Origin: Macrostomum hystrix
Lineage: Eukaryota > Animalia > Platyhelminthes
Length of the DNA stretch: 64,000 nt
Reading direction: 5' to 3'
NCBI GenBank assembly: GCA_950097015.1
Contig: CATNEN010000002.1
Span: forward strand, 5,146,001 to 5,210,000
A model generated the notes under the pieces. The model was not told where the DNA came from. It saw only the letters and a program-made list of their open reading frames with translations, and ran no database searches. This document shows, piece after piece, positions 1 to 64,000 of this stretch. The position numbers and the translations under genes are program-made. The first letter of the stretch is position 1; each line of letters begins with the position of its first letter.

Positions 1-1042
1 GTAAAGAGGCCCTAGAGTAGTTTCTGAGTCGCTTGCAACGTGACAGAGGAGTTAAGATTTTTAAAGGAGGCATTTGAAATGAAATGAATGTCATGGTAAC
101 GCCTCAGGTTGGAAATACAGATGAGACTATTAAAAATCCTAGCGGCCTAACGAAGCGAGCTACGATACGAGTCGCTCGTAGTGGCGAATATAAAAATAAT
201 GTAAAACGCAATACAGACAAATAAATGCTTTGATTCAGCATCAATTCCGCATTGGGCACCCAACTGAATTCTTGCTTTGCAAAAAAGAATAACTAATGAT
301 TCTGAATCCAAGAACAGTGTGGCGATCAGTCGTTTTTCACATAGCAACGCTATTTTTCACATAGCGGACGAGGGGAAAGGCAATCGCTTATCGCGGAGCA
401 AATGTTTATCGTCCCAGTAGCAGGCGCGCAGAAAAAAACCTTAATCCTACCCACGAAATCCGAAATCCAGAAGCCCTGGCGGTCCTGAGCCACAAACAGC
501 TTAGAGGGACTGCGACATTTCCGTCTGCCGGTGTGCGGGTAGTCAGTCGAATGGGAGAAAAACCCGCCTCGGGAGAATCGGGAAGAGAAAAAATTTCTGG
601 AAAGCGCGCAAGTTCCAAAAAATATTGCACACAAAGAATAAAATAGTTGGGCCTGAAAAACGTGAAGCAAACAACAAATGCTGCTATAAACTACGAAATA
701 GTGCCCCGGGTCTCCTCTATGCCTTGCCTATGATCTTTTTGCGTGTCTAAAAGTCAAGTCGAAATATAAACACACAAGATAATCAAGGGCCTGCGATAGC
801 GGGGGCTGCACTATTGCCCGCAATCAACAGGGCTAGGTGGAAATTTATGGCACGCGGGGCTTAACTGACATCCTAGAGGCCATTATAAATTAGTTATCTC
901 TAATTAGATTAACGCAACAGAACAATGAACAATAGCGACAATTTCTTTGCGCAGATTGATTGTTGTTATTCACCTAATTCAAGTTTTCAAAAAATTAGGC
1001 TCGTAGTAAACCAAGGATTAAAAATAAGATGTCTTAGAAAAA

Positions 1043-1460
1043 GGTACTATCCCTTAGCTTTGGAACAAGGTACCATCCCTTAGTTTTTGGAACAAGCTAA
1101 CATCCCTTAGCTTTTGGAACAAGCTAACATCCCTTAGCTTTTGGAACAAGCTAGCATCCCTTAGCTTTGGAACAAGATACCATCTCTTAGTTTCGTGAAC
1201 AAGATACGATCCCTTAGCTTTGGAACAAGCTAGCATCCCTTAGCATTGGAACAAGCTAGCATCCCTTAGCTTTGGAACAAGCTAGCATCCCTTAGCTTTG
1301 GAACAAGCTAGCATCCCTTAGCTTTGGAAAAAGCTAGCATCCCTTAGCTTTGGAACAAGCTAGCATCCCTTAGCTTCGGAACAAGATACCATCCCTTAGC
1401 TTTGGAACAAGCTAGCATCCCTTAGCTTCCGAACAAGCTACTATCCCTTAGCTTTAGAAA
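1043..1460. repeat. 26-bp minisatellite (TAGCATCCCTTAGCTTTGGAACAAGC)n, intronic
   Basis: Direct tandem repetition, about 16 units, upstream of the splice acceptor at 1570. Confidence 0.95.
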
Positions 1461-1570
1461 CGCCACTGTCCCTTTGCAGCGAACTAGACCTTTTAGACCT
1501 TTTTAGGCTAAAAAGGAAAACCGACCTCGAAATATTCACTAACTCTTCGTGGCTTTACTAACCCTTACAG

Positions 1571-2605
1571 GAAACTGAAATCTGCATCCCGGATGAGCTC
1601 ATTTGCCAATACAGCGACTGCGCTGTCAACGAATGGAGCAGCTGGGGTGCTTGCGAAGCCGAGTGCAACGGCCACGGCGAGCAGGAGCGCTACAGGTCTT
1701 TGTACACGCCTGACAAGTGCCCGATGACCCGCCAGAGGGAGATTCACGTGCGCGAAGTGCGAGGCTGCCGGCGCTCCTGCAACGCCAGGGACATCTGCAT
1801 TCAGGAGTACGACGAGGGCCGACCGTGCAGTGGAGGCGAAGGCCGGTTTTACTACTACAACATCGAAGCAAGGAGCTGCCTTCCGTTTAACTATCGAGGC
1901 TGTAAGGGCAACACAAACCGATTCGCTAATGAAGAGAGCTGTCTAAACGTCTGCAAACGTGGGCTGAGCAATGTGTCAGCTAGGGACTTGCTCACAATGG
2001 CCGTCATTCAGAAGGGCAAACTGATGGCCATGAGAGGCCTTGTTGAGCCGTGCAAACAGCCGTCGGACAGTGGACGAACCTGCGACGACGGTAGCAGCCG
2101 CGGAACCCAGGTGGCATGGTACTTCGACTTGACTACCAAGCGTTGCATCCACTTCAGCTACAACGGATGCGGCGGCAACGACAATCGCTACGCTGACAAG
2201 ATGCAGTGCGAGCGCCAGTGTGCCCACCACATGCCTCAGGAGATGATCGGCAAAAGGCAGGACTGCGTCGTATCCAACTGGGGTCCCTGGGGACCCTGCG
2301 CCAGCGAGTGCTCCGGCCAGAGAAGCCGGGCCAGGCGCATCGAGCACGAGCCGGCCAACGGAGGCCAGGCCTGTCCGGCCGTTGTGGACCAGTCCACCTG
2401 CCCGGCCTGCTGTCAGTACAGCGACTGGAGCGAATGGAGCAGCTGCAGCCGCACCTGCAACTTCATGAACCTGCCATCGATCAAGGAGCGCAGGAGGCAG
2501 CGGCTGACGCCGCGCGGTCAAGACTGCACGGCTAGGACCATTGTGGAGCGGCAGGAGTGCCGAGAATTTCGCAGCACGCCGTGTCCAGGAGCAGGCGGCT
2601 ACTGA
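1571..2605 (+). CDS. Terminal coding exon of a secreted TSP1/Kunitz protein (spondin-like): TSP1-Kunitz-Kunitz-TSP1-TSP1
   Basis: Acceptor TTACAG at 1565-1570 opens in frame with ORF 1700-2605. WSSWGAC, WGPWGPC and WSEWSSC TSP1 motifs; two Kunitz patterns (FNYRGCKGNTNRF, FSYNGCGGNDNRY). The upstream exons lie outside the window. Confidence 0.85.
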   Translation, partial: ETEICIPDELICQYSDCAVNEWSSWGACEAECNGHGEQERYRSLYTPDKCPMTRQREIHVREVRGCRRSCNARDICIQEYDEGRPCSGGEGRFYYYNIEARSCLPFNYRGCKGNTNRFANEESCLNVCKRGLSNVSARDLLTMAVIQKGKLMAMRGLVEPCKQPSDSGRTCDDGSSRGTQVAWYFDLTTKRCIHFSYNGCGGNDNRYADKMQCERQCAHHMPQEMIGKRQDCVVSNWGPWGPCASECSGQRSRARRIEHEPANGGQACPAVVDQSTCPACCQYSDWSEWSSCSRTCNFMNLPSIKERRRQRLTPRGQDCTARTIVERQECREFRSTPCPGAGGY

Positions 2606-3699
2606 ACCAGTTTTTGCGCCTGCGCGCGTACTTTTGTGTGTGTACTTTTGTCGTTTTGTGTTGCGTCAGACACTTGACAATAAGTTTATTGTCAATTATT
2701 TTTATAAATGCACCATGTGCGCTGTGAAAACTCTGCAGCGCTCTGTCAGTAGAAATCAACACAATAATTTCAGCTTTGAACATGCATCTTTCATATAGGG
2801 AGTGCTATGGACAGTCCATGGACAGAACAGCTATAGATAGCTATAGAGCTATAGATATAGATACGTTACGCAATAGCTGCGACATTGTTTTACTGGATAT
2901 ATCTGGTAAATTGAACATAACGTGTTAGGTATCACCCCAAATACAAAAAACTCTAAGCTAGTAATAATCGGTGTCATTTTAACTACACTAGTGTCTGCTG
3001 AGTTTAACCCGTGTAGTCGTCATTTAATTAAACTGCGAGTGTAATGCTTAACATTTGTCTGTTCGATGCCGTGTTTACATGAAGAATAAATTTAAACATG
3101 GAGAGCTAGAATCATAATTAGCATATCGCAGTATAAACAGGCTAAATGCCGACTTGCGAATACGCACAAAAACTGGTGATTTTTTAGTTAAACTTTGTCG
3201 AAACAAAAATACCATAAAAATTTCTGATGTAAATACATAAGACCAACAAGTGAAATACATGAATGTCTAACTAGATCTGCTGCATGTTGTCTGATGACAA
3301 ATCTACCTCGCTGTTTCTTTTTTTTAAAACGACTAAATGCCAACAATGATATACATTTTTATTTCTTCTTGGGACTAAGTTTTGTTCGACGGGTTTTCAA
3401 GTGCCCTGAAGAAGAACAAAATGAGCCACTTAGGAAGCCAAACCCCAGCAACAGTGCCGCTTCGATGATGAAACTTTACTGCAGCCAGACGGAGAAAATG
3501 GAAAATATATGACTGCCAAAGTAACAGTAGCTGCTGAACATAGAAAAATAGAGATTCAGGAAATCGAAATGGACTTCATGCGGTTGTAAAACACTGAAAA
3601 TCAACTAGACCGACGATATTTACCAATCAGACATGGAAATTGTTTACTGAGTCTAAAAGCCTTTTCTTTTTTAAGGAATAGAATACAAAGGGTCAATAA

Positions 3700-3985
3700 G
3701 ACAGGAAATGGAAAGAGGAAAGAAGAGAGAGGAGAGAGGGAGAGAGTGTACAAAGAAGAGAGGAGAGAGAGAGAAGTGAGAAGAGAAGAAAGAGAGGAGA
3801 GAGGGGAGAGGGGAGAGCGGAGAGAGGAGAGAGGAAAGATGAGAGAGGAGAGGGAAGAGAGGATATTGGAGAGAGGTTAGAGGAGAGGGGAGAGAGGAGA
3901 GGGAGAGAGGAGAGGGGAGAGATGAGAGGGGAGAGATAAGAGGAGAGGGAGAGGGAAGAGTGACGGGAAGAGAAAAGATGAAGCA
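3700..3985. repeat. GA-rich low-complexity tract
   Basis: Purine-only (GGAGA/GAGAG) stretch. Confidence 0.9.
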
Positions 3986-4564
3986 GAAATGATATATGTC
4001 AACAAAAAATAAATGTGACTGCTAGTTTTCGCATCAAATTCTCATTTAAAAGAAAATATGGCAATCACTCTGAGTTAAGACAAGGCAGGACATGACATGC
4101 AAGCATCCAAGATAATTCTGCTTTTCTTTTTTTGTCGAGACACATTGCAAGTCTCGCAGCTCTGTAATTTAGCATCACTCACGCAACGCAACAAAGAACG
4201 AAATCTAATTTTCGTACCTCTTAAAGCCTTGGGTAGGCAAGGGTTCTAATTAGCAATAATGCTAATTAGGCACAAGAAAAACTAAGATCTTGCGCAATGT
4301 TTAGCTGGAAAGGCTAGAAACTAAGCATTGAGTGAGATGTTATCGCCCTTATGCCTTCACTTGAGCCATTAGCCCAAAATTGAGGAATTTAAAAAACATC
4401 CATACTTAAAAATATGTTTTCTAAATATCGATATTTTCTAGACACAGAAGCCTACTTAGAGTAGAGTTAAATGAATTTGATAAGTAATGATAATGACTAT
4501 GACTTGATCAGAAAAAGTTAAAGTAATGGTTGACAATGGCAAGATAAGACAGTGGAGATTTGGT

Positions 4565-4968
4565 ACAGGAAATATTCGAGAAACGGGAGAGGTGAGACAC
4601 GGGAGAGGTGAGACACGGGAGAGATGTGACACGGGAGAGGTGAGACACGGGAGAGGTGAGACACGAGAGAGATGTGACACGGAAGAGGTGAGACAGGGGA
4701 GAGATAAAACATATGAGATGAGACAGGGGAGAGATGAAACATATGAGATGAGACAGGGGAGAGATGAAACATATGAGATGAGACAGGGGAGAGATGAAAC
4801 AAATGAGATGAGACAGGGGAGAGATGAAACATATGAGATGAGACAGGGGAGAGATGAAACATATGAGATGAGACAGGGGAGAGATGAAACATATGAGATG
4901 AGACAGGGGAGAGATGAAACATATGAGATGAGACAGGGGAGAGATAAAACACGAGACATGAGACAGTA
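4565..4968. repeat. 30-bp minisatellite (ATATGAGATGAGACAGGGGAGAGATGAAAC)n plus related GA-rich units
   Basis: Tandem units in the intron after the PH exon; they generate spurious repetitive ORFs. Confidence 0.95.
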
Positions 4969-5007
4969 AATATGAGACGCAGATAATGTCTCCTGAACAT
5001 TGCTCAC

Positions 5008-5574
5008 CCCGTCATCAATGCCAATCATGATTCCATCGATGTCTTCGACTTCGCCGCCGCCGAGGTCCAGACTGCCGCGCGACTCGGAGCAGCTCTGATC
5101 GTCGTACCAGCGCAGCTGGCACTTCTCCAGCACTAGGTAGACCCGCTTCCAGGTCTTCAGCAGGGTGCCCTTCTTTTTCTGGTTGGGCAGCTTTTCAACG
5201 TAGCCTCGCCTCGGTCGGCACTGCGCGTCGGCATCGGTGACGTGACGCGGGCAGGGCTCCGGCAGGGCCTCCAGGCGGTACAGCTCCGATAGCAGCGGCG
5301 CCGGGTCCCAGGACTTCAACGACGGCGCGGGCATAACTTTGTCGTCCTCTTGATTAGCTTCATCAGCCATCTGCTGCTGCTTTTGCTCCACCACTACGGC
5401 TGGTGACACATTTGAAGTTATATTGTCCTGTGTTGCCATGGCAACAATCTCAACCGGTTTGCTACGAGGAAGCGAAGTTTTCTGCGTCCCAATCGCAGTC
5501 TGAGATGGAGACGCGTGCGCAACAGCGGATCGACCGTTGGTGTGAGCTCCGGGACCGTTCGAGGAATGTGCGCT
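5008..5574 (-). CDS. Internal exon of a PH-domain protein
   Basis: Acceptor CTGCAG (5580-5575) and donor GTGAG at 5007. Encodes RRGYVEKLPNQKKKGTLLKTWKRVYLVLEKCQLRWYDD, a typical PH N-terminal half. Downstream exons were not resolved. Confidence 0.75.
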
Positions 5575-5600
5575 CTGCAGTTCAATTTTGCAAGTTCAAC

Positions 5601-6052
5601 TGACTCACTCGCACAATAACTGAATGTACATCAAATGTGGCTCTACTGACTCACTCGCACAATAACTGAATGTACATCAAATGTGGCTCTAATGACTCAC
5701 TCGCACAATAACTGAATGTACATCAAATGTGGCTCTACTGACTCACTCGCACAATAACTGAATGTACATCAAATGTGGCTCTACTGACTCACTCGCACAA
5801 TAACTGAATGTACATCAAATGTGGCTCTACTGACTCACTCGCACAATAACTGAATGCACATCAAATGTGGCTCTAATGACTCACTCGCACAATAACTGAA
5901 TGTACATCAAATGTGGCTCTAATGACTCACTCGCACAATAACTGAATGTACATCAAATGTGGCTCTAATGACTCACTCGCACAATAACTGAATGTACATC
6001 AAATGTGGCTCTACTGACTCACTCGCACAATAACTGAATGTAAATCAAATGT
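5601..6052. repeat. 46-bp minisatellite, about 10 copies, intronic
   Basis: TGACTCACTCGCACAATAACTGAATGTACATCAAATGTGGCTCTAC repeated between two phase-compatible exons. Confidence 0.95.
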
Positions 6053-6145
6053 AGGGCCACACGGAATTCCCGCGGATTTCCCTGCGGCTTGCGTTCCCTG
6101 CGTTCTGGTAACCCATTCTAATACTATACATAAATTGTGGCTCAC

Positions 6146-6485
6146 CCCTTTCTGATAGGTCGATAGCTCCGGATGAGACTGCGAAGTGGGCACTGGACGC
6201 TGCTGCTGCCTTGAATTCGTTGTCGTTGTCGGTGGCTGGGGCGCGACTTTCCAGCTGACGGTCCGCTTGCCGGGTACAGTAGAAGTCGCTCCGGAAGCCG
6301 CCGATGCACCGTCGGCAGCCTGGAGCTTGTTGAAGGCGGCCAGGACGCTGCGAAAATCTTTCGACTCGGCGTCCACCTGGTCGGACTGGTGGCTCTGATT
6401 TGTCAGCGACGGATCGCGCCGTTTCAAATCGTCCAAGGCGCTGCGCATGCTGGCTTTGGGACTCAAAATTTGAATCGGCGCGCGA
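6146..6485 (-). CDS. Upstream exon of the same PH-domain gene (low-complexity, probably disordered)
   Basis: Acceptor CCATAG at 6491-6486 and phase-0 donor GTGAG at 6145, compatible with the phase-0 acceptor at 5574; GC-rich open frame. Confidence 0.65.
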
Positions 6486-6767
6486 CTATGGATTCGCGAT
6501 TTGTTATAAACAAATAATTGCGGTTAGCCTTATTTTACCAGCTTAGAGTTCTCTTCTGCGGATGCTGAATACTGGAAAGAGTAATTAATCATTCAGCTAA
6601 ATAAAATGGTCTTAAAATCTCATAACATTTGAACCATGTGACAGATTGTCTGATTCTGAAAATTTCATGGAGATATTTAAGAAATATACGTTTTCTCATG
6701 AAGATATAAAACATCTCACGGATCTCAAAGAGATATCACGGAAATTTCACGGAGACTTCCTGGAAAT

Positions 6768-7310
6768 CTAATGGAGACTTACTGGAAATCTCATGGAGAC
6801 TTACTGGAAATCTCATGGAGACTTACTGGAAATCTCATGGAGACTTACTGGAAATCTCATGGAGACTTACTGGAAATCTCATGGAGACTTACTGGAAATC
6901 TAATGGAGCTTTACTGGAAATCTCATGGAGCTTTACTGGAAATCTAATGGAGCTTTACTGGAAATCTAATGGAGCTTTACTGGAAATATCATGGAGACTT
7001 ACTGGAAATCTCATGGAGACTTACTGGAAATCTCATGGAGACTTACTGGAAATCTCATGGAGACTTACTGGAAATCTCATGGAGACTTACTGGAAATCTC
7101 ATGGAGACTTACTGGAAATCTCATGGAGACTTACTGGAAATCTCATGGAGAATTACTGGAAATCTAATGGAGCTTTACTGGAAATCTCATGGAGCTTTAC
7201 TGGAAATCTAATGGAGCTTTACTGGAAATCTAATGGAGCTTTACTGGAAATATCATGGAGACTTACTGGAAATCTCATGGAGACTTACTGGAAATCTAAT
7301 GGAGATATTT
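6768..7310. repeat. 22-bp minisatellite (GGAAATCTCATGGAGACTTACT)n
   Basis: About 24 tandem units with two variant types. Confidence 0.95.
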
Positions 7311-8092
7311 AAGCAATAAACTTTTTCTCATAGAGATATGATAAGTCTCACGGAGATCTTAAAGCGATATCATGCAAATCTCATAGAGATATCATGCAAA
7401 TCTCATGAAGCTATCATGGAAATCTCATGGAGACTTCCTATAAATGTCATGGGGACTTCCTGGAGGCCTCATGGAATCCTCATGAAGATATCACGAAGAA
7501 ACCGTGGGATGTCATTAAATCTCGCGTAACTTTCAGGTGGAACGCAGGAAGGTGAAATCTCATACATATCTATCTATGGAAACAGTACAAAACAGAAAAT
7601 AAGAGAAACAAAGTCAGCATTGCTATTAAACTTCACTGCAAAATTCATCTCAAGAAAGTGCATTTCAGTATTGAGCAAAGAATTTAACTGGACAATGTAA
7701 ATACAATAAAGCATAAAATCGATATGTGGCAACAAATCAGATATTGGTAAGAAAACAATTTAAATGTTTAATGGAAGTGTTCGGCTTAAGTTTAAACATA
7801 AATTGCAAATAAATTGCACAAAAATCAACTATAATCAACTAAGCAGATAATCGATTTGTACATGACTTTAGTGACTTTAGTTGGGAAAATTTATAGCAAA
7901 CAAATCAATGGTTTTCAATCTAGAATGAACATAAAAATGTTTGGCTTAGCAAAATTAGACACACAATGCTTGTCGGTGTTTAGCACAGAAACCACAATGG
8001 GAAAATATTTTAATGGGTATTGCTCGACTGGGAAGAAAATGATCAAAATTGAAAATATGTTTAACGATTTAATGACAGGTTGTTAAAGCATT

Positions 8093-10670
8093 CTAGGCTG
8101 ACCTACAGCCCACAGTGTAGCAGATTCTATTGAGCTTCTCAGTTAGTTGAGCAGACCTGAGCATGGCTGTAGACAGACTGTGCAATACGCGGCCTAGCCA
8201 GGGCACCACAGCTTGGATGTTCAACCTCAGTGCAATCTCATAGCTGTGATGCCCTACCACCTGCTGGTTCTGATGGAGAAAGTACACAGCCAGAATCAGC
8301 TTCTGACCGCTGACGTACAGCGATAGACAGATGTCACTGGGCATCTGAGGCTTGAACACTTCCTGCGAACACGGGGGATCTTGGATTGCTTTAGGGGATC
8401 TGGGGGTGCTTTAGGGGATCTGGGATTGCTTTAAGGGATCTGGGAGTGCTTTAGGGGATCTGGGATTGCTTTAGGGGATCTGGGATTGCTTTAGGGGATC
8501 TTGGATTGCTTTAGGGGATCTTGGATTGCTATAGGGGATCTTGGATTGCTCTAGGGGATCTTGGATTGCTCTAGGGGATCTGGGATTGCTTTATGGGATC
8601 TGGAGTTTCTCTAGGGGATCTGGGATTGCTTTAGGGGATCTGGATTGCTCTAGGGGATCTTGGATTGCTCTAGGGGATCTGGGATTGCTTTATGGGATCT
8701 GGAGTTCCTCTAGGGGATCTGGGATTGCTTTAGGGTATCTGGGATTGCCTTATGGGATCTGGAGTTGCTTTAGGGGATCTGGGATCGTTTCAGGGGATCT
8801 GGAATTGCTTTAGGGGATCTGGGATTGCTGGATTCTGGATTGCTTTAAAAATGTAGATCTGCTTTGTGGCGATTTAGAATAAAGTGATGATCAGGACTGA
8901 TTTATGTAGATTTGAATTGGATTTTAAGACTTGAAATTAGATAATTTGGCATTTTTTTACACTCACCCTGGTGGTGCTGCGAACCAAATCTTCCACAGTG
9001 CGCTTCTGCGGCAGCACAATGTGATCTCGGGCCTGCTTCAATAGTTCGAATATGCGATCGAGCGCCTGCGGAACGGCCGATAAGGATATCCGAACTTCAT
9101 TTTCTCTCCATTTAATCACCATGAGACAGGGAAGCTCATCTCTGCCCACCCAATATCTAATCTCTCATAATCCGATATCTAATCTCTCATAATCCGATAT
9201 CTAATCTCTCATAATCCGATATCTAATCTCTCATAATCCGATATCTAATCTCTCATAATCCGATATCTAATCTCTCATAATCCGATATCTAATCTCTCAT
9301 AATCCGATATCTAATCTCTCATAATCCGATATCTGATCTCTCATAATCCGATATCTAATCTCTCATAATCCGATATCTAATCTCTCCCCATCTGAAATCT
9401 AATCTCTCCAATATCTATCGTTACGCTCGTTTTTATCTATATTGATAAAACCTAAATACGGTCTCACGGACGAATCGGATCTTCTCTTCCCAAACCTTCT
9501 TTCCTAAATGAAAGCAGAACTCACAGACAAAGTTGGTCTCGGCTCAGAGCTTGAGTAGCCAATCTCCAATGCTTCCTGTACAGCCAGGCGAACCGCTTGC
9601 AGTGCATTACAACAATTCACCAGCTAGAGTGAGATGGTTAGGATTGGGTCCAACTTTTGGGGATTCAAAAATAGGCCAGGGATAAAATTTAATAGGGCTG
9701 TAACAATTACCTGGTGCATTCTATAGCTGCAGCCCTCAGCAATGACCGTGCGATAGGTCTGCTTATTGGTGTGACACTCCACTGTTATGTCCTGCCGGCA
9801 CAAACAATTCACAGAGTTTACATTTAATGTTACACGTATTTTCTGGTATCCCAACCAAGCCAGGCTTACCGCTTCGGTAATCTCATCCGAGTTCATAGTG
9901 ACCATCGCTTTGAGTCCATTCAGTTTTAAGCTGAAATGGACATAGAGACAGATAAGATTTTATGCGGAAATCATTTTTAGCTAGAAGCGAGTCACTGACT
10001 AAATAACTTAGATAGAAAATTTGACAGTGGCCAGTGATGGATTCAGGAGATGCAGGCTTGGGTGCAAGCCGTGCGGCCCAAGAAGAGAAAACAAAACAAG
10101 ACAGCGGGCCGCATTGACAGGGGAGAGATGAGATACAAGAGCGATTGCGGCAGGGGAGAGATAAGAGGGGTGATGAGGCAAGTGAGATAAGAAAGGGGCA
10201 ATGAGACATGGCAGATGAGAGAGGGGAGGGGTGAGATAGTAGAGAGGTTAGACAGTGGAGAGATGAGGCAAGGGAAAGATGAGATAGGGGAGATATGAGA
10301 CAGGGGAGAGATGAGACATGGGAGATTCATCTCTAGATGTGATTCATCCTGACTCATCTCTTGCCTGTCTGATCTCTCCCCCAAGTCTCTATCCACCAGG
10401 AAGGGATATTAGACAGGGAAAAAGACACACAGAAGAGATAAGAAATGGCAAAGAAGGCTTCGGAGGTAGATTTGGGAGCTTTGTGCCCTGGAAGAATTAT
10501 AATTTTGTTGCAATTCAACTAACATAGCTAGTGGGTACTCACTCATTGCCACTGAGAATAAACTTTCCAGTGGCATTAGTGAGTACTGAGCTGCATTCAT
10601 CAACTAAAGCAGCAATGTCCTGCAAAGTGGCAGCAAACTCAGTTTCTAGAACCCATTGAAGCTCACTCAT
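8093..10670 (-). CDS. ROGDI: ROGDI homolog (Rabconnectin-3/RAVE subunit), six coding exons: 10670-10543, 9930-9870, 9791-9711, 9623-9525, 9065-8967, 8362-8093; about 245 aa
   Basis: All introns are GT-AG and phase-consistent. The spliced protein follows the ROGDI fold motifs throughout: ELQWVLETEF..TLQDI; LKAMVTMNSDEITEA/DITV; ALDRIFELLKQARDHIVLP; FKPQMPSDICLSLYVSGQKLILAVY; VVPWLGRVL..QLTEKL. Confidence 0.85.
8375..8830. repeat. 20-bp minisatellite (GGGGATCTGGGATTGCTTTA)n in the last ROGDI intron
   Basis: Direct tandem repetition. Confidence 0.95.
9160..9410. repeat. 22-bp minisatellite (CCGATATCTAATCTCTCATAAT)n in a ROGDI intron
   Basis: Direct tandem repetition. Confidence 0.95.
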
Positions 10671-11791
10671 GCCGAAACTGAAATTTGTAACATTTAGTTT
10701 TTTTATTTTATCAAAATAGAATGAAAGAAATAAGGGCATTGTTGAGTAAATTCAAGATGCTAAAATTATATAAGATTAGGCACATAATTTTTACTTTAAA
10801 ATAAAAATCTGGGTCAATATTTATATTAACTATTATCATATTAAAACCACAAAATATATTTAAATTTGTACATTTTAATGCTAAATGGTATATTATAATT
10901 TTGTTGCAGTTTAAATGGCTTATAATTGACCTTGTTTCTTCCATTATGCCCAAGGTAAAGTTAATCACATTTACAGCTTTAGATTTTTCCCAGGAACTAG
11001 AGATAAATAACATTCATGCCTGAAATGATTTTTATTTTATTTAAGAACAAAGGACCAAAAAAACCAAAAGAAAGTTAGTGAAAGTTAAATAGGAATTCAG
11101 AATATGGTTAGTAACAACTAATTCATAATACACTTTTAGCTAAATAATGATGGAAACGGCAGGCTCAAGTCATCAAAACCTAAAGCCTTGATAATCACGT
11201 TACCTAGTTCTGTCGATCAAGGATCAAAGCAATATGAACAGCATACTGACAAAGAAATTCATATAATTAAACACATGAAAATATAATTAAAAGCTTTGGC
11301 TACTGTTAAAGGACAAACACAGGGTAGTAAATAAGAAATTAAAATTAAAAAGCGTTCCGACGTAATTAACTGAAAAAACAAGATTTGCTACTTAAGAAAG
11401 GCATTCAGACATGAACTTATGAAGCAAAAAAAATAAAACGAATAGTGACGTTATTGTCATTTCAACCGTTTTCTTTTTACAGCACAATAAAGCTATTCAA
11501 AAGAGGGCATAAGCTGTGCTTATAAATAATAGGGCGTGGGTGGATGAGCTCAATAAATTTAATTCTGTATAACGATTCATGTTTAAATTGCTATAAAAAG
11601 AGTCATGTATATTTGACAGAAATATTTCATGAATAATATTTTGCTAATAAAAACATATGATTTGATTGTTTTGATGTAAAGGACTATACGCAGCTTAAGA
11701 GATAATGTAAGACACTAGTTTTATTTGTTATACGTTTTTATTATAACGGTATAAAATCACTATATCTAAGGATCGTAAAGCGGAGGAAAAA

Positions 11792-11839
11792 CAAGGACCA
11801 CTAGAAGAAGAAGAAGAAGACTTCTTCTAGTGGTCCTTG
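11792..11839. mobile_element. 48-bp perfect hairpin element with 8-bp target-site duplication (micro-MITE)
   Basis: 19-bp arms CAAGGACCACTAGAAGAAG / CTTCTTCTAGTGGTCCTTG, with AGGAAAAA on both sides. Confidence 0.65.
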
Positions 11840-12157
11840 AGGAAAAAACGCACAACTGCCGTTTTTTAGTAAATCACAATACATAAAAAAAACATATTAA
11901 TTAAATTTTAAGTAAGCCTTGCAGTTACGTGCTTCATATTATTGTTTGCTGCATTATTCTGGACGACTTGCGAAGCCACAAAGCATGCTTTTATCGATTC
12001 AACGGTGGCAATAATTATTTAAAGACTGTAAAGGTTTTATGCCATAAATGTACTAAGGTCAATCTTCATTTTCTATGCTCATACAGACTTCATGATAGGA
12101 ACAAAACGACTATCGAAGCAACCTATATGCTAGTCTAATTGTATCGCATGCTTCAGC

Positions 12158-12210
12158 CATGATGGACCACTAGGGTAGAGTCAACTCCTAGTCAACAAGA
12201 GTGGTCCTTG
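12158..12210. mobile_element. Second, more degenerate micro-MITE of the same family
   Basis: Ends carry GGACCACT / AGTGGTCCTTG and are flanked by the direct repeat GCTTCAGC (8 bp). Confidence 0.5.
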
Positions 12211-12799
12211 GCTTCAGCGCGGCCGACCCTTCGAGCAGTCAGCAAATAGAGATCTAAAATGTTTTCGAAGGAATTAGAATATGCTGATGGCATATGACCC
12301 GCATGGAAGCCGGTTGCACGCAAATAGGTACAAAATATATAATATATATAAAAACGACATATAGAATGGTAAGAAATATCATGTTACTATTCTATATTTT
12401 GGATCCTCTAAAAGCACTCACAGATAAATAAATGCACACTTTTATTCAATGTACAATTTTGCCCATAAAATAAAACTTGTAGCGAGGTTTAATTGTGGTC
12501 GCGAGTTCGCGAGTAATTAAGAGCAAGGCGGTGGTTTTCTGTGTTGTTTGTTAAGTCTCGTATGAGACCAGAAAGGGTTGATTATTTCTGGATCGGGTGC
12601 AGTATATTTATAGTGTATTTTAGTGTTTCCGGAAATTTCTAGAAATGTACTGTACGGTAGAACAAATTTAATTGAGCAATTTATTTTTAGATGCAAGCGC
12701 ATGAGGAGTTTGAGGAGATATACAATAATTTATGATGAATTATGCAATTATTATACTCGTACTTAAGGAATATTCTGAGAAATATTGCGAAGTTTAATT

Positions 12800-14245
12800 T
12801 GAAAGCGAAAACCAACATTAAATTAGTTGTACGACGCGTTTCGCACTCTTAGGTGCATCTTCAGGTTTATTTTTTTAAACGAAATGAAACAGGTTTTGTG
12901 AATAAATATGTGTAATTGGTTGACAATGAAAGTAGAAAAATTATTAAACAAATCGATATTTGAGAACACATGAGTTGGTCCGTACGGCAATGTGAAGTCC
13001 GGGGGCAGAATGAATGTACACCCAGTACTATCTCTCATCAAAAGACACAGAGTTGGTGACCCGCGCCACTATGTTGGAATTGTGTGTTAAGGCTGGGTGA
13101 CTGGGCTTTTATGTGCATGGCCTCAAGAATTCTAAGTTTGAAGTCCGACTGACATTGGTAAATAATTTTAAAGCGCTCATTTGGGTTGCAGTTAGAGCAG
13201 CTACTACAATGCAGTAAATGATCTTGAATGGCAGACGGTTTGAGCCTGCAGTGCTCCCTGGTTCTGGTGTGTAGGTGTCTTTTGGTTTTCCCCACGTAGG
13301 AGACACTCTGGTCAACAGAGCAGTTGAATTGGTACACGACACCAGCACGCAGAGCACGGGGACACGCGATTTTAACCGGCTAACAAAATCACCAACTTTG
13401 GCAGTCCGAAAAACAACTAAGATGTTGCAGTTAAGCGATTGGTGGAACAGCTTTCGTGATTTTGCTTCTGAAGTGAAGAGAAGGATGACCAAAGAAAGGA
13501 AGGACCAGAATGGGCTCTCTGTGGTCATTTTTGGCGATTTGCTGTTTGGCAACATTTTCAGAGATGAACTTGTGAATGATGCTATAGATGAAGTCTTGCG
13601 GATAGCCATTTTGCCGAAACAGTTTGGTGAGAGATCTTAATTCCTGGTCGAAGTTAGCCTAGGTGTTGCAGACAATGAAAGCTCTATGGAGCATGCAACT
13701 GATGAGGCCAGATTTCCTATTTTTAGGGCACAAAGCGTAGAAGTTAAGGATCAGGTTGGTGAACGTTTTTTTGCGAAAGACTTTAGTGGAGAGAGTTCCA
13801 CTGCTAAGGTCAATGTCCAGGTCTAAGAAAGGAAGCTTTTGGTCAGAAGCTTTTTCAAAGGTGAATTTGATGTTAGGATGAGTAGAGTTGAGAGCTTGAA
13901 GGAAGGACTCGATTTTGGTGCTGTTGTCAAAAATGGCGAAAGTGTCATCAACATACCGCCTGTAGAATTTGGGGGCACAATCGAGAGACATCCAGTTATT
14001 GGTTTCCCAGTGGGACAAGCAGCAGACCTCGGCAAGAGTGGGGGCCAGGGGGCTGCCCATGGCGCAACCATCAATTTGCCGGTAGTATTTGTTATCGAAC
14101 AGAAAGATGCCAGAGGTCGCAAAGCGGAGGAGTTTTTTGAAGGAGGTCTTGGTCATGGAGGGAGGGTTGGCTTTAAAGACCAGCTCAGTAGCAAGGTCGA
14201 CAGCAAGTTCAAAGGGGATGTTGGTGAAAAGAGAAACCACATCAA
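12800..14245 (-). mobile_element. Penelope-like retroelement (RT + GIY-YIG endonuclease), 5'-truncated and frameshifted
   Basis: RT motifs FDVVSLFTNIP, GCAMGSPLAP, YRRYVDDTF; GIY-YIG domain YVGKTKRHLHTRTREH...LEAMHIK...LNTQ at 13038-13337. Confidence 0.9.
12826..12870 (-). ncRNA. Minimal hammerhead ribozyme at the end of the Penelope-like element
   Basis: The minus strand reads CTGAAGA-TGCAC(CTAAGA)GTGC-GAAAC-GC-GTC: conserved core, stem II and the short palindromic stem III typical of Penelope-associated minimal hammerheads. Confidence 0.65.
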
Positions 14246-16400
14246 ATGGACGAATCTGGGACGACTGGTCGAGGATAGTTGCTGGAAGTGTCGCACAGCA
14301 GCGAATGCTGACCATCAAACTGGAAGAAGCGGCTGTTGGAGTTCTGTTGCATCCGGGTCCTTTGTTGCTCTGCGGCGATTGCTGGTAGGTCGACTGGCTC
14401 CTCCGTGGTCGAGTCCGCGGCGGATGCAATCGTCTGCGCCGGAAGTTCACCGGACTCGGGTAGTCGAGACAGAGCATCGGCGACGATGCTGTCGGAACCC
14501 CGGATGTAGACCACGTAGGTGACGTATTCGGAAATGATGCTCAGGTAGCGCTGGTTTCGGTCGGATGTGCCCTGGCTGCCGCTGTGGAAAGCCTGAACGA
14601 GGGGTTTGTGATCCGTGAAGATCGTGACCTGTCGGCCCTCGATGAGGCTGCGGAAGTGCAGAACTGCCAGGTAAACAGCGAGGAGCTCGCGGTCGAAGGT
14701 GGAGTAGGCGCGCAGTGTCGGTGACAGAGTCTTGCTGAATAGTCCGAGTGGTACCGGCGACTGACCATCGGTCTGGTGTAGAGCGGCTCCTACGCAGGTT
14801 GCTGAGGCATCCGTGACCAGGCTGTAAGTCGAGCACTGCGGGTTGGGTGATGCAAGAGGATCCGCTCGGCCAACTTACCTTTCAGCTGATTGAATGCGTC
14901 GTCGTGCTTGGCTGTCCACAGGTACTCACGTGGCTTCTTGAGCGACTTGGTGACCAGGCTTAGCAGCGGCGCGGCGGTGTGGCTGAACTGAGGGATGAAA
15001 CGCCGGTAGAATCAGATCGTGCCGAGGAATCTGCGCAGGGACTGTGCGTTGCGGGGAACCGGCCACTCGCGGATGGCGTCGACCTTGGAGTCGAGCGGTC
15101 GAATCCCGTCTGCTGTCACCCGGTGTCCTAGGAATGTGATCTCCTTCTGCAGAAAAGCGCACTTGCTGAGCTGGACCTTTAAGCCATGTTGTTCTAGGCA
15201 CTGAAGAACTCGTTCGAGCACTCGGAGGTGATCGTCCTCGTCCTTGGAATAGACCAGGAGGTCGTCCACGTATGCGAGAACGCCGTCGATGCCTCGGAGG
15301 ACGGTTTCGATAAATCGCTGAAAAGTCTGACATGCGTTGCGAAGACCGAATGGCATGCGGGTCCATTCGTTGAGTCCAAACGGCGTGATGATTGCAGACT
15401 TCGGTATATCGTCCTCGGCGATTGGAATCTGATGATAGGCTCGGACGAGATCCAACTTGGAGAAAGTCTTGGCGCCGTGGAGATATCTCGTGAAGCACTG
15501 AATGTGTGGCACTGCCAGGTAATGATCTGGCTGGGTGATCTTGTTTAGCTGTCGGTAGTCGCCACAGGGTCACCATTTCCCGTTTGGGACTCCGTCGTCC
15601 TTTTTAGGCACCATGTGTAGTGGCGATGCCCAACTGCTAGACGATGGTCGTAGATATCCGGCATCTATCAACTGTTGAAATTCATCCTTTGCGATGGCCA
15701 GCTTCACGGGATGTAGTTGTCTTCCCTTGGCGTGAGTCGGTTGATGTTCGCCTGTGACAATGACGTGCCGTGTGTCGTGTTTTACCTCTTCGGCTGGCGG
15801 CAGGCGACCCCCCTCCACGTACGTGAAGGTCTCCTTGAATTTGTCGATTAGCTGCCGCATGCGTGCATCGCAGTTGTCGAGGTAGGCTAGAGAGACGCTG
15901 ACTGAGTCGAGCTGTAGGGCGGCGACTGGTAGAGTCGGCGTGTGCAGTTTTGTCTCTGGGTCAACCAGTTGCCGTGTCTTGCAGTTCACCGTCAGTCCAA
16001 AGTGCGATAGGAAGTCGTATCCCAAGATAGGTTGAATCACGGCGGCGACCAAGAACGTCCAACGGAACGAGCGGCGTAAACCTCGAATGGCGACATTAAG
16101 CGTTAAGCATCTCCAGCGACTGGTATGGGTGCATCTGTGGCGGTGCTTATGCGGAAACCGGTCGGTTGGAGAGCCTGGTGGAGATATTTCGGCGGAATTA
16201 TGGATGCTGCGGCGCCAGTGTCGACGAGAAAGGAAATCTGCTGGCTTTGAAAAAGCAAATCTACCACCAGGAATGCTTGGTGTTCGCCGCTCTGTCGCTG
16301 ATGGCGCTGCTTATTGCGGCGTGTTGGGCAGCGCCATCCAGTTTCACGACTCCATATAGTCTATTGATTCCATAAACTACATAGACACGGTAAGCATTCC
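14246..16400 (-). mobile_element. Ty3/Gypsy pol fragment (protease end, RT, RNase H, start of integrase), degenerate
   Basis: PILGYDFL; SSWASPLHMVPKK; MPFGLRNACQTFQR; YVDDLLV; YIRGSDSIVADALSR. Truncated at LLCDTSSNYPRPVVP. Confidence 0.9.
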
Positions 16401-19400
16401 AACAACAACAACAACAACAACAACAAGAGACGCCAGCCCCAAAAGTCAGGGAGGCAGCGTCAGATGTTGCGCCGCAGAGCCAGCGCGCGAACATGGTCCG
16501 CGCCGGTGGCAGTGTCGGGCGCCCCGGCGTCGCTCAGCAGGCAGTCGACGTAGCGGTGGGTCCGAGCCTGGCCGCGCCTGAACGGGCCCTGCAGGGTGAG
16601 CAGCAGGACGTCCTGGGCGGGCTGGCGGCAGTAGCTCTCAGCCCGAATAATATGGCCCGCTAGTCGAAGTCGCCGCTGGCGCAGGATGGTGGACGGGCGT
16701 TGCAGCAGGGCTCTCTCGTACAGAGGCTCGGTCTCGACGCTCTGCTCAGCTTGAAAGGCCGCACGGAGCAGCCCCGAGTGCGCCGAGTCCAGCTGCCGCT
16801 CTAGCGTAGCCGTCAGCGTCCACGATTCGGTGTTGTACAGCAGGACGGTCTCGACCACCGCCTGCCACAGCCGAGCCCTCTGGCGGTCAGGCAGCGCTGT
16901 GGACCGGAGGACGGCCTGGATCGAACGGTAGGCCGCCCATGCGATTCCTCTGCGCCGCCGGATGTCGTCTTCCACGTTGGGCACCAGTCCGCCGAGGTAA
17001 GTGAACCGCTGCATGGCAGCGTGCGAGCGAGATGATTTGCCCGTCTGCGCCGCGGCATGTCAGGTCCGCTGGGATGTCGGCCGGCACGGTCAGTACCTCG
17101 GTCTTGAGCGTGTTGATCACTAGGCCGACCCTTAATGCCACCTCAGCCAACCTGTCAATCTGGCGCTGGGCACCTTCGACAGTCGAGGACAGGAGGGCGA
17201 GGTCGTCGGCGTAGCCAAGCACGCTGAGGCGCTTCTCATCGTGGCGGCGACCGATGCGTCTGCGCAGCAGGAAGCCGTCTTCAGCCGAGGGGAGCGCATT
17301 CCAAAGCACCCAGTCCAGGAGAAGCACGAAGAGGAACGGGGCCAGCGTGTCGCCCTGCAGCACTCCTGACAGGACGGACAGGCCGTCCGCGGTAACAACA
17401 GCAGCGCGCGTGTCGCGATACAGCGACATGACAGCGGCGACTAGCTGCTCCGGGACCCGGTAGGCACGAAGCACGAATGAAAGCGCGGCTCTCGACACCG
17501 AGTCAAACGTCTTGCGGAAGTCGACAAACACGATGATCAGTGTTGACTGGCGAATGCGCGACTCCTCGATGACACGGCGAAGTGGGCGAGGATCTGGGTC
17601 ACTGTACCGCGCTGCGGACGGAACCCGTTCTGCTCGTAACGCAACGGACTGCAGGCGATCGAGAAGCAGTCGGTTGAAAAGCTTCGCGGTGCAGGACATA
17701 AGCGAGATCCACCCGCGGTGATCTTCTTTCCGCGTTGTCCCGGCCTTCTTCGGGATCGGTAGGATGTGCGCTACGGTCCATTCGGTCGGCGCTGGGGCGC
17801 CGGCGAGCACGCGGTTCATGGCGCCTGTTGTTATGTAGTGACTTGCAGCCAGCGCGTATACGCTGAGTACACCGCGCTGGCAGCTGTCTGTTAACTGGCT
17901 GAATATCGATCATTTCATTGTGCGGTGCAGCCATGTGCAGCCAGCGCGCGTACGCTGAGTACACCGCGCTGGCAGCCGTTTGGTTTACTGGCTGACTTTC
18001 AAATCATTGTTCGCTCTATTTTATCACCCCCTAATCCTTACACCCATCGTGCCGTCGCATAAAATATATATCGCCGTTCTCAGGAGCGTGGAGCTCTGAC
18101 TGTTACGTTTCGTTCTAAATACCACCAGTCTAGAGTTATTTCAGTGGCGACGCGACTTGGGCCCAGCCATGCCGGCCCACGGAATCGGAGAATTTGAAGA
18201 CTCCGTCGAAACCTGGGATGAATACCAGGAGCGCCTGGAGCAGCATTTTCTCGCCCAGGACATCACTGACGAGGCCAAGAAGAGAGCAACCCTGCTGAGT
18301 GTCTGTGGAAGGAAGACGTTTCAATTGGCTAGAAGCCTGTGCTCTCCAGCCAAAGTTGCTGGCAAATCGTACGACGACATCTGTTCGCTGCTGAGCGGTC
18401 ATTTCAACCCGAGACCAAGTGAGATCGTCCAAAGGTTCCACTTTAACAACCGAGCCCAGCGTGCTGGAGAGACTGGCAGAGTTTCTGGCAGAGCTGCGGA
18501 AGCTGGCCGAGTTCTGCAACTTTGGCAGCAGCTTGTCGGACATGCTGCGGGACAGACTGGTGTGCGGCATCGCGGATCAGCAAATCCAACGCCGGCTGCT
18601 GATGGAGCCCACCCTCACCCTCGACACAGCAAAGGAGATCGCTCGGGCGGGCGAATCGGCAGCCATCAACTGCCGGTCGCTGGGATCAGCGAACTCGGCA
18701 GCACCGACGCCATCGACGGAAAGCGACGCTGTGCTACGGATGGAGCGGCAGCGACCAGAGGAAGACAGCAGACAGCTGGGAGCCGAAAGTCGTCAGCGCT
18801 GCTTTCACTGTCTCTCAACCCGTCACCTGGCCAGCAAGTGCCCCTTCGTGGACAAGCGCTGCTTTAAGTGCAGCAAGACCGGACACACAGCGAAGGCCTG
18901 TAAGACAGATGCACTGCGGCAGCAGCAGACACACCAGCTGGTGGAGCAGGTGACCACGAGCGCGAGTCCAGATGAGGTGTCGTATCCGTTTTTTCATCTG
19001 GGGGCGGATCGGCCGCAGTCAAGTTTTCCACCGATCAGGACATCGGTTTTTATCGAAGGGCGGCAGCTTGGGAAGCCACACAGCGGAGCCGCAGCGCCTC
19101 GACCGGAACCTCGACGGGGCCGAGCGCCTTGCCGCGAGATGTTCTCCAAGCGAACCGCACAACATCCTCCACGGTGACTGGGCTGGTGCGAAAATCCTCC
19201 TCAGCTGGCAGGGCCGTGTCCGTCGGCAGTGCGAAACTAGGTGGCAGCGGGGCGAGGGCGCGTTCACAATGCCGGCGAAGAAGTCGCGCAATTCATTCCT
19301 GCGCTCCTCTGGAGTGTCGCCGGTCAGATTCAGCGCCACACGCCTCTTGCGCCCCGTCAGGGTCCGAACGGCCGTCCACACTGCGCGGCTCCTCACGTCG

Positions 19401-20815
19401 GGGCCAGCTGCTGTGATTGACTGGATGGCGTCGTCGACTGCAACCTACTGCCCCGTGTCCAGAAGACGCGGGAGCGCCTCCTCGGCGTCACTAGTGGGCC
19501 GTCGGGATCTTCGGAGTCGCTCGATCTTCAGCCGCGCCTGCCTGATCGTTGGATCGCTCTGCCAGACTGGCTGCGTTCGCTCCGCCGGTCGCATCGGCGG
19601 GACCGTCTTCTCAGCTGCCGATCTCACGGCAGTGCTGATGTCGGCATACTCCGCCTCGCGCTGGTTTCCAAGCGCGCTAGCGAAGGCGCCTGCGAATTGG
19701 TACTTCACGCGGGGGTCCAACAGGGCACGATGGTAGCGCCGTGGCCGCTGCTTCGGAGGCCGGTAGAGCTGGTCGGTCAGACCAGAGAGCCAGCGGAGCC
19801 ATGGTGTCGCAGTTGATGACGCGGTGGTGCTCGCGAGCGCGAACCAGCACATGATCGAATTGCGCCAGCCGCCTCGTGGCATTCCGCCCACGCGCGTCCC
19901 GTCGTCTCCTCTTGCAGCCCGCGAAGGTGACCAGGCGGGCCGGTGGCTTGCGGAAACGGGTGGTTATTGACATCAGGTCCAGCCGTTCTAGCAGGTCCTC
20001 CAGCGCATCCGTGTTGGCGTTCTTGCGTCCCTGACGAAAGGCGATCGCTCGGACCTACGTGGAACTGCGTTAAGGTCTCCAAGCACCACCAGCGTGTCGT
20101 GGTTTGGCACCTCTTCCAGCTGTCCGGGCAGAAACTCGAAAAAGGCGAGAGCTTCGTCCGGGTGGGCAGCCGTAGGGGCGTACGCGCAGAAGAGCCGGAT
20201 GCAGCGAGCGCGCAGGCGCAGGTCAACCCGCAGCAGACGCGGGGAGAGTGGGGCGCAGTGCACGCTCTGCCGAAGGCGCGGTCCGATCAGCACGCCGACG
20301 CTGCCACGCCCGCGGCTGTCTGCCGACGTGTACAAGAGGCTCCAACCGTCTCCAAGATCTTCATGTTGAAAGCCTGGCTCAGCCACGATAGAGACCTCCT
20401 GCAGCATTATGAGGTCCAGCTGTAGGTCGTGGGCCAGCTGGACGAGCAGAGTGCGACGACAGGGAGCCATCAGGGTCCGGCAGTTCAGCGTGCCGAGCCT
20501 GAGGCGACCACCTGGTACGGCTAGGACCCGATGACGTTGGGCTGATCAGATCAGATCAGCTCACGGTCCCCGGCGCCACCCGGCGGATCCGATTCAGAAG
20601 CGGCAGAGACCGGGGACGACTGGCGTCTTGAAGAACCGCGAAGTCGCCCACGCCGGTTGCGCTCACGCCGCCGCTCAGTGCGACGGTGTGCGCTGCGCTG
20701 TCCTCTGCTCGTCCCTGATGTGCCGATCTTGGCTGTCGCAGCCGAGGCGCGGCCGTCCGAGCCAATCGAGGTCATCCGCGGCCTGATAGGCTGACCACGA
20801 TGCCAGGAGGTGTCG
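16400..20815 (-). mobile_element. RTE-like non-LTR retrotransposon (APE endonuclease + RT) with (TTG)n 3' tail, interrupted by an LTR fragment
   Basis: APE motifs LQEV, YAPT, LGDLNA at 19.9-20.5 kb; RT motifs FVDFRKTFDSV, GVLQGDTLAPFLF, YADD at 16.9-17.8 kb; (CAA)n on the plus strand at 16400-16426. The 5' boundary is approximate. Confidence 0.85.
17826..19075 (+). mobile_element. 5' LTR + PBS + gag of a second Ty3/Gypsy element, 3'-truncated, inserted in the LINE
   Basis: TG...CA segment 17826-18140 followed by PBS-like TGGCGAC. Gag motifs WDEYQERLEQHF, LRDRLVCGI and a CCHC knuckle CFKCSKTGHTAKAC. Confidence 0.8.
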
Positions 20816-21549
20816 ACACTATTTGTACGGATGTGCAAATATAATGGCTCTGCAAATATAATGGCTCGAATTCTAAACGAGCTCCAACAAAAGCCTTCCA
20901 GTACGCTACTGTCAGTGAATTCACGGGTAAGCTGAACCAAACCAAGTTGTTCGGTTCGGCTCAATTCGAATTATTTGAATTCAAATAATTCAAATCCAAA
21001 TTGCAGCCATTTTTTATAGATAGATTGATGAGACTAACTCAAAGTTGATATTCTCAATTAGAAATCTCAAAGAATTGTATGTGCGTTTCTATGGCTAAAA
21101 GTTCACTGTCTACAATTATTTGTGCACCTTTCGCACAGCACGTGGCGACATCTCGGCCGTTACTATGCACCAAAGTTTCGACAACAAGTTCTTATCAGAT
21201 CAGATCAGATCAACAAATTCTTGCTGATCACTATAGAATTCTTTGCACGCAAATAAACAGGCGTCATGTGCGACATTGCTGTGGTGCAAATGCTAGCCTT
21301 CCTCAATATTCACACGATAGTTAATACCAATGCCGCAAAATGAGACACTTTTTAGCTGCTGAACGAATACCTGCGTATGAACCAAACAACGCAGATAACG
21401 CAAATTATCACCCACATAATCGGCTTCGCGCACAAACACATCGCCACAAAGGCCTTGTAGTCAGTGCAAGTGTTTAAGCTGCTACAAAATACAAGCTTCA
21501 CTAGTCGCATTAGAACAGTCGACTAAACTGATCAACTCAAAGAGGTGAG

Positions 21550-23189
21550 ATGTTGAAGCCAATTTTACCAGCTACATGGATTATCATTGGTTTGATGGTA
21601 AGCGAGTATCCTGGCTTCAAGTTCATCAAGAGTAGCAGGCTCGAACGCACTTTATTCCATATCGATTTCAGTACATTCGATCAGGAGCTTGCTCGGCGCC
21701 GATAATTGGAACTGTTAATGTATTGTATGTGGACCACAGACGGCACATACCAACAAACTGCGATCGCAACTCGTTAAAAAATCTCTGCGATCCATTTATC
21801 TTCGTTTCAGCCTCCACACCTGCCAAGATTCTCGAAAACTTCGAAGCAACTCAGTTGTCAACCCAGTTTGACAACACACAACAGAGGCTTTTCGTGCCCC
21901 ACAACCAGCGGCTGGCTATATTCCGCTTCAATAATCTGGACCTGAGCCCCAGTGACAGTATCCAGGTGAACATAGAAGTCGATGATTTATTTGCAGGACC
22001 CAACAAAATGTGTGAAATGTCGAAGAATCTCAGCGTTCAGTCCATGACCCTGTTTCCGAACAACACGGTGAGCAGACACTCGACTCGGCAGATAATTGAA
22101 ATGAGCTGTGTGGGCCACACTCTGAGATTTGAAGTTTGGATCACCTGCCAGCCAAACTATTACCAGGTGGGCTGCTCCGTGCACTGCGATCCGAGTCGAT
22201 TCGCATGCAGCCGAGACGGCTCGAGAGTGTGTCCTGAGGGGTTCATGCCTCACGGTGACAGCTGCATCATGAAATCATCAGTGACAGATGACTCGATGAC
22301 AACAGTGTCAAACACAACGGCTACAACTACAACAGCGTCTATTAAGTCGTCAAAAATTGCAGGTCTGTCAACATATTTACCAACAAAATCTTCGACTAGA
22401 ATGCCTTCACCGACAACAGCGTCAACAACAACAATCACCGCGCCAGAAACAGCAGCATTAACAAAGCATTCGGCAGCAACTGCAACAACAATAGCAAGCT
22501 CAACTACACCAGCAACAACAATAACAAGCTCAACTGCACCAGCAACAACAATAGCAAGCTCCAATCACTCCAATCAAGTGGAAATCACCACTTCGGCTAC
22601 GTTTGCTGGCACAGCTACTCTGATACCGTCTATCCAATCTGCAACAACCCATCGATCGACTCTCGCGCCATCAACCACTTCGAGACAAGATCGAACGAAA
22701 TCGACTTGGGTAAACTTGCCTCACATGGTGTACAAATCCACAGCTGCTTCAACCCCACGGTCAACGAAAAGGATAGCAAAAGTGACGCCAAAGCAACTGG
22801 AAGTCTCAACTAGCAGTTTAGTGACTCGAATAGCAACTACATCAGCGTCAGAAGCCTTAACATCAACTGTGGCTGATGCTAGAGGCAAAATTGTTGCTGT
22901 TCTAAACACTGGGCGAAGTAGACAAGCAGGCATTAGCCTCCAGGCGGTAAGCTCTTCTTTAACTTCTAATCCCACAAAATGTTTTTACATAAATTTAATT
23001 TGTTCTGTTTCCACTCTCTCGCAGGTCCTTTGGACACTGATAGGGACTATCATTCTGGTGCTGTGTGTCGTGCTAGCAGTTGTTGTTGGCTTCATTGTCC
23101 ACATCAAAAAGCGCTCAGGCAGACGTCCGTATGTTCGGGTACTGAATTATCCGCTGGATGACCGAGAACTCTATAGATCCGGCAGGTGA
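21550..23189 (+). CDS. Gene A: type I membrane protein with signal peptide, C2/MNNL-like domain, shortened DSL-like domain, Ser/Thr mucin stalk, TM and short tail. Exons 21550-21597, 21672-22946, 23025-23189; 495 aa
   Basis: GT-AG introns with in-frame joins. DSL-like CQPNYYQVGCSVHCDPSRFACSRDGSRVCPEGFMPHGDSC; hydrophobic LIGTIILVLCVVLAVVVGFIV followed by KKR. Confidence 0.8.
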
Positions 23190-24376
23190 GATAAAACAAT
23201 GATAAAGCGGCCACTAATAGAGGAATAGGCGAGATGAGATGTCAATTTAAGGCTTATGTCATGACGTCAATGGGCGTCAATAGGCTGGGAACGTGCCTTC
23301 CGGATTCCAGTGTATTGGTTAAATAAAGCAACTTACAAGTACATGCGAATAAGATAGGCAAACTAGTTGTGATGTACATTGGGGGTAGAGATTGAAAGGA
23401 GAGAGGGTGGCTCTCCAGCCAATAGCAAGATGGGGAGAGAGAGAGACGGGTTGCCAACGAGTTGCCTCGTAATATGAGCAATTCAAGTTATTATTAAGTC
23501 CACATAAACAGTGCAGTGCCAGATCTCGGTGCCCTGACACCACAGCCAAAGAAAGTAGCCCGGGATCAATCCTCGAACCAGACCGACTAAAATTTCAGTA
23601 GCTGGTCGATCCAATCGACAAGAAATGCCAAGATATCTTGCCCCCGTCCTTCTCATGGTATCCATGGTACCCCGGAAAACTCAGCCGGTTTAAGTCGGTA
23701 TGGTTCGAGGATCGACCTCGGGATCGATTCCCCTTTTCACAGTGGAAAAAAAATTAATGCTATTGTGTCACACGAGTCAGGGATTCAGGGATTTGGTCGG
23801 ATATTCTCATACACAATAAATCGGCATCTCTCCGACTTCACAGAGAGCCTCCGTCAGAGTCAGTGGAGCTTCGCTACACCGACTCAGCAGCTGCTCATCC
23901 CGCGGTCTCTGTTGCAGGGGCAGTCTGAGTTTAGTAGCAACTCTGCCTACGGCAAGCAATCTCCTCAACCAGCACGCGAATGGAGCCAGACACAGAGCTT
24001 CTTGTGGCAAGCAGATTAGCTTTAATTAAGGCATTGTTTGGCTTCATCCGTGCTTAATATCGAGGCGGTCAGCTACTTAACTAACAACAATTATAACAAA
24101 CTGCGTGCTTCAATTCCTTTAAATCCCAACACCTATCATTAGATTATTTACTCCAGAAGTTGAATTCAAGAAGAAGATTACGAAATTGTCATAATAATTT
24201 TTTTTCTGCGTTTTCATCGTTAATGAAGTTAAAAAAGTAACCAATATTAGACACTTAGCAACTTTGTAGCTTTGTTTATTGTGACTTGAACCACACCTGC
24301 GTGGTTAAATGCATTAAATTATCTTCACTAATCGCATTAGGACAGTCGACTAAGCTGATCAACTCAAAGAGGTGAG

Positions 24377-24760
24377 ATGTTGAAGCCAGGTTCAGCAGTT
24401 ACATGGATTATCATTGTTCTGATAGAAAGCGAGTATCCTGGTTTCAAGTTGATCAAGAGTAGAATGCCGGAATGCACATTTTATTCCATGTGGATTTCAG
24501 CACATTCGATCAGGAAGCTTGCTCCGCGCCGAAACTGTTAAGGTAAAGTGCGACTACTACAGACAGCACGAACCAGAAAGCTGCGATACAAACTGGTTCG
24601 TCCATGATTACTGCGATCCATATTCCATCGTTTCAGCCTCGTGCCCGGCTGATTCATATTCCTAATCCGTTAGTGTTCCGGTTCACCTATCTGGACCTGA
24701 GTCACATGGACAGTCTCCAGGTGCGCAGAACAGTTAAAGATAAATAACTACCGACGACAG
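24377..24760 (+). pseudogene. Gene B: pseudogene of the C2-DSL-like family
   Basis: Homologous exon 1, but the donor is mutated (GAAAGC instead of GTAAGC); internal deletion, early stop, no DSL segment. Confidence 0.75.
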
Positions 24761-27380
24761 TGTCATGTGCAGTGTTAGAGATCTTTCGTCGATAAAGAAT
24801 CTTTCTGCAAAGTCTGTTAATTTTCAAGTCGAAGCTCGAGAATGTTCTGACATAAGGAATTTATTGGCGCCAACTTGCTGCATGATAAAGTTTTATTTGC
24901 TTTCTAAGCTAACAAAAATTGCAAATGATTCTTTTTTGCGCTTCGTAAATTCAAGTTTCTAACCCTGGGACTGCGTAGTCGACTGCACGGTTAAAGCCTA
25001 GTTTGCGGGATGGCGGGATAGACAAGTCTATTCGATTGTATCGAAGCTGACTTCAAAGCGTTTGTGCTCGCAGTTCTCAGATCCCAGTGCTCATACTATG
25101 TATATGTATCCTAGTGCTTATACTCGTACTATACAATTTTTTTCAATCGTAAAATGTCTATAAAGTTCTGTATTGGCAAACGAGAAGTTTGTACTTTGAA
25201 ATATACAACAAAGTTTGTTTCAAAGTCTACTCAGAGATTCTCTGATCCCCAAAGACACAATACGATCGGAAGTGGTCAGTCATTACATTTCTCAATGTCA
25301 CTTTAGGACAAGACAAAACAGCAACAACAGCGCTAAAGTCCCAGGGAACTGATCAAGGTTTACTACCGATTCGCCGAATTCTCTAATTGATCTATTCGCT
25401 CGATTCTGAACACATTGAATCTACACAATGCCTGCTCTAGCTTATAAAAAGCAATCCATAAATGAAAGTATAAAATATTAAAATATAACGATTTCCAAAA
25501 AGCAACTAAAATGTTACAAACAAGCAAATATTTGTGGGACTTTTTAATTAAAAAAAATTATTTGATATAATTACTTTTTTATGATTTGACTTGAGCTTTT
25601 ATTTTAATTATAACTTAGAAAGTTGAAATTATTTATAATTATAAATTAAGGATTGACTCGTGTCAAATAAAAATATTTAAAATAAGTATTCTTAATATGT
25701 TCACGTTAGCATTTTTTATTTAATTTTTTAATATATTTGTTTACATAAAGTCATTAAGTTATGAATTAAGTCCTTTATTATTATTATTATTATTATTATT
25801 GAAGTGCACACGACGATTGGGTGCTGCTTTTTTATCTTATGTTGGCAACAGGGCTCCCGAAAGGAGAATAGCTATTGTGTTTTTGCGAGTTACTATCAAA
25901 AATATTAGAAAACAAAAACTTAAACTATAGTCAAGCATTCTAACTATGGGCCTCATGGCAGTGGCTTTTTTATCTAGCTTTAAGTATGCATTCTATGAAG
26001 TCTACAAAGCTTTCTGTTAATTATGTGCTTTCCTGAGTCATTAAATACACAATTTTGTCATTAAAGACTCTAAGGCTTTCACAAAGACACGTTATAACAT
26101 ATTCACGCATCAAGGGGCAATATAAAATGTACATTATATTAGAATGAAAGATAATTTAGCAGTAACAATAGCAATAGCAATAGATAGCAATAGATAATAG
26201 CAATAGCAGTAACAGTAAGAATTGCAACTGCCCAGAGTCCAGACTCAAGCAGAGGCTCAGGCGTCTGGGTGCCATGGTGATTGGGGATTCTTGCGCCAAA
26301 TGCTTGCCTTGACGATCCGTGGGATCGGGGATTAATGTACGTTGTATAGCAGGGAGATCACGCATCACGCACGTGAGCAGTGAAATACCTTCACTGCTGT
26401 CCCAGCCTTGACCCAGCGCGATGAACAACCGAGCCCAGCCGGGCTCCGATTGGCCTGACATTGTACAGTAAGCCAAGAGAGGTGGGCTGGGTGCGATTAT
26501 GCAACGTACTAATTAATTATAATTTCGCTAATTTGTGAATAAATTGGGCTTCACACAAACTAAGACGAAAATCGAAGGTTAAATGACAGTCACACTTGAG
26601 GGAGCCATGTAAAACAATGTCAAGCGGACGAGGAGAGGGCGCTTTAAGGCATTCGAGGGGTCCAGGTGATGACTCATCAGTGCTCCGGCTTCCCAAACAG
26701 ATCTAAAGCCTCTTTTAAAATTATATTATGCGGTAAACTGCATGCAGTTGCTAGGGATTCCATTAATCTCGACTTTTAAGTGTAACTTTGGAACATCACA
26801 ATGCATTAGGGCCATATATTTTACTAAAATTAATAGATTTACTTGTCAAGGGCCTTAAGGGTCACCTACGATACGCGTTACTCAAAGTTGCTCTATTGGG
26901 CATTATTGAACTGTACTCCCCGAATGACCATTGATTGACCAAACTGTAGCCACTAAATCGTCGGAAAATGAATTGGATTGGTGCTTATAGCTATGTTCTG
27001 TGAGTTTTTCGACACTTCGTATATCACGGTTGAAATACTGGTCTAACAATCCAACAAACCTTACAGATTTAGTATTGTGCGATAATCAGGAATTCTATAA
27101 AGTGTAGAATTCCGTTTAAGAATAAATGCGATTTGACGCAAATAAATATACACGAAAATAAAATCGATTGTACATTGCGTCAACAAAAAGAAAAATAACT
27201 ATAGCTGACTTTCTGGCCTGAACTTTGTTTAACTGCTTATTTATTTTTAAATCACGACGCGAATAAATATTTCAAAATAGTTTTATACGATACATGCCGT
27301 GTTTAACTACCGAACTTTCAAGCTACAAAGAAAATTTCTGAAACATTCACATAACGTGCGTTGCTGCACTGCTTCATCGC

Positions 27381-29732
27381 ATGGCGCACGCCAGACTGCG
27401 TCGACATTGCTTCTCTACATTATTTCACCTGGTAACAATCAAATCAAATTTCACCATTTGATAGCCACTGGTCTTTCTTTTCACTTTCTAAGAAAATAGT
27501 TCAATATCTCCAATGCAAAAATAGACATAAGTACTTCTAACATAAAAGGTCAAATCCGTTGCAGCTGGTCTGTCTCAGCTCAGCCTCATCAGTCTCTGGA
27601 GCAGTCGCTGAAACATACTCTGGAGCAGTCTATGTGAATTTCGATTCGTACAGCCAGCGGGATCCTGACAAATGCGACTCGAATTGGTTTGGAACAGACC
27701 ACTGCGATCCCTACTTCACAACTTCTGTGTCGATACGGTCGAAGAGTCTCGGATCATTCACGTCAACTGAATACGACAATGCGAATAAAGTGATCCATTT
27801 CGGAAATAAAATAGGCCAGCTCTCCAACCCACTCGCTTTTCCATTCACCAACTCAGCACTGAGTCCGACTGACAGTCTCCAAGTGTCCGTTACAGTCACA
27901 GATAAAAACCCTGGCGGTGACAGCCTAATGTGTGCACTGTCGAAGTCTCTCAGCGTTCAGTCCATGACTCTGTTTCCAAACAACACAGTGAGCAGACACT
28001 GGACTCCGCAGAGCTTTGAAATGAGCAGTTCGGACCACACTCTGAGATTTGAAGTTTGGATCACCTGCCAACCAAACTATTACCAGGCGGGCTGCTCCGT
28101 GCACTGCGATCCGAGTCGATTCGCATGCAGCCGAGACGGCTCGAGAGTGTGCCCTGAGGGGTTCAGGCCTCTTGGTGACACGTGCATTTCCACAGACAAG
28201 TGCATAGAGCGAGGCCCTGACTTCTGCCAGAATGGTGGAAAGTGCGAAGTTAACCTGCAGTCACAGCCGGTCTGCCAGTGTCCCATGAACTTCACCGGAT
28301 CTCGTTGCGAGCTGCACACTCATCCGTGCCATCGCAATGCCACGTTGTGCATCCATGGAGCCTGCCACACATCCGACAGTAACGGAACTTCTGAGTGCGT
28401 GTGCGAGAAGGGATTCTTGGGATATCATTGCGATGAGGACGTGGACGAGTGTCGATTGGTCAATGGGCTCTGCGGGCACGATGGTGAATGCGTGAACTCC
28501 GTTGGCAGCTTCAGGTGCGTCTGTAAAGACGGCATTACAGGTGCTCTTTGCCAGATTCAACTGCACACACCTCATAGCATAGTGAGTCCTGGTAGTGTGG
28601 CCACGCCGCGTTCAGAGCCGCCTTCATCTCTGACGGAGAGAGTGAGTGTTTTTGGTTGACCGTGTTGGTTCAAGGCATTAGTTGCCATGTGAAATTAGAT
28701 AAATGACTTCTATTTGCAGCTCACTTTGCCGATATTAATGCTGGCAGTCCTAATGATAGTCGTGTGCGCCCTGACTGGCATTGTGGCTGTTATCATGATT
28801 TATAATCGGAAACGGTCTTCCGGAATCCAGTTACGACTTGCAGGCAACGCGTTTTACCAACCGAATTCGTGAGTTGTTTTTAAGCATTTAAAAATGAAAT
28901 ATCTACCTACATGGATTGGCAATAACGTTTTTAAAAAGACTCATGGGTTTCTCCTTTTCATAAACTTCAATAAATGTGTTTGTGAATGTTGTCCACTGCA
29001 TGACGAAAATGGACACTGGAACATCATTATGTGACAGCAGAAGCGCAGCTGAAACATTCACATAACGTGCGTTGCTGCACTGCTTCATCGCATGGCACAC
29101 GCCAGACTGCGTCGACATTTCTTCTCTCCATTATTTCACCTGGTAACAACCAAATCAAATTTCACCAGCGAGGAGGCAATTCTGTCCATTCTGCTGAATC
29201 CTGAGCACACACGCACACTGATGCTGTACGCAGGCACACTGCCTTGGACGTAAGGCCCACAAGCGCGCAAATTGCACGATGAGCCCTAAGCCCCTTCTCT
29301 CAAAAGGCTGCTCCCTAAATTAGTATGGCCCCGTTGCGGAATCGAGCTCTGGGACCTTGGTACGAAAGAGGATAACGCGTTATATAGACCACTCTGCCAC
29401 GCACCCCCTGATATTCTACGACAATAGTCTAGAGTTATCCTACGTCCGATTCCAGGTCACTCCCCGTGACACTACAGGAGACTCTACCGAATGAAGATTG
29501 CGTGGAAAGCACATACTACGAAGAAGTGGATGACGGGCCCGTAGCGGCAGCTGAGCAGAACTCATCACTGGGTGCTCAAAGTGGCACAGGTAATTTTTCG
29601 AACGCCGCCTACGACGGAGCTCAACCGGAGCTGGCGCAGCTGACGCTGAAGTCGCGCAGCTTTTCTAAGAAAAGCAGTCAGGCTGAACAGCAAATTCCGT
29701 CGAACAGCAAACACTTAAACAGACCCTCATAA
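27381..29732 (+). CDS. Gene C: Delta-like type I membrane protein with C2/MNNL-like, DSL-like, 3 EGF (last calcium-binding type), TM and Tyr-rich tail. Exons 27381-27431, 27565-28641, 28720-28868, 29456-29732; 517 aa
   Basis: Phase-consistent GT-AG splicing. EGF patterns including EDVDEC...CVNSVGSFRCVC; TM LPILMLAVLMIVVCALTGIVAVIMIY. Confidence 0.8.
29049..29167 (+). repeat. Duplicate of gene C exon 1 with its donor site (source 27338-27456) inside the last intron of gene C
   Basis: About 119 bp near-identical; ATG at 29092 and GT donor at 29143 are retained. Confidence 0.9.
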
Positions 29733-32003
29733 ACGTCTATTTCTCGACGTGAATGAGATCAAATGAACTCGGATACGGTGTCAGAGCTGAATTGAGGTCA
29801 GGGAGAAAGGAAATTACAAACTAGATTGTATAATTGGTAACTTGATTTTTCTTTTATCATGCGTTGTTTCGTAAAAGGTAGGTAGATCATATTTACAGGT
29901 TCACATCTAAAGCCCATCAGTTTTCCATTAAACTGTGATTAGAGCATGTTAAAATGCATGATATTTTCTTTAAACCATATTTTAGATTGTTATCCGCAAT
30001 TTGTGAAATGTGGCCCCTTAACTAACTCCCCCACCCCCATTTGAATAGCGATGTGGCACACAGCTCTTGGCTGGTGTGGCTTCAGCTAAATCTGTTTATT
30101 CCATTTCCGTTCTGTGCTGGGCTCGAGCGAAAATTATGGCACCGCGTCAAGTCACGCACACACGATCCTTAGATGCAAAAGAAATGAGCTGTTTCAGAGC
30201 TATATTTCTACTGGCTTCACGAATATTGTTTGTGCAGCACATTTATCGCGTCTGAATGATCAACTGAAGATATGAAAATTTAGCTAGCTTTTTATTTCTC
30301 ACATCTGACTATAATCGTTTACACTACATATGATTCTAATTGTGTTCGTTTAATTGACTTGAACTTGTGCGGAAAATATTCTAAATCAAATTGCATGCTT
30401 GTAACTTTTCTTTTTATCTACTTAATGCTGCCTTGCCACACTCATTATACATGTACGCAAAATTAGCATGTGAAAACAATACATGTGAATACGAAATTTC
30501 TATATTGAGTGACATAATGCAGTGTTGACTCAGCCCATATGCCTCTTATATATAACTGCCGCAATTTATGAATATAAATCTTTGTGCATATTTGTTACTA
30601 ATTTGTTTAGAACTTTCCAGTCAAGACTGCGTCTGACCCACTGAAAGTCTGCAACTAAATTTTTAAGACAACTTCGCTATCCAGATATTTTTCTAAAGTT
30701 TGCCACACTGTTTTCGGCATAAGATCTGAATCCAAAAATATTCTGTCTTTGCTTCCTTACAAAAAACTGCATAATATCAGGATGATATTTTCTTGTGAAA
30801 GTGCAAGCAAACTTGAAGGCTTTAGAGAACAATAGTAAACTGCTTTCTGTTCGTAGCAGCAGAACTTATTTAGTGCAATGACGAAGTTTCGGTTTCAACG
30901 AATAGGCGTAGCAGTTTCGGTTTATTTTAATAGCCAGGTAAATTATCAATCGTTACAAAACCTTCGTAGCGGAAAGCACTCTCATGCAGTAAATTGGGCC
31001 TTCGAATTAAGAAATCGTCTTTACGGCTAATGCTGGCTATATCTTAGGTGGGTTACAGAGCTACTCAATGGATTCACTTGAAATACAGCTACGGCTACAG
31101 TTCAGATTAGCCACTGACAAAATAACAACCAGCACTCAGTCGTATAACAAGCCTGGGGGGCGGGAGCCTTCCTGGAAAGGCCTAATTAGCACATTTGAAT
31201 ACGAACTACGACTATGTAGTACACTAAAACAAAACCATTATAAATATTAATGGAAAACCGAAGAGATATCCCTAACAAATATAGCTAGCGAAAATAATGC
31301 ACATAATTAGAAATAGCATATTAAAATTACATTAAATTAGAGAGACAACATCACACTCGCCTCCCTCTCAGAAGCTTAATGGCCTACTAACAGTAGTGGC
31401 TACGAACATCGAAATGGCTAGCGAAAAAAACGATTTCAGAATTGTTGCTACGTTATTAGAGTTTTTTGAATAGCTGTCTAGAGATATTTTGAAAATGAGG
31501 TTAACAATGGCAGTTTCAAGTGACACAAAAACAGGCATTAAATTTCAAAGACGAACGGCAAAAACGGAATATCGAGTGGCAAAACTGAACGACGAATGGC
31601 AAAAATTCGAACAAAAACCAAAGGCAAAATTCAGCAAGATATTGGCAAATTGAACAACGTCATCAAACCGCAGAGGCAATAAAAGGAATTGAAAATATTT
31701 TTGTTTTAGCAAATGCAATGTTTTTTTTATTTTTTAAGCAAAACTGACAAATTGACAAACACGAGAATTGTCTAGGACAGGCGAAAATTTCGGCGAATCG
31801 GCGGCGGAGCGAAAACCTGGACGGCCAGGCTACAAACAATGACTACGACAAAGGCTTACACTATGGCCAAAACCAAATCCGAAGATTCAAGGCTCGACCG
31901 CAGAGATACTAAACTAATGACAAAATGAAAAGATTGGCGAAAGCTATTAAAGAAAAGCTAACAGGCACACAGAACACAGGCAGCATACGACACGACTTAC
32001 ACC

Positions 32004-33968
32004 TTAGCTCTCGTTACCTCTCCTGAGCAGGTTGACCAGCGTGGAAAGGAATCTGACCGGCGGCCTTACTTGCCGGCCGGACCTCGTAACAGTGCAAGCT
32101 GGTCTCTGTACCTGGTCTGTCTGATCGTATTCGTGTTCATGTTCATGCTCGTGTTCTATTTGTGGTTGTGGTTCTGGTGGCATATTGGTTGGTATTGGTG
32201 TTGCCTGAGGATCTGGATTTAGCTCTGCTGTGACTTCAACTTCCGCACCGATGTCTGGCACCTGTTCATTATTGACAATGTTTACTGCTCGTGGTGCTTG
32301 TTCAGGTTGCACCTCGGGTGGTGACTCTGGTTTAGTGACTGGTTGAGCATTTGGCTGTTCCACTGGCAGTGTTTTGATGGCTGTTGAACTGTCTGTGTGA
32401 TTGGCTGTTGAACTGGCTGTGTGATTGGCTGTTCGACTGGCTGTGTGATTGATGACGATTGGCTTCTTGGAAAAGGTTTCGACAAGAGTTCGGTGGAGTC
32501 GGTGCGCGTAACTGTCCGGGTCATAGCAATCTTGCCTTGGTGGGTTGTAAATCAGGTCTAGGGGCATTTGAAATTCACGGCCCAGAAAAAGCTTAGCAGG
32601 TGTCATGCCCGTCGATTCGGATTCTAGAGAGCGGATGCTCATTCCTACACACCTAGCGGCAAAGGGCCAAGTCACATGCCTCTCAGCACAGACTGCTCGA
32701 ATTTGACTCTTAATAGTCTGGATGTTGCGTTCCACCTTCCCGTTGGCCTGGGGGCGGCGAGCAGTGATTCTAACGGTATCGATCTCTAGCAAGCGGGTCA
32801 GCTCTGCAACAATGTTATTTATGAATGCTGTGCCATTGTCCGAGACCATTTGCTCCATAGTACCATAGCGAACAATCCACTCTGTCAGGATTGCTGCCGC
32901 GGTTGTCTCGGCAGTTACGTCTTTCACAGGGACAATTTCCACAAATCCGGTGAATCTGTCAATCATTACAAGCAGATACCGGTAGCCTTCCTGTTCAGGG
33001 AACGGTCCGCAATGGTCTACATGCACGACCTGGTTCGGGTACCCGGCTAGGGTTGGCTGCATCGGAGCTTTGTTCTTTCGCTTGCATTTCTTAGTCCTAG
33101 CGCAAATCTCACATCTGGCTACGACTTCCTTGACTATAGTTTCTAGGTTCGAGATTTGAAAGTTCTTTTTTACCACTCCTAAAGTCTTTTTTATCCCCGA
33201 GTGATTAACGGCTCTTTGGTAGTTGGTCACTAGTTCATCTACATTCGCAGACTCAGGGATGACCGTAAGCTTGGCAGCGGGCTTCCTTTTCTTGGCTGGC
33301 TTGTTCCGAAGCAGCAGATCTTCCTCAACAGACAGTTCGTCAAACATAGCCCATAAGGCTCTGAGCTCACGACTGCAACCTTGGAGCTCCTGCTTAGACA
33401 ACCTCTCTACCTTTCCAGCTACGAGTACAGCATCTCTCAGGAAAACAAGATCAATGTTCGAATCCTGAGCACTACGGGCCCATTCTCTTTCTCTCTGTTC
33501 AGCCCCCGCCTCATCTTCGTTATCACTGCCTGGGTCTAGAACTTCGTCTGCGATCGTGGACCTATCCGAGACCTGGACTTGCACAGCATGTGCTGCGGCT
33601 GATGGCGGTGTTTCCGGTTTAGGTTTGGTGTCTACCTGAGTACCTGCAGACGAGGTTGGGATGACTGGGCGCTTGCTAGCTTGATTAGGCACAGGGATCT
33701 CAGGGACCCGTTGGAGGTCAGTCTGAACTGCTAAGTCTGTAACCGGCTCATTTTGAAGCTGAATCGCTGAGTCGAATATCAGCTCGGTGGTCTGACAGCC
33801 AGTTGTGACAAGAGTCTGAGTACTGACACACATACGGCTGATTTTGACCTCACTAACATCCGATGGCGCTGATTTTTTTCCCTTCTGGAACTTGAATATA
33901 AATTCCGGGATCAGGCTACAGGTTGGGCAGTCGAAATGGTCTGCTCTGAACTTCGGGTTGCGACTCAA
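32004..33968 (-). CDS. Gypsy pol C-terminal part: spacer, HHCC zinc finger and rve integrase
   Basis: HSGIKKT..CEIC; VHVDHCGPF; VSDNGTAF; PQANGKVERNIQTIK. Confidence 0.9.
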   Translation of the reverse strand: MSRNPKFRADHFDCPTCSLIPEFIFKFQKGKKSAPSDVSEVKISRMCVSTQTLVTTGCQTTELIFDSAIQLQNEPVTDLAVQTDLQRVPEIPVPNQASKRPVIPTSSAGTQVDTKPKPETPPSAAAHAVQVQVSDRSTIADEVLDPGSDNEDEAGAEQREREWARSAQDSNIDLVFLRDAVLVAGKVERLSKQELQGCSRELRALWAMFDELSVEEDLLLRNKPAKKRKPAAKLTVIPESANVDELVTNYQRAVNHSGIKKTLGVVKKNFQISNLETIVKEVVARCEICARTKKCKRKNKAPMQPTLAGYPNQVVHVDHCGPFPEQEGYRYLLVMIDRFTGFVEIVPVKDVTAETTAAAILTEWIVRYGTMEQMVSDNGTAFINNIVAELTRLLEIDTVRITARRPQANGKVERNIQTIKSQIRAVCAERHVTWPFAARCVGMSIRSLESESTGMTPAKLFLGREFQMPLDLIYNPPRQDCYDPDSYAHRLHRTLVETFSKKPIVINHTASRTANHTASSTANHTDSSTAIKTLPVEQPNAQPVTKPESPPEVQPEQAPRAVNIVNNEQVPDIGAEVEVTAELNPDPQATPIPTNMPPEPQPQIEHEHEHEHEYDQTDQVQRPACTVTRSGRQVRPPVRFLSTLVNLLRRGNES

Positions 33969-33978
33969 AACATCCGCA

Positions 33979-35352
33979 TTAACGTGGGATTCCCCAGCTC
34001 TGTGGGAGATTTTTAAATCGTACTCCGCTAGTCTGGTCTACCTTGAAGGTGTAAGGCTCTAGTGTGACCAACCATTGAGCGAGCATTCCGGTTGCGTGTT
34101 TTTTTGAGTGTAACCACTTCAGAGCAATCGCATCTGTTCGCACTAGGAACTCCCGGTCAAGTAAGTAAGTCCTGAACTGCTCTAACATGAGAACCAGACC
34201 TAGGAGCTCCCTCATGGTGGCGCAATAGTTTCGCTGCGCGCTGGTGAATTTTTTAGAAGCGTAGGCAATCACTTGTTCTACGTCGTTCCCATCTAGTTGG
34301 GAAAGGACTGCTCTCACACCGTCAAGGGAGCTGTCGCAGTCTAGAACAAAGGTGCCCGCTGTGGGACTCAGCTCTGGGTATCTCAGCACTGGTGGATTAC
34401 ATAGGCTGGACTTTAGTTCTTGGAAAGCGGCCTCGTGCACTTGGCGCCAAACAAATTTCTCAGAGCTCTTGGCTAGGGCATATAGAGGCGCGGCTATGAT
34501 GGAGAACCTAGGGACAAACTTTCTGTAATAATTGGCAAATCCCAGGAAGGAGAGAAGCTGCTTCTTATCCCTAGGTGTACACCACTGTTGAACGGCCTCA
34601 GTTTTGGTCGGATCGGCCTCTATCCCTTTTGAGGAAACTATGAATCCCAGAAACTTCAGTTTGTCCTTGAAGAGCTCACACTTCGAGGGTCTGATTTTCA
34701 GATTCGCTTTTCTAAGCTGTCAGAAAACTAGCGCCAGATGGGAAATCATCTCGTCGTTGTTTCCGGCCTTGATGATGACATCGTCTAGGTAAATTAGGCT
34801 AACCCTGAGCAAAAGAGGGCGGAACACGCGGTGCATCAGCCTGGCGAAACTTGCAGGCGCGGTCTTGATCCCATAGGGGACTACGGTCCAACGAAAGGTG
34901 CCCTGGGGACATGAGAACGCGGTGAGGTCTCGGTCAGCTTCCCGGATCCCTACCTGCCAGTAGGCGCTCGTCAGATCTAAACTACTAAAGACGGCGGATC
35001 CCGCTAAGTTATCGAAAGATTCGTCTATTAAAGGCAGTGGGAAAGAGCACGGCTTTATGTGCTTGTTAAGCGCACGGTAATCTACGCAAAGGCGCCATGT
35101 ACCGTCCTTCTTTTTCACAAGCACAATGGGTGAGGCCCACTCGGAGTCGCACTCTTCAACAACTCCTTGGTTTAAGAGCTGGGCGATGTACCGATGATCC
35201 AGAAATTCCTTTTGCGCTGGGGTTGTTCGCCTCGATGGCTGAGAAATCGGGCGACACTTCGGGTCCTTTAACTCGATTGACAGTTCATGCAGAGGGGTTC
35301 TACCGATGTCTGCTTCCGATTTTGAGATCTGGCTAAGAAAATAGTTCAGCAT
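33979..35352 (-). CDS. Gypsy RT and RNase H (frameshifted)
   Basis: WASPIVLVKKKDGTWRLCVDYRALN; LDLTSAYWQV; YLDD; LDCDSS...QRNYCATMRELL. Confidence 0.9.
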
Positions 35353-35354
35353 TT

Positions 35355-36200
35355 TTACTGTCGTATCCAGCTGTCGAATAATCTGGCACTAACAACGTCA
35401 TACGAACTGCTCTCAGCGTCTATAGCCCTAGCTGGGATCAGCGTTTCTGAGCGGGGTGGCAGGACTGTATCGCAAGCGGCCACAACGCGATTCACGCTAC
35501 AGATCGCATTGGTGCCGCGAAAAATTGGGACGTACTCTCCAGCGCAGGTCACACGGTCACAGGCCATGTCCATGACGATTTGGAAATTACCACAGAAGTC
35601 CAACCCTAGCAGGATCTCGGATAACTGGCCTTTAATCACTAAGAAGATGTGCTGCTGTTTTAATTTGCCTAAACTCACTTCGCACTGGAGCTTGCCTAGT
35701 ATTTGCGAACTAGCCCCATTGAAACCAGTAGCTGTGCGCTGGGTGCGAGCAGGGGTGAAGACATTATTGATTGGATCAGCTTCTAGGAGCTTGTCTCGCA
35801 TCTTCGGGCAAATCAGGGAGGCATTGGCACCGTGATCTAGAAGGGCAACAGTCTTGGTCTCGCCAATCTCAACCTGAACATAGAATCCTGCCTTGTATCT
35901 CGGTAGGTCTGAAGACACTTCAGCACACTTAGGGTCCGTCGACGTAGCTGTCACACTAATAGCTTTGTCTCTAGACTTGCCAGCGTCGGCGACACGGCTG
36001 AATGTCACGCTGGTACCCACTAGCTGGTGGCTTAAGGCCAGGTCCAACAGGGGCTGGACCAACTGAGACAGCTGGTGCGCAAAAACAGAGTCGCCTATCT
36101 GAGAGGACTGGATGAACCCGTAAGAGTCTTTCCAATGAGTCACTACCCCCTTCTCTCTGGGTGGCCTCGAACTCGCATTTGGCTTAAAACTTTTTGGCTC
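35355..36200 (-). CDS. Cold-shock-like domain followed by aspartic protease (start of the pol frame)
   Basis: EKGVVTHWKDSYGFIQSSQIGDSVFAH...VGTSVTF...KAISV, then ALLDHGANASLI and ILLGLDF. Confidence 0.75.
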   Translation of the reverse strand, partial: EPKSFKPNASSRPPREKGVVTHWKDSYGFIQSSQIGDSVFAHQLSQLVQPLLDLALSHQLVGTSVTFSRVADAGKSRDKAISVTATSTDPKCAEVSSDLPRYKAGFYVQVEIGETKTVALLDHGANASLICPKMRDKLLEADPINNVFTPARTQRTATGFNGASSQILGKLQCEVSLGKLKQQHIFLVIKGQLSEILLGLDFCGNFQIVMDMACDRVTCAGEYVPIFRGTNAICSVNRVVAACDTVLPPRSETLIPARAIDAESSSYDVVSARLFDSWIRQ

Positions 36201-37260
36201 CCAAAGGGTTGCGGGGTCCTGAACTTCGAGGGTGGCGCACCAGTACCTGGCTCTCTAGGATAGGGGCATTCGGCAATGAGGTGGCCAGTCTCGCTACACC
36301 TGAAGCATTTAGGTAGGGCGCCGCTCATTCGGGCATGACTAGAGTAGTCCTGGGGGGACTTCTGAGATTGAAAGTTGTGCCTATGGCCACCACTGTTGCT
36401 ATTAGTAGGTTTCTGCGTGCTTTGTTGTGGCCCTGACTGTTTCTTCTCCAGCTCTGCTATTCTCGCCTTCAGGGCTCGGATCTTGTCTGCTTCAACACTT
36501 CTAACCTTGGGTTGCTCAGTCAGTTTGAGCAGCTGCCTAGTTTGATCTGTGTCTCGAGCCCTAGCTAGGAGTCTCTCCAGTGAAGCCCTGGGTGCTTCAT
36601 GCAGCATATTGATAAGTTTTTCGGCAATAGTTTTGTCAGCCAAGCCATAGCAAAACCGCGTCCTTACTAGGGGCTCGTACTCAGAGCGGCTCATGTCCGC
36701 GGCATTTGCTAGGCCTATGAGGCGGTCAAAATACTCCTGGATACTCTCCGATGACAGCTGTTGGGCTGAGGTTAGTTCTATATAGTATTTATCTACGTGG
36801 GTTGGCTCGCCATACCAGCTTCTTAGACTCTTCACTGCTTCATCAAAGCTTTTCTCGTGCAGTCGATAGTTGTAAAAGAACTCTTGGCACTCGGGTGACA
36901 GGGATGAAAGCAACACTGCTGTCCGATGCTCAGGCATGATCTCATTGGCTTCAAGAAACAGGCGGAATTGCGTCCACAGATATCAAATTTGGTTTTGGGT
37001 GTGTAGGCAACTGGGGGTCTGAGCCGAGGGCTCGATTTCGGTATTCTAGAACTGGTGCTGGTGTTGTCACGGATTTGGGCTAGGGTTCTGGCGAGGTCAC
37101 CTAAGGAGGTCTCGCGCTCCGACTGCTCACCTCCCTCCATCTCCACCTCAGCACCTCCTGCTGTCCCAGGCCCATGGCCGATGCTCTCCTCTGGTCCCTG
37201 GCCTGACGATGCTGCCCCTGACTGGTTGACTTGGTCGGTATCTGAATTTACGCCTGACAT
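36143..37260 (-). CDS. Gypsy gag with CCHC zinc knuckle (one frameshift near 36.93 kb)
   Basis: QQLSSESIQEYFDRL; RTRFCYGL; CFRCSETGHLIAEC. Confidence 0.85.
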
Positions 37261-39641
37261 GACTAGAACTCAGACACACAACTAGAAAAAGAGGAGCGAA
37301 GAACGAGCTAGGCCTACACAAGAAAGAATGTGGCAGTTTACAAATGATTGAGCAACAAGTCTAGTACTAATGGTGGTCCTAAGTCTAAAGTTACTGCCAC
37401 AATAGATCCTAATATAATAATAATAATAAATAATTGAACTCAGCCTTAGCTGCAACCACCAGTTCCGAATCTCGGCCGCCGTTGTCTTCGGCACACCGCT
37501 TAGTTCGCCAAGGCAATCGGCAAGGTTCGGCTCGACCAGGCTTGCTGCACACCGCTCGGTTCGGTTCGGTTCAGCTTGGCTTGGCTTGTTCGCAGATGGC
37601 AGGTGCCCTTCAGTCGCAGGCCCGTTCAACCCGCGAGGCGATGCTCTGATGATACCCGATTGTTGTTGGCCGCTGTTGCAACTGCAGGCTGGCACTGGCT
37701 GCCGTAGTAGCTGTTGTCGTGAACAGCTGGCGTAGGGCCGCTGCTGCCGGCGCTTGGCTAATTGACTGCTATTGCTGATGTTGTAAGTGACGACCCGGCG
37801 GCAATGCTTTGCAGTGCTAGCCTGGCTCGCCTAGTCCACAAAAATCAAGCGGGGCGGAGGCCGAGAAAACCCTTAGACAATCGATTACAATGGCTAGGCG
37901 CAGTTCAACAGACGAGAGGGGTGGCGCTCGACGGGCTAAAGCATTGGGGTTGTTGCGCTTGCAATTAAGAGTTGATTAGGCGTGCTTAGTGGTCACGTGC
38001 TTGGACACAGGCGTACAGCGCAGAGGTTGGCTGGTTGTCTGACCCTCCTTTAGGCTTAGCGTCTGACTCACTCTGCGAAGACACACTGCCGATACGCTTA
38101 AGCTGATAAAGTTGGTTGTTGTTTACTTTCTCGATCGTCTATGTAGTAGGTAGGCTGTGCCGTGAACCGATAGTGCTGAATCACTGTTGGACTTTAGTAG
38201 ACGGTATACTTGGGATCTAATTAATGATGAGCATGAGCTAGCTTTTTGACGAATGACGATGGTCGATGACCGAGTTCGAATTGTCTTTGACGGTGGGTCC
38301 TCCAAATTTATATGACGAAGTTTCGGTTTATTTTAATAGCAAGGTAAATTATCAATCGTTACAAAACCTTCGTAGCGGAAAGCACTCTCATGCAGTAAAT
38401 TGGGCCTTCGAATTAAGAAATCGTCTTTACGGCGAATGCTGGCTATATCTTAGATGGGTTACAGAGCTACTCAATGGATTCACTTGAAATACAGCTACGG
38501 CTACAGTTCAGATTAGCCACTGACAAAATAACAACCAGCACTCAGTCGTAGAACAAGCCCGGGGGGAGCGGGAGCCTTCCTGGAAAGGCCTAATTAGCAC
38601 ATTTGAATACAAACTACGACTATGTCGTACACTAAAACAAAACCATTATAAATATTAATGGAAAACCGAAGAGATATCCCTAACAAATATAGCTAGCGAA
38701 AATAATGCACATAATTAGAAATAGCATATTAAAATTACATTAAATTAGAGAGACAACGTCACAGTGCAATAGGCCTCTAAAAATATATTAATTCTTCACA
38801 ATGATAAATTTACGCAAAAAACAATTTGTTATAATTCAAAGAATATTTTCTGAAAAAAATTTTAATATTTTAAAAATATGTTCTCAATAAAATTTGTTTA
38901 AATAAGCGCTATTAAAAATATATTCCTGTAATAAAAATTTTCTTTATAACCGCAAATAAAATGCTATATAAAGGGAGGGTTTTTAGAGAGAAAATTAACC
39001 CTCGTGTGCCTTCGGGACAAACAAGTGAATAAATATACCAAAGGTTTTAAGAGTTAATCCTTATCTGGATCTATACTTGAACAGAGTGTTCAGAGAAGGA
39101 AAAAGATTTAACTGAACAAGAGAGTCCAGAGGACATATAACAGTTGACCTGAATTGGATATTCAGTGGATAACCAGTCGAGTAATTCCCGAAAAAGTACA
39201 TTCGGAAAGTAAAACCCGAATTTCGGAGTTTATCCATAGGTGATTCGAAGGCCTATTGCTGTGACCCTCTAATCTACAGGTACGCCTGACGGATTAAGTG
39301 CATAACCGGTGCTAAAAGGACCTCTCAGGCCACGGATACACGGAAAGGAGAGAGAGAGAAAAACGCTACCCTAGAGGATAAAGGTGCAAATAAGGAATAT
39401 CTTCGGAACATTCCTTGAATAGCAGTTCCTTCTGCTTGGTGGCAGCACTACTAGTAATAAATAGTAACTTTTGGTAATTAAAGGGTAATAGTAAGAGTGT
39501 AATATTACAGTGGAGAATCTTGAAGAGAGAGCCCTAGAGCATTAGCATTTTCGACTCCATTTCGATATAAACAAAACCTTTAATACTTTATAACTTTCAT
39601 TTACGCTTGAAAAATAGGCTAATTTAGTTTTCTTAGTTAAC

Positions 39642-40085
39642 AGCTTGTTGCTTGCGAAATGGTTTCGAAGCAACGATTGAACGGAAAAAGAAGTTGGTTA
39701 ATCCTGAAACCAGCAATTTAACAGCACAGATTAATCTCACATAGAAATTATCAGACGAAAAGTTTTAAATAAGCATGAAGGCGTACAGAAGGTCACGCGT
39801 ACGGAAGCGATCACAAGAAACAATCGTGGTAGTCTACTGATACTGAAGTGCGATGCACATGTTCTCGTACTTATTGTACAGGGCCATCATGAAGCCAACA
39901 AGGCCCGATGCAAAAACTCCAGTGTTGGAATTCTTTAGTAGATTGTGCAGAAATGAAGCGGTGTCAAAAAGATAAATTATTATGGCATCGCAAATTCTCA
40001 TTCTCAAGTACTCTATAGACTTCATCCAAGACTCCATGACTCCATAGACAATGTAAGCCTTCCTGTACGCGTACTGTCAGCGAAT
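39642..40085 (-). repeat. About 440-bp dispersed repeat, inverted partner of 50901-51340
   Basis: Near-identical reverse complement. Confidence 0.9.
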
Positions 40086-40675
40086 TCGCGGCTAAGCGAA
40101 CCAAACCTTAATTCAAATCCAAGTTGCAGCCATTTTTGATAGATAGATAGATGACACTAACTCAAAGTTGATATTCTCAATTAGAAATCTCAAAGCATTG
40201 TATAGTGCGTTTCCATGGCTAAAAGTTCACTATCTACAATTTTTTCTGAACCTTTCGCACAGCACGTGGCGATATCTCGGCCTTTACTATGCACCAAAGT
40301 TTCGACAACAAGTTCTTGTCAGATCAGATCAGATCAACAAATTCTTGCTATCACTATAGAATTTTGTGCACGCAATTAAGCATGCGTCATGCGCGACATT
40401 GCTGTGGTGCAAATGCTATAGCCTTCCCTCAATATTCACATGATTGTTTACACCAATGCCGCAAAATGATACACTTTTTAGCTGCTGTACGAGTACCTGC
40501 GTATGAACCAAACAACGCAGATAACACAAATTATCACCCACATAATCGGCTTCGCGCACAAACACATCGCCACAAAGGCCTTGTAGTCAGTGCAAGTGTT
40601 TAAGCCGCTACAAAATACAAGCTTCACTAGTCGCATTAGAACAGTCGACTAAACTAATCAACTCAAAGAGGTGAG

Positions 40676-42719
40676 ATGTTGAAGCCAATTTTACCAGCTA
40701 CATGGATTATCATTGGTTTGATGGTAAGCGAGTATCCTGGCTTCAAGTTGATCAAGAGTAGCAGGCTCGAACGCACTTTATTCCATATCGATTTCAGTAC
40801 ATTCGATCAGGAGCTTGCTCGGCGCCGATAGTTGGAACTGTTAATGTAAAGTTCGTCTACTACTACAGACAGCACGGACGGAACTGCAACATTTTGCCGC
40901 ATTACTGCGATAAATCATTCTTCGTTTTGGCCTCAACGTCTGCCAAGATTCTCGGAAATTTCCATTTTAATCTGTTTGACCCCATACAACAGAGGATTTA
41001 CTTCGGGAGCCACATAGGTCAGCTGGCTAATCCGCTCATGTTCCGCTTTACTAATCGGGACCTGAGCCCCAATGACAGTATCCAGGTGAACATAGAAGTC
41101 ATTGATTTATTTGCAGAACACAACATAATGTGTGGAATGTCTAAGAATCTCAGCGTTCAGTCCATGACCATGTTTCCAAACAACACGGTGAGCAGACACT
41201 GGACTCGGCAGAGCTTTGAAATGAGCTGTTCAGGCCACACTCTGAGATTTGAAGTTTGGATCACCTGCCAACCAAACTATTACCAGGCGGGCTGCTCCGT
41301 GCACTGCGATCCGAGTCGATTCTCATGCAGCCGAGACGGCTCGAGAGTGTGCCCTGAGGGGTTCATGCCTCACGGTGACAGCTGCATCATGAAATCATCA
41401 GTGACAGATGACTCGATGACAACAGTGTCAACCACAACGGCTTCAATTACAACAGCGTCTTTAACGTCGTCGAAAACTGCAGGTCTGTCAACATATTTAA
41501 CAACAAAATCGTCGACTAGAATGCCTTCACCGACAAAAGCTTCAACAACAACAATCACCGCGCCAGAAACAGCAGCATTAACAAAGCATTCGGCAGCAAC
41601 TGCAACAACAATAGCAAGCTCAACTACACCAGCAACAACAATAGCAAGCTCAACTACACCAGCAACAACTATAGCAAGCTCAAATGCAACAGCAGCAACA
41701 ATAGCAAGCTTAACTGCAACAACAGCAACAATAGCAAGCTCAACTACACCAGCAACAACTATAGCAAGCTCAACTGCAACAGCAGCAACAATAGCAAGCT
41801 CAACTACACCAGCAACAACAATAGCAAGCTCAACTACACCAGCAACAACAATAGCAAGCTCAACTACAACAGCAACAACAAGCGCAATAGCCACCTTTTC
41901 GACAACATTCATTTCAACAGCCTACTTTACAAAAATAATATCAACAGAAATGTCTCACAGAGCAAACATTGCTGGTTCATCATTTAGAACAGTATCGCTG
42001 CCTACCACCAGTGAGTCGAAGCGGCGCAACGTTTTGACTAGCAAGAGCATGAATTTCGAATCGACAGAACAGAAGGTTCAGAAAACAACGGAGAAGACTG
42101 GCCCAGTGGAAATCACCACTTCGGCTACGTTTGCTGGCACAGCTACTCTGAAACCGTCTATCCAATCTGCAGCAACCCATCGATCGACTCTCGCGCCATC
42201 AACCACTTCGAGACAAGATCGAACGAAATCGACTTGGGTAAAATTGCCTCACATGGTGTACACGTCCACAGCTGCTTCAACCCCGCGGTCAACGAAAAGG
42301 ATAGCAAAAGTGACGCCAAAGCAACTGGAAGTCTTAACCAGCAGTTTAGTGACTCGAATAGCAACTACATCAGCGTCAGAAGCCTTAACATCAACTGTGG
42401 CTGATGCTAGAGGCAAAATTGTTGCTGTTCTAAACACTGGGCGAAGTAGAAAAGTAGGCATTAGCCTCCAGGCGGTAAGCTCTTCTTTAACTTCTAATCC
42501 CACAAAATGTTTTTTACATAAATTTAATTTGTTCTGTTTACCACTCTCTCGCAGATACCTTGGACACTGATAGGGACTATCATTCTGGTGCTGTGTGTCG
42601 TGCTAGCAGTTGTTGTTGGCTTCATTGTCCACATCAAAAAGCGCTCAGGCAGACGTCCTTATGTTCGGGTACTGAATTATCCGCTGGATGACCGAGAACT
42701 CTTTAGATCCGGCAGGTGA
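40676..42719 (+). CDS. Gene D: paralog of gene A with a longer mucin stalk. Exons 40676-40723, 40798-42474, 42555-42719; 629 aa
   Basis: Same exon structure as A. The apparent frameshift near 42.5 kb falls in intron 2. Nine 30-bp units (IASSTTPATT-like) at 41611-41880. Confidence 0.8.
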
Positions 42720-42884
42720 GATAAAAAATGATAAAGCGGCCACTAATAGAAAAATAGGCGAGATGAGATGTCAATTTAAGGCTTATGTCATGACGTCAAT
42801 GGGCGTCAATAATCTGAGACCGTGCTTTTTCGATTTCAATTAAAAAATACACAGCATTTCAGCAGTGTATTGGTTAAATATAAT

Positions 42885-43200
42885 TAATAATAATAATAAT
42901 TCAATAATTGATTACACCTGCCACAATAGGGTCAGATGTGCAGCCGACAGCACAGCCGCAGCTAATGCGCGGCGCATCTGAAGGCTGCGTACGGCTGTTC
43001 AGTCCATTGACTGGGGGGACGCCACACCCACCTTCAATTATCCCAGCTAATGCTGGTACCCATTTAACAGCTGGGTGAACTGAAGCAATGCAGAGTTAAG
43101 TGTCTTGCTAAAGGACACAAATTGTTCCAGTGGAGACGGGAATCGAACCCCCGACCTTCAAGTCGTGAGTCCGACGCCCTAACCACTAGGCTACAACCCC
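42885..43200 (-). mobile_element. tRNA-derived CORE-type SINE with (ATT)n tail
   Basis: Minus strand: A box TAGCCTAGTGG, B box GGTTCGATTCC, then CORE-like TGTGTCCTTTAGCAAGACACTTAACTCTGCATTGCTTCAGTTCACCCAGCTGTTAAATGGG. Absent at the paralogous site in copy 1. Confidence 0.8.
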
Positions 43201-44333
43201 CAATATTGCTTATATTATATGCTTATATTGCTTAAATATAAGCAACTTATAAGTATTGTGTCACACGAGTCAGGGATTCGGGGATATGTTCGGATATTCT
43301 CATACACAATAAATCGGCATCTACGACTTCACAGAGAGCCTCCGTCAGAGTCAGTGGAGCTTCGCTACACCGACTCAGCAGCTGCTCATCCCACGGTCTC
43401 TGCAGTGGTTGCTGGGGCAGTCTGAGTTTAGTAGCAACTCTGCCTACGGCAAGCAATCTCCTCAACCAGCACGCGAATGGAGCCAGACACAGAGCTTCTC
43501 GTGGCAAGCAGCTTAGCTTTAATTAAGGCATTGTTTAGCTTCATCCGTGCTTAATATTGAGACGGTCAGCTACGTAACTAACAACAATTATAACAAACGG
43601 CATGCTTCAAGTGTTTTAAATCCTGATACCTATCATTTGATTATTTATTTTAGAAGTAGGCATCAACATAAAGATAACAAATGTGTAGTTGTATAACTTT
43701 TTTGCGTTTTCGTTGTACTAAAATCAGTTCCCTTGTCTTTTAGATCACAATTCATGTGCCATTGTAACACAATATATCTAAACGACACTTTATAGCTCGT
43801 ATAAATACGATAATTCTTGGTTATGCTGTAATTTATTTACCGATCTACAATTGGTAGCCAATAATATGTACGAGTAATTACGATATCTGCGGTTATGAGC
43901 AGTAGATTTAATCATTTTTGCTTAATTGTCTTGCGCCCTGAATCCCATGCCCAGATGCATTACAAATAAACTGCTTCACTGTTTTGTCAAGTTTCATTTG
44001 ACGAATTGAACGTTGATGGCTGAGATTCTTTCCATCTTGACACAATGTTTAGTAGGCGACGAAGTAAAGGCACTAGAACAAAAACATAATGTTCGTAAAG
44101 TAACCTAAATTAAAAACTCAACAACTAAAAACAATAATAACGCTACAATACAAAAGAAGAAACCTTAAAGAAAGACAAATTAATTTAAGAAATCATAAAG
44201 CTGCGAAGCCAATTAAAAATTTCTTTGTAATTGTTTCGTGACTTAAACCACACCTGATTGGTTAAATGCATTTAATTATCGTCACGAATCGCATTAGGAC
44301 AGTCGTCTAAGCTGATCAACTCAAAGAGGTGAG

Positions 44334-44817
44334 ATGTTGAAGCCAAGTTTACCAGCTACATGGCTTGTCATTGATTTGATGGTAAGCGAGTATCCTGGTT
44401 TCAAGTTGATCAAGAGTAGTAGGCCGGAATGCACTTTATTCCATATCGATTTCAGCACATTCAATCAGGAGCTTGCTCCGCGCTGGAACTGTTAATGTAA
44501 AGTTTGGCTACTACAGACAGCACGAACCAGAAAGCTGCAATGCAAACTGGTTCGTCCAGGAATACTGCGATCCATATTCCATCGTTTCAGCCTCATCGCC
44601 TGCCAAGAGTCTCGAAAACTACAATTCAACTGAGTTTGACAAAGCACAACGGGTGATTCATTTCGCCAGCCGCATTGGTCAGATGGCTAATGCGTTCGTG
44701 TTCCGGTTCACCTATCTGGACCTGAGTCCCAGGGACAGTCTCAAGATGCGCAGAACAGTTAAAGATAAAAACATGCCGATAACAGCGCAATGTGTGTTAG
44801 AGATCTTTCGTCGATAA
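44334..44817 (+). pseudogene. Gene E: pseudogene of the C2-DSL-like family
   Basis: Exon 1 and donor are intact, but a 7-nt deletion relative to A early in exon 2 shifts the frame; sequence ends before the DSL segment. Confidence 0.75.
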
Positions 44818-46094
44818 AGAATCATTCTGCAAAGTCTGTTGATTTTCAAGTTGAAGCTCGAGAATGTTCTGCTATAAAGAAGTCATTGGCTTTACTTGCT
44901 GCATGATAAAATTTTATTTGCTTTTCAATGTAACATATTTCAAATGATTCATGTTTCCGCTTCGTAAATTCAAGTTTCTAACCCTGGGACTGCGTAGTCG
45001 ACTGCACGGTTGAATCCTAGTTTGCGGGATGGCGGGATAGACAAGTCTATTCGATTGTATCGAAGCTGACTTTAAAGCGTTTGTGCTCGCAGTTCTCAGA
45101 TCCCAGTGCTCATACTATGTATATGTATCCCAGTGCTTAGACTACACATTTTTGTCAATCGTAAAATGCCTATAAAGTTCTGTATTGGCAAACGAGAAGT
45201 TTGTACTTTCAAAGTCTACTCAGAGATTCTCTGATCCCCAAAGACACAATACGATCGGAAGTGGTCAGTCATTACATTTCTCAATGTCATACTTTAGGCA
45301 CAAGACAAAACAGCAGCAACAGCGCTATAATTTAGTCCCAGGGAGCTGATCAATGTTTTCTACCGAGTCGCCGAATTCTCTATATTCGCTCGATTGAACA
45401 AACCACATTGAATCTACACAATGCCTGCTCTAGTTTGTAAAAATCAATCCAAATATTAAAAGCAAGGATTATAATATAAAGATTTCTAAAAGGCAAATAA
45501 ATTTTACTTAGAAATAAATATTTGTGGGCTTATTTATTCAAATAAATTATTAGGTTTTATTAATGAGTTATTTTATAACTTATGTTTTAATTTCGATTAT
45601 AACTCAGGCATTTGAAATTATTATTAATTATAAATAACGATTGACTCGTGTCACATATTAATTGTAATAAGTGTTCTTATATGTTCACGTTAACTGTATT
45701 TACTTCTACTATTACGAATACATTTATTAATTTAACTATTTACATAAACTCATGAAGTTCTGAAGAAGTCTTTTATCAAAGTATTGAAAGGCATTCACAA
45801 AGTGACGTTATTCACATATATTCATGCATCAAGGAGGCAATATAAATATTTATATTATAATCATTCCGTTGATTAATTTGTGTCGATCTTTATAAGCAGA
45901 TTCAATGCAGTGCGAATCGTCGAGCGAATAAGAAATTTGCGTAATCGGGAAAAGCCGAATCGGAAACAGAAATAGGTGAATTTGAAATCTGCGAATCAGC
46001 AATCGTCGATGGCCTTATTTATGAATGTCGTTCTGTGTTCAATTCGTACTACTAATAGTAACTTTGTCAACGTGATTCTATATTCAATTTCACA

Positions 46095-47230
46095 CTAATA
46101 GCCGTCTACCACCCAGTTAAGGGTAGCTAGAACTACGACGAAGAGCTAGATACAATCCGTACCGAGATCGAAAGCCTTAACCACACAGTCGCAAAAGTAT
46201 CGCTACTCCTGATCGGAGGCGACGTCAACTCGAGCGTAGGAGAGGAAAAAAAACAAAAATTCACTAGTGCCGGCAAATTCGGCCTCGGTGGAACGAACGA
46301 CCAGGGCGTAGACCTGCTTGCGTGGATGCAGAGCCTCGACCTGGTGTGGGCGAGCTCCTTCTTCCAGCAGAACAAGCGCGGCACATGGAAAAACCCGGCA
46401 ACAAAGCGTTGGTATGAACTCGACGAGTTTATATTAAAGAGAGAGCAAAGGCCACGAGTAGTCCAGCAGATCAGAACCGATCACGGACCAACATTGTCGG
46501 ACCAACTACTGAAGGTACGAGTACTAACACTGCACAGGCAGTTCACCGAACGCCATGTTGCGCCGACCAAAGACTCCTAAAATAATAATAATAATAACCA
46601 AACATCGCTTGGGAGCGGCTACGAGACGTCCGAGTGCAGGAAGAGTACAGGAAAGCAACATCCGAGGCCATAGAAAAAATTTATCTCACAAGCGGTGAAA
46701 GAGCAAGAGATAGTTCAGCGAGTAGAGGGGCCTGGCTTGAAGTCGAGAGAGAAATTCTGAAAGCAGCAGAACACGTGTGTGGGGTGAAAACAAGACAGAC
46801 GAACTGCTGGGTAGTCGGCCACGAACAAGAGCTGGAACAACTAAATCGGGACATCGCTGAAGAACTAGCACAACGAAACGCCACTCGGAGAGCAGGTCAG
46901 TCAGGTCGCAGCACAAGCAGCGCGAGCGAGGGAGCACATCAAAACCTGTAGAAAAACGCAAAAACAAGCTCCGTGGATGGGAGGACCAGTGGTGGTCAAC
47001 AATAGCGGAGGAATGCAAACACAATTGTGATGTCGGCGGCATGTACTACTGCTTGAGAAGAATAGGAAAGCCAGTAAACCGAACGCCAACAACAGGATGA
47101 CACTCCCGCTCTTCTCGGCAGAAGAATTCCAAGATCACCTCGCGGCGGTCCAGAACCAACGTTTCGAAAACGATCCGGAGGCCGTGCTATCCTTCCTGCG
47201 CCTTGCGCCGGGACCAACTGGAGACAGCGG
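46095..47230 (+). mobile_element. Degenerate LINE fragment (APE endonuclease C-terminal half and linker)
   Basis: IGGDVNSSVG...KFGLGGTNDQG; TWKNPATKRWYELD; stops and frameshifts. Confidence 0.75.
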
Positions 47231-47420
47231 AGGTCTTGGGAGGAGGTCTTTGTCTGTGAGGTTAGGTCTGTATACAATTAGCGGAGGGCGCTGTGGGAGG
47301 AGGAGGGGTTGGGGTTGGGGACTGTGGTTGCTTAAGTAATTTTAAAGCCACGCTAGAGCAACACTGGCTGCACATAATCCGACCATGCTAACTTTTTTTT
47401 TTAGCTGCTACACGTTGTGA

Positions 47421-50314
47421 ATGGAAAACAACATTGGGGTATCAGCTGTCACTGCACAAGTACGCGTGGCTTCAATCAACAAGAGGAAGCGTTCCGGAGC
47501 AGAAAATCGCCGTCAGAAGCAAGCAAAGAAACTAAAGGCTAGCGCTTCTGGCTGCATGAAACTAACGTCTATGTTTGAGTCAAGAAAAGACCGAACAGAA
47601 AGCAGGGCTGCTGGCGCTCATGCTGCCGGTGACGCGCCCTTGCTGCCTGTGACGGCGCCCATGCTGCCTGTGACGGCGCCCTTGCTTCCTGTGACGGCGC
47701 CCATGCTGCCTGTGACGGCGCCCACGCTGCCTGTGACGGCGCCCTTGCTTCCTGTGACGGCGCCCATGCTGCCTGTGACGGCGCCCACGCTTCCTGTGAC
47801 GGCGCCCTTGCTTCCTGTGACGGCGCTCATGCTGCCGGTGACGGCGCCCATGCTGTCGGTGACGGCGCTCATGCTGCCGGTGACGGCGCTCATGCTGCCG
47901 GTGACGGCGCTCATGCTGTCGGTGACGGCGCTCATGCTGCCGGTGACGGCGCTCATGCTGCCGGTGACGGCGCTCATGCTGCCGGTGACGGCGCTCATGC
48001 TGCGGTGACGGCGCCAATGCTTCCGGTTACGGCGCCCTTGCTGCTGGCGTCCTTGCTGCTGGCGTCCTTGCTGCTGGCGCCCTTGCTGCCGGTCACAGCA
48101 TCAAGTGCAAGGGCGGTCACGTAAGAGAAAGCTGCTGCCCGTGCATCTTAAGCGATTTCCTTGGTTGTCAGTGAGTAAAGTGGCTGGACTAGAGGGAGCG
48201 TTCTGTACACCATGTGTTCTGTTTTCCTCGGCCACAGGTGTTGGTGGCCGCACTAATGGTTGTGGGCAGCAAGCCGGTGCACTTGTTCGGAAGCCTCTGA
48301 AGAGGTTTGATGACTTAACTGGAAAGGAAGGCGTGCTTTCACTGCATGAGAAAAGCGAGTACCACAAGAAAAGCGCTGAAAAATGGACGAGTTTTTGAGA
48401 CGCACTCACAAGGGAGAAAGTGCGCAAGACATTCGATCGCAGCTCAAGACCACAAGGCAGCAGGAGATTATAAAGAATCGCGCAGGTCTAATCCCAATAA
48501 TTGATTCTGTTCTGACGTGTGCTCGCCAGAACATGGCACTCCGTGGTCACCGCGGAGAGAATCAGCCAATGCAGTTGGATGCTGGAGAGCCTGAGAAAAT
48601 GATGGGAACTTTCGGGCGCTGCTGCGTTTCCGAGCTCGAGGAGGCGATGCTGCTCTTTCTAACCACGTGAGCCAATCTTCTGCCAATGCAACTTATCTGT
48701 CTCCACAGATTCAGAATGAAGTCTTGGATGTTGCATTGAAATTAATTCGAGAGAAGGTCGTAATGCGGGTTCAACGTGCCGAATGCTCTGCTCTGATAGT
48801 TGATGAGGCAATGGATCTGCAGAAGAGAGAGCAACTTGTCATTGTTGCCCGCTATCTGTCTGATGCTACTGACGGCTCTGTGCAGCAGAATGAGGACCCA
48901 GTGGCAATGCTAGACCTTGTATCCGACATCGCTGGCGGTATCGACTCATGGGAAGATGTTCGGCTAAGTGGCGAGAACATCGCTGCAGCAATTGTTCGCC
49001 GGCTGGAGGTGCTGGGGCTTAATCTCACCAGATGCGTGGCTCAGTGTTATGATGGTGCCGCTGCAATGGCCAGTGAGAGAGTGGGTGTTGCTGCACACAT
49101 TCGGAGACAAGCTGCCCAGGCCGACTACTTCCACTGCATGGCCCATTGGCTAAATCTGAGTGCAGTGCGTGCCGTTAAAATCCCGACTGTCAGGAACTCG
49201 CTCGGAGTCATTCAAGAAGTTGTTGCCGCATTTCGGTCAAGTAGCAAAAAGACATTCCTACTAAAGCAGATAATTGAAGAGTCAAATGAGACTGTCGGAT
49301 CAAAGCGGCAGCTTGCGAGTCTGTGAGACGCGGTTTTTGGAACGACACACTTCCATCGTCACGTTTCGGCAACTTTTCAATCACGTTGTGCATGCGCTGG
49401 AAAAAATGAAGACCTGGCAAGGATCAGATGCGGCTCGATCAGCGACAACTCTGCATGCTGCAGTTCAAAATTTCGAGTTCATTGTTGGAATGATCATCCT
49501 TGAGAACCTTGCCGGCTTACTACTGCCAGTGTCGAGGCGACTTCAAGCTGCAGACAATGAGCTTTTCGAAGCTGTCCGTGAGGTGAAAGAACTGCTGTCA
49601 GCGCTGGAGTCACTGCGAAGCGAGCAGCAGTTTCACGAGTTGTTTAGGGAAGCGCGGGCTCTCGCTCTTCAACTTGACATTGATCAGAAAATTCCTCGCC
49701 AAGGACGCCACGTTGCACGTTTTCAGACGGCGCAAGTGGCGCAGGCGCAGACGCAGCCCACCACCACTAGTGCCGAGGATCACTACAGAACTTCTGTGTA
49801 CTTTCCGGCAGTGGATGCTATAGCAGCCGACATCATGCTACGGTTCGGAGTGCCACAGCAGCGTGCCTTCAATCTCAGCTGTCTGCTGCCAGTGAACTTT
49901 GATGACTCAAAGCTGGACGCGCAGCTAACCTCTGTGCAAGAAGCAGCACAGAAGTACTGCAGCCTGCTGACGGATCCGTTCGTTGTTGTAAAGCAGGAGT
50001 ATATACTATGGCGACAACAGTGGTCAACAGTCTCTGCTGAACATCGTCCGGGTACAGCGGTACTAGCCTTGCGAGCCTGTAGGAAAGTTAAGTTTCCAAA
50101 TATGTACCGCCTACTGGCTGTCTCTGCTACTCTGCCTGTGTCGACCTGCGAGCCGGAGAGAGTATTTTCAAAGCTGAAGCAGACATTGACATGTTGTCGG
50201 AGCACAATGGGTGAGGGACGCTTGGAATCTGTGCTTTTACTTCAGTGTCACCGAACTGACTGCCCCACTCCAGCAGAGGTTCTGGATTGTTTGCAAATTC
50301 GGCTCGTCGATTGA
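47421..50314 (+). mobile_element. hAT transposase of the ZMYM1/THAP12-like type (TTF zinc finger, DUF4371-like core, hATC), frameshifted
   Basis: RFPWL..AFCTPCVLF; ALRGHR; LSPQIQNE; IVDEAMD; QCYDGA; FHCMAHWLNL; LPVSTCEPERVFSKLK. Confidence 0.88.
47635..48090 (+). repeat. 21-bp coding VNTR, (LPVTAPM/LPVTALM)n, in the transposase N-terminus
   Basis: About 19 units of TGCTGCCTGTGACGGCGCCCA-like sequence. Confidence 0.95.
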
Positions 50315-50900
50315 AGTGGCTTCTTTAAGAAGCTCCACATTCACAATGCTTTTGTGCGCTTCGTGTCAGGTGATTTGACTACAAAGACACAGGCCTATCT
50401 AATTTTTTCAGCTCAGCACCTTATCTTTTTGTGTTCTTTCTGAGTTCATGTTACTATTTTTAATTCCCTACGAGTATTCGATTCAATATATTCGTATGCA
50501 TGCAGTGACACACACTTTCTTGCATGATCTCTCACTGATCATTGACTGATTCAAGTCAACCTCGCGCTGTCGCACATTCTTATTTATTTTTCTCAGTGTT
50601 CTCAACTGCTTACTTTTGAAATTCCGTAAAGTGCAGTAGTAAAAATGGTGACTATGATCAAACATGTATTTTGCAATTTCATTTAACAGTGTTCGTTGCC
50701 CAAAAGTGAAGATATTGGTCAATGAAATATGCACATTGGCATTGGATAAGAGTTCTTTCTTGCTCAGAGAAGGGTAAAATTGCGCTCCTAAAATTAACAT
50801 ATTGGCGCCCCCCCCTGGAGTCTTCAATGGAGTCTATGGACCAGACCCAGTCTTGGATTTGGGTTAGGGCTTGGGTTGGGCTTCGATTGTATGAGTAGCC

Positions 50901-51340
50901 ATTCGCTGACAGTACGCGTACAGGAAGGCTTAGATTGTCTATGGAGTCATGGAGTCTTGGATTGAGTCTATAGAGTACTTGAGAATGGGAATTTGCGATG
51001 CCATAATAATTTAGCTTTTTGACACCGCTTCATTTCTGCACAATCTACTAAAGAATTCCAACACTGGGTTTTCGCATCGCGCCTTGTTGGCTTCATGATG
51101 GCCCTGTACAATAAGTACGAGAACATGTGCATCGCACTTCAGTACCAGTAGACTACCACGATTGTTTCTTGTGATCGCTTCCGTTCGCGCGACCTTCTGT
51201 ACGCCTTGCTTATTTAAAACTTTTCGTCTGATAATTTCTATGTGAGATTAATCTGTGCTGTTTAATTGCTGGTTTCAGGATTAACCAACTTCTTTTTCCG
51301 TTCAATCGTTGCTTCGAAACTATTTCGCAAGCAACAAGCT
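50901..51340 (+). repeat. About 440-bp dispersed repeat, inverted partner of 39642-40085
   Basis: Near-identical reverse complement. Confidence 0.9.
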
Positions 51341-51345
51341 CGTTA

Positions 51346-54300
51346 CTCTCTGAGTAAGGTGTGTTAGACACACCGGGGGGTGGTGCTTTGTGCGTGCGTG
51401 CGTGTACTCTGGAGGCGGGGGGCGTGGGGTGGCTGGCTGCCCCGGCTCGCTTTAAGCCCCCCGCGCTCCTGCCGTCTCACCTCTGCCGCGATTTGTTAAA
51501 AATTTTACCTTGCTCAGCAGCCCTTTGAGATATGAGTGCTAGCCCACAGCGTCTTAACGTGCGCCAACTCAAGGCAGAGCTGCGTAATAGAGGCCTACCT
51601 GCTACTGGCAACAAGCGCCAACTGGCCCAGCGTCTATCCACAGCACTCAGCACAGAGCAGGTCAATACTCAACAAACCGCGAGGGCAATGTCTTCTCCTG
51701 GCACCGATGTCGGTAACGGCAGCGCGGGCGAGGCGTCTCCGGGGGCGAGGAGCGACCGGCTGGCGGCGTTGCGGTAGGAGGTGGAGCTGCTCGAACTGCG
51801 TGTCCTGGAGGGTCGTCGTCGTGAACTCCAGCAATAGCTTCACTCCCAGCAACGACCGGCGGTGCAGCCTCAGCCAGCGCCAGGTGAGCAGAACTTTCAC
51901 GCTAACCTGCATTTGCCTGATGTTTTTGTCTCTGGGATGAGAGAAGCGGCGCAGCCCCAGCCCAGCAACCCCCGCGTCTCAACCCACAAAGCGCAGTTGA
52001 TCAGAGACCACGTGAAGCCGTCCAGTAGAGTAGGTTCAGCCAGTCAGGAGCAGCTGATAGCTACCATGGAGAATGGCGCTCTCACATTCAGGAAGCAGGA
52101 GCCAAAACTGTCTAGCATCTCGGTTGGTCAATGGATAGCCGCTAACTCCATCATCCCGCAAGAGATGATCAGAAAGAAGCTACAGTCGGCTTCCGAAGAC
52201 AGCGGTCTCCTGACTGATGTACTTGGCTATCTTGACTACAACCGGAAGATTGGAGAGCTGCTGGATGCTGATTACCCCCAATCCGTGATCTGGGAGTTTG
52301 ATGAAGACTATCGAAAACTGGTGGCTGAGACCGGCATGCTCTGGGGCGAGGAGCCCCCTCAGTTGTACCACAAGCATCTCAACGCGCCGAACAACCTGCG
52401 GTTTACGATGGCTAAGCAACTCAACAAACATCAGCTGCCCTCAACATCGTCAACTTCCAGGCCTATTTGCTTGAGGTTCAACTCTGAGGCGGGCTGCACA
52501 CACCAGCGCTGCAAGTTCCGCCACGTCTGCAAGATCCAAGGCTGCCAGGCATCGCATCCGGCTCACGCCCATAGTCAGCTCGCAGATCACGTGACTGGTG
52601 TGAGTGCAAAAAACTGAAGTCTTTTTACCAAGCTGACTAATCTGATTTTACTGCCGGTGTTTCTGCTTTTACTTCCTCACCCATTTCGTCTGATCTCAAA
52701 CCTGATGTCTGGAATGCTATGCTAAGCGACGACCCTGACCGCGAATTCCTGATGCAAGGTGTCGTTTACGGGTTCGCCCTCACCAACGCTGGTCAAACCC
52801 CTATGACGTCATCCAAGAATCACGCCTCCGCCATGATGCACCACGACGCAGTTGAAGCCCAGATCTAGGAGGAGCTGCGCCTGGGGAGGTACATCAGGTG
52901 CAGCGGTCCGATTAAAGTCAATCCTATCGGCGCCATCCCCAAGCCCGACGGGCGGATCCGCCTGATCCACGACCTGTCCCACCCGTCCGGCCAGTCGGTC
53001 AACAACTGTTACGACCAGCAGAAGCACATTTAGTACTGCACTGTCCAGCAACTGGTCCGCCATCTTCATCCTGGATGCTACATGGCCAAGATCGACCTCA
53101 AGAATGCATACAGGTCCGTGCCGATAAGGTCAGAGGACTACGCCCTCGTCGGTCTCTCCTGACAGTTTAATTCGGAGAGCCACGACAGTCTGCTCTGCGA
53201 CACCAGGCTGCCGTTTGGTGCCAAAGCTGCTTGCAAGGTTTTTCACCGCCTCTCTACCGCCGTGACTCGTCGCATGCAAAAGTTTGGATTCACAGCCACG
53301 GTGAACTACCTGGACGACTGGGCTGTCGCTGGGCGGTCGGAGTCTGAAGCTTCTGCTGCCTTCAACTACCTGCTGGATATCCTCCAGCGTCTCGGCTTCA
53401 CCATCAACTGGGACAAGGTGGTCACGCCGGCCCAGTGCATCAACTTCCTTGGCGTGTGTATCAATACAGCGACCGGCACGAAAACGCTCCCCGAGGAAAA
53501 GGCCCTGGAGGCTATGAAGCTGCTGAGTCAGACTTGCAAGGAGATTCGGCTGCACGTGCGCTCTGCTCAGAAGTTAATTGGAAAGCTCGGCTGGTTCTGC
53601 CAGATTGTTCCGCAGGTCAAAGTCTTCATGCGCCCGCTTTTCGACTGGTTGATCACCGCTGTTGATGGCAAGGTGTCGATGACTGATGATATCCGGGCCA
53701 ATCTGTCCTGGTGGCTTCGAGCCCTGGCTTGGCTACCCCCTGTTGCTCTTTGGCCGCGCTTCAATGAGGAGTTCGCCATGGAGACCGACAGCAGCCAGTC
53801 CGGCGCGGCTGCTGTCATCTGGGGTGCCGAGAGCTCCTGGAGCATCATCAACTGGAACCTGGACTGCGGCGGTGCGTTCAGAGACGCTCACATCAACTTC
53901 AAGGAGGCTCTGGCGCCTTTGCTGATCATCTTGCACAGCCGTGCTCAGCTACACAATTGCAAGGTCGTTATCTACACCGACAGCACTGCGGCGGCTGGCA
54001 TGATTAACCGTTTGAGTTGCCGCGATCCACGGTTCCTGCAGGTGTACCAAACCGTGGCTCTGCTGTGCATTAAGAACAACGTGAAGCTGCAGGCCTTCCA
54101 CTTGCCAGGCCGCATGCAGATTTTTGCCGATGCAGCCTCTCGCATGTTTGCCTCGCAGCCAGAGCTCGTCAACTTTTGCTGCCGCTATTACCGCACTCTC
54201 GTTATCTGCCCCCTCGAGTTCGCGTCGCACGCGCTCTCTGCTGCCTCTCAATACCGCCTTCTTTTGCAAGTCGCCCTCGCTCTCGGGAGACGCCGCCCGC

Positions 54301-54895
54301 CGCCCGCGCCGTGTCTGCCGGACACCTGTGTCGCCTCGGTCTGGCCGAGAACTCCTGGAGGTCGTATCTCTGCCAGCTGCGATCCTGGGAAGCTTTCTGT
54401 GCCAACGCCGGCCGCCCTTCATCTCCAGCGGACGGTGATCTCCTGTGCCGCTACATCGCGCAACTGGTGAGCACGCGCACCCGGTCATTCTCCAGCCTCC
54501 GAGCCTATGTCCATGCCGTCTCGTTTCTGCATCAAGCCACTGGCGCCCCTGACCCGGTTAAATCCTTTGCTGTTCAACTGGCCCTTCGTGGTGCAAAGCG
54601 CCTCCTTGGCCTGCGCTGCAAGCAGGCAGAGCCGCTTACTCTGGAGCACATCAGAAGCATCCATCAGCAGCTCTCGCGCACCATCCCTCGGCTTGACCTC
54701 CAGGCCGCCTTCTGGGCCGCTCTTCTGGTGGGCTGGTGGGGCATGTTGTGCCTCGGCGACTTTCTGTCGGCCCGCGGCAGCTGCCCGGTCTCGCGGGCTT
54801 GCCTGTCGGCTTCTTCTAGCTGCTGGAAGCTGGCCCTCCCGCGCTCCAAAACCAACCAATTCGGGGCGACGCCGCATGTCGTACTTCTGCCAGCT
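51346..54895 (+). mobile_element. Ngaro/DIRS-class tyrosine-recombinase retrotransposon, degenerate and 3'-truncated
   Basis: Gag-like ORF with SAP motif (LNVRQLKAELRNRGL) and CCCH finger. RT GRIRLIHDLS, KIDLKNAY, LPFG, YLDDW; RNase H TDSSQSG, YTDS; overlapping YR ORF (AEPLTLEHI, RSKTNQFG). No methyltransferase is evident. Confidence 0.87.
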
Positions 54896-55106
54896 GAAAT
54901 TTTATCTTTAAATTTCAATATTACATTTTTTATGGCATTTGTTTACACATTTGAAATATTTCTTTCACCCAAGAAATCATATGCAGTCATATAAGAAGTA
55001 ATATGCACCTCCTTTTTTTTTAAACCTTTTAAAAAATCGAATTGCTTAGCATTGTTACCAAAATCAAATAAACAAAAGATCAGCACCCAATCGGCGTGTG
55101 CACTTC

Positions 55107-55140
<34 letters not shown>

Positions 55141-55157
55141 GTAATAATAATAATAAT

Positions 55158-55601
55158 TGTGACGTTGTCACTTGTTGGAAGCGCCCCTAGCAATTTAATT
55201 TACGTGTTAATTTACATAGCTAATTTACGTGTGTACTAACTAGGGCCGTTTTACTGATTCATCTGGTTTTCATCCATTTCTCAGTTTCGTATGGCTAAGC
55301 TGTAATTCTTAGAGTGTTACTGTTAGTAGGCGTTAGTGCACATCGCGCTGCCACAGCTTGGTTTTGCTAATGTCTAATTGTCGGCTGCCCAGACCAGTGT
55401 ACTTACACGCTCATTGGCTGGAGCCAGTTTCTAGAGTTATCGATCGCCCTGTTCTGCAGTTTACTAAGCTTATTTAACTAAGGGCTTTAGGCCCGCTCGC
55501 GCCCCACTGGTCTGACCTTGTCCTGTCTTGTCGTGTCCGGCCCTGGTTCTCGTTCTTGTTGTTCCTGTTTGTCCACTGGTTGTCCGCTTGTTATTGTTCT
55601 G
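55158..55601 (+). mobile_element. Probable LTR fragment interrupted by the Polinton
   Basis: Begins TGTGACGTTGTC, like the LTR of the 30.9-38.8 kb Gypsy; no partner in the window. Confidence 0.4.
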
Positions 55602-56050
55602 AGTAGTATGCAAGAGGGGGCTTCTAGGACAAAAATAATCGCAGCCTCCATTATCCACAAACCATTACTTTTATTATTCCCGAAGAGATCAGGAAAAAAG
55701 GGTCCCCGCCTCTCTCTAAAAAACTCCGTCTCCATATTCTAATTTCTCTACTTTTAATATTCCACATCAGTTTGTAAGTTGAATATCTAGGACAAAAATT
55801 ATCGCAGCCTCCTTATTGCACAAACCATTACCTTTGCTGAAGGAACAAGGTTCCCCCGCCAAAAAATCTGTCTCTACAGTTTTTGAACTTGGACAAAAAA
55901 AATTATCGCAGCCACTCCCTAAGAGATCATGCACAAAATAGCGAAGCTGCAAAAAGCGTGCCAAGACAATCAAATTAGCACTAAAATCCCAATCAAGACC
56001 CCAAACCTTGGGTGCTCATCCTCCGAAAAAAAATTAAATTCTTATTAAAA

Positions 56051-56299
56051 ATGCTCCCAATCGTCTCTCCAGGATCTTATTACAAAAGTCATGAGCCTAA
56101 TTACAAGAGTAAGTACCAATGCAAAAAAGAATGCAGCGAGTACATGAAGAAATATTGTCCCAACGTCGATATCAATGTCCCTAATATTAATCTAGCAGTT
56201 AAGAGTCACTGGTTTCATAAGTATGGAGCAATTATAAAGGACTACGACAGCTACTATAACTTTGCAGAAATCATTAGGCAGCTTACATTCTCTCAATGA
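56051..56299 (+). CDS. Small uncharacterised Polinton ORF (82 aa)
   Basis: AAAAATG start context like the other viral ORFs; converges with the penton gene. No family recognised. Confidence 0.45.
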   Translation: MLPIVSPGSYYKSHEPNYKSKYQCKKECSEYMKKYCPNVDINVPNINLAVKSHWFHKYGAIIKDYDSYYNFAEIIRQLTFSQ

Positions 56300-57092
56300 T
56301 CAACGTCAATACAAACTCTTCACCGTTGAAATCAACGCCAACACCATCTTCCGTCTCAAACTGCAGCACAATCTCGTGAATCTCCTTATTACTTAGCACA
56401 ACTCTTTTCACTGGATTTGGTTTCTCTACCAGCATCTGTCCTCCAGCAACAGAGTTTGAGATGTTGTACAAAATATTCGTTCGCTTTCCCTTAAATACCC
56501 AATCAAGACTGAGATTACTTCTGATTAGAATATTCAAACCCTTTACAATGTCTGCGATATTGGGTGCTAAGAACAGACCGCTTTCCCCGGATTCCGCCTT
56601 ATAAACTTTCTTCTCGAATCCCAATTCCTTATACCAAGTGTCATCTCTAAATTCAACCTCCGCTTCTTTGTGAACTTGCATGACCACTCTCATTACAGTG
56701 AGATCATAGGATAGTTTGACAGGGAACAGTTTCTTCTCTGGCTTACTCGCATTGGGTGTTTCAAAATGGCCTCTTTTAGTAAAAACACTTTCTAGAAAGT
56801 AATTATAGGTGTCCACGCCCTGTGTGCTCACAGGGAATACAACAGCCTTTTCTTCACCTTTCCATTTGTAATGAAACTTATTATTTGCTGCTGTCACATT
56901 GGGAACGTTTGACCAACCAGTGAAGTCGTTAAGATATACATGGTAATTAGCACCTGGATCCAGACGAATCGCCTGCTCTAATTTTTCAACAAATATCCCG
57001 TTTGCGTCATTAATTCGCCCAGCTATTGTAATAGGAATGCTCTCCTTAGAGTGAGAAATAATATTATTTATTCTTTCAGCAATCGCTTCCAT
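56283..57092 (-). CDS. Minor capsid protein (penton)
   Basis: Adjacent to MCP; C-terminus IHEIVLQFETEDGVGVDFNGEEFVLTLII matches the Polinton penton end motif. Confidence 0.75.
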   Translation of the reverse strand: MEAIAERINNIISHSKESIPITIAGRINDANGIFVEKLEQAIRLDPGANYHVYLNDFTGWSNVPNVTAANNKFHYKWKGEEKAVVFPVSTQGVDTYNYFLESVFTKRGHFETPNASKPEKKLFPVKLSYDLTVMRVVMQVHKEAEVEFRDDTWYKELGFEKKVYKAESGESGLFLAPNIADIVKGLNILIRSNLSLDWVFKGKRTNILYNISNSVAGGQMLVEKPNPVKRVVLSNKEIHEIVLQFETEDGVGVDFNGEEFVLTLIIERM

Positions 57093-57115
57093 TTTTCAGC
57101 CCCGAAAAAAAATAT

Positions 57116-58402
57116 TTAAACTTTACTGGATGAATTGTTGATCATGTTAAGCTTCACCTTCCTCTCGAACGCATAGATAATGTACAGGTCAACAGCAGTT
57201 GCGGCAGTCCTCTCAATGTTAGTCACGATATTCACAGGGCTGTTGTCAGTAGGCATTTGTCTGGCAGACACATCAGCGCCAAACATCGGATAAAGAGTTC
57301 CATATTGAAGAGCAGTGATAGCAATTCCATTGTTCTCTTTCACAGCCAAGTCGACCAACTCGCTGTAAAATTTGCTAATCTTGTTCTGACTGAAATTTCC
57401 ATTTTGTGGCAGTGCGGGGTAAAGATTATCACTGATTTCATGCTGAATGGACCGCACATCTCCATGCATGTAGCGTATAATGTTATTTGGGTTTCTCATG
57501 TTAATAATAATATACCTAGGATTGCTGCATGATCCCTCTTTAATGCAGATGTTTGTTCTGGTTTCGTTTCGCTCATCTCGACACATGTAGGCCGTGTAGG
57601 CGACATCAATGTCCTTCTCTATTGCCTTGAGATAATCTGCTTTTAGTGCGGTCTTTGGCTCAATGACTTCCAAATACAGCTCGATTCCGGTTAGCTTCAC
57701 TTCCATCCTAGTGTGGTCCGCCCCAGTCCACAACACTCTACTGCGATCATCTCTAGTCATCTTAAAGGTGTAGCTGAAGTTACTAGTCAGTCGATTAAAT
57801 GTATTACAGAATCCACTCATGAATCTCAGTGGTACGAATACATCAACAGTCCGATACAGCGGGTTCTTAGCAGCATCATCAGCACCTTGCAATGCATAGT
57901 TGTATCTCTTCTTCCTCTTTTTATAGCCACTGTCATTGATATCTCCTTCTTTTTCATCTGCAATGAAACCCGCACCACTCCCCAACTGAATAAAATCTGG
58001 ATTCTCGATCAAGCAATGAGCGTCATAGACAATTCCAAAGTTGGCGATTCGCTCCAACTCTGTGCTCCCATTCGATACACTAAACTCCTTGAACATGTAC
58101 GCCCAAAAGTTACTGATCAGAGCCACATCTGCATCATGCTTGTCAGCGTTAGCATGAGCTGCATCCGCACCTCCCTTTGTCTTGAATTGAAATGTCATAT
58201 GGAAGCCGCTCTTAAGACTGTGCACACTAACCAGAGACGAACATCCATTGTAGGTGAATGTCAGTGTTTGACCAGGACCAAGATTAGTTTCATTCTGATT
58301 TTCCTGACTGGGAACTCTTACTTGAGTCGCTTTGATTGTGCTATCATCACTCAAAATAGGCTTGTTAATTTTGTAGAAAACTGGTGTCAGTGGGTCGTTC
58401 AT
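57116..58402 (-). CDS. Major capsid protein (double jelly-roll)
   Basis: 428 aa, beta-rich. Polinton/Mavirus-like segments (QTLTFTY, PRYIII, TLYPMFGADVS, LYIIYAFERKV) in a virion-gene context. Confidence 0.82.
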   Translation of the reverse strand: MNDPLTPVFYKINKPILSDDSTIKATQVRVPSQENQNETNLGPGQTLTFTYNGCSSLVSVHSLKSGFHMTFQFKTKGGADAAHANADKHDADVALISNFWAYMFKEFSVSNGSTELERIANFGIVYDAHCLIENPDFIQLGSGAGFIADEKEGDINDSGYKKRKKRYNYALQGADDAAKNPLYRTVDVFVPLRFMSGFCNTFNRLTSNFSYTFKMTRDDRSRVLWTGADHTRMEVKLTGIELYLEVIEPKTALKADYLKAIEKDIDVAYTAYMCRDERNETRTNICIKEGSCSNPRYIIINMRNPNNIIRYMHGDVRSIQHEISDNLYPALPQNGNFSQNKISKFYSELVDLAVKENNGIAITALQYGTLYPMFGADVSARQMPTDNSPVNIVTNIERTAATAVDLYIIYAFERKVKLNMINNSSSKV

Positions 58403-58431
58403 TTTTTAAACTAAAAAAAATAAAATAAGAA

Positions 58432-59658
58432 ATGAAGCGAAAAAATGCGCACCAAATATCTGAATTGGAGAAGCTAGCACAAGCAGAAAAGAGAGTTACC
58501 GGGCTAATCAATAAGGAGCAACAATCCTACAATGAGTTTGTCCAAGCAGCCACAGAGTTTCATAAACCCGGGTATGGAGAAGCTAAGAAAAATATTGATC
58601 AAGTCAAAGAAACTATTGACGACATACAGGAAACCCAGGTGCAAAAGGCTTTGGACAAAATTCCAGAAGCACCGCAGATACATCAATCTGCAGATCCGCA
58701 AGTCCAAGTCCCACAACAGTCACAACTAAAAGTGACAGATAACATTTTTGGACCAGTAGAACGTGTAGAACATGATGGGAAATATGTATTCGGAATAAGT
58801 ATGTGGAGAAAAAACATTTATAATGAACCAGTGGAATATTATATCGACATAAACAAGAACCATATTTCTGTTGTCAAAGGCCCAGAAACTAAGAGAATAA
58901 TTTACACAGAAACCTTACTGAATTTTATGACTAAGAACCAAGAGAAAATTTCGGACAAGCAGCTAAAGAACTATAGAGATCTAGTGAGTTTTGCTCTTGC
59001 TAGAGATATAGAAATACTAAAGCTCCCACAAGTTCTGAAAATGATGCATGACAACGGTGTCATCCTGACCAGATTCAAAAAGTACAAGCATTTTAAACAA
59101 TGGTTTGGTTTGCCAGATCAAGAAGATGCCATAAAATATCTAGAACAGCAACCGCCACAACAACAACCCGAATCACCAGAGCAACCACCACAACAACAGC
59201 AACAACCACCACAACAACAGCAACATTTTACAGAAGAACAAGTGCTGAGTCAACTCGAGCAGTCCGACCCCTTGAAAGTAGCTCAATATAAGAAACAATA
59301 CCCAGCAGAGTGGCATCGCTTGGAGCAATTCTCCCCAGACCGAATGAATAGAATCAAGCAAAAAGTTTTCACACCCCAGCACACACCCCTACCTGACACT
59401 TCAGCTTCATCCGGAACTGACCAGTCATTTGAAAGCCCATTTCAACAACAGTCAACCCCACTTGGAACAGGATCCAAATCTGGAACAGGAATTTCTGACA
59501 TCTATAAGCGAGTGGCTGTTCTTCTTGGAGCTGCAAAGACTGGCATGAAAGACGAAAATAGAAAAGAATTTGTCAACATCCTGGACAAAATGATGGAAAA
59601 GAAGTATATCGACAAACGGGCAAGAGAGCTTCTGCTTTCACGTTTTAACAAAAAATAA
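58432..59658 (+). CDS. Conserved uncharacterised Polinton/adintovirus protein (resembles the gene often called GasderminX)
   Basis: YTETLLNFM..QLKNYRDLV core and C-terminal KRVAVLLGAAKTG..EFVNILDKM helix resemble that family from memory; Gln-rich insert. Confidence 0.5.
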   Translation: MKRKNAHQISELEKLAQAEKRVTGLINKEQQSYNEFVQAATEFHKPGYGEAKKNIDQVKETIDDIQETQVQKALDKIPEAPQIHQSADPQVQVPQQSQLKVTDNIFGPVERVEHDGKYVFGISMWRKNIYNEPVEYYIDINKNHISVVKGPETKRIIYTETLLNFMTKNQEKISDKQLKNYRDLVSFALARDIEILKLPQVLKMMHDNGVILTRFKKYKHFKQWFGLPDQEDAIKYLEQQPPQQQPESPEQPPQQQQQPPQQQQHFTEEQVLSQLEQSDPLKVAQYKKQYPAEWHRLEQFSPDRMNRIKQKVFTPQHTPLPDTSASSGTDQSFESPFQQQSTPLGTGSKSGTGISDIYKRVAVLLGAAKTGMKDENRKEFVNILDKMMEKKYIDKRARELLLSRFNKK

Positions 59659-59676
59659 TTTCTTCCCTAATAAAAA

Positions 59677-60084
59677 ATGCCGATTATTTTCGAAAAAGAC
59701 GTGGACAAATACTATGACAAGGAGGAACTTAATCTAATTAAGCGTGGATCTGGACTTTTCCCAGCAGGTCACTATCCTAGGAAAGAACGCTCAGGGAATG
59801 GTCTTGCTGACATGATTGCACAGGGTGCTCAGATCTTTAAAGTCATTAGTGAGAACAAAGATAATATTAAGAACGCGGCTGAATCAGTGGGAAGTGTTGT
59901 CACTGCGGCTAAAAAGATAAAGGATGCTGTAACAGAAAGTAGGCCTAAACAAGATATTCAGCCCCCATTGGCTCCGCTGGCTCCGCTGGCTCCTCTGGCC
60001 CCAAACCCAGACACTGTGGACCCTGCAATCTATGAGAAGATGAGAGCTAGCATTAAAAAAGGAAGTGGTTTCAAATTCGAATAG
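59677..60084 (+). CDS. Small putative virion core or membrane-lytic protein
   Basis: GSGL, GNGL and GSGF motifs flank an amphipathic helix (LADMIAQGAQIFKVI). Confidence 0.5.
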   Translation: MPIIFEKDVDKYYDKEELNLIKRGSGLFPAGHYPRKERSGNGLADMIAQGAQIFKVISENKDNIKNAAESVGSVVTAAKKIKDAVTESRPKQDIQPPLAPLAPLAPLAPNPDTVDPAIYEKMRASIKKGSGFKFE

Positions 60085-60129
60085 GGTACTAGGGTACTTT
60101 CCGAGGGTACAAGACATGTAAGGGTACAA

Positions 60130-60290
60130 GACTAGTCCCAAAAAGACACATCTAAGTCCCAAATAGACACATCTAAGTCCCAAAAAGACACATCTAAGTC
60201 CCAAAAAGACACATCTAAGTCCCAAAAAGACACATCTAAGTCCCAAATAGACACATCTAAGTCCTAGACACATCTAAGTCCTAGACACAT
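60130..60290. repeat. 21-bp tandem repeat (AGACACATCTAAGTCCCAAAA)n inside the Polinton
   Basis: About 7 units, intergenic. Confidence 0.92.
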
Positions 60291-60336
60291 CTTATAAATG
60301 ATTTACTCTTTTTTAATTTTTTTTCATCATAGAAAA

Positions 60337-61137
60337 ATGGACTTTTCAAACGACTTCAATCCTCACTGGACACGTAATCAGATTAAGTTTTCTCATCATG
60401 AGTCAATCCCGGGTCACTTCAGATGCATTGTTGTTGGTTCATCAGGTTCAGGCAAAACATTCAGAGTCTTTAACATGCTTCTTAGACCTGGTTTTATCGA
60501 TTATGACACTCTGCACATCTACTCTCCCACCCTGTATCAAGATGAGTATAAAATGTTGATCTCTGGACTGCAAAACAGACTGCACAAAGAGCACATTATT
60601 CAATGTTTTAATAACCAAAAGAGCCTTCCCAGTAACCCAGAAATTGTAGCTGCCGAATATGCAAAGTACCTCAAAGACAATGAAAAATGGCAGAACATTA
60701 AAGTGTTCACATACGGAGATCCGCAGGTTGATCCTAAGACCAAACTTCTACCCCAACCAGATGAGCTAGAAAAGGGGAGAAAACATTTGATTGTCTTTGA
60801 TGATTGCATGACAGGCCCACAGAAGCAGATAGAAAACTATTTTACAAGAGGACGGCACAACAATTGTAACGTGATTTACATTGCCCAGAACTGGTTCGAG
60901 CTCCCGAACAAAACAATTCGTGGGAACTGCAATCTGATCCTCCTGTTTCCAACAATTCCACAGGACAGGCTAAAAAGATTTTACAATGAGGTCATTGCGC
61001 CTGCCCATTTTGTAAATCCAACAAAAAACTCCAACAGAAAGATTTCACAGGAGGAATTCGTTAATCTTTGCTATGAAAAGTGGAATCAACCTTACCAGTT
61101 TGTGATGATCAACAAAGAAAAAAAAACTGTAATTTAA
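60337..61137 (+). CDS. A32/FtsK-like genome packaging ATPase
   Basis: Walker A GSSGSGKT, Walker B LIVFDD, RGRHNN arginine finger. Confidence 0.92.
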   Translation: MDFSNDFNPHWTRNQIKFSHHESIPGHFRCIVVGSSGSGKTFRVFNMLLRPGFIDYDTLHIYSPTLYQDEYKMLISGLQNRLHKEHIIQCFNNQKSLPSNPEIVAAEYAKYLKDNEKWQNIKVFTYGDPQVDPKTKLLPQPDELEKGRKHLIVFDDCMTGPQKQIENYFTRGRHNNCNVIYIAQNWFELPNKTIRGNCNLILLFPTIPQDRLKRFYNEVIAPAHFVNPTKNSNRKISQEEFVNLCYEKWNQPYQFVMINKEKKTVI

Positions 61138-61165
61138 ATTAATTTAAATTTTGTTATTAAAAAAA

Positions 61166-61894
61166 ATGTCTATTAATTTTGCAGGTGAATCGTTGGATCG
61201 CGGAAGCACACTCACTAGTGCTCAAGTTTCTTACCTTGACAGGCGTTATATAAATGTTGACGAAAAAATTCCAGAAATCAAACTCAATAAAGATCGCTTG
61301 AAAGCCCTAGAGCGGGCAACACACCAACAACAAATAAACATGGAAGACCTGCGGTTGAGCGTAGCAAAACGGAAGGAAGAGATTGACATACTATATGTAC
61401 AGTTTGTTCATGATCGGGATACTCTTGTTGCAGCGATACCCACTCTGAGATCAGACATCGCCACTCTAAGATCAGACATCGCCACTCTGAGAACTACCAT
61501 TAATAATCGAGCAAACTTGGTGGAAGAAAGAGTAGCAGAAAATTCAAATAAAGTTCGAAATTTAGAAGCCTTTATGCTAAGATCAAGCACTGTGCATGAT
61601 AGATTGAGTTCGCGACTCACAGCAGCAGAGTCAGATATAACAACTCTTCAGAGACTAGCAAATGAAACAAAGGAAACACTAAGAACCATGGGGCTAAACG
61701 TAACAAGACACACTGAGTATTTGAATAGGATATACAACGACTGGGGGAAAACGAAAAGAAGACTCGGCCGACTAGAGAGACTGCACAATCTGCCAGACAT
61801 TGACATTGAAGAAGCAAGAGTATCTGATGGACCATCAGAAGAGGCATCAAGGGAGGCGGCAAGGCGTGCAACAGATTTGCGAGAAAGGTCATAA
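61166..61894 (+). CDS. Coiled-coil protein, putative fibre or spike
   Basis: MSINFAG N-terminus, long heptad pattern with TLRSDIA repeats. Confidence 0.5.
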   Translation: MSINFAGESLDRGSTLTSAQVSYLDRRYINVDEKIPEIKLNKDRLKALERATHQQQINMEDLRLSVAKRKEEIDILYVQFVHDRDTLVAAIPTLRSDIATLRSDIATLRTTINNRANLVEERVAENSNKVRNLEAFMLRSSTVHDRLSSRLTAAESDITTLQRLANETKETLRTMGLNVTRHTEYLNRIYNDWGKTKRRLGRLERLHNLPDIDIEEARVSDGPSEEASREAARRATDLRERS

Positions 61895-61926
61895 AAAATT
61901 TATATAATTTTTTTTCGTTCAAAAAA

Positions 61927-62550
61927 ATGTCTGAAAAAATTAACTCTCTATATGAACCTAGTGCGCCTCCAAACAACCCAAGCCCACAACAACCCCTTTA
62001 CCCAACTTTCACTTGTAACTCGCAGCAATTCAGATTGGTGGAGATTCAAAAGATGCGAGATGATATTAAACGGCAAATTGATCATAATACCAAGAAACTG
62101 AAGCGCTATAATAGACAGTGCAAGGTCTTCGATTACCTTAATATGCTTCTTGGATCTGTATCTGTTCTATCGGGATCAGCAGCTGCTGTTTCAACACTTC
62201 CTGTAATCACTGTGCCAATCGCCATTCCACTCGGAGCTGCTGGTGCCACATGTGGTCTGATTTCAGCAGTTACAGGAGCACTATCACGGAACAGACGACA
62301 AAAGCTAAAGCATCTACATGCGAAGCAAACAAATGAGAAATCAGTACAGAACTCTATCATCGGGTACATCTCAAAGGCGATTGAAGACAAGTTCATTTCA
62401 GAGGATGAGTTTAAAAACATTCAAGACCTCTATGAGCAACGAGTTAGGCTTAATCTAAATACCATTGATGAAATGAGCCAGCTAAGAAATGATCTGGAGA
62501 ATGTGTTCAAACAGCATGTCGCGAAAGTAGCGAAAATGAACAAGACCTAA
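61927..62550 (+). CDS. Membrane protein with a hydrophobic hairpin and N-terminal PSAP / LYP motifs
   Basis: Two small-residue-rich hydrophobic segments between coiled coils; SKAIEDKFISEDEF motif. Confidence 0.7.
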   Translation: MSEKINSLYEPSAPPNNPSPQQPLYPTFTCNSQQFRLVEIQKMRDDIKRQIDHNTKKLKRYNRQCKVFDYLNMLLGSVSVLSGSAAAVSTLPVITVPIAIPLGAAGATCGLISAVTGALSRNRRQKLKHLHAKQTNEKSVQNSIIGYISKAIEDKFISEDEFKNIQDLYEQRVRLNLNTIDEMSQLRNDLENVFKQHVAKVAKMNKT

Positions 62551-62575
62551 CAGGACCTAACGGGACCTAAAAAAA

Positions 62576-62974
62576 TTATTTTTTCAGCCCTAAAATGATT
62601 TCTTTGTAACTTTTTCGGGTGCGGGTCATTGCATACAAAACAGTCATACATAGCTCGCCACAAATATCACTGTTAATACCCTGGAGTATAAAATCTGAGC
62701 GGTATATTTTATGTCTCATATGAGTCATATAATTTCTCAGTTGTTCGGGTACAGCAGTTCCATAGCTATCAAAGTAATAGTACTTGTGTTTACGGTTCGG
62801 ATCAATTACCCAACAAACCCAATGAGAACCTGGCTTTTCTGCAGGGTCAAAGTTCATGATTCCACATTCTTTTTCTAGTGGGGTTTCTGGCAGTGTATCC
62901 TTCATAAAGACGCCTCTGAAGTTTGGGATTTTTAATTGCTGAGCTAGCTCTTCTAAAAAAATATTGGTTGTCAT
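62576..62974 (-). CDS. Adenain-like cysteine (maturation) protease
   Basis: GSHWVCW (His), YFDSYG (Asp), LQGINSDICGELC (Gln, Cys). Confidence 0.92.
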   Translation of the reverse strand: MTTNIFLEELAQQLKIPNFRGVFMKDTLPETPLEKECGIMNFDPAEKPGSHWVCWVIDPNRKHKYYYFDSYGTAVPEQLRNYMTHMRHKIYRSDFILQGINSDICGELCMTVLYAMTRTRKSYKEIILGLKK

Positions 62975-63004
62975 TTTTTTACAAATTTTTTGTAACAAAT
63001 TTTG

Positions 63005-64000
63005 TTACAAATTATTTAATCTATAGTGTCCAAATGGTAGGCTGTTAATGTTGTCATCAAAGATATGTCGTTTGTTATCGGCACCTGAGAGGCCTATCTT
63101 CTTCTGTTGAATTGTGTGAATGTTGTGGTTCTTAGACTGCAGTTTCATAAATTCATGAGTAGTACTTTTATTATTGATCAATGCGTCCTTGTATGAAGCT
63201 TCATGGAGATCGTTTTTAACAACATGTTTTGGGATTCCTTTTGATTTTTTAATGGTAGACTTACAACTTTTTACAAAATAGGACTTTGCCCTCAAACCGA
63301 TAAACTCTGTAATGAGGGTGCCAGCCGTTTCATCCTTCATTTTTCCTACAACTTTTTGATTTCCAGTGTCGCGTACTTGATCACCTTTCAAAGTCTTGAA
63401 GGACTCTGGATATTCGGATAGGTCATACAGATGTTTTTGATTCAACATGTCCTGATAGACATCCTCAGTCTGTATGTTTAGAATTAGGGAGTCTGTGTCA
63501 GTATATAGAAGTTTCAGTTGTTCACCATATTGCCGCTTCATGTCATAGAAGAATTTATACATCAGACGCTTCGACTCATCGAGTACAGTCACACCTGTGA
63601 ATATCGGCTTGCATAGGGTAACTTTAGTCTTATAGAACAGTATGGCACCCAAGTAATCATTAAAGATATGAAGCTCTTTGAAAGTGGGCTTTGATAAACT
63701 TGTCTGAATAGTACCAGGCTCATAACAGGTAACGAGCTTCAGGTTCGTGCGGTTGCGTTCGTTTTCTAGGGTCTTGCCATAGACAGAGTTGTTTGCAAGC
63801 TTGAACAGGTCCTTGTCAAAGCTGTTTGTTGCTTTAGTTCTAAACTGGGTGTTTTTTTCTATGTATGGCTTCATCCACGCTTCTTCTGTGAATGCGAGAG
63901 CTCTGTGAACTTTCGTGACCCTACAGCCTAGGGAGATAAAATACCGCAACAGTTTGTAGTGGATTTTATAGCGTGTCTTGTTCATGAGATTTTGTGTTAA
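63005..64000 (-). CDS. Protein-primed family B DNA polymerase, C-terminal part
   Basis: KLANNSVYGK and YTDTDS motifs; the frame stays open to the window edge. Confidence 0.95.
   Translation of the reverse strand, partial: LTQNLMNKTRYKIHYKLLRYFISLGCRVTKVHRALAFTEEAWMKPYIEKNTQFRTKATNSFDKDLFKLANNSVYGKTLENERNRTNLKLVTCYEPGTIQTSLSKPTFKELHIFNDYLGAILFYKTKVTLCKPIFTGVTVLDESKRLMYKFFYDMKRQYGEQLKLLYTDTDSLILNIQTEDVYQDMLNQKHLYDLSEYPESFKTLKGDQVRDTGNQKVVGKMKDETAGTLITEFIGLRAKSYFVKSCKSTIKKSKGIPKHVVKNDLHEASYKDALINNKSTTHEFMKLQSKNHNIHTIQQKKIGLSGADNKRHIFDDNINSLPFGHYRLNNL

Follow-up and report, generated by a model that had tools for sequence, protein, structure and literature searches.

Array layout, gene structures and transcripts

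Five paralogous units lie between 21.5 and 44.8 kb of the window, which is the whole 64,000-nt stretch of Macrostomum hystrix DNA analysed here (Table 1). The array is real, with open frames in A, C and D and broken ones in B and E, as the initial annotation had stated. The birth and death of copies that it described is also supported.

A encodes, in this order, a signal peptide, a C2 domain (MNNL), a DSL domain, a Ser/Thr stalk of ~205 aa (43% S+T), a transmembrane segment (TM) and a tail of ~50 aa. D has the same layout with a stalk of ~339 aa (45% S+T). EGF repeats are found in neither, whereas in C the signal peptide, C2 and DSL are followed by three of them, the TM and a tail of ~110 aa with an FxNxxY-like motif. 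NxxN/FxNxxY-like tail stretches are of the kind used in endocytosis. The tails contain no ITAM or ITIM and one YxxV each. Type I topology is predicted for A, C and D, which have a hydrophobic N-terminus, by which the signal peptide was called, and a single 19-residue segment with a mean hydropathy of 3.0-3.3 ahead of basic residues.

Introns 1 and 3 of A are supported by RNA-like contigs from genes of the A/D type, in which they appear as GT..AG joints. The third intron (23186-23843 in A) and the fourth coding exon of A and D were taken from these contigs, according to which the in-frame stop after exon 3 falls inside the intron donor. Rfam gave a single tRNA-like match only.

Table 1. Features of the array, with positions in the window.
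Feature	Position	Strand	Details
Duplicated unit 1 (A+B)	20986..25778	+	self-BLAST and unit alignment
Gene A	21550..23928	+	522 aa; exons 21550-21597, 21672-22946, 23025-23185, 23844-23928
Variable block of A	21722..21925	+	end of beta1 to beta4 of C2, including apical loops beta1-2 and beta3-4; elements from structure models
Conversion tract	A 22007..22267; C 27927-28187; D 41127-41387 (approx.)	+	last C2 strands and DSL; identity 91-94%
Pseudogene B	24377..24900	+	C2 head only; intron-1 donor lost (GA), 71-nt deletion ~24641, late frameshift/stop ~24745
Gene C	27381..29732	+	517 aa; exons 27381-27431, 27565-28641, 28720-28868, 29456-29732
Second copy of C's 5' UTR and exon 1	29049..29167	+	97%; inside C intron 3
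Ty3/Gypsy LTR retrotransposon	30913..38763	-	LTRs 30913-31355 and 38319-38763, 97.8% identical; between C and D, outside the family
Duplicated unit 2 (D+E)	40109-45776		self-BLAST and unit alignment
Gene D	40676..43425	+	658 aa; exons 40676-40723, 40798-42474, 42555-42715, 43335-43425
Variable block of D	40848..41045 (approx.)	+	counterpart of 21722-21925
Pseudogene E	44334..44940	+	C2 head only; frameshift right after signal peptide, where A/D are 7 nt longer

RNA-like contigs were used as evidence of presence only. C was found spliced in a 1760-nt contig in two runs, and a spliced contig carried exactly the 20 differences of D from A. Expression of A and D, by which the initial annotation wanted its reading checked, is therefore seen for D; the exact tip of A was absent from the RNA-like contigs, while A-like head variants were transcribed in two runs and could be alleles or paralogs outside the window. 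These additional A-like heads show 5.5-12% divergence plus indels, compared to ~2% for the stalk. Transcribed A/D mosaics were also present.

An assembly artefact, in which two haplotypes of a single locus were placed in tandem as A+B and D+E, is very improbable. Although the units are collinear and some parts are near identical, their non-coding DNA is 12% apart, they are separated by C and the Gypsy element, and one run contains both D-specific and A-like transcripts. The origin of the M. hystrix genome from a highly inbred line (PMC10468722) also argues against such an artefact.

Downstream of the heads of B and E, no DSL, TM or tail was found and both are head-only remnants. At the site of E's 7-nt gap, B is in frame with one compensating extra base. 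The late frameshift of E (~44772) is at a position common to B. A 202-nt contig from RNA or DNA matched B exactly.

Fold, Notch-contact sites and relatives

In structure models, A, C and D fold as Notch-ligand C2 (MNNL)-DSL heads. The head model of D matched the C2-DSL of DLL1/Jagged/Delta with Z 12-12.8 (VIA against DLL1: Z 12.8, rmsd 3.0 over 163 residues), the best Foldseek matches were Jagged1/DLL, and the Atlas MNNL/DSL cluster was at 0.94. Profile search matched Delta and Jagged-1 at E 1e-23, which agrees with the domain identity first assigned. Pfam MNNL gave no match to the single sequences of A, C and D. On PF01414 (DSL), C scored 26.0 bits (cut-off 24.2), A 23.8 and D 23.3, with the six Cys conserved.

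Notch site 1 is the long, disulfide-held beta2-3 loop of C2 (10.1101/101394). In A, C and D as well as in the M. lignano relatives, it is a 4-residue turn with both Cys missing. Site 2 is the DSL loop with JAG1 Phe207/Delta Phe204, the loss of which abolishes Notch binding (PMC3888931, PMC8490980). This loop is deleted in the same proteins, their DSL being five residues short at this place compared to DLL1 and Delta/Jagged1. The loss of both contact sites is independent support for the initial suggestion of a repurposed Notch-ligand scaffold. The counterparts of JAG1 Asp72 and Asp140 (PMC3888931) align as Asp in A, C and D; the Ca2+ pocket aspartates are thus retained, and Ca2+ binding itself is predicted. 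Lipid preference is set by the C2 loops of Notch ligands (PMC8490980, 10.1101/101394), and ordinary Notch ligands, too, vary most in these loops (PMC8490980).

C is the slow, conserved member of the family. Its M. lignano counterpart (Mlig025798/Mlig013027/Mlig008026; PAA50828, PAA76360, PAA76706), annotated as hypothetical or EGF-like, has the layout and exon plan of C with identities of 64% in the C2 core, 66% in the EGFs and 69% in the TM. It differs in occurring as one gene per locus (10 kb each side), in three near-identical copies with heads 98-99% identical and no variable array. No A-type gene was present within 10 kb of these three loci and of two loci of distant paralogs. The more distant relatives Mlig020628 and Mlig015439 likewise lack the Notch sites. 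M. lignano A0A1I8FXK2 (P0001), a gene model seen at the protein level only and for which no DNA record was found, resembles A/D in its TM and tail, which are homologous at 55% identity with the NYPLDDRE motif in common, but in the head it matches the C-type gene at 95-96% identity and is homogenised, not variable. In a word-index protein search, the A head gave no match, the C head one M. lignano cluster and P0001 M. lignano proteins only. No relative was found among metagenome contigs.

These proteins might still belong to the Notch pathway, as divergent ligands, or as decoys or cis-inhibitors, with C2 loops that adjust lipid-dependent signalling and a flatworm Notch that co-evolved with them. 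This is rather improbable given the missing contact elements throughout and the lack of EGF repeats in A/D, although the Delta layout C2-DSL(-EGF)-TM is present, C is under purifying selection compared to M. lignano (dN/dS 0.24) and its tail kept the NxxN/FxNxxY-like stretch. Developmental Notch ligands, moreover, rarely turn over at such a rate. The duplication and fast divergence reported for lineage-specific Delta-like genes in molluscs and tunicates (PMC8166818, PMC5882950) speak for a place in the pathway.

Gene conversion and evolutionary rates

A and D are identical in exon 1 (48 nt) and have a single base difference in the 74-nt intron 1, as first noted; the three peptides quoted for A, D and C are present as well. 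A and D differ by 5.7% in the segment of C2 end and DSL and by 3.1% in the TM exon. This agrees with the near identity and constant scaffold claimed initially, but only for A versus D: C has just a 260-nt tract (C2 end and DSL, 91-92%) in common with them and differs in its exon 1, its three EGF repeats instead of the Ser/Thr stalk, its TM and its longer tail. The DNA of A and D diverges by 50.7% in 21722-21800 and by 24.8% in 21801-21925, and all indels in the head are in frame. These two sub-blocks have 43% and 56% amino-acid identity, and codons 31-125 have 58%. The indels described are present at the start of the mature domain, but about half rather than most of its residues differ.

Exon 1 and introns 1-2 of A/D differ at 1/200 sites versus 12% (12.4%) in the other non-coding DNA of the duplicated unit. 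Intron 1 was therefore rejected as neutral clock: homogenised by conversion, it is a false yardstick for A/D. The contrast of exons evolving faster than introns, read initially as the pattern of recognition families, is largely due to gene conversion. In the variable block, synonymous sites have diverged to the same degree as non-synonymous ones; their pS is raised to 0.22 (CI 0.12-0.33; 11/38 vs 0.124, p = 0.005), so a portion of the block might just be older.

The A/D branches have a mean dN/dS of 1.08-1.12 against a background of 0.15-0.23 (p = 4e-5), which supports that their C2 evolves far faster than that of the conserved paralog C. In the variable block, pN is 0.30 compared to 0.124 for the non-coding divergence of the unit (p = 5e-8). 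A dN/dS of 1 or less in this block had been named initially as refuting the proposal, and the block average goes against it in this respect: the pairwise A/D values were 0.91-1.06 and the average was not different from 1 (p = 0.3-0.9). The site classes gave another picture. On 95 codons and 7 sequences with ambiguous loop alignment, the branch-site test (in-house code) found a class at dN/dS 3-7 (p = 1e-4; 2dlnL 12-18, omega2 5.6-7.3). The signal was kept with separate branch lengths per sub-block (2dlnL 15.1) and was above all 42 null simulations, 14 per null, including mosaic and double-hit modes. When double substitutions were modelled, it fell to p = 0.003-0.34 overall, with 2dlnL 4.1 (p = 0.04), 0.9 (p = 0.34, gap-adjacent codons removed) and 6.8-8.8 elsewhere. 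Positive selection in the head is hence suggested by the site classes and not by the block average, and the strength of this signal varies with the model (p = 1e-4 to 0.34). Confinement of the A/D changes to the apical loops was not significant (p = 0.07), the changes being spread across the C2 core, and neither was the non-synonymous excess of B vs E (14 vs 1; p = 0.06-0.3).

It is possible, if somewhat doubtful, that relaxed constraint and patchy conversion explain the pattern, with A and D as redundant copies that drift at a dN/dS close to 1. The block would then be the part not recently converted or taken from an older paralog of the neighbouring cluster, and B and E would show the fate of such copies. 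The pairwise dN/dS, the homogenised flanks and the transcribed mosaics are in line with this, as are the loss of branch-site significance in the strictest setting and an A-D distance in the first sub-block that is no smaller than the distance to B/E (stem length 0-0.1). However, the frames, the Cys pair, the Ca2+ aspartates and the DSL Cys are intact despite dN 0.3-0.5 and several in-frame indels, the branch-site signal survives the mosaic simulations, and loop-1 dN/dS of A vs B/E is 2.7-3.2 while the DSL tract has about 0.55-0.67. Adaptive change of the predicted lipid-binding tip in A/D is considered probable, yet unproven.

Proposed role and comparison with known systems

With a little under an even chance, the genes form a Delta-like subfamily of Macrostomum that no longer acts as canonical Notch ligands and whose partly positively selected C2 tip likely binds lipids or glycolipids. 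C would be its old, slowly changing member, and tandem duplication of a ~5-kb unit would have given A and D together with B and E. The C2-DSL head of A/D would be held out by a presumably O-glycosylated Ser/Thr stalk and not by EGF repeats. Conversion makes the A and D copies resemble each other in exon 1, introns, DSL, stalk and TM and has even spread the DSL tract between C and A/D. The C2 core would escape it and be driven apart, partly by positive selection. As most likely mode, the tip with its retained Ca2+ aspartates would bind lipid/glycolipid head groups on an outside membrane, with those of a microbe, prey or another worm's cells/sperm as candidates, and different A/D-type copies might prefer different targets.

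The fast change of the A/D tip fits a surface recognition protein, and an immune or self/non-self role of this apparently non-canonical Delta-like family is hypothetical. That a Notch-ligand head without Notch binding has become a positively selected, variable lipid/glycolipid module on a mucin stalk for microbe, self/non-self or mate/sperm recognition in flatworms is unlikely. Fast-diverging heads without the Notch-contact sites and with the Ca2+ pocket retained would be the first sign that the C2 module can serve recognition alone, beyond tuning Notch signalling. The way in which loop sequence determines lipid specificity could be studied on A, D, C and M. lignano C as a natural panel, and Macrostomum is amenable to RNAi and in situ experiments. 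Without selection, the locus would remain a clear case of how conversion can make exons appear to evolve faster than introns.

Canonical DSL ligands (Drosophila Delta, human DLL1/DLL4/Jagged1; PF07657 and PF01414) share with A, C and D the signal peptide, the type II C2 with the DSL directly next to it, the single TM, the aspartates D72/D140 of JAG1 and variable apical loops. In contrast to them, A/C/D lack Notch sites 1 and 2, a mucin stalk takes the place of EGF repeats in A/D, and the genes form an array with tandem birth and death, conversion and a head dN/dS close to 1 or higher. Short Delta-like proteins of molluscs, tardigrades and tunicates (Haliotis XP_046370051 'jagged-1-like', Hypsibius OQV23954) resemble the array in C2-DSL, few or no EGF repeats and a Thr-rich stalk, but most retain the beta2 Cys/long loop. 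In the literature, we found no account of DSL proteins with conversion-bounded, possibly selected variable heads and no paper naming the Mlig C-type ids or treating Macrostomum Notch/Delta/DSL, which is no proof of absence. Non-self recognition in flatworms is poorly known. Like the array, FREPs, Transformer/185-333 and Hydractinia Alr form tandem clusters with pseudogenes, conversion mosaics, a variable distal domain and a conserved stalk/TM. The array differs from them in its fold and its small family size.

Layout and transcription of the array

Self-comparison of the window revealed a unit of ~5 kb that occurs twice, carrying A with B and D with E, while gene C and a Ty3/Gypsy element lie between the two copies. 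The stalks of A and D contain 43-45% Ser + Thr and are 205 and 339 aa long, respectively. B and E are head-only remnants with no DSL or TM segment behind either. In B the intron-1 donor and 71 nt are gone, in E the frame is broken after the signal peptide, and a late frame shift is common to both at the same position. The constant scaffold described in the initial annotation thus holds for A and D, but neither for C with its own exon 1, EGF repeats, TM and tail nor for the head-only B and E. Between the C2 frames of B and E, 14 non-synonymous changes and one synonymous change were counted, which is not significant; both may have been functional after the duplication.

Features of the window by position
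Feature	Position	Strand	Properties
Single-exon ORF	1562-2602		spondin-like TSP1 and two Kunitz domains
Unit A+B	20986-25778
Gene A			522 aa; signal peptide, C2, DSL, Ser/Thr-rich stalk, one TM, ~50-aa tail; four exons
Variable block of A	21722-21925		sub-blocks 21722-21800 and 21801-21925
Intron 2 of A	22947-23024		78 nt
C2 frame of B	24531-24740
Gene C			517 aa; own exon 1, C2, DSL, three EGF repeats, TM and ~110-aa tail unlike A/D
Intron 2 of C	28642-28719		78 nt
Partial exon copy	29049-29167		within last intron of C
Exon 4 of C	29456-29732
Ty3/Gypsy element	30913-38763	(-)	LTRs 97.8% identical; weak cold-shock domain match ahead of protease (PF00313, E 4e-4)
450-nt repeat	39638-40085, 50901-51345		two inverted copies (96%); 70 nt also match M. 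lignano loci
Unit D+E	40109-45776
Gene D			658 aa; signal peptide, C2, DSL, Ser/Thr-rich stalk, one TM, ~50-aa tail; four exons
Variable block of D	40848-41045 (approximate)
tRNA-like element	42966-43200		D's intron 3; Rfam RF00005, 36.5 bits; 82% identity with M. lignano loci L001/L002; likely a SINE derived from a tRNA
C2 frame of E	44485-44769
hAT transposase remnants	48380-50311
Polinton/adintovirus-like element	55600-64000		A32-type ATPase match 60298-61134; Pfam scan of three ORFs

The partial exon copy is 97% identical to C's 5' UTR and signal-peptide exon including the donor. Joined to exon 4, it would give a short peptide only; it was either left behind by a partial duplication or serves as an alternative start. 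Intron 2 of A is stop-free and in frame and would, if retained, add 26 residues ahead of the TM. In the tail encoded by exon 4 of C, an FxNxxY / NxxN pattern occurs together with an acidic Tyr motif of the YYEEV type. Both are shared by the M. lignano protein P0026 and resemble endocytosis or PTB-binding motifs.

Eight runs (one organism, two studies) each contained about 0.9 of the words in 27560-28870. These runs are probably RNA, as this share would result from the absence of the 78-nt intron alone. Contigs of four runs were mapped against 21460-27459 and indicate presence only. A 1760-nt contig had C exon 1 spliced to exon 2 and, within the shared tract, showed the same 24 differences from A as C does and no others, and GT..AG joints of A/D introns 1 and 3 were seen in RNA-like contigs. 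One contig over 21921-22144 carried exactly D's 20 differences from A; another of 934 nt was a mixture of A-type and D-type bases. A contig over 21706-21958 that was neither A nor D differed from A by 29 substitutions and 21 gap positions (D would have 69), and one from a second organism label over 21701-21965 by 14 substitutions and 12 gap positions, with 5/245 in the stalk contig of that run. Alleles, or paralogs located beyond the window, may account for these variants and for the 934-nt mixture. No RNA-like contig of the four mapped runs was found to match A's variable block exactly. Transcription is indicated for C and D by their specific contigs, and A-like variants were present too. The family is real and transcribed, and no description of it was found in the literature searched.

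In a contig of run X4, 21986 was joined to 24810, with 18 other letters between an A-like C2 and a B-like 3' end. It possibly represents a further B/E-type paralog with a complete head, perhaps a secreted C2-only form.

Conversion and divergence of the A and D heads

A and D are identical in exon 1 (0/48) and intron 2 (0/78) and differ at 1/74 positions in intron 1. Their divergence is 5.7% in the DSL tract, 2.7% in the late stalk, 3.1% in the TM exon, 13% in the 3' UTR and 12% in the B/E flanks, and reaches 50.7% and 24.8% in the sub-blocks of the variable block. Since 1/200 differences in the flanks of this block are far below the 12.4% non-coding divergence of the unit (p=1e-10), these flanks were recently converted. 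Intron 1 is therefore no clock, and a false neutral yardstick for the earlier argument that the exon outpaces its neighbouring intron. A 260-nt tract of C2 end and DSL is 91-92% identical between C and A/D, while C's C2 core is saturated against them; this is another clear case of gene conversion.

Within the variable block, dN/dS was 0.91 in the automatic alignment and 1.06 with D's first loop re-aligned, pN and pS both being raised. The excess over 12.4% was strong for pN (0.30, p=5e-8) and weaker for pS (0.30 in two sub-blocks, p=0.005); as pS also exceeds this level, part of the block appears to predate the unit or to have been imported.

Codon models (own GY94 code) covered A, D, B, E, C and two M. 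lignano copies over about 95 codons, B entering as two pieces with gaps between. Grouping of A with D was favoured by 16 lnL over alternatives, but absent in the first sub-block. On the A and D branches, dN/dS was 1.08-1.12, which does not deviate significantly from 1 (p 0.75-0.89) but greatly exceeds the 0.15-0.23 of the background (p=4e-5). Relaxed drift together with conversion is a serious rival explanation for this divergence. With A, D and their stem as foreground, the branch-site test gave a 2dlnL of 16.3 (p=1e-4), 12.1 once gap-adjacent codons were removed and 18.1 on the automatic alignment, about half of the sites being at omega 5.6-7.3; when each sub-block had its own branch lengths, it stayed at 15.1. 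When double substitutions were allowed, the four settings yielded 4.1 (p=0.04), 0.9 (p=0.34), 6.8 (p=0.009) and 8.8 (p=0.003). The five-taxon statistic of 18.8 was higher than all simulations (14 per null) under relaxed, relaxed plus mosaic-age and relaxed plus double-hit nulls (maximum 13.1). With C and B/E as control foregrounds, the branch-site test was not significant. The anticipated dN/dS above 1 is thus not seen in the block mean (~1), but in a model-dependent class of sites, and we lean slightly towards episodic positive selection on the A/D C2 head. The changes span strands and loops, and the indels lie in the apical loops beta1-2 and beta3-4 or next to them. Enrichment of A/D changes in the apical loops was not significant (p=0.07); these loops are the most variable part of ordinary Notch ligands too (PMC8490980).

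Fold and Notch-contact sites

Single exons or exon parts were the queries for database searches and folds, and spliced models were used only for alignments and local comparison with the window and M. lignano loci. When A, D and C were combined with eight relatives into a profile, it matched Drosophila Delta and Jagged-1 (E about 1e-23). AlphaFold models comprised an eight-stranded C2 and DSL with a pLDDT of 73 (A) and 81 (D). The best structural matches of the modelled heads were all Notch ligands (DLL1: Z 12.8, rmsd 3.0 A, 163 residues).

Solved ligands touch Notch at two sites, site 1 being a long beta2-3 loop held by a disulfide and site 2 the DSL domain (10.1101/101394), and JAG1 F207A or Delta F204A abolished binding (PMC3888931, PMC8490980). 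A, C and D, like the M. lignano relatives, have a beta2-3 link of four residues that lacks both cysteines, and in all of them the DSL loop with the F207/F204 equivalent is deleted. Aligned Ca2+-ligand aspartates equivalent to JAG1 Asp72 and Asp140 are retained. The alignment argues that the whole Macrostomum subfamily, beyond A/D alone, is not composed of canonical Notch ligands, and its heads may retain Ca2+/lipid binding. An O-glycosylated stalk would hold up a Ca2+/lipid-binding tip whose specificity would vary among copies. Immune, self/non-self and mating roles are each candidates and inseparable on present data. There is a testable chance that this Delta-like variant was repurposed as a recognition module.

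Comparison with other species

All of the nearest protein matches belong to Macrostomum lignano; identity to C is about 57-66% and synonymous sites are near-saturated, which assigns the window to another Macrostomum. The C counterpart there is one gene per locus in three copies (98-99% identical), adjoined by tetraspanin and cadherin genes in 2/3 loci, and no array was found within 10 kb of the three loci. C and this counterpart have a dN/dS of 0.24. P0001, a M. lignano UniRef model, combines a C-type head with an A/D-type TM and tail, and the A/D tail exon is therefore old; if the gene model is right, its head is homogenised, not variable. From this comparison, the fast A/D head looks lineage-specific. 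The tardigrade Hypsibius and abalones (Haliotis) likewise have C2-DSL proteins in which EGFs are few or absent and a long stalk is rich in Thr, so the stalked layout arose elsewhere as well.
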